DNA from: an uncultured Actinomycetes bacterium
Lineage (GTDB): Bacteria > Actinomycetota > Thermoleophilia > UBA2241
Assembly (NCBI GenBank): GCA_963709345.1
Contig: CAVPVX010000010.1
Span: 32,001 to 96,000 of the forward strand
DNA: 64,000 bases
Direction of reading: 5' to 3'
Made by a program: the position numbers and the translations under genes. This document shows positions 1-64,000 of this stretch, piece by piece (the stretch's first letter is position 1; every line of letters begins with the position of its first letter). Below the pieces are notes generated by a model. The model had not been told where the DNA came from. It did no database searches and saw only the letters and a list, made by a program, of their open reading frames with translations.

Positions 1-443
1 TCACCGCGATGACCGGCGGCCAGACCAACCCCGGCAACGTGCGGACGCTGGCCGGCGCGGAGACGAAGCCGGTGGACATCGCGGCGATCTGCCGGGCGCT
101 CGGAGTCGAGCACGTCGAGTCCGTCGACCCCTACGACTACGAGGCGTGCGTCGCGGCGCTGGAGACGGGGCTCGCCTTCGAGGGCCCCGCCGTCATCATC
201 ACGGACCGGCCCTGCATGCTCTTCCCGAGCAAGCTCCCGGGCGACGCCCACTACGTGGTCGACGAGGATGTCTGCAACGCCTGCCAGCAGTGCATGAAGC
301 TCGGCTGCCCGTCGCTGCACCATGTCGACGTCGAGCACAAGGGCCGGCACAAGGTCGCGATCGACATCGAGACGTGCACCGGGTGCTCGCTCTGCGCGCA
401 GCTCTGCAAACCGGGCGCGATCAAGAAGGCAGGTGACGCATGA
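1..443 (+). CDS. iorA: Indolepyruvate:ferredoxin oxidoreductase alpha subunit, C-terminal part (truncated by window edge)
   Basis: TAMTGGQ TPP-domain motif; C-terminal ferredoxin domain (CNACQQC..GCP, CTGCSLCAQLC); overlaps iorB. Confidence 0.85.
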   Translation, partial: TAMTGGQTNPGNVRTLAGAETKPVDIAAICRALGVEHVESVDPYDYEACVAALETGLAFEGPAVIITDRPCMLFPSKLPGDAHYVVDEDVCNACQQCMKLGCPSLHHVDVEHKGRHKVAIDIETCTGCSLCAQLCKPGAIKKAGDA

Positions 444-1081
444 GCGGCGAGCAGTCCAAGTCCCCGGCGCCGAACGCCTGCGCCGCGCACTACGCGGACG
501 GCGTGGTCGACGACATCATGGTGGTCGGGGTCGGCGGCCAGGGCGTGATCGTGGCCGCCGCGGTCATCGCCGACACGGCGCTGCTGCACGGCGATCTCGA
601 GGTGAAGCTCAGCGAGACTCGCGGGATGAGCCAGCGCGGCGGCAGCGTCAGCTCGCACATCCGCATCGGCAAGACCGTTGTGGCGCCGAGCATCAGCCCC
701 GGTGAGGTCGACTACCTGCTCGCCTTCGAGCAGGCCGAGGGCCTGCGGCTGGCTCCGTCGGTCGTCCCCGGCGGCGTCGCCATCGTGAACCTGCAGCAGA
801 TCGTCCCCCCGCTCGCCTCGCAGGGCGAGTTCGCCTACCCGTTTGACGCCGTCGAACGCATGGACGACGGCTCCAGGCGGCTGATCGCCCTCGACGGCAA
901 CGCGATCGCCCTCGAGGTCGGCGACCTCAAGGTGGCCGGTATCGTCCTCGTCGGGGCCTTGTCGACGCACCTCCCGTTCAACGTCGCCACGTGGCAGGAG
1001 GCGCTGGCACGCAACGTGCCGGCGAAGTGGAAGGCGCTGAACTTCGCCGCTTTCGCGGCGGGCCGCGAGGCGGGGGCGTGA
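440..1081 (+). CDS. iorB: Indolepyruvate:ferredoxin oxidoreductase beta subunit
   Basis: GVGGQG and SETRGMSQRGGSV motifs; ATGA overlap with iorA. Confidence 0.88.
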   Translation: MSGEQSKSPAPNACAAHYADGVVDDIMVVGVGGQGVIVAAAVIADTALLHGDLEVKLSETRGMSQRGGSVSSHIRIGKTVVAPSISPGEVDYLLAFEQAEGLRLAPSVVPGGVAIVNLQQIVPPLASQGEFAYPFDAVERMDDGSRRLIALDGNAIALEVGDLKVAGIVLVGALSTHLPFNVATWQEALARNVPAKWKALNFAAFAAGREAGA

Positions 1082-2448
1082 GTGCGCTGAGTCCCGGCGG
1101 CGCGGCCGCAGGCCTGCACGCCGCCGGCGAGGAGCGCGAGTACTTCGACCCTGCCGACGAGATGCTCGAGCCCGGCGCCCTGCGGGCGCTCCAGCTCGAG
1201 CGTCTGCGACAGGTGGTCTCCCACGCGTACGCCCGGAGCGCGGCGTACCGCGAGCTGTGCCACTCCGCCGCTGTCGAGCCGGCCGACATCACGTCGCTGG
1301 ACGACGCGCGCCGCCTGCCCTTCATCGAGAAGACGACGCTGCGCGACACGTATCCTGACGGCCTGCGCACGTGCGGCATCGACGCCATCATCGAGGTGCA
1401 CTCGACCTCGGGAACGACCGGCAAGCCCTCGCCGATCTGGGTGACGCGCCGCGACATGGCGTTCTGGGCTCAGCGCAACGCGCGTTCGCTGTGGATGGTC
1501 GGCCTCCGGCCCGGTGACCTCCTGCAGAACTGCTTCGGCTACGGTCTCCCGACCAGCATCGGCCTGCAGTACGGCGCCCAGCACGCCGGCATCGGCGTAG
1601 TCCCCGCCGGCATCGGCCGCCAGGAGTTGCTCGTCGATCTCATCGTCGATCTGGGCGTGACCGCGATCTGCACCACGCCGTCCTACGGGCTCTACCTCGC
1701 CGACAAGGCGAAGGAGCGCGGCATAGACCTCGCGACCGGCTCCAGGTTGCGCACCGGGCTGTTCGGCGCCGAGCCCTGGCCGGAGTCGGGACGCGAGCGG
1801 CTCACGGCGGCTCTCGGTGTGGACGCCTTCAACGAGTACGGCATGGGCGAGTTCCTCGGGCCCGGGATGGCCTGCGAGTGCCCGGTCAAGCAGGGCATGC
1901 ACGTGTGGTCGGACCATCTGCTCGTCGAGTGCATCGACCCGGTGACGCTCGAGCCGGTCGCCGACGGCGCCCCCGGCGAGCTCGTCTGGACCTCGCTCAC
2001 CAGCGACTCCATGGCGATGATCCGGTATCGCAGTCACGACATCAGCTCGCTGAGCTGGGAGCCGTGCGCCTGCGGTCGCACCCACCCGAAGATCGGCCGC
2101 ATCACCGGGCGGAGCGACGACGCTCTTTCACTCGGTGGCCTCGTCGTCTTCCCCAGTCAGATCGAGGAGGCTCTGGTGCGCCACGACGAGTTCGGCAGCA
2201 ACTTCTGCATCGTCGTCGAGAACGTCGACAACCTCGACCGGCTCACCCTGCAGGTGGAGATCCGCGGTCTCGACGCGCTGAGCGATGATGGCCGGACCCG
2301 TCTGGCGCGCGCTCTCGCGACCGCGGTCAAGTCGACGACCGGGGTGACGCCGCGCATGGAGCTCCACTCGCCGTTCTCCCTGTCGCGCGAGACCGGCGGC
2401 CAGGGTAAGACGGCCTGTCATCGCGTCGACGACCGGCGCGGCCGCTGA
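1078..2448 (+). CDS. paaK: Phenylacetate-CoA ligase family protein
   Basis: HSTSGTTGKP, FGAEPW, YGMGE, GRSDD motifs; GTG start overlaps the iorB stop. Confidence 0.8.
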   Translation: MSALSPGGAAAGLHAAGEEREYFDPADEMLEPGALRALQLERLRQVVSHAYARSAAYRELCHSAAVEPADITSLDDARRLPFIEKTTLRDTYPDGLRTCGIDAIIEVHSTSGTTGKPSPIWVTRRDMAFWAQRNARSLWMVGLRPGDLLQNCFGYGLPTSIGLQYGAQHAGIGVVPAGIGRQELLVDLIVDLGVTAICTTPSYGLYLADKAKERGIDLATGSRLRTGLFGAEPWPESGRERLTAALGVDAFNEYGMGEFLGPGMACECPVKQGMHVWSDHLLVECIDPVTLEPVADGAPGELVWTSLTSDSMAMIRYRSHDISSLSWEPCACGRTHPKIGRITGRSDDALSLGGLVVFPSQIEEALVRHDEFGSNFCIVVENVDNLDRLTLQVEIRGLDALSDDGRTRLARALATAVKSTTGVTPRMELHSPFSLSRETGGQGKTACHRVDDRRGR

Positions 2449-2639
2449 CCCGTCGCGTCACTGCGCCGCGCCAATCCAGCGTGGCGGCCTGAGCCGAATC
2501 GCGAAGCGAAAACGAGTTCAGGATGCTGGACAGCCCTCCAGAGGCCTTGAAGCAGTTGCCGGCTCCCGTCAGGGTGGGATCAGGAACACCGCGTGAGCGA
2601 CTGCACGCCCGAAAACCTCCCCACGAAGCGAGGCCGCAC

Positions 2640-4333
2640 GTGAACACCACAGGAGCTTCGACCACCGCGGGCCCGCGCCCGGTGCGCGCGCCGCGCGGGA
2701 CGGAGATCAGCTGCAGGGGCTGGCAGCAGGAAGCCGCGCTGCGCATGCTCATGAACAACCTCGATCCCGGAGGTCGCCGAGGAGCCGGACGAGCTGGTCG
2801 TCTACGGCGGCACCGGCAAGGCGGCGCGCGACTGGGCGAGCTTCGACGCGATCGTCGCGCACGCTGCGCCGCCTCAAGGACGACGAGACGCTGCTCGTGC
2901 AGAGCGGCAAGCCCGTCGGCGTCTTCGCAGACGCACGACGATGGCGCCGCGCGTGCTCATCGCCAACGCCAACCTCGTGCCCGACTGGGCGAACTGGGAC
3001 GAGTTCCGGCGGCTGGAGGCGCTGGGCCTCACCATGTACGGGCAGATGACCGCCGGCACCTGGATCTACATCGGCACGCAGGGCATCCTGCAGGGCACGT
3101 ACCAGACGTTCGCCGCCGCCGGCCAGAAGCACTACGGCGGTCGACTCGCCGGCCGGCTCGTGCTGACCGCCGGCCTCGGCGGCATGGGCGGCGCACAGCC
3201 GCTGGCCGTCACCATGGCGGGCGGCGTGGCGCTCTGCGTCGAGGTCGACCCGCACCGCATCGAGCGCCGTCTCGAGACCGCCTACCTCGACGTCGCGACC
3301 GAGTCGCTCGACGAGGCGCTGCGTCTCGCCGACGCGGCCGTCAGGGCGAAGCAGCCGCTCTCAGCATCGGGCTGCTGCGGCAACGCCGCCGACGTGCTAC
3401 CCGGAGCTCGTGCGCCGCGGCTTCACACCCGACCTCGTCACCGACCAGACCTCGGCGCACGACACCCTCGACGGCTACGTGCCCAACGGCATGACCCTCG
3501 CCGAGGCCGCTCGAGCTGCGCGGCGCCGACCCGAAGGAGTACGTGCGCGCGTGCCGTGGCCAGCATCGTCGTGCACGTGCGGGCGATGGTCGCCTTGCAG
3601 AAGGCCGGCGCCCACGTGTTCGACTACGGCAACAACATCCGCGGCGAGGCGAAGGAGGCCGGCTACGCCGACGCCTTCGCCTTCGCCGGCTTCGTGCCGC
3701 CTATATCCGGCCGCTGTTCTGCCGCGGCAACGGCCCCTTCCGCTGGGCGGCGCTCAGCGGCGACCCGGCCGACATCGCCGCGACCGACGCGGCCCTGCTC
3801 GAGGCCTTCCCGGACAACGAGATGGTCGCGCGCTGGCTCCGCATGGCCGGCGAGAAGGTCGCGTTCCAGGGGCTGCCCTGCCGCATCTGCTGGCTCGAGT
3901 ACGGCGAGCGCGCCAAGGCGGGCCTGATCTTCAACGACCTGGTGCGCACGCGGCAAGGTCAAGGCGCCGATCGTGATCGGCCGCGACCACCTCGACTCCG
4001 GCTCGGTGGCCAGTCCGTACCGCGAGACCGAGAGCATGCGCGACGGCAGCGACGCGATCGCCGACTGGCCGATCCTCAACGCACTGCGTCAACACCGCCG
4101 CCGGCGCCAGCTGGGTAAGCTTCCACCACGGCGGCGGCGTGGGTATCGGCAAGAGCCTGCACGCCGGCATGGTGGTGGTCGCCGACGGCAGCGACATGAT
4201 GGACGAGCGCTTGCGGCGCGTGCTCACCAGCGACCCGGGCACCGGCGTCATGCGTCACGTCGACGCGGGGTACCCCGAGGCGATCGAGAAGGCCCGCGAG
4301 TCGGGCATCGATCTGCCCGATGATGGAGAGTGA
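2640..4333 (+). CDS. hutU: Urocanate hydratase (many single-base frameshifts, probably sequencing errors)
   Basis: Conserved blocks in successive frames: [94 protein letters not shown]. Confidence 0.9.
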
Positions 4334-4336
4334 GCG

Positions 4337-4669
4337 ATGAGCGAGACGAGCGCCGCCTCCGGCGCGACCGTGGTCGACGAGGCGCTGGACCTCCAGGTCC
4401 CGCTGGAGATCGGCCTTTGCAAGGCCTGCGGCATCTGCATCGAGCTGTGCCCGGAGAAGGTGTTCGACCGCGACAAGCTCGGCCGTACCCGGTGGTCGCG
4501 CGCCCCGAGGACTGCACCCGTGTCTGCTCTGCGAGCTGCACTGCCCGGACTTCGCGCTCGAGATCAAGCGGCGGCGCGCAAGAAGAAGGCCGCGCGTCCG
4601 CCGGCCGTCGAGCCCGAGCAGCTGGCCACCGTTTCCGAGCCGTGCAGCCACGACGGCGAGGAGGGCTGA
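4337..4669 (+). CDS. korD: 2-oxoacid:ferredoxin oxidoreductase delta subunit / 2x[4Fe-4S] ferredoxin (frameshifted)
   Basis: CKACGICIELCP; second cluster (CT.C.LCELHCPDFA) recoverable across a frameshift near 4490-4560. Confidence 0.7.
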   Translation: MSETSAASGATVVDEALDLQVPLEIGLCKACGICIELCPEKVFDRDKLGRTRWSRAPRTAPVSALRAALPGLRARDQAAARKKKAARPPAVEPEQLATVSEPCSHDGEEG

Positions 4670-4670
4670 G

Positions 4671-5851
4671 ATGGGCGTCGCCGAGACAGCCGCTTCCGCG
4701 CCGTGCTGCTGCAGGGCAACGAGGCCGTCGCCGAAGGCGCCATCGCCGCCGGCGCCCGCTTCTTCGCCGGCTACCCGATCACGCCGTCGACCGAGATCGC
4801 CGAGGTGCTCGCCCGGCGCATGCCCCAGGTCGGCGGCACCTTCATCCAGATGGAGGACGAGATCGCCAGCATCGCCGCCGTCTGCGGCGCGTCCCTCGCC
4901 GGTCAGAAGGCGCTCACCGCGACCTCCGGCCCGGGCTTCAGCCTCATGCAGGAGATGATCGGCTTCGCCTCGATGGCGCAGATCCCCTGCGTGATCGTCG
5001 ACGTCATGCGCGGCGGGCCGTCTACGGGTCTGCCGACGGAGCCCAGCCAGGGTGACGTGATGCAGGCCCGCTGGGGCACGCACGGCGAGCACTCGGTGAT
5101 CGCTCTCGTGCCGAGCAGCGTCAAGGAGTGCTACACGCTGACCGTCGAGGCGTTCAACCTCTCCGAGCAGTACCGCACGCCGGTGATCATCCTCTCGGAC
5201 GCGCTGATCGGGCACATGCGCGAGGCGGTCGTCCTTCCCGGTCCGGATGAGCTTCGCGTGGCGGAACGTGCCGAGCTCGAGCTCGATCCGGACGACTACG
5301 ACACCACCTCCAGCACGCTGGACAACATCCTGCCGCGGCCGCCCTTGGGCTCGGCGTTCAAGGTCCACGTGACGGGCCTTGTCTACAACCGCCGCAGCGG
5401 CACCCCCGACACCGCCGACCCGGCCGCGGCCGCCGACCTCGGCCGCTACCTGCGCGAGAAGATCTACCACCACCGCGACGCGATCGCCAGGGTGGAGGAG
5501 ACGCACATGGAGGATGCCGAGGTCGCGATCTTCGCCTACGGCTCCGTCGCCCGCTCGGCGCTGGCCGTCGTGCGCTGGGCGCGCGCCCAGGGCGTCCCGG
5601 TCGGGCTGGTCCGCCCGATCACCATCTGGCCGTTCCCCACGCACGCCGTCGACCGCATGGCCGGGCAGGTGCGCAGCGTGATCGTCCCCGAGATGAACGT
5701 CAGGCAGATGAGCTGGGAGGTGCAGGCCGCCGTCGCCGGCCGCGCCAAGGTGGTCGACTACGGCCGCATCGACGGCAAGCTGATCACCCCGGCCGAGATC
5801 AAGGAACTCGTCAAACAGGAGTTCTACTACCACAAATGGGAGGACGAATGA
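4671..5851 (+). CDS. korA: 2-oxoacid (2-oxoglutarate-type):ferredoxin oxidoreductase alpha subunit; start uncertain (ORF from 4703, probable indel before it)
   Basis: GNEAVAEGA, YPITPSTEI, QMEDEIAS, ATSGPGFSLMQE, RGGPSTGLPT. Confidence 0.88.
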
Positions 5852-6741
5852 GCGCCCTGGTCGACGAGCAGACGCTCGAGAAGTCACCGAAGGGCGACCC
5901 CCAGCTCCCGAGGATCAAGCCGCACACGACCTCCGAGATCAAGGCGCATCTGCGTGCCGCCAAGACGCTCTGGTGCCCGGGCTGCTCCAACGGCACGATC
6001 ACCCGGGCGTTGATCGACGCGCTCCTGGGTCTCGAGGTCGACCCCGCTAAGGTCGTCGTGGTCGCCGGCATCGGCTGCAGCGGTCGCGTCAGCGCCTATC
6101 TCGACTACTCGACCGTCCACACCGCCCACGGCCGCGCGCTTGCCGTGGCCACCGGCGTCAAGGCGGCGGACCCGTCGCTGCACGTGATCGTCGCCATGGG
6201 CGACGGCGACAGCTCGGCGATCGGCGGCAACCACTTCATCCACGCGGCGCGCCGCAACATCGACCTCACGGCGCTGGTCTTCAACAACTCCATCTACGGC
6301 ATGACCGGCGGTCAGACCAGCCCGACGACGCACCTCGGCGACAAGTCGACGACGAGCGTGTACGGCAACGTCGAGCCCGCCTTCGACCTTTGCGAGCTGG
6401 CGCACGCCGCGGGAGCGACCTACGTCGCCCGCGGCACCGCCTGGGCGTACCGTCAGCTGGTCAACGTGATCGCCGGCGGCATCGCGCACAAGGGCTTCTC
6501 GATGGTCGAGGCGATGGCGATCTGCCCCGTCTACTACGGGCGCTTCAACCTCACCTCCGACCCCACCGAGTTCCTGCTGGTGCAGAAGGAGCACGCGGTG
6601 CCCGCGAGCGAGTTCGACGAGGGCGAGTCGCGCGTGCGCGACAAGTACCCGGTCGGGTTGCTGCATCACGCCGAGCGCCAGGAGTTCGTGACCGCGCTGG
6701 CGGAGGTCAAGGAGAGGGCGAAGGAGACATCCAATGGCTGA
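5848..6741 (+). CDS. korB: 2-oxoacid:ferredoxin oxidoreductase beta subunit
   Basis: WCPGC, GIGCS, GDGD...GGNHFIHAARRN, YGMTGGQ.SPT. Confidence 0.9.
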   Translation: MSALVDEQTLEKSPKGDPQLPRIKPHTTSEIKAHLRAAKTLWCPGCSNGTITRALIDALLGLEVDPAKVVVVAGIGCSGRVSAYLDYSTVHTAHGRALAVATGVKAADPSLHVIVAMGDGDSSAIGGNHFIHAARRNIDLTALVFNNSIYGMTGGQTSPTTHLGDKSTTSVYGNVEPAFDLCELAHAAGATYVARGTAWAYRQLVNVIAGGIAHKGFSMVEAMAICPVYYGRFNLTSDPTEFLLVQKEHAVPASEFDEGESRVRDKYPVGLLHHAERQEFVTALAEVKERAKETSNG

Positions 6742-7345
6742 CGTCGCCGACAGGCTCGCGCGCGTGGAGCTCCGCTTCTCCGGCTCGGGCGGGCAGGGCA
6801 TCCTTCTGGCCGCGGCGATCGTCGCCGAAGGCGCGACGGCGCTGGGCAAGCACGTCGTGCAGACCCAGAGCTACGGCCCAGAGGCGCGCGGCGGCGCGTC
6901 CAAGTCGGAGGTCATCGTCTCGGACGAGGACATCGACTACCCTGAAGTCCTCACGCCGGACATCAACCTCGTCCTCTCTCAGGCGGCCTACGAGAAGTAC
7001 GCGGCCGACACGCGGCCCGGAGGTCTGCTCGTCTACGACTCCGGGCTGGTCGAGCCGGACGAGCGCGCCGCCGGGCTGCGGCTCCATGGTCTGCCCTTCA
7101 CCCAGGCGGCGGTGGACGAGCTCGGCAAGAAGGTCGTGACCAACATCGTCTCGCTCGGCGCCTTCGTCGCCATCAGCGGCGTGCTGCCGCCCGAGGCCGT
7201 CGAGCAGGCCGTTCTGAACCGCGTGCCCGCCCGCTTCCGCGAGCTCAACGAGCAGGCGTTCGGGCTGGGGCTGCGGCTCGCCGCCGCGGCCGGGTCGGAG
7301 GCGCCGACGTCCCCCGACGCCGTCGCTTCGTCGTCTGCCGGGTGA
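6734..7345 (+). CDS. korC: 2-oxoacid:ferredoxin oxidoreductase gamma subunit
   Basis: GSGGQG, QSYGPEARGGAS. Confidence 0.9.
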   Translation: MADVADRLARVELRFSGSGGQGILLAAAIVAEGATALGKHVVQTQSYGPEARGGASKSEVIVSDEDIDYPEVLTPDINLVLSQAAYEKYAADTRPGGLLVYDSGLVEPDERAAGLRLHGLPFTQAAVDELGKKVVTNIVSLGAFVAISGVLPPEAVEQAVLNRVPARFRELNEQAFGLGLRLAAAAGSEAPTSPDAVASSSAG

Positions 7346-8534
7346 GGGCAGTGGACCTGCTGGAACACCAGGGCAAGCGCCTCTTCGCCGAAGCGGGACT
7401 GCCGGTACTTCCGTCGCGCGTCGCCGGTTCCACTGCCGAGGCGTGCGAGGCGGCCGAAGCTCTGGGATTCCCGGTCGTGGTCAAGGCGCAGGTCAAGTCC
7501 GGCGGGCGTGGCAAGGCCGGAGGCATCCGCATCTGCGCCGCTGCCGCCGACGTCGAGGCCGCCACCGCCGAGATCTTGGCCATGACCATCCGTGGCAAGG
7601 CCGTCGAGTCGGTGCTCGTCGAGCAGGCGGTCGAGGTCGAGCGTGAGATGTACCTCGCGATCGCCTTGTCGCGAGCCCTCCGCACGCCTCTGCTCATCTT
7701 CTCGCGCGAGGGCGGCGTCGACATCGAGGCTCTCGCCGAGAACGATCCCGGAGCGCTCGTGCGCAGCCCCGTCGATCCACTGATCGGACTCTGCGACTAC
7801 CAGGTGCGGGACGTCGTCGCGGCCGCTTCACTCGACTCGGATGGGCCGGCTGCTGCAGACGCGAAGCGGGCGCTGGCGGCGGTCGTGCGCACTGTGTGGC
7901 GTGTCTACCACGACAGCGATGCGACACTCGTCGAGGTCAACCCTCTGGTGCTGACGCGACGCGGCGAGATCGTCTGTCTCGACAGCAAGGTGACGATCGA
8001 CGAGAACGCACTGCACCGCCAGACGGATCACAAGCTGGACGCGCCTGCGGACGAGCGCGAGGCGAAGGCCCGCAGGGCAGGCCTCGCGTTCGTCGCTCTC
8101 GACGGCGACATTGGCGTGCTCGGCAACGGCGCCGGCCTCGTGATGAGCACGATCGACCAGATCGCCGCCGCCGGCGGCAACGCCGCCGACTTCTGCGACA
8201 TCGGCGGCGGCGCCCGCGCCGACGTCGTCGCGGCGGCGCTCGAGGCGATCCTCGCCGAGCGCCCGATCGCGGCGCTGCTGGTCAGCGTCTTCGGCGGTAT
8301 CACACGCTGCGACGAGGTCGCGCGCGGATTGATTGAGGCGCTCGGCCCGGCGCGGCTCGAGGCGCCGGTCGTGGTGCGCCTCGACGGCAACGCGGCGAAG
8401 GAGGGGCGCGCCGTCCTTGCGGAGGCGCGCCTCCAGGGCGTCACCGTCGCCGCCACGGCGACGGAGGCCGTGACCGAGGTCGTCGCTGCGGCTCGCTCTC
8501 ACGCGCCCGCCGGCTCTCCGGAAGGCGGTGCCTG

Positions 8535-8535
<1 letters not shown>
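7342..8535 (+). CDS. sucC: Succinyl-CoA synthetase beta subunit
   Basis: LLEHQGK, KAQV..GGRGKAGG, EVNPL, NGAGLVM.T.D, FGGITRCD. Confidence 0.9.
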
Positions 8536-9415
<880 letters not shown>

Positions 9416-9419
<4 letters not shown>

Positions 9420-10963
9420 CCCGGATCGTCATCGGAGCCGCGCCGCTCACCATAGACGACGTGGTCGCGGTGGCGCGCGGCGGAGCCGAGGTCGCTCTCG
9501 GCCGCGCCGCTCGCGAACGCATCGCGGCGGCGCACGACGTGATCGCCGCCGTGATCGCGAACGAACTGGTCGCCTACGGCGTCACCACGGGGTTCGGACT
9601 GCTGGCGACCACGCACATCCCGGTCGACAAGGTCCGCGAACTGCAGGAGAACCTGGTGCGCAGCCATGCCGTCGGCGTCGGCGTGCCGCTCTCGCGCGAG
9701 GTCGTGCGCGCCGGAATGACGATCCGGCTCAACACCATGGCTCGCGGGCACTCGGGCGTGCGCGAAGAGGTCGCGGAGCACCTCGCCGCCTGCATCAACG
9801 CCGATATCGTTCCGTGGGTGCCGTCACGCGGCTCGCTGGGCGCTTCCGGCGACCTCGCCCCCTCCGCGCACCTGGTGCTCGCGATGATGGGCGAGGGCGA
9901 GGTCCTCACGAAGGAAGGGCGGCGCGAGCCGAGCATGCCCGCGTTGCGGGCAGCCGGGCTCGCGCCCCTCACCCTGGAGGCAAAAGAAGGACTCAGTCTG
10001 CTCAACGGCACCCAGTTCATGGCCGCCATTGGCTGTCTGCTGGTCGCCGACGGCGAGGCGCTCCTCGACTCCGCCGACCTGATCGGCGCCATGAGCCTCG
10101 AGGGCCTGCGTGCCTCCGTCGGTCCCTTCGAGGAGCGTATCCAGGCGCTCCGCCCGATACCCGGCCAGCTCGAATGCGCCGCCAACGTGCGTCGCGCCAC
10201 CGCCGGCAGCGCGATCATGCAGAGCCACCTCAACTGCGACAAGGTGCAGGACGCCTATTCGCTGCGCTGCATCCCTCAGGTGCACGGCGCCTGCCGCGAC
10301 GCTCTCGCGTGGCTGCGCCGGGTCGTCGGCGTCGAGGTCGATTCGGTCACCGACAACCCGCTCATCTTCCCCGACTCCGGCGAGATCATCTCGGCCGGCA
10401 ACTTCCACGGCGAGCCGCTGGCCCTGGCGCTCGACCTGGCGGCGATGAGTCTCTCGGAGATCGCGAGCATCAGCGAGCGCCGCACCTTCCGCATGCTCAC
10501 CACCTCGCTCAGCGAGCTCCCGGCGTTCCTCACGACCGACAGCGGCCTGAACAACGGCTACATGATCGCCCAGTACACGGCCGCCGCGCTGGTTGCCGAG
10601 AACAAGATCCTCTGTCACCCGGCGAGCGTCGACTCGATCCCGAGTTCCGGCGACCAGGAGGACCACGTGAGCATGGGTATGACTGCGGCGCTCAAGGCTC
10701 AGGACGTGCTTCGCAATGCGCTCAGCGTCCTCGGCATAGAGGCGCTCTGCGCGGCCCAGGCCATAGACCTGCTGGCGCCGCTCACGCCCGGCGCCGGTAC
10801 CGGGGCCGGGCTGGCGATCGTCCGTGCGCTGACGCCGACACTGGGTCGCGACAGGTATCTGGCGCCGGAGATCGAGGCCGCAGCGGCTGCCGTGGCCGCC
10901 GGCCGCTTCGCCGCCGTGGTGCGCGAAGACGCCGGCGCCGCGATGGGAGGAGCGGGCCTATGA
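9416..10963 (+). CDS. hutH: Histidine ammonia-lyase
   Basis: YGVTTGFG, MIO-forming GASGDLAP, KEGLSLLNGTQ, QDAYSLRC, NFHGEP, QEDHVSMG; AAGGAGG RBS. Confidence 0.95.
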
Positions 10964-12279
10964 GCGTCACCTGCGATCTGCTGGTGCGCGGCGCCTCCGA
11001 GGTCGTCACGATGCGCGCGCCGGACGGCGGCGCCCTGCCGCTCTCAGGGCCTGCGACGGCCGCCGACCTCGGTGTGATCGCCGGCGCCGCCGTCGCCGCT
11101 CGTGATGGCCGCATCGTGTGGGTCGGCGCCGAGACCGACGTCGCCGCCGCGCTCGACGTCCCCGACGACGCTCTCGTGGTCGACGTCGAGGGCGCCGCCG
11201 TGCTGCCCGGTCTCGTCGACGCGCACACGCACGTGGTGTGGGCCGGCGAGCGGGCCGCGGAGTACGGGATGCGTCTCGCCGGCGCCACGTATCTGGAGGT
11301 CCAGGAGGCCGGCGGCGGGATCAACAGCACGGTCAGGGCGACGCGGGCGGCCTCCCGTGAGGAGCTTGCCGCCCTGGCGGTCAGGCGACTCGACTCGTTC
11401 CTGCGGCACGGCACCACCACGCTCGAGATGAAGACCGGCTACGGTCTCACGCTCGAGGACGAGCGCAAGCAGCTCGCCGCCGGCAAGGTCGCCCACCCCG
11501 CGAACCGCGTGCACACGGTGCTGGCCGCTCACCTCACGCCCGAGGAGTACTCGGGTCGCGACGACGAGTACATCGACCTCGTCTGCGCCGAGATCCTGCC
11601 GGCGCTCGCCGGCCAGGCGGAGTTCGCCGACGTGTTCTGCGACGAGGGCGCCTTCACCGTCGCGCAGTCGCGGCGCGTGCTCGAGGCGGGCCGCGCCGCC
11701 GGCTTCCGGCTCAAGATCCACGCGGAGGAGCTCGTCCACACGGGTGGCACGGCGCTGGCGGCGGAGCTCGGCGCCGTCTCGGCCGACCACCTCATCCATA
11801 TCACCGGCGAGGACATCGCGGCGCTCCGCGCCTCGGGCACCGTCGCCGTCCTGCTCCCGGGCACGAGCTACACGCTGCACACCACGTATGCTCCGGCGCG
11901 AGCGCTGCTGGAGGCCGGCGTCATCATCGCTCTGGCCACCGACTTCAACCCGGGCAGCTGCTACTGCGAGAATCTCCAGCTGATGATCTCGCTCGCCTGC
12001 CAGGAGCAGCGGCTGACTCCCGCCGAGGCTCTCCGCGCCGCCACGCTCGGCGGCGCGGCGGCGCTCGGCTTGCAGAGCGAGGTCGGCAGTGTCGAGGTCG
12101 GCAAGCGCTGCGACCTGCTGGTGCTCGACGCCGCGTCGCACGAAGAGCTCCCCTACCACCACGGCGTCAATCTCGTGACCGGCGTCGTCGCCGGCGGCGA
12201 GCTGGTCGTGCAGGACCGAGCGCTCCGCGTCCCTTCGAGCGCGCCCCCCGCCACCACCGCAGACGGAGGCCGGCTGTGA
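10960..12279 (+). CDS. hutI: Imidazolonepropionase
   Basis: PGLVDAHTH, GGGINSTV, EMKTGYGL, IHAEE, SADHL, ATDFNPGS. Confidence 0.95.
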   Translation: MSVTCDLLVRGASEVVTMRAPDGGALPLSGPATAADLGVIAGAAVAARDGRIVWVGAETDVAAALDVPDDALVVDVEGAAVLPGLVDAHTHVVWAGERAAEYGMRLAGATYLEVQEAGGGINSTVRATRAASREELAALAVRRLDSFLRHGTTTLEMKTGYGLTLEDERKQLAAGKVAHPANRVHTVLAAHLTPEEYSGRDDEYIDLVCAEILPALAGQAEFADVFCDEGAFTVAQSRRVLEAGRAAGFRLKIHAEELVHTGGTALAAELGAVSADHLIHITGEDIAALRASGTVAVLLPGTSYTLHTTYAPARALLEAGVIIALATDFNPGSCYCENLQLMISLACQEQRLTPAEALRAATLGGAAALGLQSEVGSVEVGKRCDLLVLDAASHEELPYHHGVNLVTGVVAGGELVVQDRALRVPSSAPPATTADGGRL

Positions 12280-13178
12280 CCCTCATCGAGTGCATCCCCA
12301 ACTTCAGCGAAGGTCGGCGGCCGGAGGTCATCGACGCGATCGCCGAGACCGTGAGGAGCATCGAGGGCGTGCAGCTGCTCGACGTGCAGAGCGACGCCAC
12401 GCACAACCGTTCCGTGGTCACGTTCGTCGGTCATGAAGGGCCCATCGCCGAGGCCGCCTTCCGTGCGATCGGGAAGGCCGCCGAGCTCATCGACCTCAAC
12501 GGGCACGAGGGCGCGCACCCGCGCTTCGGCGCGACCGACGTCGTCCCGTTCGTGCCGCTCCGCTCCGACGCCATGCCGGTGTGCGTGGAGGTGGCGAACG
12601 GGCTCGCCCGGAGAGTCGCCGCCGAGCTCGACCTGCCCGCGTATCTCTACGAGGCCGCGGCCCGCGTCCCCGAGCACAAGAACCTTGCGGTGATCCGCGG
12701 CAAGGGCTTCGAGGAGCTCCGCGAAGTGATCGCCACGGACGCCTCACGGCGGCCCGACGAGGGCGCGCCGCGCATCCACCCCACCGCCGGCGCGGTCGCC
12801 GTCGGCGCCCGGTTCCCGCTGATCGCCTACAACGTCAACCTCGAGTCGGACGACCTTGAGCTGGCACAGCGCATCGCCCGGGAGATCCGCGAGCGTGACG
12901 GCGGGATGCCCTGCGTCAAGGCGATCGGGTTGAAGCTGGACGACGGGGCGGTACAGGTCTCGATGAATCTGACGGATTACCGCGTGACCTCGATGGCCGA
13001 CGTGGTCGCCGCGATCGCCGCGCGCGCCGAGGACGCCGGGGTGGCGATTCGCGAGAGCGAAGTCGTCGGGCTGCTCCCCGAGGACGCGCTCGTGCAGCTG
13101 GCGCGGTCGCTGCTGTTTGCGAAGGACCTCAGCCGCGAGCAGGTGCTGGAGGCGTGTGTGCTGGACACGCTGCTGTGA
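12276..13178 (+). CDS. ftcd: Glutamate formiminotransferase (stand-alone FT domain of FTCD)
   Basis: ECIPNFSEGR, HNRSV.T, GAHPRFGA.DVVPF.P, GARFPLIAYN, QVSMNL, ESEVVGL. Confidence 0.92.
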   Translation: MTLIECIPNFSEGRRPEVIDAIAETVRSIEGVQLLDVQSDATHNRSVVTFVGHEGPIAEAAFRAIGKAAELIDLNGHEGAHPRFGATDVVPFVPLRSDAMPVCVEVANGLARRVAAELDLPAYLYEAAARVPEHKNLAVIRGKGFEELREVIATDASRRPDEGAPRIHPTAGAVAVGARFPLIAYNVNLESDDLELAQRIAREIRERDGGMPCVKAIGLKLDDGAVQVSMNLTDYRVTSMADVVAAIAARAEDAGVAIRESEVVGLLPEDALVQLARSLLFAKDLSREQVLEACVLDTLL

Positions 13179-13200
13179 CGAGCAAAGGGAGAGAGCGGCG

Positions 13201-14337
13201 ATGACGAGCGTAGGGAACGTCCGCATCCTGGCGGTGAGGACGACGCCGCTGCTCCTCACCTTCAAGGAGCCGTACCATTGGGCCGGCCGCGTGGATCACG
13301 GTTCCCCCGTCGTCCTCGTGGAGGTCGAGACCGACGCCGGCATCACGGGGGTCGGCGAGTCCGTCTCGTCGCTCGCCGCCGAGGGCACCGTCGCGGCGAT
13401 CCGCTGCGTCGAGCCGCTCTTCGTCGGCCAGCCGATCCACGACGTGGCGCGGCTGGTGCACGAGGCGCGCTACCTCGGCGCGTTCAACCACATGCCGTGG
13501 TACGCGGACTTCGTGCTCGCGGGCTTCGAGATGGCCCTCTGGGACGCCATCGGGAAGGCCGCCGGCCAGCCGGTCTACCGGCTCCTCGGCGGCGCCGTCC
13601 GTGACGAGGTCGACTACTTCGGCTTCGTCCAGGGCGACACGACGGAGGAGCTCGTCGCCCACGCCCGCGAGCTTGCAGCGGCGGGCCACGGCGTCATCTA
13701 CCTCAAGGTCGGGCGCGGCGACGACGCCGACCTCGCGAACACGGCGGCGGTGCGCGAGGCGATCGGTCGCCGCCGTCTGCGCGTCGACCCCAACTGCGCC
13801 TGGAGCGTGCCCGACGCCATCCGCATGATCCACGCGCTCGAGCCCTTCGGCATGGACTGGGTCGAGCAGCCGACGACTCTCCTCAGCGTCACGGCGATGC
13901 GGCAGGTGCGCGAGGCGGTCCACGTACCCATCGCCGCCGACCAGGCGGTGCTCACGCCCGCCGACGTCTACGACTTCGTCCGCCAGCGGGCGTGCGACGC
14001 AATCTGCCTCTCGCCGCACGAGGCCGGTGGCCTCCTCGCCTTCAAGAAGGCCGCAGCCATCGCCGAGGCCGGCGGCGTGCCGATCTGCCTGCACGGCCAG
14101 AGCGTGTCCGGCATCACCGACGCCGCTCAGCACCACCTCGGGCTCAGCACGCCGAACCTGACCGACGGCAACCAGATCATGCACCAACTCCTCATCGAGG
14201 ACCTGGTCGCCGCGCCCGACCTCACGCCGCGACAAGGCAAGCTCGGTCTGCTCGACGCACCCGGACTCGGCGTCGAGCTGGACGGCGACGCGGTCGCCCG
14301 CGCCGCCGAGAGCTACAAGAAAGGAGGCGCCTCGTGA
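13201..14337 (+). CDS. Enolase-superfamily (MR/MLE-like) enzyme with atypical active site
   Basis: ETDAGITGVGE capping domain, MALWDAIGK...PVY.LLGG, metal ligands in DPN / EQP / ADQ, PGLGVELD. Confidence 0.85.
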   Translation: MTSVGNVRILAVRTTPLLLTFKEPYHWAGRVDHGSPVVLVEVETDAGITGVGESVSSLAAEGTVAAIRCVEPLFVGQPIHDVARLVHEARYLGAFNHMPWYADFVLAGFEMALWDAIGKAAGQPVYRLLGGAVRDEVDYFGFVQGDTTEELVAHARELAAAGHGVIYLKVGRGDDADLANTAAVREAIGRRRLRVDPNCAWSVPDAIRMIHALEPFGMDWVEQPTTLLSVTAMRQVREAVHVPIAADQAVLTPADVYDFVRQRACDAICLSPHEAGGLLAFKKAAAIAEAGGVPICLHGQSVSGITDAAQHHLGLSTPNLTDGNQIMHQLLIEDLVAAPDLTPRQGKLGLLDAPGLGVELDGDAVARAAESYKKGGAS

Positions 14338-15350
14338 AGGTCCTGATCGCCGACCAGAAGCTCGTGACCGAGATCTACCCGATGGAAGAGGCCATCCCGA
14401 CGATGCGCAGGGCTCTGACCATGCTCGCCGAAGGCGACGTGGTGATGCCGCTGCGCACCATGCTCGGGCTGCCGCGCGGCGACGCCGTCATGGGGCTCAT
14501 GCCGTCGTACCTCGGTGGCCTCGAGGCCGTCGGCGTCAAGGTGGTCGCCGCCTTCCCCGCCAACTTCGGCAGCGAGTACGACACCCATCAGGGCGTCGTA
14601 CTCTTCTTCGACACCGAGCGTGGGCTGTTGCGGGCCATCGTGGACGCGACGTCTATCACGGCGATCCGCACGGCCGCGGTGAGCGGCCTCGTCACCGACC
14701 TTCTGGCCGGCCCCGACGCCGGTGACGTCGCGATCATCGGCGCCGGCACGCAGGCGCACACGCACTTGCAGGCGATGATGGCCGTGCGCGCCGTGCGCCG
14801 GGTGCGTGTGTTCAGCGTGCCGGCCGAGAGCGCGGCGGAGTTCGCGGAGCGCGAGTCACGGCTCACCGGCCTGCCCGTCGTGGCGGTAGCGACCGCCGAG
14901 GAGGCGGTCACGGGGGCCGACCTCATCTGCACCACCACGACCGCCACCGAGCCGGTCGTTCGCGGCGAGTGGGTGAGACCGGGAGCGCACGTGAACGCCG
15001 TCGGCGCCTACACGCCCGTTACCCGCGAGCTGGACTCGGACCTGGTGGTCAAGTCCCGTCTGTACGCCGACAAGCGCGAGTCGCTGCTCAGCGAATCGGG
15101 CGAGTTCCTCATCCCCAAGGGCGAGGGGCTGATCGGGGACGACCACCTCGTCGGCGAGATCGGCGAGGTGCTCACCGGCAAGGCTCCGGCACGCACATCG
15201 CCCGACGAGATCACGCTCTTCAAGTCGCTCGGCATCGCCATCGAGGACCTCGCCTCCGCGCACCGCATCTACGAGATCTGCACAGAGCGCGACCTCGGCA
15301 CGTGGGTGGAGATCGGTGGCCTGCACTTCGGGAAGGCGGTGGAGGGTTGA
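14334..15350 (+). CDS. Ornithine cyclodeaminase / mu-crystallin family protein
   Basis: ITAIRTAAVS, IGAGTQA, HVNAVGA, TLFKSLGIAIED. Confidence 0.9.
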   Translation: MKVLIADQKLVTEIYPMEEAIPTMRRALTMLAEGDVVMPLRTMLGLPRGDAVMGLMPSYLGGLEAVGVKVVAAFPANFGSEYDTHQGVVLFFDTERGLLRAIVDATSITAIRTAAVSGLVTDLLAGPDAGDVAIIGAGTQAHTHLQAMMAVRAVRRVRVFSVPAESAAEFAERESRLTGLPVVAVATAEEAVTGADLICTTTTATEPVVRGEWVRPGAHVNAVGAYTPVTRELDSDLVVKSRLYADKRESLLSESGEFLIPKGEGLIGDDHLVGEIGEVLTGKAPARTSPDEITLFKSLGIAIEDLASAHRIYEICTERDLGTWVEIGGLHFGKAVEG

Positions 15351-16990
15351 CCGCGCTCGTGCCCGCGTACCCCGAGTTCTTCAACGACGTCTTCGGCCCC
15401 GTCATGCAGCCGGGCTCGAGCTCGCACTTCGCCGGGCCGTGCCGGCTTGGCCTGCTGGCCGGACGGTTGCTCGGCGAGCCCCCCGCCCGGGTCCGGATCC
15501 TGCTCGACGAGAGAGGATCCTTCGCCGGCACGTTCGGGATCATGGCGGAGGACCGCGCCATGGTCGGCGGAGTCCTCGGCTTCGGGCCGGACGACGAGCG
15601 CCTGTTCCGCGCCTTCGAGCTCGCGGAGGAGGCCGGGGCCGAGGTCTCGTTCGCGTTCGGTGAGATCACGGAGAGCGGGCATCCGAACGCCGTCAAGTTC
15701 ACCCTCACCGGGCGCAGCGGCCGCGAGGCCGAGCTGGTCGGCAACTCCACCGGAGGCGGCATGGTGGAGACGATCACGGTCGATGGCTTCCCGTTCCGGA
15801 CGATCGGCGATTCGTACGTGCTGCTCGTCGCCGACGCCGAGAGCCGCATCGGCGACGAGCAGCTCGTCGCCCTGGAGTCGGAGCTGCCGGAGCCGCTCGA
15901 GAGCCACGAGGTGCGCGTCGACGGCCGTGGTGTGCTGCGCGCCTACATGCTGGCCGTCGAGCCCGACGTGGTCGCCCTCAACGGTCTGCTCACGGCCGGC
16001 CTGCCGGGCGTCTCCGTCTCCGTTCTCGCGCCGCTGCTGCCGGTCGTCTCCCAGCTCGACCGCAAGCCGCAGCTGTTCGACACCATGACCCGCTGGCGCG
16101 AGATCGCCGAGGAGCGTGGTGTACCCCTGTGGGAGCTCGCCGTCCAGTACGAGATGGACGCCTCCGGCTGGCCGCGCCTCTGGATCATCGACCGCATGCG
16201 CATGCTCACCGACCTGATGCGCCGGCAGACCCGGGCCGTGTACGAGGAGGGCCTCGACGTGCCCACCAGCCCGTTCAAGCCGGACTTCGCCGGCCGCTGG
16301 GCCGAGCACGCCGCGTCCGGCCGCGCCGTCACCGGAGGAGTCACGGCGCAGACCATCAAGTGGGCCTACGGCGCCGGCTCCGGCGTTCCCGGCGTCGTCG
16401 CGGTGCCGGGCCCCATGGGCGGGGGCGCCGGCTACATCTACGCGGCGATGAGCGCCGTGCAGGACGCCCGCGGCCTGAGCGACGACGATCTGCTGCACGG
16501 TCTCTTCGTCGCCGCGGGCATCGGCGCCATCTCCTACACGCGTTCGGCGCCGACCGGTGAGGTCACCGGCTGCGCCGGCGAGACCGGCACCTGCGGCGCC
16601 ATGGCCGCCGCGGCCATCGTCGAGATGGTCGGTGGCACGCCCGAGCAGATCGAGAACGCCGCTTCGCTGGCGCTGCAGACCTTCACCGGGATGCCGTGCG
16701 ACCCCATGCCGGGCGGCCTTTGCCAGCCCTGCCGCAGCCGTATCCTCGCCACGACCTGCATGGCGCACGTCTTCGCCGACCTCGCCATGGCCGGGCACGA
16801 GGCGGTGCTGCCGCTGCACGAGGCCATCGACGTACTCGACGGGATCGGCCGCGATCTGCCACCGGAGTTGCTCTGCACCTCCGCCGGCGGCGCCTGCGCG
16901 GCTCCGGCGGCACAGCGCTGCCGCGCCGACTTCCAGCACTGGTTCGCGGAGAGCAAGCCCGAGGACCGGCCGCCGGCGAGCCTGATCTGA
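15347..16990 (+). CDS. Fused Fe-S L-serine dehydratase-like protein (beta + alpha domains), divergent
   Basis: DVFGPVMQPGSSSHFAG, HPNAVK, STGGGMV (beta); GCAGETG, CDPMPG, PCRSR cluster cysteines (alpha); TTG start overlapping the upstream stop. Confidence 0.8.
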   Translation: MTALVPAYPEFFNDVFGPVMQPGSSSHFAGPCRLGLLAGRLLGEPPARVRILLDERGSFAGTFGIMAEDRAMVGGVLGFGPDDERLFRAFELAEEAGAEVSFAFGEITESGHPNAVKFTLTGRSGREAELVGNSTGGGMVETITVDGFPFRTIGDSYVLLVADAESRIGDEQLVALESELPEPLESHEVRVDGRGVLRAYMLAVEPDVVALNGLLTAGLPGVSVSVLAPLLPVVSQLDRKPQLFDTMTRWREIAEERGVPLWELAVQYEMDASGWPRLWIIDRMRMLTDLMRRQTRAVYEEGLDVPTSPFKPDFAGRWAEHAASGRAVTGGVTAQTIKWAYGAGSGVPGVVAVPGPMGGGAGYIYAAMSAVQDARGLSDDDLLHGLFVAAGIGAISYTRSAPTGEVTGCAGETGTCGAMAAAAIVEMVGGTPEQIENAASLALQTFTGMPCDPMPGGLCQPCRSRILATTCMAHVFADLAMAGHEAVLPLHEAIDVLDGIGRDLPPELLCTSAGGACAAPAAQRCRADFQHWFAESKPEDRPPASLI

Positions 16991-17108
16991 TCGGTGGGCG
17001 GCGTGACGGGCACGACGATCTGCCGGGTCCGGGTCGCAACGCGGGCCCGGGACTGCCACACTCCAAGGGAGCCTTGACAGGGCTCTCGATGACGGCCAAG
17101 GAGCAGTA

Positions 17109-19379
17109 GTGACACAGGACCTGCAGTACGTGGGCGGAAGCTACCCCGTCCACGACGTGGCCCAGAAGGTCACCGGCGAGCTCATCTACGGCAGCGATTT
17201 CCACGTGCCGGGCATGCTCTATGCCAAGCTTGTGCTCAGCCCGATCGCGCACGGCTTCGTCAAGCGCATCGACGCGTCGCGCGCCGAGGCGCTGCCTGGG
17301 GTAGTCAAGGTCTTCTCGCATCTCAACGCGCCCATGGACACGTACTCCCGGGCGCGCATCCACCCCGGGGAGGATGAGCTCGCTCCGTGGGACGAGACGC
17401 TGTTCAGCGAGCACGTGCGCTTCGTCGGTGACCGCGTGGCCGCGGTCGTGGCCACGAGTCAGGCCATCGCCACTGCCGCCGCGGCCGTCGTCGACGTCGA
17501 GTACGACGAGCTGCCGGCGCTGCTCACGCCCGAGCAGGCGCTGGCGCGCGACGACGTCCCGATCCACCCCATCGGCAACGTGGCGTACGAGCACCTGACC
17601 GAGGTCGGGGAGCGCTCGGACCTGACCGGAGCCGTCGTCGTTTCCACGGTGGCGAGCACGCCGCGCGTCCACCACGCCGCGCTCGAGCCGCACGTGTGCA
17701 CCGCGCAGGGTCACAGCACCGGCGGCATGACCGTGTGGACGACCAGCCAGGGGGCGTTCGCCGCCCGCACAGTCATCGCCGAACTGCTCAAGCTCGAGTA
17801 CCACCGCGTTCGCGTCATCAAGCTGCCCATGGGCGGCTCCTTCGGCGGCAAGACCGAGTACATCCTCGAGCCCGTGACGGCCTTCCTGGCGCACGCCCTG
17901 CATCGCCCGGTCAAGCTTCTGTTCGACCGGGAAGAGACCATGATCGCGACGATGTGCCGTCCGGCCACGGCGACGACGATCCGCACCGCCTGCACAGCCG
18001 ACGGGGAGCTGCTGGACTTCGAGGCCGCGACGACGCTCGACTCCGGGGGGTACGCCGCGAGCACGCCGGATTACGGCATCCACATGACCAAGAAGGTAAC
18101 GAAGCTGTATCGGGTGCCTCACTACGAGCACCGCAGTCGGGCCGTGTACACGAACACACCGGTCGGCGGTGCGGCGCGAGGCTGGGGCGCTCCGGAGATG
18201 ATCGCCGCCTCGGAGATCCACATGGACCGGGTGGCGGCGGCGCTGCGCATGGACCCGGTCGAGTTCCGCCTCAAGAACATGGTTGAGCCCTTTGACACCG
18301 ACCCCGTCACGGGCCTGTCGCTCGGCGACGCGCGGGTCCGCGAGTGTCTGGAGCGAGGCGCTGTGGCCTTCGACTGGGCCACGCGTCGTGCCCGGCCATC
18401 CGGCAGGGGCCGGCTAAGGCGTGGCGTCGGCGTGGCCTGCGGAAGCCACAAGAACGGCATGTACGGCGCGTTCCCCGAGGCGAGCAACGCGTCGCTCAAG
18501 ATGAACGAGGACGGGACCTTCGAGCTCGAACGCCAGCCTGCACGACGTCGGCTGCGGCATCGTCACGACGATGAAGGTCATCGTGGCCGAGGTACTCGGC
18601 GTGCACCCTGACCTGATCGCCGCCTGCGAGGCCGACACGGCGACCACCCCCTTCGACTACGGCACGTACGGCAGCCGTGTGACCTACGTGGTCGGAGCCT
18701 GCGTCCGCGCGACGGCCGAGAAGGTCAAGACCAAGCTTCTCGCCGCGGCAGCCCACCTTCTGGAGGAGCCTGTCGAGCGGTTGTACGTCGGGGACGGCGC
18801 GGTGCACGTCCGTGACGACGGCGAGCGTGCCATCGCCTACCGCGACATCGCTCGCCTCAGCCACATGCGTGACGTGCCGGGGATCTCCGCGTCGCTCACG
18901 TACTACGCGGTCTCGAACCCCGGCGTCGTACTCGGTGCAGTTCGCCGAGGTCGAGGTCGATTGCGCCACCGGCCTGACGGCGGTGACGGATTTCCTCGCC
19001 GTCGGCGACGTGGGCCAGGCGATCAACCGGGGCATGGCCGAGGCGCAGTTCCAGGGCGCCGTGCAGATGGGCATCGGCTACGCGCTCTACGAGCACCTTG
19101 AAGTGGACGAGGCCGGCCGCGGAGGCGTGGACGGCTTCAAGAACTACCACATCGTCAACGCTCCGGACATGCCGGACGTCCAGGTGCTCCTCGTCGAGCA
19201 CGAGGGCGACGACGGGCCCTTCGGCGCCAAGAGCGTTGGAGAGATCGCCACGGTGCCGACTGCCCCCGCTGTCGTCAATGCGGTGAACAATGCGCTTGGG
19301 CACGACGCTCTCGGACCTGCCGCTCACTCCGGAGAAGATCGTCGCCGCTCTCCACGGCGCCAACGGGGAGGGGTCATGA
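17109..19379 (+). CDS. Xanthine dehydrogenase-family molybdopterin-binding subunit (frameshifts near 18530, 18930, 19300)
   Basis: KVTG...Y..D..PGMLYA, GGSFGGK, RGWGAPE, DVGQAIN...Q.QG..MGIG.AL.E, GPFGAKSVGE. Confidence 0.88.
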
Positions 19380-20032
19380 ATCTGACGCTCAGGGTCAACG
19401 GGATGACCCACGAAGTGGAAGCCCCGCCCACCGCGCGGCTGCTCGACGTCCTCAGAGACCAGCTTGGTCTCACTGGGACCAAGGAAGGCTGTGCCGAGGG
19501 CGAGTGCGGCGCCTGCACGGTGATCGTCGACGGCAAGGCCGTCAACTCCTGTGTCATGCTCGCCGTTCAGGCGCAGGGCAAGGAGGTGCTCACGGTCGAG
19601 GGGCTGGCCGCCGACGGGGAGCTTGACGATCTGCAGCAGAAGTTCGTCGAGAACGGCGCCGTGCAGTGCGGCTTCTGCACCCCGGGCATGCTGATGTCGG
19701 CCAAGGCGCTCCTCCTCGCCAACCCGCTGCCGTCCGAGCAGGACATCCGCATCGCGCTCGCCGGGAACCTGTGCCGTTGCACGGGCTACTCCGCGATCGT
19801 CGCCGCCGTGAAAGCAGCGAGTGGGCAGGAGTTGACGCCGGCGATGGCGCTGCCCGGAGATGCGGAAGATCTTGCCACTGTGGTGACGACGGACCCGGAG
19901 ACGCTGGCTGCTGCGTGCGAGGTGGTGCAGGCGAAAGGCGCCCCCCTTCTGGGCGCTCCGTGCGACGACATACCTCGCGCCTCCGCGGCCGTCGCCCCTG
20001 ACGAAGCCGGCGCTTCAGAAGGGGGTGAGTGA
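19376..20032 (+). CDS. XDH-family [2Fe-2S] subunit
   Basis: GTKEGCAEGECGACTV, QCGFCTPG, GNLCRCTGY. Confidence 0.93.
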   Translation: MNLTLRVNGMTHEVEAPPTARLLDVLRDQLGLTGTKEGCAEGECGACTVIVDGKAVNSCVMLAVQAQGKEVLTVEGLAADGELDDLQQKFVENGAVQCGFCTPGMLMSAKALLLANPLPSEQDIRIALAGNLCRCTGYSAIVAAVKAASGQELTPAMALPGDAEDLATVVTTDPETLAAACEVVQAKGAPLLGAPCDDIPRASAAVAPDEAGASEGGE

Positions 20033-20922
20033 CGTGACCGCGACCCAGGTGGTGACCCCGGTCGGCGTCGAAGAGCTGGTCGCGGCGCTCGCCGAGGCCG
20101 GCCCCCAGACCCGGCTTCTCGCCGGCGGCACCGACCTCGTGCGCGACATCCGCCGGCCCGGCGCCGCACCGGACCTGATCATCGACCTGGCCCGGCTGAC
20201 GGCGCTCTCGTACGTGCGTCTCGAGGGCGACGACGCTCCGCGTCGGCGCGCTGACCACGTTCACCGAGCTTCAGCTCCACCCGCTCGTGCGCGAGCACGC
20301 CCCGTGCCTCGGTCTTGCCGCCGCGCAGGTCGGCTCGGTGCAGATCCGCAACGTCGGCACGGTCGGCGGCAACATCGCCAACGCCTCGCCGTGCGCGGAC
20401 GGCGCGACGGCGCTGACCGCGCTCGGCGCCATGGTCGCCACCGTCGACGGCGCCGGCGACGTCAGGACCAGGCCGATCGGCGAGGTCCTCCTCGGTCCGA
20501 GCCGGACGAGCCTCGCCCGCGACGAGGCGATCACGGAGTTCTCGTTCCCCGCGCTGGGGACGGAGCACCGTTCGGCGTTCGCCAAGATCGGCTCGCGCAC
20601 TGCAGTGAGCGTCGCGCGGCTCAGCGCCGCCCTCGTGGTCCGTTTCGACGCGGCTGCCGGTACGCTTGCGGACGTGCGTGTGGCGCTCGGTGCGGTGGGC
20701 GGAGCGGCCTTCCGCGCCTCGGCCCTGGAGGGCGCGCTCGAGGGCCGGCCGGCGGACGAAGAGGCCGCCCGGCTGTTCGCCCTGGGGTGTGTGGATGCCG
20801 TGCAGAAGTCGATCCCAGGGCGCTATTCGCTTCCGTACAAGCAGTACGCCGCGGTGGGGCTGGCGTACGACGCCTGGAACGCGCTCGCCCTCTGCTCGCC
20901 GTGTGAACCGGCGTGGGACTGA
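20025..20922 (+). CDS. XDH-family FAD-binding subunit (frameshift near 20235)
   Basis: LAGGTDL, QIRNVGTVGGNIANASPCAD, F.KIG.R, VALGAV. Confidence 0.85.
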
Positions 20923-20935
20923 GTGCCGGGGGCTG

Positions 20936-22093
20936 ATGGCTCCTTACGAGCACGCGGGCGTCCCGCGCATCGTCGCGGGCGCGGGCGCCCTGGAGAGGCT
21001 GCCCGGCACTCTGGCAGGGCGGACCGTCGATGCGGTCGTCCTGGTGTCGGACCACGGGCTGGAGCAGGCCGGCCTCGTCGACCGCGTCGTCTCCCTGCTT
21101 GGTGACGCCGCCGATGTCCACACGTATCTCGCGTCTTCCGGCGAGCCGGAGGCCGCCGACGTGGAAGCAGCGGCGGCTCTGGTGCGCGAGTGGCCGGGCG
21201 CGACGGTCATCGGCCTGGGGGGAGGCACGGCGATGGACATCGCCAAGCTCGCCGCCGCCACGGCTCCCGCCGGCGAGCCCGTCGACCACTACTTCCTGCG
21301 CCCCGACGCGTTCACCGGCAAGGCGCCGTCCGTCCTCATCCCGACCACTTCCGGCACCGGGTCGGAGGTGACGCGCACGGCGATCTGCAACGACGCGGAG
21401 GGGCACAAGCTCTGGTGTTGGGGCGAGAAGCTGCTGCCGGAGCTCGTCGTCCTGGACCCGACGCTCACGAAGTCGCTCCCTGCGACCCTGACCGTGACGA
21501 CCGGCGTCGACGCCTTGGCGCATGCGATCGAGGCGGTGACCGGGCGGCGGCGTAACGCGTTCGCCACCGCGCACGGGTTGCATGCAGTCCGCCTCGTCGC
21601 CCGGCACTTGCGGATGGCGATCGCCGCTCCCGGCCACGTCGAGACGCGGCAGCGCATGCAGGAGGCCGCCTGCCTCGCCGGTCTCGCGCGGGAGAACGGA
21701 GGCACCGGGATCGCCCACACGCTCGGGCACGCGCTTGGATCGGCATACGGCGTTCCTCACGGTGTCGCCGTGGCGGCGGCGCTCGGCGCGGTGCTGCCCT
21801 GGAATATCATCGGCGACCAGGACCTCTTCCATCCGGTCGCCGAGGCCTTCGCGCCGTCGGCGCGGGCCGCCGACCTGCCGGCGCTGTACGACAAGCTCCT
21901 GGCCGACGCGGGGTTCGCGGCCGCGCTCGAGCCGTACCGGCAGACGCGCGTGGACGCCGGCGTGCTCGCCGAGGCATGTCACCTCCCCGAGAACGCGCCC
22001 ACGCTGCGTAACAACGCTCGCGCCGCCAACGACGTCGACGTCAAGTCACTCTGCATCACGCTCGAGCTCGCTTGGAACGCCGCTGCGGTCTGA
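20936..22093 (+). CDS. Iron-containing alcohol dehydrogenase family protein
   Basis: GLGGGTAMD, PTTSGTGSEVT, DALAHAIE, AHTLGH, PHG. Confidence 0.9.
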   Translation: MAPYEHAGVPRIVAGAGALERLPGTLAGRTVDAVVLVSDHGLEQAGLVDRVVSLLGDAADVHTYLASSGEPEAADVEAAAALVREWPGATVIGLGGGTAMDIAKLAAATAPAGEPVDHYFLRPDAFTGKAPSVLIPTTSGTGSEVTRTAICNDAEGHKLWCWGEKLLPELVVLDPTLTKSLPATLTVTTGVDALAHAIEAVTGRRRNAFATAHGLHAVRLVARHLRMAIAAPGHVETRQRMQEAACLAGLARENGGTGIAHTLGHALGSAYGVPHGVAVAAALGAVLPWNIIGDQDLFHPVAEAFAPSARAADLPALYDKLLADAGFAAALEPYRQTRVDAGVLAEACHLPENAPTLRNNARAANDVDVKSLCITLELAWNAAAV

Positions 22094-22179
22094 GCGCTTC
22101 CGGCGGCGCTCCCATCTCTGCGCCATCCGGTCGGGTTCGGTCGAGTACGGACACAATGGATAGTTTTTCCAGCTCTCAG

Positions 22180-22231
22180 CGGTAGATTGTTCTCTCTTCG
22201 TCTTGACTCGACGAACATTTCGCTGAATACT
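22180..22231 (+). promoter_or_regulatory. Sigma70-type promoter (TTGACT-17-AATACT) with inverted TGTTC/GAACA elements flanking the -35; shared with 49905-49956
   Basis: 33/52 ungapped identity to the minus-strand element upstream of ygcW. Confidence 0.7.
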
Positions 22232-22251
22232 GCGGTGGTTGTCAGCACTCG

Positions 22252-22728
22252 GTGGAGGTGGCTGTGGACGCTCTCGATCGCGATGTTCTTCTGGCCCTCC
22301 AGGCCGACGGACGCAAGTCGAATCTCGCCCTGGCGCGCGCGCTAGACCTCTCGCCGTCGGCGATGCTCGGCAGGGTGCGGCGCCTCGAGCGCAGCGGCGC
22401 CATCCGCGGGTACCGCGCCATCATCGACCCGTCCGCGCTGGGCATCACCGTCCGCGCCATGGTGGTGGCCCGCCTGCGCGAGCATAGCGAGCGCTCCATC
22501 AGGGAGTTCGAGAAGGGCATTCAGAGCGTGCCCGGCGTACGCGCCTGCTACCACGTCACCGGGCAGTACGACATGGTCCTGGAGCTGGCCCTCCGCGATC
22601 TTGACCACCTCGGCCAGCTCATCCGCGTCGACATCGCCCGCATCCCCGGCGTCGTGAACCTCGAGACCATGCTGATCATGGCCGAGCCGGTCGCCGACGA
22701 AGGTTGGCCCGTCATCCCAGAAGAGTAG
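22252..22728 (+). CDS. Lrp/AsnC-family transcriptional regulator
   Basis: LDRDVLLALQADGRKS..LA..L.LS, RVRRLE..G.I.GY, VTGQYD; ends in TAG. Confidence 0.92.
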   Translation: MEVAVDALDRDVLLALQADGRKSNLALARALDLSPSAMLGRVRRLERSGAIRGYRAIIDPSALGITVRAMVVARLREHSERSIREFEKGIQSVPGVRACYHVTGQYDMVLELALRDLDHLGQLIRVDIARIPGVVNLETMLIMAEPVADEGWPVIPEE

Positions 22729-22776
22729 TCCGCGGCAGCAGCGCCGCGCCGACTCCCCGCACAGGAGGTCCCCCGT

Positions 22777-23626
22777 ATGTCAGCAAAGAAGGGTCTTTTC
22801 GACCTGCACGAGATGAAACGCGCCGGCGAGAAGATCGCCTGGCTCACCGCCTATGACTACCCGACCGCCAGCTTCGAGGAGGCCGCCGGCGTCGACATGA
22901 TTCTGGTCGGCGACTCGCTCGGCATGTGCGTCTACGGCTACCAGGGCACGGTGCCGGTCACCATGGACCAGTGCATCGTGCACAGCGAGGCGGTGCGCCG
23001 CGGCGCGCCCAGCACTTTCGTCATCGGCGACATGCCGCTGGGCAGCTACCAGGCGTCCGACGAGGATGCGGTGACGAACGCCATCCGCTTCCTCAAGGAG
23101 GCGAACGTCGACGCGATCAAGCTCGAGGGCGGCGTGCGCACCGTGAGCCGCGTCAGGGCGATCCTCGACGCCGGGGTCGCCGTCTGCGGCCACATCGGCC
23201 TCACGCCGCAGAGCTCCGGACAACTCGGCGGCCACAAGGCCCAGGGCCGCACGCTCGAGTCCGCCAAGCTGGTGGTCGAGGACGCCCGCGCCCTCTACGA
23301 GGCGGGCGTCCAGCTGCTGCTCGTCGAGGCCGTGCCACCCGAGGTCGCCGGCTTCATCCGCGACGAGCTGCCGATCCCGGTGCTCGGCATCGGCGCCGGC
23401 GAGGATGTCGACGGCCAACTGCTCATCGTCACCGACGTGCTCGGCACCTTCGCGGCCTTCACGCCCAAGTTCGTGAAGAAGTACGCCGACCTCGCCGGCG
23501 TCTCGACCGCCGCGCTCACCGAGTACGTCAAGGACGTGCGCGGCGGCGCCTTCCCCGAGGAGCAGCACTGCTACCGCATGCTCGAGGGCGAGAACGAGAA
23601 GTTCGCGGAGTACACCGAAGGAATGA
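22777..23626 (+). CDS. panB: 3-methyl-2-oxobutanoate hydroxymethyltransferase family; apparent fusion to the downstream gene is due to an indel near 23615
   Basis: LTAYDY, LVGDSLGM, GDMP.GSY, KLEGG, GHIGLTPQS, GIGAG..DGQ.L..D, PKFVKKY; likely stop TGA 23624-23626. Confidence 0.88.
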
Positions 23627-24851
23627 CTTCACGCGCCGCGACAGACGACGTTCACCGCGGCGCAGCGTATCGCGCAGCTCGGCACCGAGACGGTCTTCGC
23701 CGTCTCGGCCGAGGCTGCGGCGCTCGCCGCTCAAGGCAAGACGGTCTACCCGTTCCACCTCGGAGATCTCAATCTCCCGACGCCGGAGAACGTCGTCGAG
23801 GCGTCGTTCCGGGCGATCCGGGACGGCAGGACGACCTACTGCCCCAACGCCGGCATCCCGCAGCTGCGGGATGCTCTGGCCGACGACGTGAGCCGCGCCC
23901 GCGGCCTCGACTACACGGCGGAGAACGTCTCCGTGCAGCCGGGCGGCAAGCCGGTGATCGCCAAGTTCCTCCTGACGCTCATGGACCCGGGCGACGAGGT
24001 GCTCTACCCGAACCCCGGGTTCCCGATCTACAGCTCGCTGATCGACTTCTTCGGCGGCGTGGCCGTGCCGTACACGTACACCGAGGGCAGCGACCGCTTC
24101 CACCTCGACCTCGAGGGTATCGAGCGACGCATCACCCCGCGCACGCGCCTCCTGATCCTCAACGACCTGCACAATCCCACGGCCGCCGAGTGCACGCCGG
24201 CGGAGCTCGAGAGGCTCGCTGAACTCGTCGTCGAGCACAACCTGCTCGTCCTCAGCGACGAGGCGTACTTCGATGTGCGCTTCACGGGCCGGAGCCGCTC
24301 GCTGGTCTCCCTGCCCGGCATGCGCGAGCGCTGTGTCATCCTCTACACGTTCTCCAAGAAGTACGCGATGACGGGGTGGCGACTCGGTGCTGCGATCGGG
24401 CCCAAGCCGATCATCGACATCATCACGAAGCTCAACGTCAACATCGAGTCGTGCCCCAATCACTTCGTTCAGTACGGCGCTGTGGCGGCGCTCACCGGCG
24501 ACCAGAGCGGTCCCCGCGAGATGATGGTGACGCTCAAGGGCCGCCGCGACGCCGCCCTCGAGGTCCTGAACGCGACGCCCGGAATCCGCTGCCTGACGCC
24601 GGAGACGACGTTCTACCTGTACCCCAACGTCACCGGCGCCCTCGAGCTGACGGGCTGCGCCTGATCACGAGAGCTTCCGCCGCCTCGTCCTCGAGCACAC
24701 CGGCGTGTCGTTCTGCACGCGCCTGCACTTCGGCCACGCGCTCGACGGCGAGGACCAGTACTATCTGAGGCTCGCTTACTCGGGCCTCGACACCGCGCAG
24801 ATCCAGGAGGGCCTCGGCAAGCTCAAGGCCTTCGTCGAGAGTCACACATGA
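23623..24851 (+). CDS. Class I/II PLP aminotransferase (aspartate aminotransferase-like; indels near 23635 and 24660)
   Basis: FHLGDLN..TP, Y.PNAGIPQLR, HNPT, SDEAY, TFSKKYAMTGWRLG; C-terminus (GVSFC...YLRLAYS) continues in another frame to TGA 24849-24851. Confidence 0.85.
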
Positions 24852-24871
24852 TCCTCTGAGGAGATGAGACG

Positions 24872-26326
24872 ATGAACGACCTGCCCACCTCTGTGCTGAA
24901 CAGCCGTCTGACGCTCCTCTCGGAGGAGAAGTGCCAGATGATCTACGACGCCGCCCTCACGATCATCGCCGACATCGGCATGACCGTGCCGCACGCCGAA
25001 GCACGCGAGATGCTCGTGAAGGGCGCGGGAGCCACCGTCGAGGGCGACGACCTCGTCAGGATCCCGCGTGAGGCCGTGGACAGGGCGCGCGAGACCGTGC
25101 CGTCCATGATCCCGGTCTACGACCGGGGCGGCGAGCTCGCGATGCAGCTCGGCGGCCACAACTCGTACTTCGGCACGGGCTCGGACCTCATGAGCATCTA
25201 CGACTTCGAGACTCGCGAGCGCCGCCAGAGCGTGCTCGCCGACACGGCGCGCATGGCGCACCTGTGCGACGGCCTCCCCAACATCGACTTCATCATGTCG
25301 GCCGCTCACCCGCACGACATCGACGCGTACGCCTCCTACCTCGAGTGCTACCGCGCCATGGTGAGCAACACGACCAAGCCGATGGTCATGACCGCCGCCG
25401 GCAAGGACGACATCGAGGTCATGTGGAGGATCGCCTGCGAGTTCCGCGGCGGCGCGGAGGAGCTGCGCGAGAAGCCATACTTCATCCAGTACGGCGAGCC
25501 CGTCAGCCCGCTGCAGCACGCGCCAGAGGTCCTGGACAAGCTGCTCTTCTGCGCCGACTGGGGCATCCCGCTGATCTACTCCCCGGCGCCGATCGCCGGC
25601 GCCACGGCGCCGATCACCCACGCCGGCCACATCGTTCAGGCAGTCGCCGAGTCGCTCTTCGGCGTCGTCATCCACCAGCTGCGCCGTCCCGGCTCGCCGC
25701 TGCTCACCGGCATGGGCCCGGTCAAGCTCGACATGAACACCGTGCAGGCTCTCTACAACTCGGCCGAGTACTACACGACGTATCTCGGCATCACCGAGAT
25801 GGCCAAGTGGATGGATATCCCCAACTGGGGCTACGCCGGCACCAGCGACTCGCAGTGTGTCGACGCCAACGCCGGCATCGACATCACCGAGCTCACCTTG
25901 CTCTCCATGCAGGCCGGCTCCAACCTCAACCACGACATCGGCTACCTCGACTTCGGTCTCACCGGCGCCGGCGAGCTCGTCGTGCTCACGGACGAGGTCA
26001 TCTCGATGAACCGGCGCGCGCTCGAGGGCATCGAGGTCACCGAGGAGACGCTGGCGCTCGACGCCATCGCCGCGGTGGGTCAGGGCGGCGACTTCCTCGG
26101 CCAGAAGCACACCAAGCGGCACGTGCGCCAGCTGCAGTGGCGGCCGACCGTCCTCAATCGCAGCACCCGGAAGAACTGGGAGGCCGAAGGCTCGCTCGAC
26201 GCCACCGAGAAGGCGCATCGCAAGCTCGTGGACATCATGACCAACCACAAGCCCGAACCGCTTGGCGCCGAGATGAAGGCCAAGGTCGACGCGATGGTCG
26301 ACGCCTTCGTAGCGGCCGGCAAGTGA
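24872..26326 (+). CDS. Non-pyrrolysine trimethylamine methyltransferase (MttB superfamily)
   Basis: PVSPL, AGATAPIT.AG, PNWGYAG-T-SDS..D..AG, GQGGDFLGQKHT; Thr at the Pyl-equivalent position. Confidence 0.9.
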   Translation: MNDLPTSVLNSRLTLLSEEKCQMIYDAALTIIADIGMTVPHAEAREMLVKGAGATVEGDDLVRIPREAVDRARETVPSMIPVYDRGGELAMQLGGHNSYFGTGSDLMSIYDFETRERRQSVLADTARMAHLCDGLPNIDFIMSAAHPHDIDAYASYLECYRAMVSNTTKPMVMTAAGKDDIEVMWRIACEFRGGAEELREKPYFIQYGEPVSPLQHAPEVLDKLLFCADWGIPLIYSPAPIAGATAPITHAGHIVQAVAESLFGVVIHQLRRPGSPLLTGMGPVKLDMNTVQALYNSAEYYTTYLGITEMAKWMDIPNWGYAGTSDSQCVDANAGIDITELTLLSMQAGSNLNHDIGYLDFGLTGAGELVVLTDEVISMNRRALEGIEVTEETLALDAIAAVGQGGDFLGQKHTKRHVRQLQWRPTVLNRSTRKNWEAEGSLDATEKAHRKLVDIMTNHKPEPLGAEMKAKVDAMVDAFVAAGK

Positions 26327-26381
26327 ACCGGACCGAGACGTTCGCGCCCGCGGCGACCAAGCGTCGTAAGGAGGATCCCCA

Positions 26382-27032
26382 GTGTCCGAAGAGCTCTACG
26401 CACAGATGAAGCAGACCGTGATCGACGGCGAGGCCGAGGACGCCGAGCGGCTCGCCCAGGAGGGCCTCGACGCCGGCCTGCCCGCCGCCGACATCCTCGA
26501 CCAGGGCTTCGTCAAGGGCATCGAGGAGGTCGGCGACCTCTTCGGCCGCGGCGAGTTCTTCCTCCCCGAGCTCGTCCAGGGCGCCGAGGCGATGAAGGCC
26601 GCCGTGGCCGTCCTGCAGCCCGCCCTCGACGCCTCCGGTGGCGGCCGTAAGGCGCTCGGCAAGGCCGTCGCCGGCACCGTCGCCGGCGACATCCACGAGA
26701 TCGGCAAGACGATCGTCTGTTCCATGCTCTCCGCCGCCGGCTTCACCGTCACCGACGTCGGCTGCGACGTACCGGTCGAGGACTTCGTTGCCGCGGTCAA
26801 GGACTCCGGCGCCGACCTGCTCCTGCTCTCCGCCCTGCTGACCACGACGATGCCCAACCAGCAGAAGACGATCGAGGCGCTCAAGGAGGCCGGCCTGCGG
26901 GACTCGGTCAAGGTGATGATCGGCGGCGCCCCGACGACCCGCGCCTGGGCCGACGAGATCGGCGCCGACGGCTACGCCGAGGACGCGATCGAGGCCGTGG
27001 CCACCGCCAAGACGATCCTCGGGGTCGGCTGA
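26382..27032 (+). CDS. Corrinoid (B12-binding) methyl-carrier protein, MttC/MtbC-like
   Basis: GEFFLPEL, GDIHEIGK (DxHxxG), SALLTTTM, VMIGGAP, GADGYAEDA. Confidence 0.93.
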   Translation: MSEELYAQMKQTVIDGEAEDAERLAQEGLDAGLPAADILDQGFVKGIEEVGDLFGRGEFFLPELVQGAEAMKAAVAVLQPALDASGGGRKALGKAVAGTVAGDIHEIGKTIVCSMLSAAGFTVTDVGCDVPVEDFVAAVKDSGADLLLLSALLTTTMPNQQKTIEALKEAGLRDSVKVMIGGAPTTRAWADEIGADGYAEDAIEAVATAKTILGVG

Positions 27033-27318
27033 GGGCGGGATCACGCAGACCGGATGTACCTCGGCGGGGCGACGGCCGTCTTCCCCCTCCCGTCACTCGC
27101 CGTCATGCCGCGGTCATCTGCGGTGAGCTCCGGCCGGGCAGCTCCGTCTGCCCGGCCGGAGCGACGATGCTTGGCGCCGTGGTCGAAGGCGCCGCCGCGT
27201 GGGCCCGCCGCCGGCCCGACCGCGGAGTGCTTGCGCCGGGCAGGGGCCGGTGTACTGTCGGCAGGACTGTCGTGCGCGCCCCGGCCGGGGCGTGTGAACG
27301 CACCCTGGGAGGCGTGAG

Positions 27319-28296
27319 GTGGACCTTACCTATCTGAGCCGGAAGGATGTCGAGGGCCTCGGGGTGTCCATGAAGGAAGTCCTCGACGCGCTCGACCGCG
27401 GCTTTGCCGCGAAAGGCCGGGGGAACGTCGAGATGCCGCCCAAGCCCGGTATCCACCCGCGGCCCGACTGCTTCATCCACGCCATGCCGGCGTACGTCCG
27501 GGAACTGGATGTCGCCGGCGTCAAGTGGGTCTCCGGCTACCCGCCCAACACCGCCAAGGACCTGCCTTACATCAACGGTCTGCTGGTGCTGAACGATTGC
27601 GAGACCGGCGTGCCGCTGGCCGTCATGGACTGTGTCTGGATCACCGCCATGCGTACCGGCGCGAGCGTCGGGATCTCTGCCAGATACCTGGCGCGGGCCG
27701 GCAGCGCGACGGCTGCAGTCGTCGGGTGCGGCGTCCAGGCGCGCACCAGCCTCATGGCGCTGGTCGAGGAGCTGCCGGCGCTCGCCGAAATTCGCTGCTA
27801 TGACCTCGCGCCGCAGGCGGCGCAGCGATTCATCGCCGACATGTCGGCGCGCTTCCCGGCGCTCCGCTTCGTCTCCTGCCGTTCGGCGCCCGAGGCCGTG
27901 CGCCCGGCCGACGTCACGGTCACGGCGATCCCCATCGTCGTCGATCCCAGCCCCGACCTCGACGCCGGCACTCTCAAAGAGGGCGGTCTGGCCGTCGCGC
28001 TCGACTACGACTCGGCCTGGAGCAGCGCAGCGATGCGGGAGTGCGACAGGTTCTGTTCGGACGACACCGGCCAGCTTCTGGCTACCAGGGAGCACGGCGT
28101 GCACTTCGGTGGCACCCCCGCGGTCTTCAGCGCCGATCTCGGCGAACTCGCCGCGGGTCTCAAGCCGGGACGCGAGAGCGACGCCGAGCGCATCTTCTCG
28201 ATGAACATGGGCATCGCCGTCCACGACGTCGTGACGGCTGCGTTGGTGTACAAGCGGGCTCTGGAGCGTGAGGCGGGCGCTTGCCTCCAACTCTGA
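27319..28296 (+). CDS. Ornithine cyclodeaminase / mu-crystallin family protein
   Basis: PPKPGIHP, HAMPA, KWVSGYP.N, ITAMRTGA, GCGVQA, NMGIAVHD. Confidence 0.88.
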   Translation: MDLTYLSRKDVEGLGVSMKEVLDALDRGFAAKGRGNVEMPPKPGIHPRPDCFIHAMPAYVRELDVAGVKWVSGYPPNTAKDLPYINGLLVLNDCETGVPLAVMDCVWITAMRTGASVGISARYLARAGSATAAVVGCGVQARTSLMALVEELPALAEIRCYDLAPQAAQRFIADMSARFPALRFVSCRSAPEAVRPADVTVTAIPIVVDPSPDLDAGTLKEGGLAVALDYDSAWSSAAMRECDRFCSDDTGQLLATREHGVHFGGTPAVFSADLGELAAGLKPGRESDAERIFSMNMGIAVHDVVTAALVYKRALEREAGACLQL

Positions 28297-28437
28297 TGCG
28301 GCCGGCGGGCGCTTGCAGAGCGACGGTCGCGTCGAGACGCACGAGGTCTGTTCGGTGCGCGAGCGTGGAGAGGCGACGGTGAAAGGGCGTGCACTCCCCC
28401 GGGCCGAGCTGCAGGCGAACGAGAGCGAGGAGGCGTC

Positions 28438-29832
28438 GTGACGAGACCGTCACTGGATGAACAGGGATGTGCGCGGGTCCACACCGCAGCGGTGCGGCTT
28501 CTGGAGACGGTCGGCTGCGACGTTCTTGATCCCGAAGCGCTGGCGTTGCTGGCTGCGCACGGAGCCACCGTCGACGGCGCGCGTGCCCGCTTCGGTGAGG
28601 ACCTCGTCGCGAAGGCTCGAGCCACGGCGCCGTCCGGGTACACCCTCGCCGGTCGCCGGCCCGAGCTCGACCTGCGCATCGCGCTCGACGCTCCGCCTGT
28701 ACTGGCGAGCGCGTCGGGACCGCCGTTCGTGCTGAGCGGCGACGAGTGCCGTCCGGGGACGTTCGCGGACCTGCGGACGGCCGTGGCGCTCGCCCACCTT
28801 TCGCCAAACATCGCCGTGCTTGGCTACAGCGTGGAGCCGAACGACGTGCCCGAGGATCGGCGTGCGCGGCTGATCTCGCATGCGCACGTGACGGGCAGCG
28901 ACAAGATCAGCCGTTTCACCGTCACGACCTTGGACGAGCTGCGGGTCGCGATGGACGTGCTCGAGATACTCTACGGCGCGCAGTGGCACGAGCGTCCGCG
29001 CCTCTGGACCGTCATCAATACGACCTCCCCCTTGCAGTTCTCGGCTGCGGGCGCGCAGGTGCTGCTGCGTCTGGCTCGGCTCGGCCAGCCGGTGCTGGTC
29101 GCGGTCTGCGCCATGGGCGGCACCACGGCTCCCATCACCTTGGCCGGCCTCCTCACCGTCCAACACGCGGAGCTTCTCGTGGGGCTCGTCCTCTCGCAGC
29201 TCGCCCGCCCGGGGTGCCCCTTCCTCTACGGGGGCACCTCGTCTGTCTCTTCGATGCAGACGGGCGCCCTGATGATCGGCGCTCCGGAGTACTGGTCGCT
29301 GATGGAAGCGACCGTGCAGCTCGGCCACTGGCTGGGCGCGCCGGTGCGCGCCGGCGGGTCCATCACCGACTCGCACCTCCCCGATGCGCAGGCCGGCATC
29401 GAGTCGGCGCTGGCTGCGGACGCCGTCCTTCGCATGGACGTACAGTGCGTGCTGCACGCCGCCGGCATCCTCTCGTCGTTCAACTGCTACTCGCCCGTCA
29501 AGTTCGCGATCGACGACGAGGTGCTCACGGCGCTTCGCATCGCCAGGCGGCCCGTCGTCATCGACGACGAGACCCTGGCGCTCGACGTGATCGCCGCCGC
29601 CGGACCGGGCGGCACCGTGCTGGGCCAGGCTCACACCCGCCGCCATGCCCGCGAGGCCGCCAGAAGCACCATCATGAATCGCGCTCCCTACGAGACGTGG
29701 CGCGGCCTCGGCGGCCGGGACCTGGCCACGGTGGCCGCGGAGCGCGTGGCCGCGCAGCTCGAGCAGTACGAGCCTCCCGACGACCTCGACCCGGTGATGC
29801 GCCGGCAGCTCGACGCGTACTGCCTGGAGTAG
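28438..29832 (+). CDS. Non-pyrrolysine MttB-superfamily methyltransferase
   Basis: INTTSPLQ, MGGTTAPITLAG, PVRAGGS-I-TDS..PDAQAG.ES, HAAGIL; ends in TAG. Confidence 0.88.
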   Translation: MTRPSLDEQGCARVHTAAVRLLETVGCDVLDPEALALLAAHGATVDGARARFGEDLVAKARATAPSGYTLAGRRPELDLRIALDAPPVLASASGPPFVLSGDECRPGTFADLRTAVALAHLSPNIAVLGYSVEPNDVPEDRRARLISHAHVTGSDKISRFTVTTLDELRVAMDVLEILYGAQWHERPRLWTVINTTSPLQFSAAGAQVLLRLARLGQPVLVAVCAMGGTTAPITLAGLLTVQHAELLVGLVLSQLARPGCPFLYGGTSSVSSMQTGALMIGAPEYWSLMEATVQLGHWLGAPVRAGGSITDSHLPDAQAGIESALAADAVLRMDVQCVLHAAGILSSFNCYSPVKFAIDDEVLTALRIARRPVVIDDETLALDVIAAAGPGGTVLGQAHTRRHAREAARSTIMNRAPYETWRGLGGRDLATVAAERVAAQLEQYEPPDDLDPVMRRQLDAYCLE

Positions 29833-29895
29833 GCCCCGCTCGGACGGCGAGCTTCTCCAGCGGCTCGGGTTGCGCGCCGCACGGCGCGCCGAGGG

Positions 29896-30600
29896 CTACC
29901 GGCCGGCCGACCCGTTTCGGGACCATTCTTCCAGCGAGCCCGTGAGCGAGTTCTCGAGCAGCCGGGTGAGGGCCCGATAGGGCTTGGCGAGGTCCAGCTG
30001 CGGGTCGATCGCGGCCTGGATGGCGAGACCATCGATGACGGCGCTCATCAGCTGGGCGAGACCGAGGAGGTCGGGGTCCGCCAGCGCTTCGGCGCCGTCG
30101 TCCGCACCGAGCCAGTTCAGCTTCAGGCTCCAGTACCACTGATAGAGCAGCGCGAGGCGGCAGCGAAGCATCTCGTCGCGCAGGACATGGGGCAGGAGTT
30201 CGAAGAAGACCTGGAAGTCCTCGGCGGCGGTGTCCATGCGCATCATCTCCTCGACCAGGCGCCGGGTGCGCTGGCCGGGCTCGACGTTCTTCATACTGTC
30301 GAGCGACACCAGATACTCGTCGTGGATCACGGAGTCGAGGACGGCGGCGATGAGGCCGGCCTTGTTCTCAAAGTAGTAGGAGACCATGGCCTTGTTCTCG
30401 CCGGCGCGGTCGCTCACGGCCTTGAGCGTGAGAGCCTTGAAGCCCTCGTCGGCGACGATCTCCTTGGCCGCGACGAGCAGCTTGCGCGCGGTCGCGGGGA
30501 GCGACGAGAGCGGATCCTCGAAGGTGAACTTCAGACGCGTTCGCGTGGCGTGCGCGCCGGCTGCCTCATGCTTGTTGAATCCTGACTGCCGGGTCTCCAT
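29896..30600 (-). CDS. TetR-family repressor with BetI-type C-terminal region
   Basis: HTH LTLKAVSDRAGENKAMVSYYFENK; C-terminal AVIDGLAIQAAIDP; G-rich RBS before ATG 30600. Confidence 0.88.
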   Translation of the reverse strand: METRQSGFNKHEAAGAHATRTRLKFTFEDPLSSLPATARKLLVAAKEIVADEGFKALTLKAVSDRAGENKAMVSYYFENKAGLIAAVLDSVIHDEYLVSLDSMKNVEPGQRTRRLVEEMMRMDTAAEDFQVFFELLPHVLRDEMLRCRLALLYQWYWSLKLNWLGADDGAEALADPDLLGLAQLMSAVIDGLAIQAAIDPQLDLAKPYRALTRLLENSLTGSLEEWSRNGSAGR

Positions 30601-30649
30601 GTGTTCCCCCCGCCTTTCCACACGAGCGACGCACGCTCGGTACCTGCGC

Positions 30650-30704
30650 TTGACATCACTCGCAGGCCGATGTGCAATTGGGGACTAATTGATCGGTCGA
30701 TTAG
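30650..30704 (+). promoter_or_regulatory. aor promoter (TTGACA-17-TGCAAT) with palindromic operator CTAATTGATCGGTCGATTAG (30685-30704)
   Basis: 18/20 match to palindrome CTAATTGACCGGTCAATTAG; lies between divergent tetR and aor. Confidence 0.8.
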
Positions 30705-30840
30705 CCCTCGGCCGTCATCCTATCAGACGGGGGCGTGACGCGAGAGACGAGCGTGCCGAGCCGCAGTGCCGGTGACGCTCGATCGTCGGTGACGAGTCCG
30801 CTCACCGGGACGCGTCGCCCGTCGACAGCTGAGGAGACAG

Positions 30841-32634
30841 ATGGATTTCTACAGCGGACAGGTACTCAGGCTCGATCTCTCCAGCCTGCACGCGTCGGTC
30901 GAGCCGCTCGACCTCGAGTGGGCCCGGCTCTACATCGGCGGCAAGGGACTGCTGCTGCGATATCTCTTCGCCGAACTGGCGCCGGGAACGGAAGCCCTCG
31001 CCCCGGAGAACCCGCTGATCCTGGCGACGGGGCCCTTCGCCGGCACTGCCGTGGCGACGTGCTCGCGCCTGGCGGTGGGCTGCAAGAGCCCGGCCACCGG
31101 CACGCTGCTCGACTCCTACGTCGGCGGCTCGTTCGCTCCCGAGCTCAAGTACGCCGGCTACGACCTCGTCATCGTGACGGGCCGCGCTCCCGAGCCGACC
31201 CTGGTGCGCATCGAGGACGATCACGTGGAGTTCGTGCCGGCCGAGGGCCGGTACTGGGGCCTCGAGACGGCGGCGCTCGAAGCGCTGATCCGCGAGGAGA
31301 TGGGGCCGGCGGCCAAGGTGCTCTCAACCGGGCCCGCCGGCGAGAACCTCGTGCCTTACGCGTGCCTCTCGACCGATCAGTACCACAAGGCCGGCCGCGG
31401 CGGCGCCGGAGCCGTGATGGGCAGCAAGAACCTGAAGGCCATCGCCGTTCGCGGCACCGGCGCCGTCACCGTGCCCGACATGACGGTCTTCGCGACCGAC
31501 ATGCTCCGGCTGCAGAACGAACGCGTCCTGACGGTCGACAACGCCTGGACGTACGAGGAGGGCACGCCGTTCCTCGTCGCCGCCGTCAACGGAGCCGGCG
31601 CTCTGCCGACGCGCAACTGGAGCACGGGCACCTTCGACGGCGCCGACACGATCGACTCGACGGCGCTGCTGAGCATCCGCACGAAGATCCGTGCGTGCAG
31701 CCAGTGCCCTCTAGCCTGCCGCCAGGTGCACGACTTCGGCGATCACGTCTGTGAGGGCCCCGAGTTCGAGACCCTGGGTCTCTGCGGCTCGAACTGCGGG
31801 GTGAGTGACCTGGCTGCGGTGGCCGCCTTCAACCGGGAGTGCGACGAACTCGGGCTCGACACCATGTCGACTGGTGCGGTCGTGGCCCTGGCCATGGACC
31901 TCTGCGAGCAGGGCGCCGCCGACTACGGCCTTGCCTTCGGCGACACGTCCGGCTACCTCGAGGCGCCGCGCCTGATCGCGAGCCGCCGGGGGTACGGCGC
32001 CGAGTTGGCGCTCGGCGCCCGGGATCTGGCGGCTCTCAAAGGCCGGCCAGACCTCGCCGTCGAAGTCAAGGGTCTGGAGATGCCCGCCTACGACCCCAGG
32101 GGCACGCACGGCATGGGCCTGAGCTACGCGACCTCCGACCGCGGCGCCTGCCACATGCGCGCCTTCACCGCCGCCGACGACATCCTCGGAGGCGACGGCG
32201 CCGCCGACTCGATGGAGGGCAAGGCCCGGCTGGTCGCCGACCAGCAGGACTTCAGCGCTCTTGCCTGGACCGGCGTGTGGTGTGCGAACATGGCGCTCGA
32301 CACCGACTTCATCGGCGTTCATCTGACGCACCTGTGGGGGCGCGCCGTCACGAGCGAAGAACTCATGACGACAGGCGCCCGCATCTGGAACCTGGGCAGG
32401 CTCCTCAATCTGCGTGAAGGTCTCCTGCGCAAGGACGACGACTTGCCGGAACGGATCCTCAGCGAGCCCCACCCCGACGGTGTCGCGGCCGGCCGGGTGG
32501 TCGGGGCGGACGCGTTCCGCGAGGCTCTGGACGAGTACTACCGGCTGCGCGGCTGGGACGCCGACGGCGTTCCGACCGCCGAGACGCTGGAAAGGCTCTC
32601 CTTGACCGAGGTGGCCGGCGGCTCAAGCACCTGA
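30841..32634 (+). CDS. aor: Aldehyde:ferredoxin oxidoreductase (W/Mo) family
   Basis: YIGGKGL, KSPATG, GPAGEN, GRGG.GAVMGSKNLKAI, C..CP..C, EGPEFET, D.LGLDTMS, RGACH. Confidence 0.92.
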   Translation: MDFYSGQVLRLDLSSLHASVEPLDLEWARLYIGGKGLLLRYLFAELAPGTEALAPENPLILATGPFAGTAVATCSRLAVGCKSPATGTLLDSYVGGSFAPELKYAGYDLVIVTGRAPEPTLVRIEDDHVEFVPAEGRYWGLETAALEALIREEMGPAAKVLSTGPAGENLVPYACLSTDQYHKAGRGGAGAVMGSKNLKAIAVRGTGAVTVPDMTVFATDMLRLQNERVLTVDNAWTYEEGTPFLVAAVNGAGALPTRNWSTGTFDGADTIDSTALLSIRTKIRACSQCPLACRQVHDFGDHVCEGPEFETLGLCGSNCGVSDLAAVAAFNRECDELGLDTMSTGAVVALAMDLCEQGAADYGLAFGDTSGYLEAPRLIASRRGYGAELALGARDLAALKGRPDLAVEVKGLEMPAYDPRGTHGMGLSYATSDRGACHMRAFTAADDILGGDGAADSMEGKARLVADQQDFSALAWTGVWCANMALDTDFIGVHLTHLWGRAVTSEELMTTGARIWNLGRLLNLREGLLRKDDDLPERILSEPHPDGVAAGRVVGADAFREALDEYYRLRGWDADGVPTAETLERLSLTEVAGGSST

Positions 32635-32682
32635 TCGACCGGGCGAGACCCGGCCCGGACGAGACCGAGAGCGAGGGGCGCC

Positions 32683-33840
32683 ATGACGACGGAGCAGGAG
32701 GCGATCCGCCGGCAGACCGACTGCCGTGCAGACCGCTTCGACGCGGCGGCCGGAGGGCCGACGATGAAGGCCGTCGTGACGCTGGGCAACGGTGGACTCG
32801 ACATGCTGGACTACCGCGACGTGCCGCTGCCGGTCGCGGGACCGGGAGAGGTGCTGCTGCGGGTCCTCGCCGCCGGTGTCAACACCACCGAGATCAACAC
32901 CCGTCTGGGCTGGTACTCGGCGAGTGTGACGGAGGATACGGAGAGCACGGCGTCCGACCAGGAGACCGCTGCGGTCGCCAAGGAGGACGGCGGATGGAGC
33001 GCGCCCACTCCGTTCCCGCTCATCCAGGGCACCGACTGCTGCGGCCGCGTCGCGGCGGTAGGGCCGGCCGGCGACGACCGCCTGCTCGGTCGCCGCGTCC
33101 TGGTGCGCCCGTGCATGCGCCCTTACGGCTTCTCATCGCTGGAGACGGTGTGGATGGCATCCGACTTCGACGGCGCCTTCGCCGAGTACGTCAGGGTTCC
33201 CGCGTCAGAGGTCTTTGCGGTGGAGTCCGAACTCAGTGACGTGGAACTCGGGGCGCTGCCCTGCGCCTACGGTACGGCAGAGAACATGCTGCACCGCGCC
33301 GGCGTGAGCCGCGGGCAGCACGTCGTCGTCACCGGCGCGTCCGGAGGGGTCGGCGCCGCCGCCGTGCAGCTCGCCGGGCGGCGCGGCGCCACCGTGACCG
33401 CCGTCGCCGGCCGCGCCAAGGCCGAGCAGGTGCGGGCGCTGGGAGCCGACGCCGTCGTGGACCGGGACGCCGATCTCGTCGCGGCCATCGGCGAGCAGGC
33501 TGCGGACGTGGTCGTCGACAACGTCTCCGGCCCGGCCTTCGATGCCCTTGTCGCCGTGCTGAAGCGAGGCGGCAGGTACGTCTCCTCCGGAGCCATCGCC
33601 GGTCCCCTGGTCTCGTTCGACAAGCGCACCTTCTACCTGCGCGACCTGACGCTGCTCGGTTGTACCGCGTGGGACGAGCCGGTCTTTGCCGACCTCATCG
33701 GCTACGTCGAGCGGCGAGAGGTGCGGCCACCGGTCGCGAAGACGTATCCCCTCGAGCACATCGCCGACGCCCAGGCCGAGTTCCTCAAGAAGCGGCACGT
33801 CGGCAAGTTCGTGCTGATCCCTCCGCGGGGCAGAGACTGA
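32683..33840 (+). CDS. MDR-family (zinc-type ADH / quinone reductase-like) oxidoreductase; start may be 32764
   Basis: EVLLRV.AAGVN, PLIQG.DC.G, TGASGGVG, GKFVL. Confidence 0.85.
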   Translation: MTTEQEAIRRQTDCRADRFDAAAGGPTMKAVVTLGNGGLDMLDYRDVPLPVAGPGEVLLRVLAAGVNTTEINTRLGWYSASVTEDTESTASDQETAAVAKEDGGWSAPTPFPLIQGTDCCGRVAAVGPAGDDRLLGRRVLVRPCMRPYGFSSLETVWMASDFDGAFAEYVRVPASEVFAVESELSDVELGALPCAYGTAENMLHRAGVSRGQHVVVTGASGGVGAAAVQLAGRRGATVTAVAGRAKAEQVRALGADAVVDRDADLVAAIGEQAADVVVDNVSGPAFDALVAVLKRGGRYVSSGAIAGPLVSFDKRTFYLRDLTLLGCTAWDEPVFADLIGYVERREVRPPVAKTYPLEHIADAQAEFLKKRHVGKFVLIPPRGRD

Positions 33841-33856
33841 CGCGCCCCGCTGGGGG

Positions 33857-35587
33857 TCACTCTGCCTCGAGCCGGACGTCGAGCACGGGGGCGCGGGCCG
33901 AGGCCGATGAGGCATCGTCCAGCATCGACTGGGCGGCGCTCTCGGCGTCCAGCCGCAACAGGTAGTGCTCGATCTCGTGGTCCACGACCGACTGCTGCCA
34001 CTCGAGCAGCGGTGCCATCAGCCGGGCCACGTCCTCGACGGCCCGCCGGCCCCGGTCGGGAGCCTCGAACGCGATGTGGGTCCGGCGCGTGAGGACGTCG
34101 TCGACGTGCAGGGCGCCCTCGAAGAGCGCGGCGTGGACGACCTCCGCGCGGAGGTAGGTCTCGGCTCCGGTGAGGGGAGCGGCGAGATCGGGTTCATCGG
34201 CGACGAGATCCAGCACCTGCAGGGCGAGCGAACCGTACCGGGCGACGAGATGATCGATCTGCCGGGGCGACAGTTCCGCCGCTCCCGGGTGGAGTCGCGC
34301 CCTTACCGCGGTCTGCGACCATCCGACGGCGCCGAGCAGCGGGATGTCCTCGCTGCGGCTCGGCGGCACGTCAAAGGGCAGGTCGCGGGCCGCGACGTCG
34401 ACCGCGTCGCGAGCCATGATCCTGTACGTCGTGTACTTCCCCCCGGCGATGCTGACCAGCCCTGGTGCGCTGCGGCGCACGAGGTGCTCGCGCGATATCT
34501 CGGCGGTGTCCGCCGACCCGGTCGCGACCAGCGGCCGCAGGCCGACGTACACGGCCGTGATGTCATCGGTCGTGAGGGGCTCGCGAAGGACGGCGTTCAC
34601 GTGGCCGAGCAGGTAGTCGACGTCACCGCGGGTGGCCGAAGGGTGATCCAGTCCGAACTCCCAGTCCGTATCGGTCGTGCCGATGATCCAGTGCTCGCCC
34701 CAGGGGAGCACGAAGAGCACGCTCTTCTCGGTGGGGAGGATGAGGGCGAGCGTCGAGTCGATGCGCGCCTTGGGGACGACGATGTGCACGCCCTTCGAAG
34801 GCCGGACCATGAGCGGGTCCTCGACGCCGGCCAGACGCTCCAGCTCGGTCGTCCACGCGCCGGTGGCGTTGACGACGACGCGGGCGCGGATCGCGAGCTC
34901 GTCGCCGCCCTCGAGGTCCTTGACGCGCGCTCCCGAGATTCTCGGGCCGTCGTGGAGGAAGGAGGCGACCTCGACGGCGGAGACGCACACCGCGCCGTGC
35001 GCCTGCGCCGTGCCGGCGAGGGTGACGGCGAAGCGGGCGTCGTCGACCTGCGCGTCGAAGTAGCGGATCCCGCCGGTGACGGCGTCGTCGCGCAGCGACG
35101 GGACGGCTCGCACGCAGGCTCTCCGCGAGAGGTGCCGGTGGCGCGGCATCGCGGGGTGCAGCCCGGCGAGCCCGTCGTACAGGAGCAGGCCGGCGCCCAT
35201 GAGGAGGCGGTCCCGTACGCCCCGCTTGAGCGGGAACAGGAGCGGCATCGCGTGGACGAGGTGCGGGGCCAGCTTCTCGGCCAGCAGGCGCCGTTCGTGG
35301 AGCGCCTCTCGCACCAGCCCGAAATCGAGATGTTCGATGTAGCGCAGGCCGCCGTGGATCAGCTTGCTGGAGCGGCTCGAGGTGCCCGCGGCGAAGTCGC
35401 GCTTCTCGACCAGCGCCACGGAGAGGCCACGGCCGGCGGCGTCGAGAGCCACGCCGCAGCCCGTCACCCCGCCGCCGATGACGAGGACGTCGAAGTACTC
35501 GGTGGCGAGCCGCTGCAGCCGGCGCTTCCGCGCGGCAAGAGGCGCCGGCTGGGGGTTCGTCTCGCCGGCTGGGCTTGAGAACGTCAT
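33857..35587 (-). CDS. glpD: FAD-dependent glycerol-3-phosphate dehydrogenase
   Basis: IGGGVTG, GTSSRSSKLIHGGLRY, DDAR, GLRPL, GGKYTTYR, D.L.RRT. Confidence 0.9.
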   Translation of the reverse strand: MTFSSPAGETNPQPAPLAARKRRLQRLATEYFDVLVIGGGVTGCGVALDAAGRGLSVALVEKRDFAAGTSSRSSKLIHGGLRYIEHLDFGLVREALHERRLLAEKLAPHLVHAMPLLFPLKRGVRDRLLMGAGLLLYDGLAGLHPAMPRHRHLSRRACVRAVPSLRDDAVTGGIRYFDAQVDDARFAVTLAGTAQAHGAVCVSAVEVASFLHDGPRISGARVKDLEGGDELAIRARVVVNATGAWTTELERLAGVEDPLMVRPSKGVHIVVPKARIDSTLALILPTEKSVLFVLPWGEHWIIGTTDTDWEFGLDHPSATRGDVDYLLGHVNAVLREPLTTDDITAVYVGLRPLVATGSADTAEISREHLVRRSAPGLVSIAGGKYTTYRIMARDAVDVAARDLPFDVPPSRSEDIPLLGAVGWSQTAVRARLHPGAAELSPRQIDHLVARYGSLALQVLDLVADEPDLAAPLTGAETYLRAEVVHAALFEGALHVDDVLTRRTHIAFEAPDRGRRAVEDVARLMAPLLEWQQSVVDHEIEHYLLRLDAESAAQSMLDDASSASARAPVLDVRLEAE

Positions 35588-35732
35588 GAGGCCCTTCTTC
35601 CCGCGACCCGCCGGTGTTCGTGCTCAGCCTGTGTCCGCAAGGCGACTATCGCCCGTGCGCCCCGGTCTGCGGGGCCGTCGACCGCCGGTCCGTTCAGCCG
35701 CATGTCCGCCGTCCTTTTCGCCTGTCTCCAAA

Positions 35733-35764
35733 CTGGTATGTACCATCTGGCTGGTATGTACCAT
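35733..35764. promoter_or_regulatory. Tandem GntR (HutC/DasR-type) operator, 2x CTGGTATGTACCAT
   Basis: Exact 14-bp direct repeats at 35733-35746 and 35751-35764; near-palindromic core TGGTATGTACCA; third copy upstream of gntR. Confidence 0.8.
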
Positions 35765-35881
35765 GCACGCTGTGGCATACTGCTGTCAAGCGCCGGAGAG
35801 TCACCGGCCCCCGCAGTCCTGGCCGACGTGATGGAGCCGTCGCTCCCGTCGCCGGGCGCCACCACTTCGACTGGAGTCGTC

Positions 35882-37240
35882 ATGCGGCACATCACCGAAG
35901 CAGCCAGGAACACCGCGGTGCTGTGCGATACCGACGTCCTCGTGGTCGGGAGCGGGCCGGGAGGTCTCGCGGCGGCTCTCGGCGCCGCGCGCGCCGGGGC
36001 GCGAACGACGCTTGTCGACCGCTACGGCTGTTTCGGCGGCGCCATCACCCAGGTGGGCGTCGAGTCCATCGCCTGGTACCGCCACGAGGCCACCGTCGAG
36101 GCCGAAGGCATCGGCGTTGAGTTCGAGGAGCGGGCGCAGGCGATGGGCGGGACTCAGCCGGAGTCCCAGTCGATCAGCCAGGCGCTCGACCCGGAGCTCT
36201 TCAAGGTCGTCGCCGACGACCTCGTGAGGGAGGCCGGCGTCGAGCCGCTGCTGCACTGTCTGGCCGCCGAGCCGCTTCTGGATGCCGGCGCCGTCACTGG
36301 AGTGACCACCGAGGGCAAGTCCGGGCGGCAGGCGATCCTCGCGGCGCGTGTCGTCGACGCCACCGGCGACGCCGACCTCGCCTTTCGCGCCGGCGCGCCC
36401 TGCCACGCGACGCCCCTCTCGGAGGCGATGGGCGTCACCGTCACTTTCTCGTGCTCGGGCGTCGACAAGCAACGCTTCCTCGATTACGTCGCCGAACAGG
36501 CCCCCACGTACGCCGACTGGGGCACGGGCTGGCGCATCAACACCTCGGGCAAGGAGGACGAGCTCTTCAGCCCGTACCTCCAGGAGCCCTTCGACCTGGC
36601 GCGCCGGGAAGGGCTGATCCCCGAAGAGACCAAGAGCATCGGCGGGACCTGGGGTCGCCTCTCGGACTCGGGCGAGGCGACCTACCTCAACATGATCTAC
36701 CTGCGCGGGTACGACTGCACGAACGTGCGCGACCTGACGCGCGCGGAGATCGAGGGGCGCCGGCAGGCGCTCCTGGCGATCGAGGCGCTCCGGCGCTTCA
36801 CGCCCGGCTTCGAGAACGCCCACCTGCGCAACTTCGGCATGACCCTCGGCACGCGCGACTCGCGCAAGATCGTCGGCCGCTACGAGCTCACCGAGCGTGA
36901 CGTGCGCGGCGAGGCGCGCTTCGCCGACTCGGTCGGCATCTTCCCTGAGTTCATCGACGGCTACGGCACGCTTGTGCTGCCGACCACGGGCCGGTACTTC
37001 CAGGTGCCCTACGGGATCCTCGTTCCCCGAGGAGTCGACAACCTGCTCGTCGCCGGGCGCTGCGTCGCCGGAGACAAGGTCTCACACGCGGCCACACGCA
37101 ACCAGATGTGCTGTGCGGTGACGGGGCAGGCCGCCGGCGTGGCCGCCGCCGTCTCGCTCGGGGACGGTCGCACCACCGGCGAGGTCGACGTCTCGCGCGT
37201 CCAGGCCGAGCTGAGCCGACAGGGCGTGCGGTACGCCTGA
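35882..37240 (+). CDS. FAD-dependent oxidoreductase (FAD_oxidored family)
   Basis: VVGSGPGG..AA..AAR.G, DATGDAD, G.RDSR.I.G.Y.LT, VPY..L.P..V.NLLVAGRC, GQAAG. Confidence 0.88.
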   Translation: MRHITEAARNTAVLCDTDVLVVGSGPGGLAAALGAARAGARTTLVDRYGCFGGAITQVGVESIAWYRHEATVEAEGIGVEFEERAQAMGGTQPESQSISQALDPELFKVVADDLVREAGVEPLLHCLAAEPLLDAGAVTGVTTEGKSGRQAILAARVVDATGDADLAFRAGAPCHATPLSEAMGVTVTFSCSGVDKQRFLDYVAEQAPTYADWGTGWRINTSGKEDELFSPYLQEPFDLARREGLIPEETKSIGGTWGRLSDSGEATYLNMIYLRGYDCTNVRDLTRAEIEGRRQALLAIEALRRFTPGFENAHLRNFGMTLGTRDSRKIVGRYELTERDVRGEARFADSVGIFPEFIDGYGTLVLPTTGRYFQVPYGILVPRGVDNLLVAGRCVAGDKVSHAATRNQMCCAVTGQAAGVAAAVSLGDGRTTGEVDVSRVQAELSRQGVRYA

Positions 37241-37255
37241 GCGCCCGCCCCGGCC

Positions 37256-38032
37256 TCAGATCGGGGCCGAGGAAGGCCGCCCCGAGGCCGGCGACGGCGC
37301 GACGCCTTCGACCGGGGCGCTCACCGAGAACTCCGTGCGGTCACCGCGATACACGTCGCGGGCCAGCTCGACGACGGCGTCGTCGGCATCGAACACGGTC
37401 CGGGTGAGGACGATCGCCGGGCTGCCCGGCGCGACGCCCAACGCTTCGGCCTCGAAGCGGTCGAGCGTCACCGCCACGACCCGGGCATCGGCTTTCATGG
37501 GGCGCACGCCGTAGCGCGAGCGGAGGATCGCCCACAGCGAGCCGGTAAGGTCGTTCTCGAGCAGGTCGGGGAAGCGCTCGGCCGACAACTGGATGTTCTC
37601 GATGGCGATCGGCTCCCCCCTGGCAGTCCTCAGTCGCTGGAGGACGTGCACCCGGCCTCCGGGAGGGATGTCCAGCATCGCGGATGCCCGAGCATCCGGC
37701 TCGAGCGTCCCGGCTGCCAGTATCTCGGTGCCGGGCGCCCGGTCCGCCTCGGTCATGTTCCGCGTGAAGCTCCCGACGCTGAAGCGGAGCCGCGGCTCGG
37801 CGACGAACGTCCCGCGACGCGGATGGCGGTAGAGGTAGCCCTCCAGCGTGAGCGTCTCCAGTGCGTGACGCGCCGTCATGCGACTGACCTGGTACCGCTC
37901 GCTCAGCGCGCGCTCGGAGGGTACCGATGAATGGGGATCGAGGCGCCCGGCCTCTATCTGGTCGCGAAGGAGTGCGGCGAGCCACAGGTACAGGGGGCTC
38001 GAGCGCTCCGGTGTGCCCCGGGTGCTTGCCAC
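37256..38032 (-). CDS. GntR-family (HutC/UTRA) transcriptional regulator
   Basis: PSERALSERYQVSRMTAR, RRGTFVA, C-terminal UTRA YRGDR; GGAAGGGGGA RBS before GTG 38032. Confidence 0.9.
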   Translation of the reverse strand: MASTRGTPERSSPLYLWLAALLRDQIEAGRLDPHSSVPSERALSERYQVSRMTARHALETLTLEGYLYRHPRRGTFVAEPRLRFSVGSFTRNMTEADRAPGTEILAAGTLEPDARASAMLDIPPGGRVHVLQRLRTARGEPIAIENIQLSAERFPDLLENDLTGSLWAILRSRYGVRPMKADARVVAVTLDRFEAEALGVAPGSPAIVLTRTVFDADDAVVELARDVYRGDRTEFSVSAPVEGVAPSPASGRPSSAPI

Positions 38033-38142
38033 AGTCCCCCTTCCCAGCCGAGAGGATCGGCGGGTCCTTCTCGTCGATCCGGTGCCCGTGATGCCGGCGG
38101 AGGCAGCGCCGCCGGATTCGCGATAGGCTACCATACGGTTCA

Positions 38143-38156
38143 TTGGTACATACCAG
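38143..38156 (-). promoter_or_regulatory. GntR operator copy (CTGGTATGTACCAA on minus strand) upstream of gntR
   Basis: 13/14 match to the repeats at 35733 and 35751. Confidence 0.75.
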
Positions 38157-38301
38157 CAGAGACGGTGCGGGGGTGGTCGCGACTGTCGGCGGGGATCCTG
38201 CCGATGCGTGCATTCGTCGGTGGGAGCACGGTGCGGCCGACTATCATGGCCTGATTCGTTCGTCCTACCGAATATCCTGGTGTCTCCACAGGCGTCCGCA
38301 G

Positions 38302-38352
38302 CTAATTAACCGGTCAATCCGTCTTGCCAACTTGACGCAGCATGTGTATGGT
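38302..38352 (+). promoter_or_regulatory. BetI-like operator CTAATTAACCGGTCAATCCG (38302-38321) abutting promoter TTGCCA-17-TATGGT of the ABC operon
   Basis: 17/20 match to the palindromic consensus. Confidence 0.72.
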
Positions 38353-38442
38353 GACCAACACGTGTGGGAACAGTCTGGCGCCGCCGGCGCCATTGCGGTC
38401 CACGACGTTTCACGAGGCGTACACCTTAGGGGGAGTAGAGAC

Positions 38443-40131
38443 ATGGCTGACGAGAAATACGCGAGGGAGTACGGGCAGCACCTGGTCGACCAGGTGATGA
38501 AGGGCAAGATGACGCGCCGCCAGCTGCTCGTGCGCGCGTCCGTTTTCGGTCTTTCCGTGACGGCCGCCGGCCAGCTGCTCGCGGCGTGCGGCGGCAGCAG
38601 CGACGACTCGGCCTCGCCGGCCGCGTCCGGCATGCCGGAGCCCGTCATGGGCGGCACCATCAAGATGATCGGCCCGGCGCCGATCACCGACCCCGATCCG
38701 GTCACCATCTACGACCAGGGCGGCATCGTCCTCGTCTACCAGTTCCTTGAGTACCTGATCGACCTGGCCGACGACAACGCACTGGTGCCCAAGCTCGCGG
38801 AGAGCTGGGAGGCGAACGAGAGTGTCGACGTCTGGACGTTCAATCTGCGCCAGGGCGTGACCTACAACGACGGCAGCCCGTTCGGAGCCGAGGACGTGGT
38901 CACGAGCATGGAGCGCGTCCTCAACCCTGACAGCGGCTCGGGCGCTCTCTCGCAGCTCGGCGGCGTGCTCTCACCTGGCGGCACCAAGGCCGTCGACGAT
39001 GCCACGGTCGAGTTCACCCTCGACAAGCCCTTCGCCGACTTCCCGTACATGGTGTCCTCGGGCAACTACAACACCGCCATCCTGCCGCGCACGTACAAGG
39101 GCAACATCATCAAGAACCCGGTAGGCACGGGTCCGTTCATGCTCGACCAGTACGTGACCAAGCAGAAAGCCACCTTCAAGAAGAACCCCACCTACTGGGG
39201 CAAGGACGAACAGGGTCGTCAGCTTCCGTACCTGGACGGCATGGAGTACATCATGGTCGAGGACAACTCGGCCCAGAACCTCCAGCTCCAGTCCGGCGCC
39301 ATCGACCTGCAGCCGCAGACCGTGTTCCAGGGCGCGCAGGCGCTGTTCGCCGATCCCAACCTCCGCGTCGACATCTACCCGGGCACGGGCATCCGTGAGG
39401 TCGCCTTCAACGTGGACAAGGAGCCGTGGAAGGACAACCCCAAGCTCCGTCAGGCGGTCGCGTACTGCCTCGACCGTGAGGCCATCAACAAGGCCCTGTA
39501 CGACGGCCGCAGCAACCTCGGTTACGACACCTTCTGGGAGCCGTCCGTCTTCGCCGGCGCCCCGGAGTCGACCCCGCGTGCCCAGGACTACGACAAGGCC
39601 AAGGCTCTGCTCAGCGAGGCCGGCTATCCGGATGGCCTCGAGATCGAGCTCACCTTCGCGAAGTACCTCGAGAACCCGCAGTACGCACAGCTCATCCAGG
39701 AGCAGTGCAAGCCGGCCGGCATCACCGTCAAGCTGAATCAGCTCAGCTACGAGGCGTACTATGCCGGTGACGACGCCGACTACTACGGCACCACGCCGTG
39801 GATCAACGCGCCGATGAGCATCACCGAGTGGGGCAGCCGCCCGGCTCCCGGCATCTACGCCGCGGCCATGCTTCTGCCCGACGCCGTGTGGAGTTCGTCG
39901 CACTGGGACAACGCCGACTTCGTGAGCGCCTTCAACGAATATGAGTCCACCGTCGACGAGGCCGCCCGCATGGAGCTCGCCACCAAGCTCTCGGCTACCC
40001 AGCAAGAAGACACGCCCATCCTCTTGTCCTTCTTCATCACCCAGCTGCGCACGCAGAAGAAGAACGTGTTCGGCGTCAAGGGCCCAGGCTCGTTCTATTG
40101 CGACATGAGCCAAGCCTTCATGACCGCGTAA
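38443..40131 (+). CDS. ABC transporter family-5 (peptide/nickel-type) substrate-binding lipoprotein with Tat signal
   Basis: TRRQLL twin-Arg plus LAAC lipobox; PKLAESW, F.LRQGV.YNDG, PVGTGPF. Confidence 0.9.
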   Translation: MADEKYAREYGQHLVDQVMKGKMTRRQLLVRASVFGLSVTAAGQLLAACGGSSDDSASPAASGMPEPVMGGTIKMIGPAPITDPDPVTIYDQGGIVLVYQFLEYLIDLADDNALVPKLAESWEANESVDVWTFNLRQGVTYNDGSPFGAEDVVTSMERVLNPDSGSGALSQLGGVLSPGGTKAVDDATVEFTLDKPFADFPYMVSSGNYNTAILPRTYKGNIIKNPVGTGPFMLDQYVTKQKATFKKNPTYWGKDEQGRQLPYLDGMEYIMVEDNSAQNLQLQSGAIDLQPQTVFQGAQALFADPNLRVDIYPGTGIREVAFNVDKEPWKDNPKLRQAVAYCLDREAINKALYDGRSNLGYDTFWEPSVFAGAPESTPRAQDYDKAKALLSEAGYPDGLEIELTFAKYLENPQYAQLIQEQCKPAGITVKLNQLSYEAYYAGDDADYYGTTPWINAPMSITEWGSRPAPGIYAAAMLLPDAVWSSSHWDNADFVSAFNEYESTVDEAARMELATKLSATQQEDTPILLSFFITQLRTQKKNVFGVKGPGSFYCDMSQAFMTA

Positions 40132-40176
40132 GCGGACTGGAAGGTAGCGGACACAGACTGACGTAGGGTTCCCGGG

Positions 40177-41124
40177 ATGCTGCGCCTGATAGGTCGGCGA
40201 CTGCTCCTCATGGTGCCGACGCTGATCTTGGCGTCGATGCTGATCTTCGCGCTCGCCGAGGTCCTGCCCGGCGACGTGGGGCGCTCCATCCTGGGGCCCT
40301 ACGCCACGCAAGAACAGGTCGAGCTTCTCAACGAGAGGCTCGGCGCCGACAAGCCCATCTACGTGCGCTACGCCACATGGGCCGGCGGCTTCGTCACCGG
40401 CGACTGGGGAGACTCGCTGCTTCTCAAGGTGCCGGTGCTCCCCACCGTCATGAAGGCGCTGGGCAACTCGCTGGTGCTCGCGGGGTTCGCGCTGGTGCTC
40501 ATCGTGCCCACGTCCGTCCTCTTGGGCGTGTTCTCAGGCTTACGACGAGACAGCGCCCTCGACCGCACCATCACGGTCTCCACGTTGTCCATGACCGTCA
40601 TTCCCGAGTTCGTGAGCGGCGTCGTGCTGCTCTACGTCTTTGCGGTGTGGCTCAAGGTGCTGCCTGTCACGGCCATGCCGCCAGACGGCTCCCCGTTCGT
40701 GAGCCGCTTCTACTACCTGATCCTCCCGGCGATCCCGCTGATGTTCCTCGAGCTCGGCTACATCGCGCGCATGGCCAGGGTCGGCACCGTGCAGGTGCTG
40801 GCCATGCCGTACATCCGCACGGCCGTGCTCAAAGGGCTGCCGCGACGCAGGGTCATCTTCGGCCACGTGCTGCGCAACGCCATGGTGCCCACCGTCACTG
40901 TCATCGGTAGCCAGATAGGCTGGCTGATCGGCGGTCTGGTCGTTGTCGAGACCCTGTTCGTCTACCCCGGCATCGGCAAGCTCATGGTCAATGCCGCGCA
41001 GACGCACGACCTGCCCATGCTCGAGGCGGCGGTCCTCATGGTGGCGATCCTCTACATGTTGTCCAACCTCATCGCCGACATCATCGTCGCGCTTCTCAAC
41101 CCACGCATCCGGGCGGGCGGATGA
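40177..41124 (+). CDS. ABC transporter permease (DppB-like)
   Basis: LPGD, GDWG.S, YIRTA.LKGL, VETLF.YPG.G. Confidence 0.9.
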   Translation: MLRLIGRRLLLMVPTLILASMLIFALAEVLPGDVGRSILGPYATQEQVELLNERLGADKPIYVRYATWAGGFVTGDWGDSLLLKVPVLPTVMKALGNSLVLAGFALVLIVPTSVLLGVFSGLRRDSALDRTITVSTLSMTVIPEFVSGVVLLYVFAVWLKVLPVTAMPPDGSPFVSRFYYLILPAIPLMFLELGYIARMARVGTVQVLAMPYIRTAVLKGLPRRRVIFGHVLRNAMVPTVTVIGSQIGWLIGGLVVVETLFVYPGIGKLMVNAAQTHDLPMLEAAVLMVAILYMLSNLIADIIVALLNPRIRAGG

Positions 41125-42110
41125 GCATGGACGAGCGCAACGGTTCCCCCGGGCCTGACCCGGATCTGCAGGCGGAAGGCATGCAGGTGAGCTCGGATCC
41201 GGAGATGCTCGAACTCCGGGCGGAGGCCGCCGCAGGCCGCCAAGGCCAGGAACTCCAGGCCGACGCCGCCGCCGCCCTCGAGCAGAAGCGCCAGCGGCGC
41301 TACCTCGTCAAGGCTCTGCTGCGGAGCCCGACCTTCATGGTCGGCATAGTGATCGTGCTCTTCTGGATCATCATGGGCGCCTTCTCGATCTACTTCACGC
41401 AGAGCCCGACGGCCCAGGATGCCCTCTCGTCTCTGCAGGGGCCCAGCGCATCGCACTGGTTCGGCACCGACGACCTGGGGCGCGACGTGTTCGCGCGCAC
41501 CATGGCCGGGGCCCGCACCGTACTCATCATCGCGCCGCTGGCCACGCTGCTGGCGCTGGTGTGGGGCGGCATCATCGGCTTGGTAGCTGGCTTCTGGCGC
41601 GGGATCACCGACGAGATCATCATGCGCCTCGTCGACGTGCTGCTCGCCCTGCCGATCATCATCACCTCGATCCTCATCCTTTCGTTGTTGGGTAAGGGGA
41701 CGGCGATCATCATCGTCACGATCGGCGCGCTCTTCACACCGGTGGTCAGCCGGACCATCCGTTCGGCGGTCATCGGCGAGCGCGAGCGTGAGTACGTCAT
41801 GGCGGCTCGGCTGCGCGGCGAGCGCTCGGCGTTCGTGATGACGCGCGAGATCCTGCCCAACATCACCCAGCCGATCATCGTCGAGGGCACGATCCGCCTC
41901 GGCTACGCCGTCTTCACCGCCGCCACGCTGTCGTTCCTCGGCTTCGGGCTCCAGCCGCCGTCGTCGGACTGGGGGCTCACCATCGCCACCCAGCGCGTGT
42001 TCCTGCAGATCGCCCCATGGACGGTGCTGTTCCCCGCCCTGGCGCTCGCCTCTCTGGTGGTGGGCGTGAACCTGATCACCGACGGACTGGGAAGGGTGTT
42101 CTCGAAATGA
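41121..42110 (+). CDS. ABC transporter permease (DppC-like)
   Basis: HWFGTDDLGRD, EYV.AA..RG, EILPN, LSFLG.G.QPP..DWG. Confidence 0.9.
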   Translation: MSMDERNGSPGPDPDLQAEGMQVSSDPEMLELRAEAAAGRQGQELQADAAAALEQKRQRRYLVKALLRSPTFMVGIVIVLFWIIMGAFSIYFTQSPTAQDALSSLQGPSASHWFGTDDLGRDVFARTMAGARTVLIIAPLATLLALVWGGIIGLVAGFWRGITDEIIMRLVDVLLALPIIITSILILSLLGKGTAIIIVTIGALFTPVVSRTIRSAVIGEREREYVMAARLRGERSAFVMTREILPNITQPIIVEGTIRLGYAVFTAATLSFLGFGLQPPSSDWGLTIATQRVFLQIAPWTVLFPALALASLVVGVNLITDGLGRVFSK

Positions 42111-44266
42111 GCGCCGCCGATCAGCCTCTGGACACCCCGGCCACCACGAACGCCGCGCTCGACGTGCGCGACCTGGAGGTCACCTTCCATCGGCGCGGCC
42201 GCAGGTTGCCCGTGCTCAAGGGCGTGACTCTTCGCATCGACCCCGGCGAAGCCTACGGTTTGGTGGGCGAATCGGGGTGTGGCAAGACGACCCTCGCCAT
42301 GGCGGCCATGCGCTACCTCGCCGCGAACGGCACGCTCGACGCCGGCTCGGTGATGGTCGACGGTCAGGACGTCAGCACGCTCTCCGAAGAGGCGCTCCGC
42401 AAGTGGCGTGGCGGCAAGGTCTCGATGGTGTACCAAGACCCGACGCAGGCGCTCAGTCCCGCGATGCGCATCGGCGATCAACTCGCTGAGGTGTATCGGT
42501 ACCACGAGAGCGTGGACAAGGCTGCGGCCATGGAGCGCGCCCGCGAGAGCCTGGAGCGCGTGGCGATTCCCGATCCGGTCGCCACCCTGCGCCGCTATCC
42601 GTTCGAGCTCTCCGGCGGCCAGCAGCAGCGCGTCGTCATCGCCATGGCTCTGTCGGTCAACCCGCGCCTGCTGATCCTCGACGAGCCCACGACCGGTCTG
42701 GACGCGACGGTGGAAGCAGAGATCCTCGATCTCATCGAGGAGCTTCGCGGGCGCATCAACGCTGCGATCCTGCTGATCACCCACAACCTCGGACTGGTGA
42801 GACGACTCTGCGAGCGTGTCGGCGTGCTCTACGCCGGACGGCTCGTGGAGGAGGGGCCGGCGCGGGACATCTTCACCGATCCGCGCCATCCGTACACGAT
42901 GGGCCTGCTTCGCTGCGTGCCGCGCTTCGGCATGAACAAGACCGACGCGGCGCTGGAGACGATCCCGGGGACGCTCCCGGCTCTGGGCGAGCCCCTGGAG
43001 GGCTGCGTCTACTCCGAGCGATGCCCCATGGCCAAGCCGGTGTGCGTGCGTCGCGAGCCCGACCTCTTCGCTTGGCCCGGGGATGCGGGCTCGAAGGGAG
43101 CCGCTGAGGCCGAGGCCATGCCGGCAGACCCCGCCGCCTACTCCCCCCATCACGCCAACCCGGTCGGTGAGGGAGCGCGCCACGCGCGCTGCTACTTCTC
43201 CGCTCACGTCGCAGACATGCCGCGCCTGACCCCGGTGCTCGCGACGAGCCTGGAGGCGAGGGGCGGGACCGAGGGCGATGTGCTCGAGATCGACGACGTC
43301 AGCCGGACCTTCAAGGATGGTCGCAAGCGGCTGACCGCAGTGCACGAGATCTCCCTCAGCCTGAAGCGCGGGGAGACCTTCGGGCTCGTCGGTGAATCGG
43401 GCAGCGGCAAGACTACGCTGGCGAAGTGCGTCACCGGACTCATCGCAGCCGACTCCGGGACGGTCACGTTCGAGGGCAAGGAGCTGCGCTCCACCGCTGG
43501 ACGCCGCTCGCAGGATGCTCTGCGCGCCATCCAGATGGTCTTCCAGAATCCGGACTCCACGCTGAACCCCGCCTGGAGCACGCGCGCGATCCTCACCCGT
43601 GCCGTGCGCAAGCTGGGCGGAGGCGCCTCCGTGCGCGCCAAGGTGGACAAGCTCTCGGCGGACGTGCGCGTGGAGCCGCGCTTCCTGCTGCAGAGGCCGA
43701 CCGACCTCTCGGGCGGCCAGAAGCAGCGCATCGCGATCGCTCGTGCCTTCGCCGGCGACCCGACTCTGGTCGTCTGCGACGAGCCGGCATCCGCACTCGA
43801 CGTCTCGGTACAGGCGAGCATCCTCAATCTGCTCGTCGAGTTGCAGACCAGGGACCGGGTCTCGTACGTCTTCATCAGCCACGACCTCGCTGTGGTGCGC
43901 TACATCTCCGACCGCATCGGCGTCATGTACCTCGCCGAACTCATCGAGGTCGGCTCCGCCGAGCAGGTCTTCAGCCCGCCGCACCACCCCTATACAGAGG
44001 CGCTGCTCTCTTCGATCCCGAAGCTCGACTTCGACATCGAGCAGCAGCGCATCCCGCTGCACGGCAGCATGCCGAGCCTGAGCGACCCGCCGACGGGCTG
44101 CCGCTTCCACACACGCTGCCATCGCAGCCTCGGCGACATCTGCGCGAACGAGGTTCCGCCGTTCCAAGAAGCCGCCGACGGGCACACCTACATGTGCCAC
44201 ATCCCGCCGGACGAACTGCTCGCGGCCCAAAGCGCCGAGCGCCCGGCGACCCCGGCCGAAGCCTAG
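42107..44266 (+). CDS. ABC transporter ATP-binding protein, fused DppD/DppF double ATPase
   Basis: Two Walker A motifs (GESGCGKT, GESGSGKT), two LSGGQ signatures, HPYT and C.F..RC C-terminal domains; ends in TAG. Confidence 0.92.
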   Translation: MSAADQPLDTPATTNAALDVRDLEVTFHRRGRRLPVLKGVTLRIDPGEAYGLVGESGCGKTTLAMAAMRYLAANGTLDAGSVMVDGQDVSTLSEEALRKWRGGKVSMVYQDPTQALSPAMRIGDQLAEVYRYHESVDKAAAMERARESLERVAIPDPVATLRRYPFELSGGQQQRVVIAMALSVNPRLLILDEPTTGLDATVEAEILDLIEELRGRINAAILLITHNLGLVRRLCERVGVLYAGRLVEEGPARDIFTDPRHPYTMGLLRCVPRFGMNKTDAALETIPGTLPALGEPLEGCVYSERCPMAKPVCVRREPDLFAWPGDAGSKGAAEAEAMPADPAAYSPHHANPVGEGARHARCYFSAHVADMPRLTPVLATSLEARGGTEGDVLEIDDVSRTFKDGRKRLTAVHEISLSLKRGETFGLVGESGSGKTTLAKCVTGLIAADSGTVTFEGKELRSTAGRRSQDALRAIQMVFQNPDSTLNPAWSTRAILTRAVRKLGGGASVRAKVDKLSADVRVEPRFLLQRPTDLSGGQKQRIAIARAFAGDPTLVVCDEPASALDVSVQASILNLLVELQTRDRVSYVFISHDLAVVRYISDRIGVMYLAELIEVGSAEQVFSPPHHPYTEALLSSIPKLDFDIEQQRIPLHGSMPSLSDPPTGCRFHTRCHRSLGDICANEVPPFQEAADGHTYMCHIPPDELLAAQSAERPATPAEA

Positions 44267-44281
44267 AGCGCGGCTTCGGCG

Positions 44282-45250
44282 TCAGCCGCGCCTTCGTGCG
44301 GCGGCCACGATCTCCGCGAGCTCTTCCACGACGCTCACCGCATCGTCCATCACGACGGCATCCGCGTTGCCTGCGATGGGGGCGGCTTCATCGTCGTTGA
44401 TGGCCACGATGAACCCCGCTCTCTCGATGCCCCAGAAGAAGGCTGGGGCGCCGTAAGCCCCGGCGGCGATGCAGAGCGCCGGGGCGGAGCGGGCGCCCGA
44501 GACGCCGATCAGCCGGTCCAGGGGGGCGAGGGCGCTCATGGCGACCGGCCGGGTGATGCCGAAGTCGGCGCCCATGCGTCGTGCAGCCCTCTCAACCCGC
44601 TTCACGCCCTCGCGAGTGCCCACTCCGTTGCCGGCGACGACCAGGAAGCGGCTCTCCGCCAGGTCGGAGGTGGCGGGAGGCTCCAGGAGTTCGACGTCGT
44701 CGAAGGCCGCGTCGCCGGCTCCGGCCGACTCATCGGTGTCGGCGACGACGCGGTGCTCGGCGGGCGGCTCCCAGCCTGCGTCGTCCCACGAAGCGTCTAT
44801 GGTCACGCACGAGAGGCGGCCGGAGAGATCGAAGCGGCCGAGCATGTGCGCCGAGTACACATTCCGGCGGCACACGAGGCGGTCCGGTGCGATCTCGATC
44901 GAGAGCGCTTGTGTCAGGATTGCGCCCCCGTTGCGGGCCGCAAGGCGGGCCGCGAGCTCCGCCCCGCCGCCATCCCCGGGGAAGAGGACGAGCCCGGCGT
45001 CCGTGCCCTGAGCTGCGGCGCTGAGGCTCTCGACGAGGCGGTCGGGTCGTTGGACGGGCACCCGGACAAGCCGAACGTCGCGCGTTGGGGCCAGTTCCAC
45101 GAGCCCGTCGCGGTCGCACTGGTCGTGGTAGAAGACCAGGGTCTCTCCGCAGAAGGCGCCGGTCATTCCGCCGCTCAGGAAGCCGCCGAGAGCGCGCGCT
45201 CGGCGCTCTGCGGCGCCTGTGGCGCCGTCCAGCACCGCCACGACTCTCAC
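44282..45250 (-). CDS. Electron transfer flavoprotein alpha-like (YgcQ/FixB-like)
   Basis: VVAGNG, G.TRPVA, IGVSG....P, IVAIN.D..API...AD; GTG start overlapping the etfB stop. Confidence 0.8.
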   Translation of the reverse strand: MRVVAVLDGATGAAERRARALGGFLSGGMTGAFCGETLVFYHDQCDRDGLVELAPTRDVRLVRVPVQRPDRLVESLSAAAQGTDAGLVLFPGDGGGAELAARLAARNGGAILTQALSIEIAPDRLVCRRNVYSAHMLGRFDLSGRLSCVTIDASWDDAGWEPPAEHRVVADTDESAGAGDAAFDDVELLEPPATSDLAESRFLVVAGNGVGTREGVKRVERAARRMGADFGITRPVAMSALAPLDRLIGVSGARSAPALCIAAGAYGAPAFFWGIERAGFIVAINDDEAAPIAGNADAVVMDDAVSVVEELAEIVAAARRRG

Positions 45251-46074
45251 AGCTTCTCCAGCACGGGCCTGAGGTGTTCGTCGTAGAGCGACTGCGCCTT
45301 TTCGCGCGGTGTCGCGCCGCCGACGACGACGCCGGGGCGCGAGCGGTCGATCATCTCGAGACTCGTCGGTCCCGTCTCGCGCAGGAGCTCGGCCGTGACG
45401 TCCACGTCCAGAGCGACCGCGGCCAAGACGTCGACGGGTCTGTCGCGACAGGCGAGCCTTTGAGTCAGCGTCGGCACGCGAAGGTGCGAGACGGTCGCGT
45501 TGCCCACGGCCAGAACGCACGGGAGCCGGAGCGTCGCGCGCATGAGCCCGTCGTCCGTGACGCAGACCGCGCGCACGCGTCCGTTCGGCAGGGCCTCGAG
45601 GTCGGTCACCTGCGGTAGACACGGCCAGCCGAGTCTCTCAGCCACGAGGAACGGGACGATACCGCTGTCGCCCGGCCCGCTACGACAGCCGAGAAGCAGC
45701 AGGTCGCTCCGATCCACGTGCTTCGCGTAGGCGGCAATGAGCTCCGCAGTGACGCCGGGCGCGAAATCCAAACCGGCGCCTGCGTCCACGCGCGTGGTGC
45801 GCCGGAAGCCCAACGCCTGGAGGGTCTTCAGATAGCCGTCGACCACCGGGCCGCCGATGGACAGGGCTCCGAGATCTGCCGCCACGGCGTGGCTGTCGAG
45901 TGTCTCCGCCAGCCGCAGCGCGAGCTCCAGGGCGCTCTCGTCGAAGCAGTTGAGGATGCGGCGGACGTACCGGGTCTCCGGGCCGTCCGCCGCGTCCGCC
46001 GTCCAGTCCGCGGGGCGCAGAGCCTCGTAGTCGGGCGTGACCTTGAACGACACCAGAATGCGCATGGCGCTCAC
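45247..46074 (-). CDS. Electron transfer flavoprotein beta-like (YgcR/FixA-like)
   Basis: ILVSFKVTPD, N.FDE.ALE.AL, G.RS..GD.G.VP..VAE.LGWP. Confidence 0.82.
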   Translation of the reverse strand: MSAMRILVSFKVTPDYEALRPADWTADAADGPETRYVRRILNCFDESALELALRLAETLDSHAVAADLGALSIGGPVVDGYLKTLQALGFRRTTRVDAGAGLDFAPGVTAELIAAYAKHVDRSDLLLLGCRSGPGDSGIVPFLVAERLGWPCLPQVTDLEALPNGRVRAVCVTDDGLMRATLRLPCVLAVGNATVSHLRVPTLTQRLACRDRPVDVLAAVALDVDVTAELLRETGPTSLEMIDRSRPGVVVGGATPREKAQSLYDEHLRPVLEKL

Positions 46075-47513
46075 TTCGGGATGATCGTCCCCACGTTCAT
46101 GATGCCCTTTGGGTCAAAGGCCTTCTTCAGCGTCTCGAGGACGTAGTAGGAGGACCCGTATTCGTCCTTGACCCACGGCGCCCGCGCCTTGCCGATGCCA
46201 TGGTGGTGGACGATCGACCCGCCGCGCTTGAGCGTCTCCTCGCAGATGATGCCGATTATCGGCAGGTAGTACTTGTCGGTCTCCTCCTCCGGGCCGACGC
46301 CGACCACGTTGAAGAAGTAGTTGAAGTACATGTTGGTGCCGTTGATGTAGCTGTGCGAGGAGTGGCCGCCCATCATCGTGATGTCGGAGATCTCGGCGAG
46401 GATGCGCGCCTTCGCCGTCTGGTAGATGTCGTTGATGGAGCTCCAGTCGGCGGAGATCTCGGTCGTGCGGTTGACGTTGCGCGTCTGGCGGATGCGCTCG
46501 TCCTCTGCGGTGATCTTGTCGGGACCCCAGCAGAGGTCGTTGAACCAGGTCTCGATGTAGGCGCTGTCGACCGGGGTGCACTCCGGGTGCTGCGCGACGA
46601 TCTCGGCGATGCCCTCGGCGGTCGCTTTCGCGATCCCCGCCGAGCCCTCGGCCATGAAGAGAAGGACGCAGTCGTCTTCGGCGGCGAAGTGTGAGAAGTG
46701 GAGGCCGGCGTCGCCGGGGTCGTACACGCGCGCCACCGACGGTTTGTACCCGTTCACCATCACGTCACGAAGGACCTCGAAGCCGGTCTTCATGTCCTTG
46801 AGCGTCCAACCCAGGAACGCGTTGTTCTCAGGGTAGTACGGGAAGAGCTTGACCGTCACTTCGGTGATGAAGCAGAGGGCGCCCTCGTTGCCGATGACGA
46901 CGTGGCGGATGTCGGGGCCGGCGGCTCGCCGCGGGACGTTCTTGATCCGCGTCACCTGGCCGCCGGGGAAGACCGCCTCGAGGCCGACGACCATGTCCTC
47001 GATGCCGCCGTACAGCGTCGAGAACTGGCCGATGCTACGGGTGGCGACGAGCCCGCCCATGTGGGCGACGGGCTTGGACTGGGGAGAGTGTCCGGTCGTG
47101 AGGCCCTGCTCGCGGGCGAGGTCCTCCAGCACCTGCAGGGGCACGCCGCACTGCGCGGTCGCCTGCATGTTGTAGGCGTCGATGCTCACGACCTTGTTCA
47201 TGGCCGACCCGTCGATGATGACGGAGTCCGCGACCGCGCTCTCGAGGCCGCCTTCGGTCGCCGTGGCTCCGGTGCGCGGGATGACGTTCACGAGGTGTTC
47301 GTCGGCGAAGCGCAGGATCTCAGCCACCTGCTGCGTGTCCTTCGGCAGGACGACGGCGGCCGGCACCGGCATGGTGTGTACGTCGAAGATGTTCTGCAGC
47401 TTGCGGAAGTTGTCGACGCTGCTCTCGACGAGCACCTTCTCGTCGGTGACCACGGCGTCCTGTCCCACGATGCCGCGCAGGCCCTCGACGATGGCCTCTC
47501 TGCTCAGTGACAT
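46071..47513 (-). CDS. ygcU: FAD-linked oxidoreductase (alkyl-DHAP-synthase-like family), YgcU orthologue
   Basis: MSLSR.AIV, PRTG..ATEGGLE, TTGHSPQSKP, TRSIGQFSTLYG, VPRRAAGPDIRH, GGHSSHSY.NGTNMYF, HHHGIGK as recalled for E. coli YgcU. Confidence 0.85.
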   Translation of the reverse strand: MSLSREAIVEGLRGIVGQDAVVTDEKVLVESSVDNFRKLQNIFDVHTMPVPAAVVLPKDTQQVAEILRFADEHLVNVIPRTGATATEGGLESAVADSVIIDGSAMNKVVSIDAYNMQATAQCGVPLQVLEDLAREQGLTTGHSPQSKPVAHMGGLVATRSIGQFSTLYGGIEDMVVGLEAVFPGGQVTRIKNVPRRAAGPDIRHVVIGNEGALCFITEVTVKLFPYYPENNAFLGWTLKDMKTGFEVLRDVMVNGYKPSVARVYDPGDAGLHFSHFAAEDDCVLLFMAEGSAGIAKATAEGIAEIVAQHPECTPVDSAYIETWFNDLCWGPDKITAEDERIRQTRNVNRTTEISADWSSINDIYQTAKARILAEISDITMMGGHSSHSYINGTNMYFNYFFNVVGVGPEEETDKYYLPIIGIICEETLKRGGSIVHHHGIGKARAPWVKDEYGSSYYVLETLKKAFDPKGIMNVGTIIPK

Positions 47514-47550
47514 GTCGTGTTCCTTTGCGTTCCGGTGGGTGGTCTCTGCC

Positions 47551-48981
47551 TCATTGGAAGATGGTGAAGGACTGTTCGAGGATCGGGTCGGTGGCATCGT
47601 GGATGGCTCGGTACGCGGTCTCGTTCATGCGCCGGTAGATGTCGTGGTTCTCGAGGTCCGGGAGGAACGTCTCGCGCTCGCGCCGCATTGCCGCGGCGGC
47701 GGTCACGAAGTCGGGGTACACGCCCGTGCCGACGGCGGCGCACATCGCCGACCCCAGGCTTGCGCCGCTGCCCCCCCGGTTGCGCGAGGCCGGCACGCCG
47801 AACACGTCGGTGAAGATGCGTAGGAACAGGGGGCTCCTGGACCCGCCGCCGGAGATGACGATCTCCCGAAGGTCGATGTCGAGTTCCGTGCACATGGCAT
47901 CGACGTTGGCCTTCATCGTCAGCGCGATCGCTTCGAGGATGGAGCGGTAGACGTGTCCTCTGGTGTGCCGGGCGTCGAAGCCGATGATCTCGCCCTTGCG
48001 GAAGGGCTTGTGGGTGGGGGCGAGCCAGTCGAGGACGGTCATGAGGCCGTCGCTGCCCGCGCGAACCTGCTCTGCCTCGGGCTCAAGGTACTCCTCGCGC
48101 GAGGTCTCCAGGGTGGCCGCCGCGGCGGCGAACTCGGGCCCGAGCAGGTCGAGGAACCAGCTGAGGGTCCACATGCCGCGGCGAATGCCCCCGCTTTCGT
48201 AGAGGTATCGGTTCGGGACGCAGGCGAAGTTGGTCCAGAACTCCGTTGCCGTCTGCCGGTTCTCGCGCCCGTGGACCATCGAGGCGATGTAGGTACCCAG
48301 TGAGATGAGCGCCGTGCGCTCGTCCAGGGAGCCGGAGCCGAGCGCCTCGACCGCCTTATCGTTGGCCGTGGTCACGACCGGCAGGCCCTCCGGGATGCCG
48401 GTCGCCGCCGCCGCTTCCGCGGTCACGCAGCCGGCGACGTCTCCGGGCATCTGCAACTCCACCAGCAACTCCGGGCGTAGGTTGAACTCGTCGAACAGCG
48501 CCGGGTCCCACTGCCACGTGTCCGTGTCGATCGGCCACTGCAGGATGATGTTGTTGGCGGCACTGTCGCGGAACTCCCCGGTGAAGCGGTGCGTCATGTA
48601 ACCGGACGAGGTGGTCGCGTAGGCGAGCTCGGGGTCGTCCGGGAGGTAGGGCTGGTACGCGCGCGTGTCCATCCAGCTCATGACCGGCTCGAGGAGCGAA
48701 CCGTCTGCCTTGAGGAAGGTCTTGCAGCAGCGGATCGTGCAGAGGCCGACGCCGAGGATGTCGTCGGGGTCGCCCTGGAACATCGTCATCACCTCGCGAC
48801 TCGCCGCGACGATCGACTCCCAGAGGTCGTCGTCGGGATGGATGACGTACCCCGGCAGGGGGCGCTCCATCGGACGGAGCTCCCGTCTGGCCTCACAGAC
48901 GACGTTGCCTGCGAGGTCGTAGATGACGACCTTGGCGCTCTGCGTGCCGTTGTCGATGCCGATCAGGTACTTGCCCGCCAT
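47551..48981 (-). CDS. ygcE: FGGY-family carbohydrate kinase, YgcE orthologue
   Basis: IGID.G.QS.KVV, HPDDDLW, IRCC..LKADG, DK.VEALG, GLMTVLDWL, YRSILE, GGGS.S. Confidence 0.82.
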   Translation of the reverse strand: MAGKYLIGIDNGTQSAKVVIYDLAGNVVCEARRELRPMERPLPGYVIHPDDDLWESIVAASREVMTMFQGDPDDILGVGLCTIRCCKTFLKADGSLLEPVMSWMDTRAYQPYLPDDPELAYATTSSGYMTHRFTGEFRDSAANNIILQWPIDTDTWQWDPALFDEFNLRPELLVELQMPGDVAGCVTAEAAAATGIPEGLPVVTTANDKAVEALGSGSLDERTALISLGTYIASMVHGRENRQTATEFWTNFACVPNRYLYESGGIRRGMWTLSWFLDLLGPEFAAAAATLETSREEYLEPEAEQVRAGSDGLMTVLDWLAPTHKPFRKGEIIGFDARHTRGHVYRSILEAIALTMKANVDAMCTELDIDLREIVISGGGSRSPLFLRIFTDVFGVPASRNRGGSGASLGSAMCAAVGTGVYPDFVTAAAAMRRERETFLPDLENHDIYRRMNETAYRAIHDATDPILEQSFTIFQ

Positions 48982-49005
48982 CAGGTCGCTCCCGTCCCCA
49001 GCGTC

Positions 49006-49782
49006 CTAGCGGACGAGGTAGCCGCCGTCGACGACCAGGACGTGGCCGTTGACGTAGTCGGATGCGCGGCTGGCCAGAAAGACGGCCGCGCCCATCAGGT
49101 CCGCGGGGTCGCCCCAGCGATCGGCCGGGATGTGGTCGAGAACGCGCTTGTTGGTCTCCGGGTCACTCCGGGTCTGGGTGGTGATCTCGGTCGCGAAGTA
49201 CCCCGGGGCGATGCCGTTGACCTGGACGTTGTACTGGGCGAGCTCGTCGCAGTAGGCCTTGGTGAAGCCGGCCAGGCCGTGCTTGGTGGCGGCGTAGGCC
49301 GACGACCACTGGCCGCCGAGAAAGGAGAAGAGCGAGCAGACGTTGACGATCTTGCCGCTCCGCTGGGGGATCATGACCTTGGCGGCCTCGTGGGCCATCT
49401 CGAAGGCGGCGGTGAGGTTCACGGCCACGGTCGCGTCCCACTGCGGCCGGCCGAAGTCGATGACGCTCGCGAGCGGGCAGATACCGGCGCTGTTGACGAG
49501 GATGTCGAGTGAGCCGAACCGCTCGACACAGGTGTCGACGATGCCCTTCGGCGCGCCGGGCTCAGTGATGTCGACCTGCGCGAACTCGTACCCGACGCTC
49601 TCCGCCTCGATGAGCTCTCGCGTCGCGCCGTCGTCGTCCACGATGCTGGGCGCGAAGACGTTGGCCCCGCCTTTGGCCAGCGCGAGGGCGAACGCCTGGC
49701 CGAGACCTGTGTTGCCGCCGGTCACGACGGCGTTCTTGCCCTCCAGGGAGAAGAACCCCATCGCGAAGTCGCTGATGTCCAT
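49006..49782 (-). CDS. ygcW: SDR oxidoreductase, YgcW orthologue (KduD-like)
   Basis: F.M.FFSL.GK, TGGNTGLG, LFSFLGGQWS.AY.ATKH, DGGYLVR; ends in TAG. Confidence 0.85.
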   Translation of the reverse strand: MDISDFAMGFFSLEGKNAVVTGGNTGLGQAFALALAKGGANVFAPSIVDDDGATRELIEAESVGYEFAQVDITEPGAPKGIVDTCVERFGSLDILVNSAGICPLASVIDFGRPQWDATVAVNLTAAFEMAHEAAKVMIPQRSGKIVNVCSLFSFLGGQWSSAYAATKHGLAGFTKAYCDELAQYNVQVNGIAPGYFATEITTQTRSDPETNKRVLDHIPADRWGDPADLMGAAVFLASRASDYVNGHVLVVDGGYLVR

Positions 49783-49904
49783 GGACGCTGTCTCCTTTGT
49801 GCCGGACCGGGCGCCGGGCGGGACCCGGTCCGCTAGATGCTGCAGGTGCAGGTGTACGGGCGCGCACGCATGAGGCGATGCGCATCTTGGCGCGCTGAGA
49901 CCAG

Positions 49905-49956
49905 AGTATTCGGCCGGATGTTCAGTAAGTCAACCACGCAGGCGAACATTCTGCCG
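49905..49956 (-). promoter_or_regulatory. Promoter of the ygcWEU-etf operon (TTGACT-17-AATACT) with TGTTC/GAACA elements; shared with 22180-22231
   Basis: Minus strand reads CGGCAGAATGTTC..TTGACTTACTGAACATCCGGCCGAATACT. Confidence 0.7.
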
Positions 49957-49995
49957 TTCGGCGCTCCGTCCACCAAATCCGGGCCGGAGCGCGCG

Positions 49996-50916
49996 TCACT
50001 CAGGCTCCAGCTCGTCCGGGAAGCCGGGGGCGCGCAGGTCGGTGCCGACAGCCTCCTCGAGCATCTTGACCACCATGGGGGACTGCGCGCCGCCGCCGTA
50101 CACGGCGCGGGCGCGGGCGAAGATCTGCTCGGTGAGCCCCGCGAGCTCTAGAGGCACGCCGAACTCGCGGCCCATCTGGTGCGCGAAGTACAGGTCCTTG
50201 CGCGCCAGGTCCATCGTGAAGTTGATGTTGTAGCTGCCGTTCAGGATGAGCTGGCCCTCGGTCTCGTGCACGAAGCTGTTGCCCGAGCTGGCCTTGATGA
50301 CGTCCCAGGCCAGCTTGAGATCGACGCCGCCGCGCTTGGCCAGCATCAGCGCTTCGCCGTCGGCGACGAGATGGATGAAGGCCAGCATGTTGGTGATCAC
50401 CTTGATCACCGAGGCCTGGCCCAGCTCGCCGATGTAGAAGACCCTGCCCCCCATGGTCTCGAACACGGGCAGGTGCTTCTGGAATACCGCCTCGTCGCCG
50501 CCGACGAGGACGGTGATCATGCCGCAGGCAGCGCGGTGGACGCCGCCGGTCACCGGCGATTCGAGCGTCGCGATCCCCTTCTCCGCGGCCAGGGCGGCGA
50601 GACGCTGCAGTTCGTGCAGGTCATTGGTGCTCATGTCGATCCAGGTACCACCGGGGGCGAGGTTCTCGATGACGCCGCCCTCGCCGGCGACCACGTCGGT
50701 GACGACCTCCGGCGAGGGCAGACAGGTGATGACGGTGTCCGACGCGCGCGCCGTCTCCGCGACGGTGTCGGCGCAGGTTGCGCCCGCTTTGCCCAGGTCG
50801 ACGGCGCAACTCGCGTCAACGTCGTACACGGTGACCGGGAAGCCGTCGCGCAGCAGGCAGCCGGCGAGTTGCCGGCCGAGGGCTCCGAGCCCGATGTAGC
50901 CGATCCTCATGGTCAT
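49996..50916 (-). CDS. Beta-hydroxyacid dehydrogenase family NAD(P)-dependent oxidoreductase
   Basis: IGLGALG, DMST, ESPVTGG, IKVITNML (catalytic Lys), KDL. Confidence 0.88.
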   Translation of the reverse strand: MTMRIGYIGLGALGRQLAGCLLRDGFPVTVYDVDASCAVDLGKAGATCADTVAETARASDTVITCLPSPEVVTDVVAGEGGVIENLAPGGTWIDMSTNDLHELQRLAALAAEKGIATLESPVTGGVHRAACGMITVLVGGDEAVFQKHLPVFETMGGRVFYIGELGQASVIKVITNMLAFIHLVADGEALMLAKRGGVDLKLAWDVIKASSGNSFVHETEGQLILNGSYNINFTMDLARKDLYFAHQMGREFGVPLELAGLTEQIFARARAVYGGGAQSPMVVKMLEEAVGTDLRAPGFPDELEPE

Positions 50917-50961
50917 GCTGCCTCCGATGGCCGGTGTGGAAGTGCTGTGGAGTCCGTTCGG

Positions 50962-52413
50962 CTAGCCGCGCCGCGCGTGAGCGACGGCCTCGCCGTCCAC
51001 GCGGCACGCGGTCGCCAGCGCGTCCAGCCGGTCACTGCCGAGGTAGGGCTCGCTCGTGGCGCGCTCGGACAGGATGAGGTCGATCTTCTCGCACGCCGTG
51101 TCGAGCTCCGTCGTGCCTTCCTCGATCCATCTGTCGTAGGACAGCCGGTTCGAGACGGACGGCAGGTAGTGCTCGCCGGCGCGGATGCGCCGCGCCGTGT
51201 CCTTCTGGCCGAGGAAGCTCCCGCCCGGGCCGGCCGTGGCGATGGAGTCGCCCGCCAGCGTGGCCGGGGAGACCTCCACCGGGGCCATGAGACGCCGCAC
51301 CATGGCCGCGATCTCGTTGTCGATCACCGACTGCGGCAGGTACATGGTGTTGTGCGAGTCGATGAGGCCCCAGCCCGAGACGATGTCGGGGCCGGCGCTG
51401 CAGACGGTCGCCGTCTTCAGCGCCTTCTCGTAGCCGTTCTGGATCCCCGCGTGCTTGGCGTCGGTCGACAACCCGGGATTAAGCGTGGGGACGCCGAGGT
51501 AGTGCCCCACCTCGGTGGCCATGACGCCCATCAGGGCGCTCTCGACACATCCCAAGGAGAAGGTGGTGCGCAGCATGTCGAGCACGCCTGAACCGAAGCA
51601 GAAGACGAGTCTGGCTCCGGGCGCCGCGACCTGCAGCGCCGTGGCGATGCCGAGGAACTCGGCGAGACCCTGGGCGACGGTGCCCGCCAGCGTCACCGGC
51701 GACGTGGCGCCGGCGATCGTCATCGAGTACACCTCGATCGGTACGCCGTGGCCGGCCAGAGCGATGTGGATGTCGAGCGCCGCGCCGTCCACCTGGAGCG
51801 GCGAGGCGGCGGTGACGACGGTGGAGATGCGCGGGCGCTGCCGGAACCGCTCCAGGTCGCCGCCGAGCACCTTGCAGATCTCAAGGACCGCGTCGACCTC
51901 GTGCGGGCAGTCGACGAAGGTCACGTGCTTCCTGGTCTCGGTGAGCAGCGTGAAGTACTCGGTGAGCTCGCGCTGCTCCAGCGGGACGTCCGACGCGCTC
52001 ACCTGCGTCCACATGAGGTCGAGCTCTGAGAGCTCGTCGAGCACGGCGGTGGACTCGCGCACGTCCTGCAGCGTGCTGGCCCGGCGCATCCCTGTGCGGT
52101 GGTCCAGGGTCTTGGCGACGCAGCCGCTGGGCGCGAAGTGGAAGGGCTCGTGCTCACCGAGGACCACGTCGTCGGCCTCGGTGAGGCCGGCCATGAGGAC
52201 GGTGCGCGGGCACTGCCCGAGGGCCCACTCCACGAGCTCCCGGGGCAGGCGCGCGAGGCCTGTGGCCTCGTCCACGCGCGCGCCGCGCTCCTCGAGCCGG
52301 GGGAGTACGCGCGAGCCGTAGAAGCGCATGCCCACGTTGGCGAGAAGGTCCATCGCCTGGTCGGCGATGAGGCTCTTCTCGCCGTCGCTGAGCCGACTCG
52401 TGTTCGCCGTCAT
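50962..52413 (-). CDS. Non-pyrrolysine MttB-superfamily methyltransferase
   Basis: ASPLQ.D, AGATSPVTLAG, PTLNPGL-S-TDAK...Q.GYE, GPGGSFL; ends in TAG. Confidence 0.88.
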   Translation of the reverse strand: MTANTSRLSDGEKSLIADQAMDLLANVGMRFYGSRVLPRLEERGARVDEATGLARLPRELVEWALGQCPRTVLMAGLTEADDVVLGEHEPFHFAPSGCVAKTLDHRTGMRRASTLQDVRESTAVLDELSELDLMWTQVSASDVPLEQRELTEYFTLLTETRKHVTFVDCPHEVDAVLEICKVLGGDLERFRQRPRISTVVTAASPLQVDGAALDIHIALAGHGVPIEVYSMTIAGATSPVTLAGTVAQGLAEFLGIATALQVAAPGARLVFCFGSGVLDMLRTTFSLGCVESALMGVMATEVGHYLGVPTLNPGLSTDAKHAGIQNGYEKALKTATVCSAGPDIVSGWGLIDSHNTMYLPQSVIDNEIAAMVRRLMAPVEVSPATLAGDSIATAGPGGSFLGQKDTARRIRAGEHYLPSVSNRLSYDRWIEEGTTELDTACEKIDLILSERATSEPYLGSDRLDALATACRVDGEAVAHARRG

Positions 52414-52660
52414 CTCCGTTCACTCCTCTGGCCGAGACCTCTCGCCCAGTCGCGACCCGCGGCGGGCGTACTCCTGGCGCCGTTTCCAGCGGTCACCGCA
52501 GCACAATGGCACGCCGCTGGGGCACTGTCAACACGGGGCTTGCAGATGCGAGGCCCAACGGCCGTGAGGTGTTGCGTCTGAACGCGAAAGAGCCATAATG
52601 CATTGTGAATGTTGGCAGAGTGGCTGGAAACCTTCTCATACTGCTACGAAAGGGCAGGAG

Positions 52661-53227
52661 ATGATCAGAGCGGGGCAGGCGCCGTTCGGGTCGACCGAGA
52701 TGGACGACCTCGATCGTCGCATCATGAAGCTGCTCCGCCCCAATGCACGCCGCTCGTACGCCAGCATCGCGCGCGCCGTCGGGGTATCGGAGCCGACGGT
52801 CCGCAATCGCGTCGACCGCCTCATCAAGAGGGGCGCGATCCTCCCCATGGCCAGGGTCAACCCGGCAGCCATCGGCCTCCCTGTCGATGCCATGGTCGGC
52901 ATCCGCGTGAACCGTGGTTACGCGAAGGCGGTCGGGGCGCATCTCGCGGCCATGGAGAACGTCTCGTACGTCGGCTACACGACCGGTTCGTTCGACATCC
53001 TCATCGAGGCGCACCTGCCGGACAACGAGGGCCTCTACTCGTTCCTGAACGAGGATCTCGATCGGATCGAGGGCATAGCTCACACTGAGACCTGGCACAT
53101 TCTGCGCGCCGACAAGGTCAACTTCGAGTGGGACGGCGAGAACGTCGGCAGGGAGCCCCTCGCCGACGATGAGCCGGAGGCCGCGCCCGCCGATCCTTCG
53201 GCGGCGGCCGGGGAGGTCGCATCGTGA
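52661..53227 (+). CDS. Lrp/AsnC-family transcriptional regulator
   Basis: DDLDRRI...L..NAR.SY..IA..VGVSE.TV..RV, TTGSFDI; AGGAG RBS. Confidence 0.9.
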   Translation: MIRAGQAPFGSTEMDDLDRRIMKLLRPNARRSYASIARAVGVSEPTVRNRVDRLIKRGAILPMARVNPAAIGLPVDAMVGIRVNRGYAKAVGAHLAAMENVSYVGYTTGSFDILIEAHLPDNEGLYSFLNEDLDRIEGIAHTETWHILRADKVNFEWDGENVGREPLADDEPEAAPADPSAAAGEVAS

Positions 53228-54168
53228 GGGTGGGCTGCGTCGGCCTCGGTCACATCGGCCGTCACCTCGCGAGCAGCCTGGTACGCGCCGGCCACGGCGT
53301 CACCGTCCACGACCTGGATCCGGCGGCGGCTCAGGGCCTCGTCGAGGCCGGCGCCTCGTGGGCAGACTCGCCGGCCGCCGTAGCGCGCGCGTCCGAGTCG
53401 GTGATCACCTGCCTGCCCTCCATCGCCGCCGTCACGGAGGTCGTCGCCGGCGCCGGCGGCCTCGCCAGCGGATTCGCGCCCGGCGGCACGTGGATCGAGA
53501 TGAGCACCAACAGCCCGCACGAACTGGCGCGACTGGCGGCGCTTCTCGCCGAGAAGGGCGTCTCCACACTGGAGGCGCCGGTCACGGGCGGCGTCCACAA
53601 TGCCGAATCGGCCACCATCACCGTGCTCGTAGGTGGCGATGAGGACGTCTTCGCGAGACACGAGGACGTCTTCGCGGCGGTCGGAGGCAGGACCATTTAT
53701 GTCGGCGCCCTCGGCAAGGCCTCGAGCATCAAGGTCATCACGAACATGCTGGCCTTCATCCACATCGCCGCGTCCGCGGAGGCGTTCATGCTGGCCAAGC
53801 GCAGCGGCATCGACCTGCGTCTGGCCTGGGAGATCATCCGCGCCAGCTCGGGTTCCAGCTTCATCCTCGAGACGGAGAGCACGACCATCCTCGGCGGGAG
53901 CTACGACGTCGGCTTCTCCTTCGATCTCTGCCTCAAGGACATGGGCCTGGCGCTGGCGCTGGGCCGCGAGCTCGACGTGCCGCTCGACATCGCCGGCACC
54001 GTCGAGCAGTTGTTCGTGCGCGGTCGCGCCCGCTACGGAGGCGGCGCCGAGTACGCCATGGTCGCCAAGCTGCTCGAGGAGGCCTGCGGCACCGACCTGC
54101 GGGCGCCCGGCTTTCCGACCACGCTCAAGGAGTATCTGGCCACGATGCCGCGCGCCGAGGGCGCTTGA
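53224..54168 (+). CDS. Beta-hydroxyacid dehydrogenase family oxidoreductase (paralogue of 49996-50916)
   Basis: VGLGHIG, EMSTN, EAPVTGG, IKVITNMLAFIH, GTDLRAPGFP. Confidence 0.88.
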   Translation: MRVGCVGLGHIGRHLASSLVRAGHGVTVHDLDPAAAQGLVEAGASWADSPAAVARASESVITCLPSIAAVTEVVAGAGGLASGFAPGGTWIEMSTNSPHELARLAALLAEKGVSTLEAPVTGGVHNAESATITVLVGGDEDVFARHEDVFAAVGGRTIYVGALGKASSIKVITNMLAFIHIAASAEAFMLAKRSGIDLRLAWEIIRASSGSSFILETESTTILGGSYDVGFSFDLCLKDMGLALALGRELDVPLDIAGTVEQLFVRGRARYGGGAEYAMVAKLLEEACGTDLRAPGFPTTLKEYLATMPRAEGA

Positions 54169-54219
54169 CATCCTTGGCCGCGGGTTGTGTAGTGAGGGAT
54201 TAATTGACCGGTCAGTTAG
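54165..54219 (+). promoter_or_regulatory. mtbB promoter (TTGACA-17-TGTAGT) with operator TTAATTGACCGGTCAGTTAG (54200-54219)
   Basis: 18/20 to the palindrome; operator starts 35 nt after TTGACA, exactly as at 30650/30685. Confidence 0.82.
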
Positions 54220-54256
54220 CACGCCGAGAGTGTTCGGCGAGATGAGGAGGGACAGC

Positions 54257-55645
54257 GTGACGAACGAGGTCCGGGTGCCGACCCGCATGGGCGACGGCAC
54301 CTTCACGCGCATGACGCGCGACGAGATGCGTGCAGATCTCGAGGCGGGGTCGGAGGCGGCGGCCAAGAGAGCCAAGGTGCCGCCGCTCGAGCAGGACGAG
54401 ATCGATCACCTTCTGGACATTTACGCCTCGCCGGCGCGCTTCACCGGCGTTGACGTCGGCGATGAGATCGTCCTGAGCTGCGACGGCACCGGCATGAAGA
54501 CCCATGCCACCCGCATCCAGGATCTGCAGTCGTACGAGCAGTGGATGGGCGCCGACCTGCTGGAACTCTGCGTCGGCGACTACTCGCTCAAGGTCGTGCG
54601 CACCATCCTCGCCTACGAGGCCCAGTACATGCACGACGCGCAGCTGTGCACGATCGCGCCGCTGCAGTACGGCGTGATGCCCAACCTGGGCCTCTACTCC
54701 AAGCCGGACGGGCCCTGCGACAACTGGAACGAGCTGCTCCCGCTCGGCAAGATCGCCGAGGCGCGGGCGGCCGAAGAAGAAGCGGTCGAGATGGCCGTCG
54801 TCGACATGGTCAAGCTCGCCGACTCGCAGTGGGAGGCGGGCGCCGACGCGATCGACTGGGACACCACCGGCGCCTCCGGCGACCCGGAGTTCCTCGCTGC
54901 GCTCAGGGCGACGAAGATCATCCGCGAGAAGCACCCCGACATGGGCGTGCAGCTGGGCATGGCCGGCGAGTTCGTGCTCGGCATGCACGGCGAGCTCGAG
55001 TGGGGCGGCAAGCGTCTCGCCGGCCTGTGGCCCAAGGACCAGCTGCTGCTGGCCCAGGAGGCCGGCGCGACGATGTTCGGGCCGGTGGTCAACGTCAACA
55101 CCGGCAAGTCGCTGGTGTGGAACATCGCTCGTGCCATCGCGCTCATCAAGCCGTGCATGGAGGTCGCTGAGATCCCGGTGCACCCCAACGCCGGGATGGG
55201 CGTCGGCGCCGTGCCGATGTTCGTGCACCCGCTTGCCGACGCCGTCTGCCGCTCGGCCAAGTCGTTCGTCGACCTGCTGCACGTCGACGGGTTGTAGGTG
55301 GGTTCGGGCGATCCCCACGGGATGCACAACGCCCACGCGCAAGCCGCGAGCATCGGCGGTATACGAGCAGCCGGAGACCTGGTGGCTCGGATGCAGATGA
55401 CTCGGGGCATGCGCCTCAAAGAAGCAAAGCAGTACGTCGCCGACAAGCTCGGCGTCACGCCGTTCGACCTCTCCGACCCGGCCGTCATGACCGACATCCG
55501 TGCGGAGCTGGGCTTCGGCGGCATCCACAGCTACGCGATCAGCCAGCCGTACCTGGCCAACCAGATCGAGGCGAAGTTCAACATCGCTCGCGCGCTCGAC
55601 GTTCCCATCAACTGCGTAGAGCGCTTCAAGGAGCGCACCGCCTGA
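54257..55645 (+). CDS. mtbB: Dimethylamine:corrinoid methyltransferase, pyrrolysine-containing (in-frame TAG 55295-55297, codon 347 of 462)
   Basis: RMGDG, DYS.K, YG.MPNLGLY..PDGP, DTTGA.GD, GMAGE.VLGMHG, LAGLWP, GMGVG.VPM, VDGL-TAG-VG.GDP, GIRAAGDLVARM, EAK.YVA.KLGV; same frame on both sides of TAG; GAGGAGG RBS. Confidence 0.93.
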
Positions 55646-55661
55646 GGAGGTGGGGCAGACC

Positions 55662-56291
55662 ATGAACGACCAGCTCAAGCAGGCCATCATCGCCGGCGAC
55701 GCCGGCGTGGCCACCGCGCTCACCACGGCGCTCCTCGCCACCGGGGCCACGGCGCGGGAGATCCTCGACTCCGCCCTGCTCCCCGGCATGGAGGTCGTCG
55801 GCACGCGCATGCGTGACGGCGAGTGCTTCATCCCCGAGGTGCTGCTCTCCGCCCGCGTCATGCAGGCCTGCCTCGACCTGTTGCGCCCGCACATGGCCGC
55901 CGGCGACGAGGCCGGCGGCGGCGTGGTCGTGATCGGCACCGTCGAGGGCGACCTGCACGACATCGGCAAGAACCTCGTCGGCATGCTCCTGCAGGGGGCC
56001 GGCTTCACGGTCGTCAACCTCGGCACCGGGGTGACGGCGGCCGACTTCGTCGCCGCCGTCAAGGAGCACGCGCCGAAGATCATCGGCATGAGCGCCCTGC
56101 TCACGACCACCCTGCCGCACATGGCCGAGACGATCGCCGCGCTCAAGGCCGAGGGCCTGCGCGACTCCGTCAAGGTGATGGTCGGCGGCGCCCCGGTGAC
56201 CGCCGCCTACGCCGACGAGATCGGCGCCGACGGCTACGGCGCCAACGCCGGCATGGCGGTGGAGCGGGCGAAGGAGCTGGTGACGGGCTGA
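55662..56291 (+). CDS. Methylamine corrinoid protein (MtbC/MttC-like)
   Basis: FIPEVL, GDLHDIGKN (DxHxxG), SALLTTT, VMVGGAP, IGADGY. Confidence 0.93.
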   Translation: MNDQLKQAIIAGDAGVATALTTALLATGATAREILDSALLPGMEVVGTRMRDGECFIPEVLLSARVMQACLDLLRPHMAAGDEAGGGVVVIGTVEGDLHDIGKNLVGMLLQGAGFTVVNLGTGVTAADFVAAVKEHAPKIIGMSALLTTTLPHMAETIAALKAEGLRDSVKVMVGGAPVTAAYADEIGADGYGANAGMAVERAKELVTG

Positions 56292-56442
56292 CGGGAAGCG
56301 GGCGGCCGCGACGTCGCCTGCCGAGGAGGGTTGCCGGCCGGCGAGACAGTGACCGCCCGCGGAGCCGGCCGGCAACCGTTCTCGAAGCCACACGGACCGT
56401 CGACGGACGACCGGCGGTCAGGAGAGTGCAAGGGAGGTCGAG

Positions 56443-57912
56443 ATGAGACGCAATCCGCGCGCGGGAGCGCGCAAGAGTGGCGGCTTCAGGCTCGAGGTGT
56501 TCACCGACGAAGAGCTGCGCGAGATCCACCTCTCGACGCTCGAGGTGCTCTCGCGCACGGGCGTCTTCGTCGAGGATGACGAAGCGCTCGACATCTTCGA
56601 GAGGGCCGGCGCCGACGTCGACCGCGAGAAGAGCGTGGTGCGTCTTCCGGGTCACCTCGTCGACGACGCGATCCGCTCGGCGCCCTCGACGGTGGTCATG
56701 TGCGGCCGCGACCCGTCCAGGGACGTGGTGCTCGAGGACGGCCGCGTCGGATTCACCAACTTCGGCGAGGGCATCCAGGTCGTCGACCCGTACACCGGTG
56801 AGCTCCACGAGAGCCGCAAGCAGGACGTTGCCGACTGCACGAGGATCATCGATGCCCTGCCCGAGATCGACGTCGTGGAGCGGCCGCTCGGCGCCCACGA
56901 CGTGCCGCCGGACACAGCGTCGCTGCATAACGCCGAGGCGATCTTCAGCAACACCACGAAGCACGCCACCATCGGTCCCCTCTCGGGCTTCTGCGCCCGC
57001 AAGATGATCGACATGGCGGCGACGATCGTCGGGGGGCGGGACCAGCTGCGCCGCCGCCCGATCCTCTCGTTCCTCACCTGCCCGGTCAGCCCGCTCAAGC
57101 TGGTGAAGGACGCGTGCGAGATCATCATCGAGGGTGCCCGCGCCGGTATCCCGGTCAACGTCCTCTCCATGGCGATGGCCGGCGGTTCGTCGCCGGTCAG
57201 CCTGGCCGGCACGCTGGTCACGCACAACGCCGAGGTGCTCGCCGGCATCACGCTCGCGCAGCTCACTGAACGCGGAACGCCGGTGATCTACGGATCGTCG
57301 ACGACCGCCATGGACCTGCGCTTCGCCAGCGCCTCGGTGGGCAGCCCCGAGTGCGCGATGATCGGCGCCGGTGTGGCCTGCCTCGCCCGCTTCTACCTGC
57401 TGCCCAGCTGGGTGGCTGGTGCGTAGGGCGACTCCAAAGTGGCGGACGCCCAATCCGGCCATGAGAAGACGATCACCAGCCTGCTGCCGGCGTTGGCAGG
57501 GGCCAACCTGATCTACGGGCTGGGGATGCTGGAATCGGGCGTCACCATCGATTACGCGCAACTCGTCATGGACGCGGAGTTCGCGCGCATGGTCAAGTAC
57601 TGCGTGCCGGGGATCCCGGTCACCGACGAGACGCTGTCGGTGGACGTGATCGCCGAGGTAGGGCCGTTCCGCGACTTTCTCTCGCACGACGACACCTACA
57701 AAGGCATGCGCGGGCAGTCGCAGTCGAAGTTCATCGACCGGAAGGTCCGCGAGGAGTGGGCCGCTGCCGGGTCGACGACGATCTACGACCGCTCGCTGGC
57801 CGAGGCCCGGCGGATCCTCGAGACGCACACGCCGGATCCACTGCCGGACGAGGTCGCCGTGGAGCTCAGGTCGATCATCGTTGCTGCGGAGGCTGAGCTC
57901 GGCGTCAAGTGA
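56443..57912 (+). CDS. mttB: Trimethylamine:corrinoid methyltransferase, pyrrolysine-containing (in-frame TAG 57424-57426, codon 328 of 489)
   Basis: TNFG, CP.SPL, SMAMAGGSSPV.LAGTLVTHNAEVL, YGSSTT..DL, VGSPE, PSWVAGA-TAG-GDSKV.DAQ.GHEKT, GANLIYG.GMLE; GGAGG RBS. Confidence 0.94.
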
Positions 57913-57965
57913 CGACCGGCTGGATCCGTCGTTCCCGGGTCCGGACCGCCGTCGCTTCCGGCTTC

Positions 57966-58009
57966 GGGGCGCGACCGGCCTGCTGTCGTGTGCAGGCTGG
58001 TCGCGCCCC
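57966..58009 (+). terminator. Strong hairpin after the Pyl operon (probable intrinsic terminator without U-tract)
   Basis: 18-bp stem GGGGCGCGACCGGCCTGC / GCAGGCTGGTCGCGCCCC (one G-U pair), 8-nt loop. Confidence 0.6.
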
Positions 58010-58202
58010 TCGCCGCGACCGCACCCGGACGTCTGGGCACACGCGATGATGTTCCCGAGGTAGCCCCGAGCCTTCCCGCTGGGGTACTGGCGTCGGCGAC
58101 GGTTACCTCCGGCACGCTCTCAAGATGCCCTCCCCCGGGTGACGACTCTCGCGCTTCGGCGCCATAGGCTTCGGGCGATGAATGGAGTCGACAGGAGGGA
58201 TC

Positions 58203-59708
58203 ATGGAACGCTCTGCTTTCACGGCCGGGAGACTGAAGCGGCTCGCGGCCGGAGCTGTGGCGGTCGGAGGGGCCGCCGTGGTGACCGGACTGATCATGCC
58301 GCGCGGGCCCGTGACCACGCTCGACGCGATCGTGACTCTCGCGGCGGGACTCGGGATCGGCCTCGTTGCCGGCTACGCGTGGCGCTCCCGCTGGGCGCTG
58401 CTCGCCTCGCCCGCGCTGTTCGCCCTGGTCTACGAGCTCGTGCGGCTTGGCGAGAGCGGCCCGACCGTCGACCGGATCACCCTGGCCTCCACCTACGGCA
58501 TCGTCGCCTTCGTGAGCGGGCGAGGCGTCCACGGCGCTTTCCTGCTGCTGCCGATGGTCCTCGGCAGCGGCGTCGGCGTGGCTGTTGCGCGCCGAGCGGC
58601 GGCTCCGGCGGCGCGTCCGCTCGGCGTGGGCGGCGTGGCGCGGCGCGTGGCCGTCGCCGCCGCCGCAGCAGCGCTTCTGGCGCTGACGGCTGGCCTCGCC
58701 GTGCCGGCCCGCACCGAGCCGATCCGTGACGTTGCCGGGGCCGTCGTCCCCGGCAGCATCGCCGAGCTCACCGCCATCGACGTCAACGGGACGGAGCAGG
58801 CGCTCATGGTCCGCGGCCGTCGCCAGGATGCGCCGGTACTCCTCTACTTGGCCGGTGGCCCCGGCGGCAGCGAGATCGGGTCCATGCGCAAGCTGAGCGA
58901 GAGCCTCGAGGAGCACTTCGTGGTCGCGACGTGGGACCAGCCGGGGTCGGGCAAATCCCTGTCGAGCTATCGCGACGACATGACGCTTGACGACATGGTC
59001 GACGATACGCTCGCCGTCACGGGCTACCTCCGCGAGCGCTTCGGTCGGCAGAAGGTCTACCTCGCCGGCAATTCGTGGGGGACCATCCTCGGCGTGCTCG
59101 CCGTTCAGAAGCGCCCCGAGTTCTATCACGCCTACGTCGGCACCGGGCAGATGGTCGATCCGGTCGCGACGGACCGGATGTTCTACGCGGACACCCTGGC
59201 GTGGGCCGAGCGGACCGGGCAGCGCAACCTCGTGGCGACGCTTCGCGAGAACGGTGAACCACCGTACGACGAACTCTGGAAGTACGAGCCGGCGCTCGCG
59301 CACGAGCACGACTGGAACCCGTACGCGATGGCGCCCGGGTTCCAGGAGAAGGGCGAGATGCCGGGCAACATCTTCGTCGCCGAGTACACGCTGCTCGAGA
59401 AGCTGCGGCTCATGGGCGGGTTCCTCGACACGTTCTCGGTGCTGTACCCGCAGCTTGCGGCCGCCGGCATCGACTTCCGGACGGCGGTCCCGACGCTGGA
59501 GGTGCCTGTCTACCTGGTCCAGGGCGCGCACGAGGCGCGAGGCCGGGCCGGGCTGGCTCGGGAGTGGTTCGAGCAGCTAGACGCGCCGAGCAAGCGCCTC
59601 ATCGTGTTCGAGCGTTCGGGCCACAAGCCGTCGTTCGAAGAACCTGCGCGCTTCACGGCGGTGATGACCGGCCTCGTCCTCGGTGGCGCGCACGCCGTGC
59701 GGCGCTGA
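58203..59708 (+). CDS. Membrane-anchored alpha/beta hydrolase (proline iminopeptidase-like domain)
   Basis: N-terminal hydrophobic helices; AGGPG, WDQ.G.GKS, GNSWG nucleophile elbow, SGH. Confidence 0.85.
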   Translation: MERSAFTAGRLKRLAAGAVAVGGAAVVTGLIMPRGPVTTLDAIVTLAAGLGIGLVAGYAWRSRWALLASPALFALVYELVRLGESGPTVDRITLASTYGIVAFVSGRGVHGAFLLLPMVLGSGVGVAVARRAAAPAARPLGVGGVARRVAVAAAAAALLALTAGLAVPARTEPIRDVAGAVVPGSIAELTAIDVNGTEQALMVRGRRQDAPVLLYLAGGPGGSEIGSMRKLSESLEEHFVVATWDQPGSGKSLSSYRDDMTLDDMVDDTLAVTGYLRERFGRQKVYLAGNSWGTILGVLAVQKRPEFYHAYVGTGQMVDPVATDRMFYADTLAWAERTGQRNLVATLRENGEPPYDELWKYEPALAHEHDWNPYAMAPGFQEKGEMPGNIFVAEYTLLEKLRLMGGFLDTFSVLYPQLAAAGIDFRTAVPTLEVPVYLVQGAHEARGRAGLAREWFEQLDAPSKRLIVFERSGHKPSFEEPARFTAVMTGLVLGGAHAVRR

Positions 59709-59891
59709 CGTCTTGCCGGCGAGGGGCACGAAAGCGCCAGAGGCGCACGCCCCTCGCCGAACTTAAGTCGATACGAACTGCTGTGAAGAGCAAGATCGAC
59801 GTGCACTGGTCCTTGGAGCGGTGTAGTGTTCTGTGGAGCGCCTGCCGGTCTCGGCGAGCGCGTCGCCTAGAAACGCCGTCCAGGAGTGACG

Positions 59892-61331
59892 ATGCCAGAT
59901 AGCAGCATGGAGATCGGCGCCGGCCGGGTGAGCTTCCTCACCGAGGAGCAGAAGCAGCGCATCTACGAGGCCGCGCTTGGGATCCTGTCCGAGATCGGCA
60001 TGGTGGTGCTTCACGAGGAGGGTGAGGCCGTCATGCTCGCCGGCGACTGTGTCAAGGACGACGCCGGCCTCATCCACGTGTCCGCTGAGCTCGTAGAGCA
60101 GGCGCGCTCCACGGTCCCGGCCAGCTTCATGGTCTACGACCGCGCCGGCGAGCCGGCGATGGATCTGGGCGGCCGGCGCGCGTACTTTGGGAACGGTTCG
60201 GACGTGATGCATCTGCTTGACCTCGAGACTGGCGAGCGCCGCCTGGGCAAGCTCGAGGACGTCGGCGAGGCGGCGCGCCTCTGCGACGCCCTGCCCGAGA
60301 TCGACTTCGTCATGTCGGGCGCCTACCCCGACGGCATGGTCGCCGAGGAGGCGTACCCCAAGCAGTTCCGCGCCATGATCGAGGCGACGACCAAGCCACT
60401 CGTCATGACGGCCGGGGGCGTCGAGACCGTCGAGCCCATGTGGCGCATGGCCTGCGAGGTCCGCGGCGGCGCCGACGCGCTGCGCGACAAGCCGTACTTC
60501 GTCATGTACAACCAGCCCGTCAGCCCTCTCAAGCACCCCTTCGAGACCGTCGAGAAGCTGCTGTTCTGCGCCGACAAGGGCATCCCGTCCACGTACTGCC
60601 CGTCGCCGGTGGCCGGAGGGACCGCCCCCATCACCACCGCCGGCCAGATCACACTTGGCATCGCCGAGGCGCTCTTCGGCCTGGTCATGCACCAACTCCG
60701 TGTGCCCGGGGCCCCGTTCGTCATCGGCCAGGGCCCCAACACGCTCGACATGGCGACCTCTCAGTCGGCCTACAACTCGCCCGAGTTCATCCGCGCGTAC
60801 GCGTGCGAGGTCGAGATGGCCAAGTGGCTCGACCTGCCCAACTGGGGCTTCAGCGGTCACACCGACGCGCAGGTGGTGGACGCTCAGGCCGGCATGGAGG
60901 CCGACGAGATCACCAAGCTCTCCATGCAGCTCGGCGCCAACCTCAACCACGACGTCGGCTACATGGACTTCGGGCTCTCCGGGTCGCTCGCCGAGGTCGT
61001 CCTGGTCGCCGAATTCATCTCGCGCAACCGGCAGTTGCTCGAGGAGATCGAGGTCAGCGACGAGACGCTGGCCGTGGACGTGCTCAAGGCGGTCGGCCCC
61101 GGCGGCGACTTCCTCGGCCAGCGGCACACGCGGCGCCACCTGCGCAGCACCCAGTGGCGCGGGAAGCTGCTCAATCGCGCCAGCTACGACCGCTGGGCGG
61201 CGAACGGTGCCACGGACGCCACGGAGAAGGCGCGTTTGCGGGCGCTCGAGCTACTGGCAACGCACGAGGTGCCGGCGCTGCCGGACGGCCTCTGCGCACG
61301 GCTCGACGCAGTCATGGGCGGTCTCTCATGA
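59892..61331 (+). CDS. Non-pyrrolysine MttB-superfamily methyltransferase (close paralogue of 24872-26326)
   Basis: PVSPL.H, AGGTAPIT.AG, PNWGFSG-H-TDAQ.VDAQAG, GPGGDFLGQRHT; AGGAG RBS. Confidence 0.9.
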   Translation: MPDSSMEIGAGRVSFLTEEQKQRIYEAALGILSEIGMVVLHEEGEAVMLAGDCVKDDAGLIHVSAELVEQARSTVPASFMVYDRAGEPAMDLGGRRAYFGNGSDVMHLLDLETGERRLGKLEDVGEAARLCDALPEIDFVMSGAYPDGMVAEEAYPKQFRAMIEATTKPLVMTAGGVETVEPMWRMACEVRGGADALRDKPYFVMYNQPVSPLKHPFETVEKLLFCADKGIPSTYCPSPVAGGTAPITTAGQITLGIAEALFGLVMHQLRVPGAPFVIGQGPNTLDMATSQSAYNSPEFIRAYACEVEMAKWLDLPNWGFSGHTDAQVVDAQAGMEADEITKLSMQLGANLNHDVGYMDFGLSGSLAEVVLVAEFISRNRQLLEEIEVSDETLAVDVLKAVGPGGDFLGQRHTRRHLRSTQWRGKLLNRASYDRWAANGATDATEKARLRALELLATHEVPALPDGLCARLDAVMGGLS

Positions 61332-62368
61332 AGGCCTACCAGCTGGTCGAGTGGCAGCAGCCACCTCGGCTTCGCGATGTCCGGGTCCCCGAGCCGGACG
61401 TCGGCCAGGTGTTGATCAAAGTCGGTGGCGCCTGCGCCTGTCACACCGACCTGAGGATGATGGAATGGCCCCCCGGCCTGCACGACTACGCTCTGCCTTT
61501 CACGTTGGGTCACGAGAACGCGGGCTGGATCGCCGCGCTCGGCCCGGGCGTTGAGGGATGGCGTGTCGGAGATGCGGTCATCGTGTACGGCCCATGGGGC
61601 TGTGGCCGATGTGCCGCATGCCGCGAAGGCCGAGAGACGCTGTGCGAGCGTGCTGCCGAAGCCGACGTACCTGTCGGCGGCTTCGGTCTTGACGGCGGCA
61701 TGGCTGAGTACATGCTCGTACCGGATGCCCGGTGGCTGGTGCCGCTCGGCGATCTTGACCCCCGTGAGGCCGCTCCGCTCTCGGACGCTGGGCTGACTCC
61801 CTACCACGCCGTCAAGTCGACGCTGTCGCTGCTCACCCCGGGCGCAACGGCGCTTGTGATCGGCGTGGGCGGGCTCGGGCACATGGCGGTGCAGCTGCTG
61901 CGTGCCGTCTCGGCGGCCCGGGTGATCGCGGTCGATGTCGACGAGTCGAAGCTCGGGCTGGCGCGCGCCGTCGGCGCCGATGAGACGGTGGCCGCCGGCG
62001 AGACGGCGGCTGCCCGGATCCGCGAGCTCACGCGTGGTCTGGGTGTGACGGTGGTGTTCGACTGCGTCGGTGCCGAGGCGACGATGCGCCTTGCGACGGC
62101 GGTCGTCCGCCCCGGCGGCGCCGTGCAGGTCATCGGCCTCGCGGGCGGGATGCTGCCGTTCGGCTACGGGGCGTTGCCCTTCGACGTCAGCCTGACCATC
62201 CCCTACTGGGGGAGTCTTCCCGAGTTGGCGGAGGTCATCGAGCTCGCGCGCTCTGGGCGCATCCATGCTCACACCGAGCGTTTCGCTCTCGATGAGGCGG
62301 CGGACGCCTACGCCCGGCTTCGCGCGGGCGCCCTGCAGGGCCGAGCGGTCATCACGCCACACGGGTAG
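61328..62368 (+). CDS. Zinc-dependent NAD(P) alcohol dehydrogenase
   Basis: ACHTD, GHE..G, CGRCAAC...C structural zinc, GVGGLGH; ends in TAG. Confidence 0.9.
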   Translation: MKAYQLVEWQQPPRLRDVRVPEPDVGQVLIKVGGACACHTDLRMMEWPPGLHDYALPFTLGHENAGWIAALGPGVEGWRVGDAVIVYGPWGCGRCAACREGRETLCERAAEADVPVGGFGLDGGMAEYMLVPDARWLVPLGDLDPREAAPLSDAGLTPYHAVKSTLSLLTPGATALVIGVGGLGHMAVQLLRAVSAARVIAVDVDESKLGLARAVGADETVAAGETAAARIRELTRGLGVTVVFDCVGAEATMRLATAVVRPGGAVQVIGLAGGMLPFGYGALPFDVSLTIPYWGSLPELAEVIELARSGRIHAHTERFALDEAADAYARLRAGALQGRAVITPHG

Positions 62369-62406
62369 ACGCGGATCGCCCGGTCTGCCGGCCCTTCCGA
62401 AACGAC

Positions 62407-63363
62407 TCAGGCGAGAGCAGCGAGGGGTCGCATCGCGATTGCCTCTGTGGGACACGTGGTCGAGCAGAGCCCGCAGCCGCGGCAGGCCGAAGGCTCCAGC
62501 CGCGGTCTCCCTTCAGACTCAGAGGTGATCGCTCCGAACGGGCAGCGCATCGCGCAGCGTCCACAGGGCTCGCACGCGTCCGTATCGATGTCCGCGACGT
62601 GCCGCCGGCGCGGCCAGACGGCCTCGGCGTCGAGCTGCCGCGCCGCCCGGTGTGGAAAGCAGCAGTCGGTGCAGCAGTTGCAGATCGCGTGCATGTCGCC
62701 TGCGGAGCGACCCAGATAGTCGGTGTGGGTGAGACCGGCCGCATCGGTCTCGTGCAGTATCTCGATGGCTCTCTCTTGCGAGATCTCCCGGCCCAGGCCG
62801 CGCTCATTGTCGAAGCGCAGGCAGACATCGACGGGCCTGTCGCAGCCGCCGACGATCGCGCGGCAGTCACAGGGCCAAAGATAGACGTGTGGTTCCGCGG
62901 CGATCACAGCCTCAGCCTCGGGCAGCAGAAGATAGGTGTAGTCGATCTGCTTGGAGTCACCCGGCGCTCCCCGCTTGAGCGCCTCGAGGTCGTCGCGGAC
63001 CGACTCGGCGTAGTCGTCGGTCGCCCACTCCGCAAGGCGAAGACGGATGTCGTCCGGGACGTCCATCCAGCCCTCGAACATGGCCCAGATGTCGAGGCGG
63101 TCGGCGAAGGACGCCGGGGTGTGGTCGCCGGCGTCGTCGCGGTCGAGTGCGGCACGGCGAACGCCACGGTCGAGAGCCTCGATGGAGACATCGCGCAGGC
63201 GATCGTCGGCCGCGGCGAGCACGAGATCCGTGTCTTCTTCATCGTAGAAGCGGTCGAGCCACGGGATGGTGAACTCCGGCGCTCCGACGACCGCTCCGAC
63301 ACGAGACAACGCTGCCTCTCGGGGGTCGCCCCCCATCCATCTCTTGATTCCGTTCTCGCTCAC
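62407..63363 (-). CDS. Cys-rich 4Fe-4S binding protein
   Basis: CDCR....C...C, CNCCTDCC, two CxxCxxCxxxCP ferredoxin motifs; GGGGGAGG RBS before GTG 63363. Confidence 0.8.
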   Translation of the reverse strand: MSENGIKRWMGGDPREAALSRVGAVVGAPEFTIPWLDRFYDEEDTDLVLAAADDRLRDVSIEALDRGVRRAALDRDDAGDHTPASFADRLDIWAMFEGWMDVPDDIRLRLAEWATDDYAESVRDDLEALKRGAPGDSKQIDYTYLLLPEAEAVIAAEPHVYLWPCDCRAIVGGCDRPVDVCLRFDNERGLGREISQERAIEILHETDAAGLTHTDYLGRSAGDMHAICNCCTDCCFPHRAARQLDAEAVWPRRRHVADIDTDACEPCGRCAMRCPFGAITSESEGRPRLEPSACRGCGLCSTTCPTEAIAMRPLAALA

Positions 63364-63589
63364 GCCACGACCTCCCCCAGACCCAGTGCGGCAACCGTCT
63401 CCGGTGATGGTACGCCATCTGGGGCCCAGCCGGTGAGTCCACACAGCTCGCGTCGCAGGTCGTACACATCGACCAGGTGGCTACAGCCGCGGCGGCCACG
63501 ACCACGAGTACGCAACAAGAGTGGCGCCTGCTGATGCAGGGTTCATCGGGCGGGCGCTTCGCTCGTGAGGTCTCCCGCCCGTCGCGCCG

Positions 63590-64000
63590 TCAAGCCACGC
63601 TCTCTGCGACGATCTCCCACACGGCCTTCGGGCGCCCATACCTGTCGATGACCTGCTCGCGCGTCTCCAGCGTGCGCCAACCCTCGGCGACCAAGGCCTC
63701 CACTGCGGTGCGGTCGAAGAATCGCTTCGTCCGAGTGCTCACCAGGTAGGAGTCCTTCTCGATCTGCTGGGGATCGTCGGGCCAGTGATGCACATCGTTC
63801 GTGGAGTTGAGTCTGCACAGCAGCAGGCCCGCGGGCAGGAGCAGTGTGTGGATGCGGTCGAAGAGGGCGACGGTCTCGTGCCAGGGGAAGTAGTGGAGTG
63901 ACAGGCTGGCTACGACCACTCGGGCGCCGGCTGCCGCAGATGGAAACGGGTCGCGCACGTCTTGGCAGAAGAACTCAGCGGCCGGGGCGCGCCAGCGTGC
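63590..64000 (-). CDS. Class I SAM-dependent methyltransferase, C-terminal part (start outside window)
   Basis: QDVR.PFP, VVASLSLHYF, L.P.G. Confidence 0.6.
   Translation of the reverse strand, partial: ARWRAPAAEFFCQDVRDPFPSAAAGARVVVASLSLHYFPWHETVALFDRIHTLLLPAGLLLCRLNSTNDVHHWPDDPQQIEKDSYLVSTRTKRFFDRTAVEALVAEGWRTLETREQVIDRYGRPKAVWEIVAESVA

Follow-up and report, generated by a model that had tools for sequence, protein, structure and literature searches.

The window, i.e. the whole 64,000-nt stretch of DNA that was analysed, derives from an uncultured soil-type actinobacterium and carries three loci, namely those of tetR and aor, of gntR and an ABC importer, and of mtbB, mtbC and mttB, each of which contains one copy of a 20-bp palindrome (Table 1). 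The closest solved chains to the aor product are the bona fide aldehyde:ferredoxin oxidoreductases 9mqx (E 1.1e-138) and 1aor, with the formaldehyde oxidoreductase 1b25 behind them. The dehydrogenase/reductase gene that follows aor, here and in several relatives, probably forms one operon with it; its product reaches no equivalog cut-off in NCBIfam, where the best match is the PIG3 quinone oxidoreductase subfamily (142 against 297 bits) and the top models are those of quinone oxidoreductases and enoyl reductases, not of alcohol dehydrogenases. Not all relatives have aor opposite tetR; in some of them a dehydrogenase gene occupies the divergent position. The tetR gene itself is flanked by genes for four non-Pyl MttB-family proteins and a corrinoid protein.

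Table 1. Coordinates of the genes, promoter elements and palindromes (O1 to O3) at the three loci; match counts refer to the consensus of the initial annotation
Feature	Position	Strand	Sequence or evidence
tetR, TetR-family repressor, 234 aa (P0001)	29896..30600	-	TetR_N and BetI-type C-terminal domain; translated from ATG 30600
Inferred aor promoter	30650..30678	+	TTGACA 30650-30655, 17-nt spacer, TGCAAT 30673-30678
Predicted operator O1	30685-30704		CTAATTGATCGGTCGATTAG; 18/20; common to the face-to-face aor and tetR promoters
Inferred -10 of tetR promoter	30717..30722	-	TAGGAT on minus strand; hexamer position conserved in class A
aor, tungsten-type aldehyde:ferredoxin oxidoreductase	30841..32634	+	Pfam AFOR_N 239 bits, AFOR_C 363 bits
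Medium-chain dehydrogenase/reductase gene	32683..33840	+	Pfam ADH_N and ADH_zinc_N
gntR, GntR/HutC-type regulator, UTRA domain	37256..38143	-	Pfam GntR and UTRA; divergent from ABC operon
Predicted operator O2	38302-38321		CTAATTAACCGGTCAATCCG; 17/20; weakest copy; between gntR and ABC operon
Promoter-like site of ABC operon	38324..38352	+	TTGCCA, 17-nt spacer, TATGGT; starts 2 nt after O2
ABC importer operon	38443..44266	+	Pfam; start and signal read directly
Family-5 binding protein	38443-40131	+	Start ATG 38443; twin-arginine signal and lipobox
Two permeases of ABC importer	40177-41124, 41121-42110	+	Pfam
Fused double ATPase of ABC importer	about 42107-44266	+	Pfam
AsnC/Lrp regulator	52598-53227	+	Pfam and NCBIfam; upstream of mtbB, same strand
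Beta-hydroxyacid dehydrogenase	53224-54168	+	Pfam and NCBIfam; directly upstream of mtbB
Inferred mtbB promoter	54165..54193	+	TTGACA 54165-54170, 17-nt spacer, TGTAGT 54188-54193
Predicted operator O3	54200-54219		TTAATTGACCGGTCAGTTAG; 18/20; ends 37 nt 5' of mtbB start codon
mtbB, dimethylamine:corrinoid methyltransferase	54257..55645	+	In-frame TAG (Pyl) 55295-55297
mtbC-like corrinoid protein	55650..56291	+	Pfam B12-binding and B12-binding_2
mttB, trimethylamine:corrinoid methyltransferase	56443..57912	+	In-frame TAG (Pyl) 57424-57426

At the second locus, the top NCBIfam match of the gntR product is PhnR (154.6 bits, under the cut-off of 296.75), and the closest solved relatives of the importer's binding protein bind peptides, opines or nickel (best E 5.6e-42). 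At the third, the products of mtbB (TIGR02368, 398.5 bits, cut-off 369.1; Pfam Dimeth_Pyl, 540 bits) and mttB (TIGR02369, 740.2 bits, cut-off 525) are well matched, and the two genes contain the Rfam elements PYLIS_2 (55295-55394, 65.3 bits) and PYLIS_3 (57424-57523, 71.5 bits), respectively. The mtbC-like protein stays under the cut-off of all NCBIfam corrinoid models, among which the glycine-betaine MtgC model scores best. The stop codon of the beta-hydroxyacid dehydrogenase gene (TGA, 54166-54168) lies inside the mtbB -35 box, and the AsnC gene flanks mtbB in most relatives. The genes pylS and pylD are found on a separate contig (C11).

Direct reading confirmed the coordinates and match counts that the initial annotation had given for the three palindromes; the copy ascribed to the ABC operon is indeed present there, but its exact place is the spacer between gntR and the binding-protein gene and not the long open reading frame from 38143. 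The genus consensus of the palindrome is CTAATTGACCGGTCGATTAG, with conserved outer arms CTAAT and ATTAG around a core that is written ATTGACCGGTCAAT in the comparison with BetI below and is also given as GACCGGTC. At up to three mismatches the window holds three matches, where 100 dinucleotide shuffles gave an expectation of 0.00 and a maximum of 0, and at up to five mismatches the whole genome (3,110,482 bases, 69.5% G+C, estimated to be 98% complete) holds just these three places, with two more at six mismatches. In a genome-wide scan with a weight matrix the three sites score 30.6-33.7 bits, which follows by construction from their use in building the matrix, and the runner-up, which precedes the gene of a TetR paralogue, scores 17.0. 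Because only three places fall within five mismatches and the matrix runner-up is so low, the motif is confined to the three sites and not spread over unrelated loci. It is absent in front of the TetR paralogues (36-45% identity), where different AT-rich palindromes are found instead, and the three leaders contain no recognizable Rfam family. Contig C11 has no operator box either (top matrix score 7.2), and the proposed inclusion of the "Pyl operon" in the regulon thus holds for the operon of the Pyl-containing methyltransferases but not for pylS and pylD.

BetI is the choline-responsive TetR-family repressor of betT and betIBA in E. coli, and the 20-bp palindrome is very probably the operator of the BetI-like TetR encoded next to O1, a prediction made from sequence and from comparison among genomes. 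This protein matches Pfam TetR_N (38.2 bits, cut-off 24) and TetR_C_6 (31.3 bits, cut-off 27), the latter being a BetI-type ligand domain that contains an ...IDGLA... stretch and a conserved aromatic-rich stretch. The earlier description of the regulator as BetI-type is thus apt for its C-terminal domain, but the protein is not BetI, since it scores 42.8 bits on the NCBIfam equivalog model against a cut-off of 201.3; as, in addition, the closest match among solved structures reaches only E 1.4e-08, its ligand is a guess. The likeness to a BetI box that had been noted for the palindrome was borne out: according to the available part of PMC12442346, the footprinted BetI1 palindrome of Ruegeria pomeroyi, which fits the betI-box consensus, is ATTGACG*CGTCAAT, and ATTGACCGGTCAAT agrees with it at 12 of 14 bases, the mismatches being the two central bases only.

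Each of the three copies lies in a promoter region. At O1 and O3 the sequence TTGACATC (30650-30657 and 54165-54172) starts 35 nt 5' of the palindrome, so that the spacing of "exactly 35 nt" claimed before is true at aor and mtbB here, but within the genus it ranges from 31 to 40 nt and is mostly 34-36 nt. Among the class A sequences (sites beside tetR), 34 of 36 have a TTGAC box 31-40 nt ahead of the operator, and 35 of 36 have a TAnnnT hexamer in the orientation of tetR that begins 7-14 nt past the operator. Among those of class B (sites upstream of mtbB), 29 of 33 have the TTGAC box, at a distance of 33-39 nt from the operator that follows, and the mtbB operators of G007, G018, G027 and G064 lack it. 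In 17 of 18 class C sequences (gntR/ABC spacer), TTGCY comes 1-3 nt after the palindrome and TATNGT follows across a spacer of 16-18 nt. A strict sigma-70 scan called neither the aor promoter, which it missed because the -10 element has no A at position 2, nor the mtbB promoter, and given this result and the weak -10 elements of both, their position +1 is placed from the -35 box alone. O1 and O3 lie at about the predicted +1, whereas O2 immediately precedes the -35 box, where an operator for simple repression would not usually be expected. Four metatranscriptome runs yielded only short contigs of relatives, which carry no information on transcription starts.

The arrangement was compared among 53 congeneric Thermoleophilia genomes other than the source, of which 39 are incomplete metagenome bins, so that "absent" is to be read as "not found". 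A TetR orthologue (56-90% identity) occurs in 38 of them, and the palindrome adjoins tetR in 35, precedes mtbB orthologues in 32 and resides in the gntR/binding-protein spacer in 32 (16 by pattern search and 16 of 20 further stretches inspected directly), counts that overstate the independent support as the genomes are kin. All 38 genomes with a TetR orthologue have at least one site (G070, with a TetR of just 56% identity, has only variant or weak ones), against one of the 15 genomes in which no orthologue was found (G074, 66% complete). Five genomes have kept mtbB (at least 84% identity) and have no TetR; four of these show no operator within 4 kb (best scores 2.3-9.8), and two, G077 and G028, have retained the TTGAC promoter box. 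The mean relative entropy is 1.50-1.84 bits in the operator columns versus 0.27-0.42 in the flanks. The O2 class shows more degeneracy than the other two, and the distance of its sites to the binding-protein start is tightly kept (116-123 nt). The recurrence of the three placements with TetR, and almost never without it, supports the existence of a real regulon.

The best explanation, to which we assign a probability of about 0.85, is that one TetR repressor switches tetR/aor, gntR/ABC importer and mtbB-mtbC-mttB via three operators; a small methylated amine would release it. Without ligand, a TetR dimer would sit on each operator. O1 would cover approximately positions +1 to +20 of the two promoters that face each other there, of which TTGACA-17-TGCAAT would drive aor and the dehydrogenase gene and the one with the -10 TAGGAT would drive tetR, so that one dimer would block both and TetR would be autoregulated. 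The same geometry at O3 (TTGACA-17-TGTAGT, then operator) would block mtbB-mtbC-mttB, and the bound TetR would also stop read-through from the upstream AsnC and dehydrogenase genes. O2 lies directly next to the -35 box in the strong promoter of the ABC operon (TTGCCA-17-TATGGT) and opposite the promoter of gntR; a dimer bound there would probably repress by occluding this -35 region, the gntR promoter or the two together. A methylated amine is the suggested effector, in view of the kind of genes targeted, the resemblance of the operator to a betI box and the BetI-type ligand domain with its conserved stretch rich in aromatic residues. Trimethylamine and dimethylamine, on which the two Pyl enzymes act, are candidates, as is a choline-like precursor taken up via the importer. 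Of the idea of a single amine-sensing repressor that co-induces the three operons, the part that is supported is a three-operator TetR regulon with conserved placements and TetR co-occurrence, while the amine is a putative effector; at the ABC promoter the operator is located ahead of the -35 box instead of downstream of the promoter.

This position could also mean that TetR acts only on gntR at O2, or activates the importer promoter, so that the importer would not be repressed, which we consider somewhat unlikely. A place just upstream of a -35 box is frequent for activators, the operator ends 1-3 nt before the hexamer in 17 of 18 relatives (2 nt here), O2-class sites are degenerate, and G014, in which no importer gene is present, has a divergent gntR that shares the mtbB operator. 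Yet activators are rare within the TetR family, and the spacing to the importer start codon is kept nearly constant. Moreover, the available part of PMC12442346 describes BetI-type boxes over a -35 box as repressor sites in R. pomeroyi. That the palindrome is bound by the GntR/HutC or the AsnC/Lrp protein and not by TetR is barely credible. Both families bind palindromes, site 2 has gntR as a neighbour and the AsnC gene adjoins mtbB in most genomes, but neither gene adjoins all three site classes, the most constant placement is the one beside tetR (35 genomes), genomes in which no TetR orthologue was found have lost the sites even if they retain mtbB, and the palindrome is of the betI type that is typical of this TetR subfamily.

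Two further alternatives concern the pathway that is served. The system might be an anaerobic counterpart of bet, in which choline or a close analogue enters via the importer and acts as effector, the dehydrogenase and AOR oxidise it through the aldehyde, as in the aerobic route of betA and betB, and methyltransferases strip off the methyl groups. The operator, the C-terminal domain of TetR, the four non-Pyl MttB-family genes and corrinoid protein beside tetR, and the MtgC-like tendency (under cut-off) of the mtbB-operon corrinoid protein are in line with this, and importer, dehydrogenase and aldehyde-oxidising enzyme parallel betT, betA and betB. We nevertheless regard it as unlikely, as TetR fails the BetI equivalog model, the binding protein belongs to the peptide/opine/nickel family 5 and not to betaine/choline binders, the dehydrogenase scores higher on quinone-oxidoreductase and enoyl-reductase models than on an alcohol dehydrogenase model, and the predicted operator governs Pyl enzymes whose substrates, free di- and trimethylamine, are not products of choline oxidation; a search for betaine reductase gave no match, but its control was silent too. 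In the pathway suggested by the initial annotation, the inducer would be a compound that is cleaved to a methylamine and an aldehyde, of which AOR would take the aldehyde and the Pyl enzymes the amine; cleavage of choline by a choline TMA-lyase would be an example. Co-regulation of an aldehyde-oxidising enzyme with the di-/trimethylamine methyltransferases, here and in the genus, would fit, but the genome (at its estimated 98% completeness) has no candidate for a CutC-type glycyl-radical lyase and no ethanolamine ammonia-lyase EutB was found in it, which leaves the cleavage unsupported. None of the only three operators lies at a lyase gene and the tetR-divergent gene is not always aor, and we consider this pathway very unlikely.

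The proposed single TetR switch resembles known systems in part. Like BetI, the local protein is a TetR-family member with a TetR_C_6 domain, is predicted to recognize a nearly identical core (PMC12442346, available part), to be autoregulated from a divergent promoter region and to control both a transporter and enzymes that degrade a methylated amine, and appears specific in its targeting, E. coli BetI having a single target, the betI-betT spacer, in the accessible part of PMC5934670. Unlike BetI, of which it is not an orthologue, it is associated with a longer palindrome (20 bp, with the conserved outer arms) and with AOR, a family-5 ABC importer and Pyl-dependent di-/trimethylamine methyltransferases as targets in place of betTIBA, in a host that looks anaerobic. 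With Tn10 TetR/tetO it would share a homodimer on a palindrome that overlaps two opposed promoters, and one operator region that governs regulator and target with presumed release by ligand; in contrast to the tandem operators at one locus in Tn10, three operators are dispersed here over up to 23.5 kb, one of them upstream of a -35 box, and the function is catabolic and not resistance. The mtb, mtt and mtm operons of Methanosarcina encode the same enzymes, with Pyl codons and PYLIS elements, and expression of the methyltransferases in response to substrate is expected in both, with archaeal transcription machinery and regulators there versus a bacterial TetR operator here.

A literature search retrieved no paper on a bacterial TetR that controls methylamine methyltransferase genes. 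The switch would be of an ordinary type with unusual targets and, if the reading is right, its outcome would be an inducible synthesis of Pyl-containing methyltransferases, with the pyl genes themselves outside the regulon.

Direct reading of the sequence confirmed the three 20-bp palindromes that the initial annotation had recognized, i.e. the candidate operators O1 (aor/tetR), O2 (gntR/ABC importer) and O3 (mtbB), as well as the occurrence of TTGACATC 35 nt ahead of the palindrome at both the aor and the mtbB promoter. A search of the window (C10:32001-96000) with the consensus (at most 3 mismatches) yielded 3 matches, where 0.00 were expected on the basis of 100 shuffles, and the whole genome (3.11 Mb, 69.5% G+C) holds no other place within 5 mismatches. 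A weight matrix made from O1-O3 scores these sites at 30.6-33.7 bits, and since the score drops to 17.0 bits at the next best place in the genome, the motif is not widespread at unrelated loci, the circumstance that had been named beforehand as speaking against a regulon. The runner-up itself lies approximately 155 nt ahead of the gene for a TetR paralogue (43% identical). A repeat element, a terminator or a riboswitch could be ruled out, because there are only 3 genomic copies and no T-run follows them; a comparison of the window with Rfam retrieved two PYLIS elements and nothing else.

Genes, candidate operators and promoter boxes (contig C10, window numbering, unless another contig of the same genome is given)
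Feature	Position	Strand	Remarks
tetR	29896-30600	minus	TetR_N and BetI-type TetR_C_6 domains
O1 palindrome	30685-30704		CTAATTGATCGGTCGATTAG, direct reading
aor	30841-32634		divergent from tetR
medium-chain dehydrogenase	32683-33840		divergent from tetR, with aor
gntR	37256-38143	minus	one flank of O2, ABC importer operon on the other
O2 palindrome	38302-38321		CTAATTAACCGGTCAATCCG, direct reading
family-5 binding protein, ABC importer operon	ATG 38443		twin-arginine signal and lipobox
O3 palindrome	54200-54219		TTAATTGACCGGTCAGTTAG, direct reading
mtbB	54257-55645		TAG 55295-55297; start codon 37 nt past O3 end
corrinoid protein	55650-56291		after mtbB
mttB	56443-57912		TAG 57424-57426; after corrinoid protein
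predicted -35 box TTGACATC	starts 30650 and 54165		palindrome starts 35 nt further on in both cases
pylD	C11:14136-14921
pylS	C11:18405-19130
MtbB-like loci	C7:340395-341417; C7:348960-349988; C8:444-1472; others

Of the two methyltransferases encoded behind O3, MtbB scores above the cut-off of the dimethylamine methyltransferase equivalog TIGR02368 (398.5 versus 369.1 bits) and MttB above that of the trimethylamine methyltransferase equivalog TIGR02369 (740.2 versus 525 bits), and an Rfam element lies exactly at the TAG codon of each gene: PYLIS_2 in mtbB (65.3 bits, cut-off 36) and PYLIS_3 in mttB (71.5 bits, cut-off 38). Also in the window are four further genes of the MttB family, all non-Pyl, and another corrinoid protein. 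In the case of the oxidoreductase, the Pfam domains AFOR_N (239 bits) and AFOR_C (363 bits) were found, and among PDB entries 9mqx (E 1.1e-138) and 1aor (E 1.4e-120) come closest, with FOR 1b25 at E 1.9e-88; its match to the NCBIfam AOR equivalog spans residues 4-213 only and reaches 208 bits, below the cut-off of 868. As judged from its sequence, the enzyme is closest to the true AORs, i.e. an AOR proper rather than a formaldehyde oxidoreductase (FOR), GAPOR or BamB. The binding protein of the importer resembles peptide, opine and nickel binders.

The initial annotation had included the 'Pyl operon' in the regulon, which is tenable for the methyltransferase operon at O3 but not for pylS and pylD: no operator was found near these genes (best matrix score 7.2 in the 17 kb of C11:6000-23000) and, as they sit on contig C11, the term should be taken to mean the methyltransferase operon. 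One of the genome's five AOR paralogues is located on C11 as well (8363-8965), about 5 kb from pylD. A second methyltransferase cluster in the window (24860-29832) converges on tetR and is syntenic with it in most relatives; it is without operator and comprises two non-Pyl MttB-like genes, a corrinoid protein and a gene of the ornithine cyclodeaminase/mu-crystallin family. Between the ABC and mtbB operons lies a long cluster on the minus strand (44282-52413), equally without an operator in this genome, that encodes ETF alpha and beta, a GlcD-like FAD-linked oxidase, an FGGY kinase, an SDR, a beta-hydroxyacid dehydrogenase and a non-Pyl MttB-like protein.

The genus is represented by 53 further species-level genomes, which served for comparison, and the searches were run on 54 including the present one. 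A degenerate palindrome was searched for with at most 2 mismatches, the flanks of AT-rich matches were fetched, and the flanking genes were named by tblastn with the proteins of the window. Sites were assigned to a class at a score of at least 19 bits, and TetR orthologues (E <=1e-60, identities 56-90%) were found in 38 of the 53 genomes. Sites that adjoin the tetR orthologue (class A), with usually aor and at times a dehydrogenase as the divergent gene, are present in 35 of the 53 genomes, and sites ahead of the mtbB orthologue (class B; mostly 37-52 nt, at most 104 nt) in 32. Sites in the spacer between gntR and the binding-protein gene (class C) were recovered in 16 genomes by the pattern search. 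Because many genomes with both TetR and the binding protein showed no such site, the 400 nt upstream of 20 more binding-protein orthologues were read, and a more degenerate class C site, equally far from the gene and scoring 17-25 bits, is present in 16 of these stretches and brings the class to 32 genomes in all; the remaining four comprise an eroded site (G030), two variants (G009 and G070) and a genome with neither TetR nor site (G006). Three extra sites belong to none of these classes; they precede the genes for a dehydrogenase, an MttB-like paralogue and an SDR. With the sequences anchored on the operator, the operator columns have a mean relative entropy of 1.50-1.84 bits and those of the flanks one of 0.27-0.42. 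In the closest relative (TetR 90% identical; locus L006, contig C8 of G004) the class A operator appears twice, at 2280 and 2435, i.e. 155 nt apart with a run of N between, probably owing to a gap in the assembly or to an artefactual duplication.

At least one site is present in all 38 genomes with a TetR orthologue (weak or variant sites only in G070, whose TetR has diverged to 56% identity) and in 1 of the 15 without (G074, 66% complete). These counts do not represent independent trials, given the kinship of the genomes and the incompleteness of many. The mtbB orthologue is kept in five genomes without TetR (84-92% identity), and in four of these five (G077, G062, G028 and G026) no operator above 9.8 bits was found within 4 kb, although in G077 and G028 mtbB is still preceded by the TTGAC promoter box. 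In five TetR-less genomes, no orthologue of the binding protein was found. The mtbB promoters of G009 and G070 (loci L152 and L153) carry a variant palindrome, TCGATTGACCGGTTAGTTGG, and a search for a TetR orthologue in G009 found none; in these cases operator and repressor may have co-diverged as a pair.

The position of the sites relative to promoter-like elements differs between the classes. A TTGAC box precedes the operator by 31-40 nt (mostly 34-36) in 34 of the 36 class A and 29 of the 33 class B sequences, the present genome included, and the order is TTGAC box, 17-nt spacer, TGCAAT or TGTAGT, 6-7 nt and operator, an arrangement by which the operator would span approximately +1 to +20. 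Of the 36 class A sequences, 35 have a TAnnnT hexamer on the tetR strand that starts 7-14 nt past the operator's far edge, so that the tetR transcript would also begin at the operator, and O1 may be one site for two face-to-face promoters, those of aor and tetR. In class C the operator adjoins the -35 box from the upstream side (17 of the 18 sequences show the order operator, 1-3 nt, TTGCY, 16-18 nt spacer, TATNGT). The promoters at aor, tetR, mtbB and the ABC operon are all predicted: a strict sigma-70 scan called only that of the ABC operon and none at aor or mtbB, where the prediction is based on a TTGACA box that is conserved and on -10 hexamers that are weak. The predicted -35 hexamer of mtbB (54165-54170) contains the TGA stop codon (54166-54168) of the beta-hydroxyacid dehydrogenase gene, and O3 would consequently also stop read-through from the AsnC and dehydrogenase genes. 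In metatranscriptomes, at most 0.12 of the words were shared in contigs; in four runs the matching contigs were short, 88-99% alike across mtbB and mtbC, and left the promoter bin uncovered. Being contigs, they cannot show starts, and they may stem from relatives or from DNA.

TetR (234 aa) possesses the helix-turn-helix domain PF00440 (TetR_N; residues 48-94, 38.2 bits, cut-off 24) and, by a narrow margin, the BetI-type ligand domain PF13977 (TetR_C_6; residues 116-223, 31.3 bits, cut-off 27). The resemblance to BetI noted in the initial annotation thus holds for the domain, and it extends to the box: the genus consensus core ATTGACCGGTCAAT agrees with ATTGACGCGTCAAT in 12 of 14 bases and is like a betI box (ATTGAC-N2-GTCAAT), O1, O2 and O3 each deviating from it at 1-2 bases (GACCGGTC is the core sequence within the operators). 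PMC12442346 describes ATTGACG*CGTCAAT as the palindrome that BetI1 of Ruegeria pomeroyi protects in footprinting, and as fitting the betI-box consensus; our core differs from it in the two central bases and is the same in the rest. That the protein is BetI, the choline-binding repressor, could be rejected, as it scores 42.8 bits against the BetI equivalog TIGR03384, which has a cut-off of 201.3. E. coli BetI has, according to PMC5934670, one specific target, the betI-betT spacer. O1 starts 85 nt before the start codon of tetR, next to its predicted promoter, as would be expected for an autoregulated repressor gene. When 18 orthologues were aligned with 4 paralogues, an aromatic-rich stretch of the ligand domain, LY-x-WYW...KL-x-WLG, proved to be kept (F129, F132, F133, W155 and W163), which would be compatible with, though no proof of, a pocket for a methylammonium group. 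A PDB sequence search with TetR gave a best relative at E 1.4e-08 and no informative ligand in any match.

With respect to the inducer, the pathway suggested by the initial annotation, cleavage of a substrate to a methylamine plus an aldehyde, is left without an enzyme: neither CutC nor EutB was found in the genome, which is an estimated 98% complete. The glycine/betaine reductase GRDB was not found in the genome either, in a search in which the control genomes were silent too. In the simplest reading, the repressor would be freed by free tri- or dimethylamine or by a choline-like compound, and Aor could oxidise an aldehyde that arises from the imported compound's carbon skeleton or, alternatively, act as a ferredoxin-linked redox valve in methyl oxidation.

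A tblastn search of the genome with the first 346 residues of MtbB gave 8 matches at E <=1e-100, i.e. one orthologue and 7 paralogues (60-63% identical for the three of the seven listed), and the open frames of the paralogues stop 7-87 residues past the position of the Pyl codon. Copy numbers of MtbB-like genes are similar across the genus, and the data suggest that these genes have undergone a large expansion in it. TetR paralogues (36-45% identity) adjoin MtbB-like paralogues on contig C7 and in the loci L032-L034. On C7 the palindrome AGTTAGTCACACAACTAACT lies ahead of a TetR paralogue (339641-340222, minus), with an MtbB-like gene from 340395 (plus), and on C4 the palindrome TAATCAATCAAGTGATTA (13038-13057) lies ahead of another (13193-13810). 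No copy of the present motif was found at the TetR paralogue loci, which have different AT-rich palindromes. This points to a putative family of TetR-methyltransferase modules with diverged operators.

In the literature searched, no TetR-type regulator of the bacterial Pyl methyltransferase genes mtbB and mttB is described, and nothing relevant was found on Thermoleophilia and pyrrolysine, judging by title and abstract. PMC6716910, which names tetR only in a figure legend (grd cluster), and PMC3639795, on a Pyl-containing TetR gene of M. acetivorans, are not relevant here; PMC8604678 and PMC13044021 were rejected as TetR papers, the matches being to tetrahydrofolate or tetramethylammonium only. 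The regulation of bacterial Pyl-containing methyltransferases is essentially undescribed.

The mechanism would be that of a conventional local TetR repressor switch, and it is the targets that are of interest. Tentatively, with a probability of roughly 0.3, a complete methylamine module of this actinobacterial lineage, anaerobic-looking as it is, would have come under the control of a recruited BetI-like sensor of a methylated amine. The module would encompass import, the AOR step and the Pyl-dependent methyltransferases for di- and trimethylamine, and the sensor would belong to a family of paralogous pairs of TetR and MtbB-like proteins, each with its own palindrome, by which different UAG enzymes are induced on demand, the Pyl decoding genes lying outside the switch. 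If so, the bacterial demand for UAG as pyrrolysine would be set transcriptionally, substrate by substrate. Recognition of the betI-box type would reach a distant subfamily with quite different targets. Regulator, operator and three targets can be named from the sequence alone, with genus-wide support, which provides a concrete, testable switch for uncultured soil and sediment Thermoleophilia and a route to the methylated amine that is sensed.

Follow-up and report, generated by a model that had tools for sequence, protein, structure and literature searches.

The 64,000-nucleotide stretch of DNA analysed here, referred to as the window, appears to carry a working operon for pyrrolysine-dependent methylamine demethylation in an uncultured member of the Thermoleophilia, a reading of the sequence to which we give a probability of roughly 0.88. 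The host is an uncultured, high-GC soil member of this class of Actinomycetota, with a genome of 3.1 Mb, 69% GC and 98.06% completeness. The initial annotation had called it probably an actinomycete; it is an actinobacterium, but of the class Thermoleophilia and not an actinomycete proper. As first described, the genes mtbB and mttB each contain one in-frame TAG and flank a gene for a corrinoid protein with a DxHxxG motif. The locus is laid out as follows.

50962..52413, minus strand: non-Pyl MttB-superfamily gene, without internal stop, divergent (PF06253 226 bits; TIGR02369 314 bits, below the cut-off of 525)
52598..53227, plus strand: AsnC/Lrp-family transcription regulator, first gene of the row (PF13404 and PF01037; AsnC/Lrp models below their cut-offs)
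53224..54168, plus strand: HIBADH/tartronate-semialdehyde-reductase-like NAD(P) dehydrogenase (PF03446 and PF14833)
54257..55645, plus strand: mtbB, Pyl-type dimethylamine:corrinoid methyltransferase family, 462 codons (TIGR02368, PF09505)
55295..55297, plus strand: in-frame TAG of mtbB, codon 347, predicted to be read as pyrrolysine
55650..56291, plus strand: corrinoid (B12-binding) methyl carrier protein with DxHxxG (PF02310, PF02607)
56443..57912, plus strand: mttB, Pyl-type trimethylamine:corrinoid methyltransferase by family, 489 codons (TIGR02369, PDB 7XCM/7XCL)
57424..57426, plus strand: in-frame TAG of mttB, codon 328, predicted to be read as pyrrolysine
58182-59708: alpha/beta hydrolase gene, between mttB and the downstream non-Pyl MttB-superfamily gene
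59886..61331, plus strand: non-Pyl MttB-superfamily gene (PF06253 255.7 bits; TIGR02369 315 bits, below the cut-off of 525)

The start of the dehydrogenase gene (53224) overlaps the stop codon of the AsnC/Lrp-family gene which, judged from its position only, may regulate the mtbB-mttB operon. The non-Pyl gene at 50962..52413 lies outside this operon; after it, on the other strand, is a paralogue of the HIBADH-like gene (49996-50961).

Under translation table 11 the two methyltransferase genes yield four ORFs (53633-55297, 55298-55645, 56443-57426 and 57439-57912), the four fragments that standard annotation had been expected to show. Reading TAG as sense gives one MtbB of 462 residues and one MttB of 489 residues, and the family profile of each matches as one unbroken stretch across its TAG. 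MttB scored 740.2 bits against TIGR02369 (cut-off 525), covering profile positions 1-469 of 469, and 402 bits over residues 3-483 against PDB 7XCM/7XCL. The solved MttB structures available for comparison were 7XCL, which we take to be the M. barkeri enzyme, 7XCM and 7XCN. Codon 328 aligned to X334 of 7XCL_A, and to K in 7XCM_A, which places the TAG at the Pyl334 site as had been proposed. By family, MttB is assigned as a Pyl-type trimethylamine:corrinoid methyltransferase. MtbB scored 539.9 bits against PF09505 (cut-off 25) and 398.7 bits against TIGR02368, where the cut-off of 369.1 leaves a narrow margin of about 30 bits. In an alignment of 14 MtbB sequences, which included two archaeal copies (Ca. 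Hecatella), two Bacillota copies (Sporomusa ovata and Paradesulfitobacterium) and no Methanosarcina sequence, the TAG occupied a single column in 14/14, from bacteria and an archaeon alike, within the motif D-G-[LYI]-X-[VI]-G. In the two Ca. Hecatella copies the TAG is codon 354 and codon 356, respectively, aligned to the TAG column of the window MtbB.

If these TAGs were true stops, leaving pseudogenes or truncated proteins only, or if they were assembly errors, the four table 11 fragments would be the expected annotation. TAG is moreover a common stop in this genome, and no public run contained the assembly's own sequence reads (best share of words 0.23). We nevertheless find this reading hardly credible. 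The same genome encodes 10 full-length MtbB and 8 aligned Pyl-type MttB proteins, all with TAG, and the TAG falls in one column in 10/10 and in one column in 8/8; since this holds for all 18 paralogues despite their 48-63% identity to the window copies, chance placement is excluded. MtbB was found in 38/40 family genomes of at least 90% completeness, and among the matches listed (150 MtbB matches from 38 genomes) each had exactly one TAG. The two genus members without MtbB were also without PylSc. Orthologues from 11 genomes of the genus, at 89-95% identity for mtbB, kept the TAG in 11/11 mtbB and 6/6 mttB genes. Their dN/dS was well below 1 after the TAG (0.03-0.19 for mtbB, 0.18-0.30 for mttB), with values before it of 0.10-0.19 and 0.12-0.19, respectively; the codons 3' of both TAGs are under purifying selection, a constraint at the protein level. 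The genome also holds a full set of pyl genes.

Among public runs, two of DNA and two of RNA libraries gave contigs that matched at 85% likeness, and these represented pieces of relatives only. One RNA-library contig (X15, record 16; 57387-57548; 3 differences) spans the mttB TAG. Its library origin is no proof of transcription, and it is uninformative on translation because a transcript crossing UAG says nothing on decoding.

The initial annotation had proposed that UAG is read as pyrrolysine and had suggested a search for pylT, pylSn/pylSc and pylBCD; all were found in the same genome, with every protein gene above its equivalog cut-off. PylSc scored 318.2 bits (cut-off 178.15) and PylSn 122.5 bits (NCBIfam cut-off 51.15), while a Pfam scan of the PylSn ORF gave no match. 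The genes pylB (426.7 bits, cut-off 348), pylC (279.7 bits, cut-off 248) and pylD (about 212-213 bits, cut-off 150) stand in a row on contig C11, directly followed by a tRNA-Pyl with anticodon CUA that ARAGORN called at L005:8992-9064, 52 bases 3' of pylD and 3.3 kb from pylSc. The predicted fold is a cloverleaf of -38.6 kcal/mol whose anticodon stem is long and whose variable loop is short, features that are among the hallmarks of tRNA-Pyl.

A plain amber suppressor, by which UAG would be read through as an amino acid other than pyrrolysine, would be compatible with the fact that ARAGORN alone called the CUA tRNA, since scanning the pyl locus with Rfam (E<=1) yielded no tRNA at the pylT position. 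The odd, tRNA-Pyl-like shape of this tRNA, its place beside pylBCD and pylSc and the five pyl protein genes make such a suppressor highly unlikely, as does the presence of the same tRNA beside pylS in 21/24 related Thermoleophilia-type loci. The gene set and the conservation of the sites indicate instead that UAG in mtbB and mttB is decoded as pyrrolysine. TAG is not depleted as a stop, ending 359/1715 confident ORFs (20.9%), and back-up stops close by are not enriched. Because it terminates about a fifth of ordinary genes as well, UAG is a codon of two meanings here. In other Pyl-using bacteria read-through is limited by the timing of pyl gene expression, and by analogy the same probably applies in this organism.

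The protein encoded between mtbB and mttB matched PF02310 (B12-binding, 96.8 bits) and PF02607 (B12-binding_2, 69.1 bits), and its translation contains the DxHxxG cobalt-ligand motif as D-L-H-D-I-G. Its nearest models all scored below their cut-offs, with 184.1 against 215.3 for TIGR02370, 192.5 against 350 for MtbC (NF041607) and 226.9 against 370 for MtgC. By its domains, the product of 55650-56291 is classed as a corrinoid carrier of the broad methylamine-type group, not assignable to one substrate. Its gene is absent from the operon in 7/11 orthologous loci, where mttB directly follows mtbB, which weakens the earlier suggestion that MtbB and MttB share this single corrinoid protein.

From the families of the two enzymes, MttB would demethylate trimethylamine, with a Co(I) corrinoid protein as the methyl acceptor, and MtbB would treat the resulting dimethylamine in the same way. 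The carrier could be the product of the gene between them or another of the many carriers in the genome. Oxidised cobalt would be re-reduced by a RamA/AcsV-like activase, for which the candidate gene reached 408 bits where the AcsV model requires 800. A MeTr-like pterin-binding methyltransferase (C3:92995-93939; 214 bits, below the cut-off of 259) or an MtaA/CmuA-like one (C7:223701-224693; below its curated cut-off) may then pass the methyl group onward; tetrahydrofolate is the most likely acceptor, and the methyl group would then be oxidised or assimilated. The genome also encodes MTHFR, which carries little weight because it occurs in 11/14 control genomes.

A search for acetyl-CoA synthase (CdhC/AcsB) with one Pfam model (PF03598), which matched in 2 archaeal control genomes, gave 0 matches in this 98.06%-complete genome. 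Candidates for a Pyl-type MtmB were also rejected: the two MtmB-family genes lack an internal stop and have Ile or Gln at the Pyl202 position of 1L2Q/1TV2. Since neither Pyl-type MtmB nor acetyl-CoA synthase was found, monomethylamine is the likely end product and acetogenesis is unlikely. Of the two fates first proposed for the methyl groups, tetrahydrofolate remains plausible and acetogenesis is not supported, for want of a CdhC match with that one model.

The number of Pyl genes raises the question of substrate. There are at least 18 TAG-containing Pyl genes in the 3.1 Mb genome, and at five places, in genome coordinates, an MtbB gene lies within about 2 kb of a gene for Pyl-type MttB. The Thermoleophilia sequences fall into two clades of the MtbB tree, one neighbouring archaeal MtbB and the other neighbouring Bacillota MtbB. 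The window MtbB belongs to a lineage-specific clade of eight of its own paralogues, supported at 100/100, with a branch length of 0.45-0.5 changes per site, and sister to Bacillota MtbB. Paralogues of MtbB can be matched one to one between genera, in groups conserved over two or three of them, and the window copy groups with those of two other genomes (G128_L124 and G196_L133) at 100/100. Because MtbB is only just over the equivalog cut-off and sits in a divergent, long-branched clade, dimethylamine is a less certain substrate for it than trimethylamine is for MttB.

The Pyl enzymes could be real and yet the window MtbB, perhaps with its partner MttB, could act on a methylated amine other than dimethylamine or trimethylamine, the old paralogues being substrate specialists and not spare copies. 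The paired genes, the conserved one-to-one groups, the long branch, the narrow score margin and the merely 48-62% identity of the ten MtbB paralogues to the window copy would all fit such specialists. Both enzymes are nonetheless over the curated equivalog cut-offs for dimethylamine and trimethylamine, and the window MtbB shares the residues surrounding its Pyl site with MtbB of archaea and Bacillota. A PDB search with MtbB returned 0 matches, so that the family offers no solved structure in which substrate-binding residues could be compared. Methanosarcina, moreover, carries multiple near-redundant mtbB and mttB copies. We regard a different substrate as unlikely, though a serious alternative, and prefer the assignment to dimethylamine and trimethylamine. 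In its broader form, in which the old radiation of Pyl-type MtbB and MttB would be a toolkit for secondary and tertiary N-methyl amines beyond these two, the idea is equally tentative.

We also screened the genome for other Pyl proteins as coding-like ORF pairs joined in frame by a TAG, with at least 80 codons on each side, a design that is blind to Pyl near protein ends. This gave 43 pairs, of which 12 were MtbB or MttB. Two pairs inside the window were separate genes. The remaining 29 had no Pfam domain across the TAG; for 7 of these (L073, L078, L080, L084, L085, L089 and L093) a domain lay on one side or there was none, and the Pfam test was uninformative.

PylSc was present in 73/79 sampled genomes of the host family. 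Its nearest relatives outside the lineage were from Bacillota and Desulfobulbus, at 47-56% identity, and a palsa MAG from Stordalen Mire was among the PylSc relatives (L032, 67% identity). Novelty for the lineage, which the initial annotation had left for a search to confirm, does not hold, as the Pyl trait in Thermoleophilia has had earlier brief mentions. The supplement of the survey by Guo et al. 2022 (PMC9630628) lists two actinobacterial PylSc (PylRS) entries, one of them a 'Thermoleophilia_bacterium' of the same class as our host and, by eye, clearly in the same PylSc clade. Its table gives PylSn for neither actinobacterium, whereas PylSn is present in the genome studied here. A peatland study by Ellenbogen et al. 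2023 (PMC10805028) states that Actinobacteriota MAGs from Stordalen Mire, of the same phylum as the host, express Pyl-encoding mttB and mtbB. The single sentence in the latter and the single table row in the former are silent on how the operon is built, how many copies there are, how far the trait extends through the family, which paralogue groups exist and what route follows downstream. In our literature search we found no published account of how widely the trait occurs in the family, of how large the expansion is or of MtbB paralogue groups shared between genera.

Similar to the Methanosarcina system of MttB/MttC, MtbB/MtbC and pylTSBCD, the present one combines the same two enzyme families with full Pyl machinery, Pyl at the same MttB site, a DxHxxG corrinoid carrier and a RamA-type activase. 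In contrast to Methanosarcina, the host is a bacterium whose PylRS is divided between pylSn and pylSc, a search of its genome for Pyl-type MtmB found none, and the operon has one corrinoid gene where most orthologous loci have none. There is also no methanogenesis here, so the methyl acceptor would not be coenzyme M.

Pyl-using Bacillota and Desulfobacterota include Desulfitobacterium, Acetohalobium, Sporomusa and Bilophila. Like the present organism, these groups have split PylSn and PylSc, retain UAG as a common stop and confine Pyl to methylamine methyltransferases. Our host differs in being an actinobacterium with 69% GC in which no acetyl-CoA synthase was found, and in gene number, with 10 MtbB and 8 MttB compared with one MtbB match each in Sporomusa ovata and Paradesulfitobacterium.

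The result points to a whole family of uncultured Thermoleophilia with Pyl machinery and an unusually large set of Pyl enzymes. Because standard gene callers split every Pyl gene in two, methylamine metabolism is under-counted in MAG surveys. Methylamines feed methane production, and non-methanogenic bacterial consumers shift the carbon balance of peatlands, soils and sediments. The conserved paralogue groups offer a concrete set of enzymes with which to ask whether pyrrolysine enzymes can act on substrates other than the three classical methylamines. If the broad-toolkit interpretation were true, it would represent the first case in which Pyl enzymes have widened their substrate range, and these abundant actinobacteria of soil, peat and wetland would be major rivals of methylotrophic methanogens for methylamines.

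The window carries a real, well-supported pyrrolysine (Pyl)-dependent mtbB-corrinoid-mttB operon of a Thermoleophilia genome. Under the standard code the region splits into four ORFs, with breaks at 55297/55298 and 57426/57439; with each TAG read through, two full-length methyltransferase genes flank a corrinoid protein gene.

Genes of the operon (window coordinates)
54257-55645, mtbB, dimethylamine (DMA):corrinoid methyltransferase, 462 residues, TAG at codon 347
55650-56291, corrinoid protein gene between mtbB and mttB, two B12-binding domains and a D-L-H-D-I-G motif
56443-57912, mttB, trimethylamine (TMA):corrinoid methyltransferase, 489 residues, TAG at codon 328

In profile searches MtbB matched NCBIfam TIGR02368 at 398.7 bits (cut-off 369.1) and Pfam PF09505 at 539.9 bits, and MttB matched NCBIfam TIGR02369 at 740.2 bits (cut-off 525). 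Because each match runs across the TAG as one unbroken stretch and the middle gene has the B12-binding domains and motif, the initial annotation was right in describing this gene order with one in-frame TAG per enzyme gene. For the corrinoid protein the best specific models were MtgC, MtbC and TIGR02370, each scoring under its cut-off.

We compared the TAG positions with known Pyl sites. MttB aligned over residues 3-483 with solved trimethylamine methyltransferase chains (7XCM_A, 402 bits; 7XCL_A, 399 bits), and its codon 328 pairs with X at position 334 of 7XCL_A, in agreement with the earlier assignment to Pyl334. A structure search with the window MtbB found no solved relative, and its site was therefore judged by sequence comparison. 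Within the genome, the TAG occupies a single alignment column in 10/10 full-length MtbB and in 8/8 aligned Pyl-type MttB sequences, the paralogues being 48-62% and 55-63% identical to the window copies, respectively. The MtbB column, within D-G-[LYI]-X-[VI]-G, is common to all 14 sequences when the ten are joined by MtbB of Sporomusa ovata and Paradesulfitobacterium and by two archaeal copies, both of Ca. Hecatella, in which the TAG is codon 354 and codon 356, respectively. These alignments omit an 80-residue TAG-bearing MttB fragment (C8:12436-12675), a short N-terminal stretch of MtbB where contig C1 ends, and a disrupted MtbB copy (C11:176097-177473) that lies in four pieces in different frames. 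A Pyl-type MttB at C1:451230-452655 is split in two, and an intact state is thus not universal among the Pyl-gene copies of this genome.

Orthologues of the window MtbB, 76-95% identical, are spread across the genus, with one TAG in each site-reaching match among the matches listed. The TAG of mtbB was kept in 11/11 fetched orthologues (89-95% identity), with dN/dS of 0.03-0.19 after the TAG (111 codons) and 0.10-0.19 before it; that of mttB was kept in 6/6, with 0.18-0.30 after and 0.12-0.19 before. Since such low dN/dS is not expected of pseudogenes or untranslated tails, the segment 3' of the TAG is very probably translated.

The initial annotation called for a genome search for pyl genes. 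The 3.11-Mb assembly (11 contigs, rated 98.06% complete), in which the window occupies C10:32001-96000, holds them all on contig C11, every pyl protein scoring above its cut-off.

The pyl cluster of contig C11, in gene order (L005, fetched locus)
pylB, 426.7 bits (cut-off 348.2)
pylC, 279.7 bits (cut-off 248.3)
L005:8134-8940, pylD, 213.2 bits (cut-off 150.05)
tRNA with anticodon CUA, 73 bases, 52 bases 3' of pylD
GerM-type lipoprotein gene, opposite strand, between the CUA tRNA and pylSn
pylSn, 122.5 bits (cut-off 51.15)
L005:10520-11398, minus strand, radical-SAM gene, PF04055 at 54 bits, without an NCBIfam match
second corrinoid protein gene, between the radical-SAM gene and pylSc
L005:12403-13260, pylSc, 318.2 bits (cut-off 178.15)

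The CUA tRNA folds into a cloverleaf whose acceptor and D stems are separated by a single base; its D loop has five bases, its anticodon stem is long and its variable region has two bases, in agreement with the hallmarks of tRNA-Pyl. A CUA tRNA adjoins pylSc at 21/24 related Thermoleophilia-type loci and at 5/5 comparison loci (Bacillota, Desulfobulbus, Ca. Hecatella). UAG is dual-use in this genome, since 20.9% of the confident ORFs (359 of 1715) also have TAG as their stop; nearby back-up stops were not enriched after the terminal TAG of these ORFs. Within the limits of an ORF-pair screen, no TAG-spanning genes were found in the genome beyond MtbB and MttB. Both pylD and pylSc terminate in TAG; under active Pyl decoding these stops could be read through, and the pylD frame would then extend across pylT.

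Orthologous loci show the corrinoid gene (window 55638-56442) to be an optional insert. It is missing, with mttB directly 3' of mtbB after a gap of about 12-40 bases, at 7/11 orthologous loci (L107, L108, L110, L112, L113, L115 and L117) and present at 3/11; at locus L116 neither mttB nor the corrinoid gene was found at >70% identity. Contigs of relatives in public runs join 55638 to 56442 or 56455, the same corrinoid-less form. Because seven loci lack the gene, the single shared corrinoid protein proposed earlier is not established, and the methyl carrier may be encoded elsewhere in the genome. MttB-family matches number 64 in the genome, with a TAG in only nine, the majority being non-Pyl.

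Non-Pyl MttB-family genes in the window
24872-26326
28438-about 29830
50962-52413
59886-61331

Their neighbours are another corrinoid gene of the window, at 26382-27032, and two genes each of the ornithine-cyclodeaminase/mu-crystallin and HIBADH-like dehydrogenase types.

We also searched the genome for the remainder of the pathway. Two genes of the family of MtmB, the monomethylamine (MMA):corrinoid methyltransferase, lack an internal stop and carry Ile or Gln at the Pyl202 position of solved MtmB.

MtmB-family genes
C2:391900-393261 (L008:1483-2865), minus strand, Ile at the Pyl202 site, in G-L-P-I-I-N-G
C7:776285-777439 (L007:1486-2661), plus strand, clipped by the contig end, Gln at the Pyl202 site

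The motif of the second, A-G-R-P-G-M-P-V-Q, closely resembles the Pyl motif apart from the Gln. The first adjoins a corrinoid gene and is flanked by MtbB and a non-Pyl MttB-family gene. The candidate for corrinoid activation is one RamA/AcsV-like activase, which scores 408 bits to AcsV where the cut-off is 800. Candidates for methyl transfer are one MeTr-like pterin-binding methyltransferase, at 214 bits under a cut-off of 259, and a protein resembling MtaA/CmuA; a stronger Pterin_bind match was a plain dihydropteroate synthase and a stronger URO-D match was HemE. MTHFR is present, as it is in 11/14 control genomes, and no match to CdhC/ACS was found in the 98.06% complete genome. Because the MtmB homologues are non-Pyl, CdhC/ACS gave no match and the activase and methyltransferase candidates are present, a route is supported in which TMA would be demethylated to DMA and then MMA, the methyl groups passing to corrinoid and then probably to tetrahydrofolate. 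Of the proposal that sequential TMA and DMA demethylation feeds tetrahydrofolate or acetogenesis, the first fate thus stands as probable, but acetogenesis is not supported. The genome also holds NrfH-like, cytochrome c552 (NrfA-like) and complex I subunit genes (C7:473316-474494, L092; C4:327271-329604 and 337504-340626), which hint at nitrite ammonification or other respiration as electron sink for methyl oxidation.

Pyl use in this lineage is already known, and the novelty left open by the initial annotation falls away, since two studies precede ours. Guo et al. 2022 (PMC9630628) include 'two Actinobacteria' in their count of 81 bacterial genomes with PylRS and tabulate a 'Thermoleophilia_bacterium' PylSc with a blank PylSn entry; Ellenbogen et al. 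2023 (PMC10805028) report expression of Pyl-encoding mttB and mtbB by Actinobacteriota MAGs and rank the genus RBG-16-64-13, assigned to Thermoleophilia in their tables, with the most active methylotrophs. In the literature searched we found neither the family-wide spread, copy numbers and conserved orthogroups of the Pyl enzymes nor the variable corrinoid gene, non-Pyl MtmB homologues and missing ACS.

With the PylSc of this genome as query, 185,579 species genomes gave 57 loci. Of the 32 at 67-88% identity, 30 are titled Thermoleophilia (26), Actinomycetota (3) or Actinomycetes (1), and one MAG each is titled 'Deltaproteobacteria' and 'Zixibacteria'. Bacillota make up most of the 25 at 47-56%, where Ca. 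Hecatella and two Desulfobulbus also occur. Across 401 genomes of the class, PylSc was found in 73/79 genomes of the window's family, 9/61 of one other family and 0/260 of ten further families. MtbB occurs in 38/40 family genomes of at least 90% completeness, at 1-12 matches per genome, with exactly one TAG in each of the 150 matches listed. The two genomes lacking it, G002 and G014, belong to the window's genus and are 98% complete at 1.7-1.8 Mb; they also lack PylSc, which looks like joint loss of the Pyl trait along with genome reduction.

An MtbB tree was built from 34 sequences: ten from this genome, 9/11 matches of relative G128, 7/8 of G196 and 4/8 of G151, picked by availability of listed coordinates, and four from outside. 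Two Thermoleophilia clades resulted, one adjoining archaeal copies and the other (19 sequences, on a branch of 0.5) adjoining Bacillota copies. Within both, the paralogues fall into one-to-one groups that span genomes and genera and have 100/100 support; the window MtbB groups with G128_L124 and G196_L133, and another group covers three genera. Because of these one-to-one groups across genera, the MtbB duplications are old and the copies have been maintained apart, a pattern that fits distinct roles without proving them. A possible but less likely reading is that the old paralogue groups are substrate specialists, which would raise the interest of the locus.
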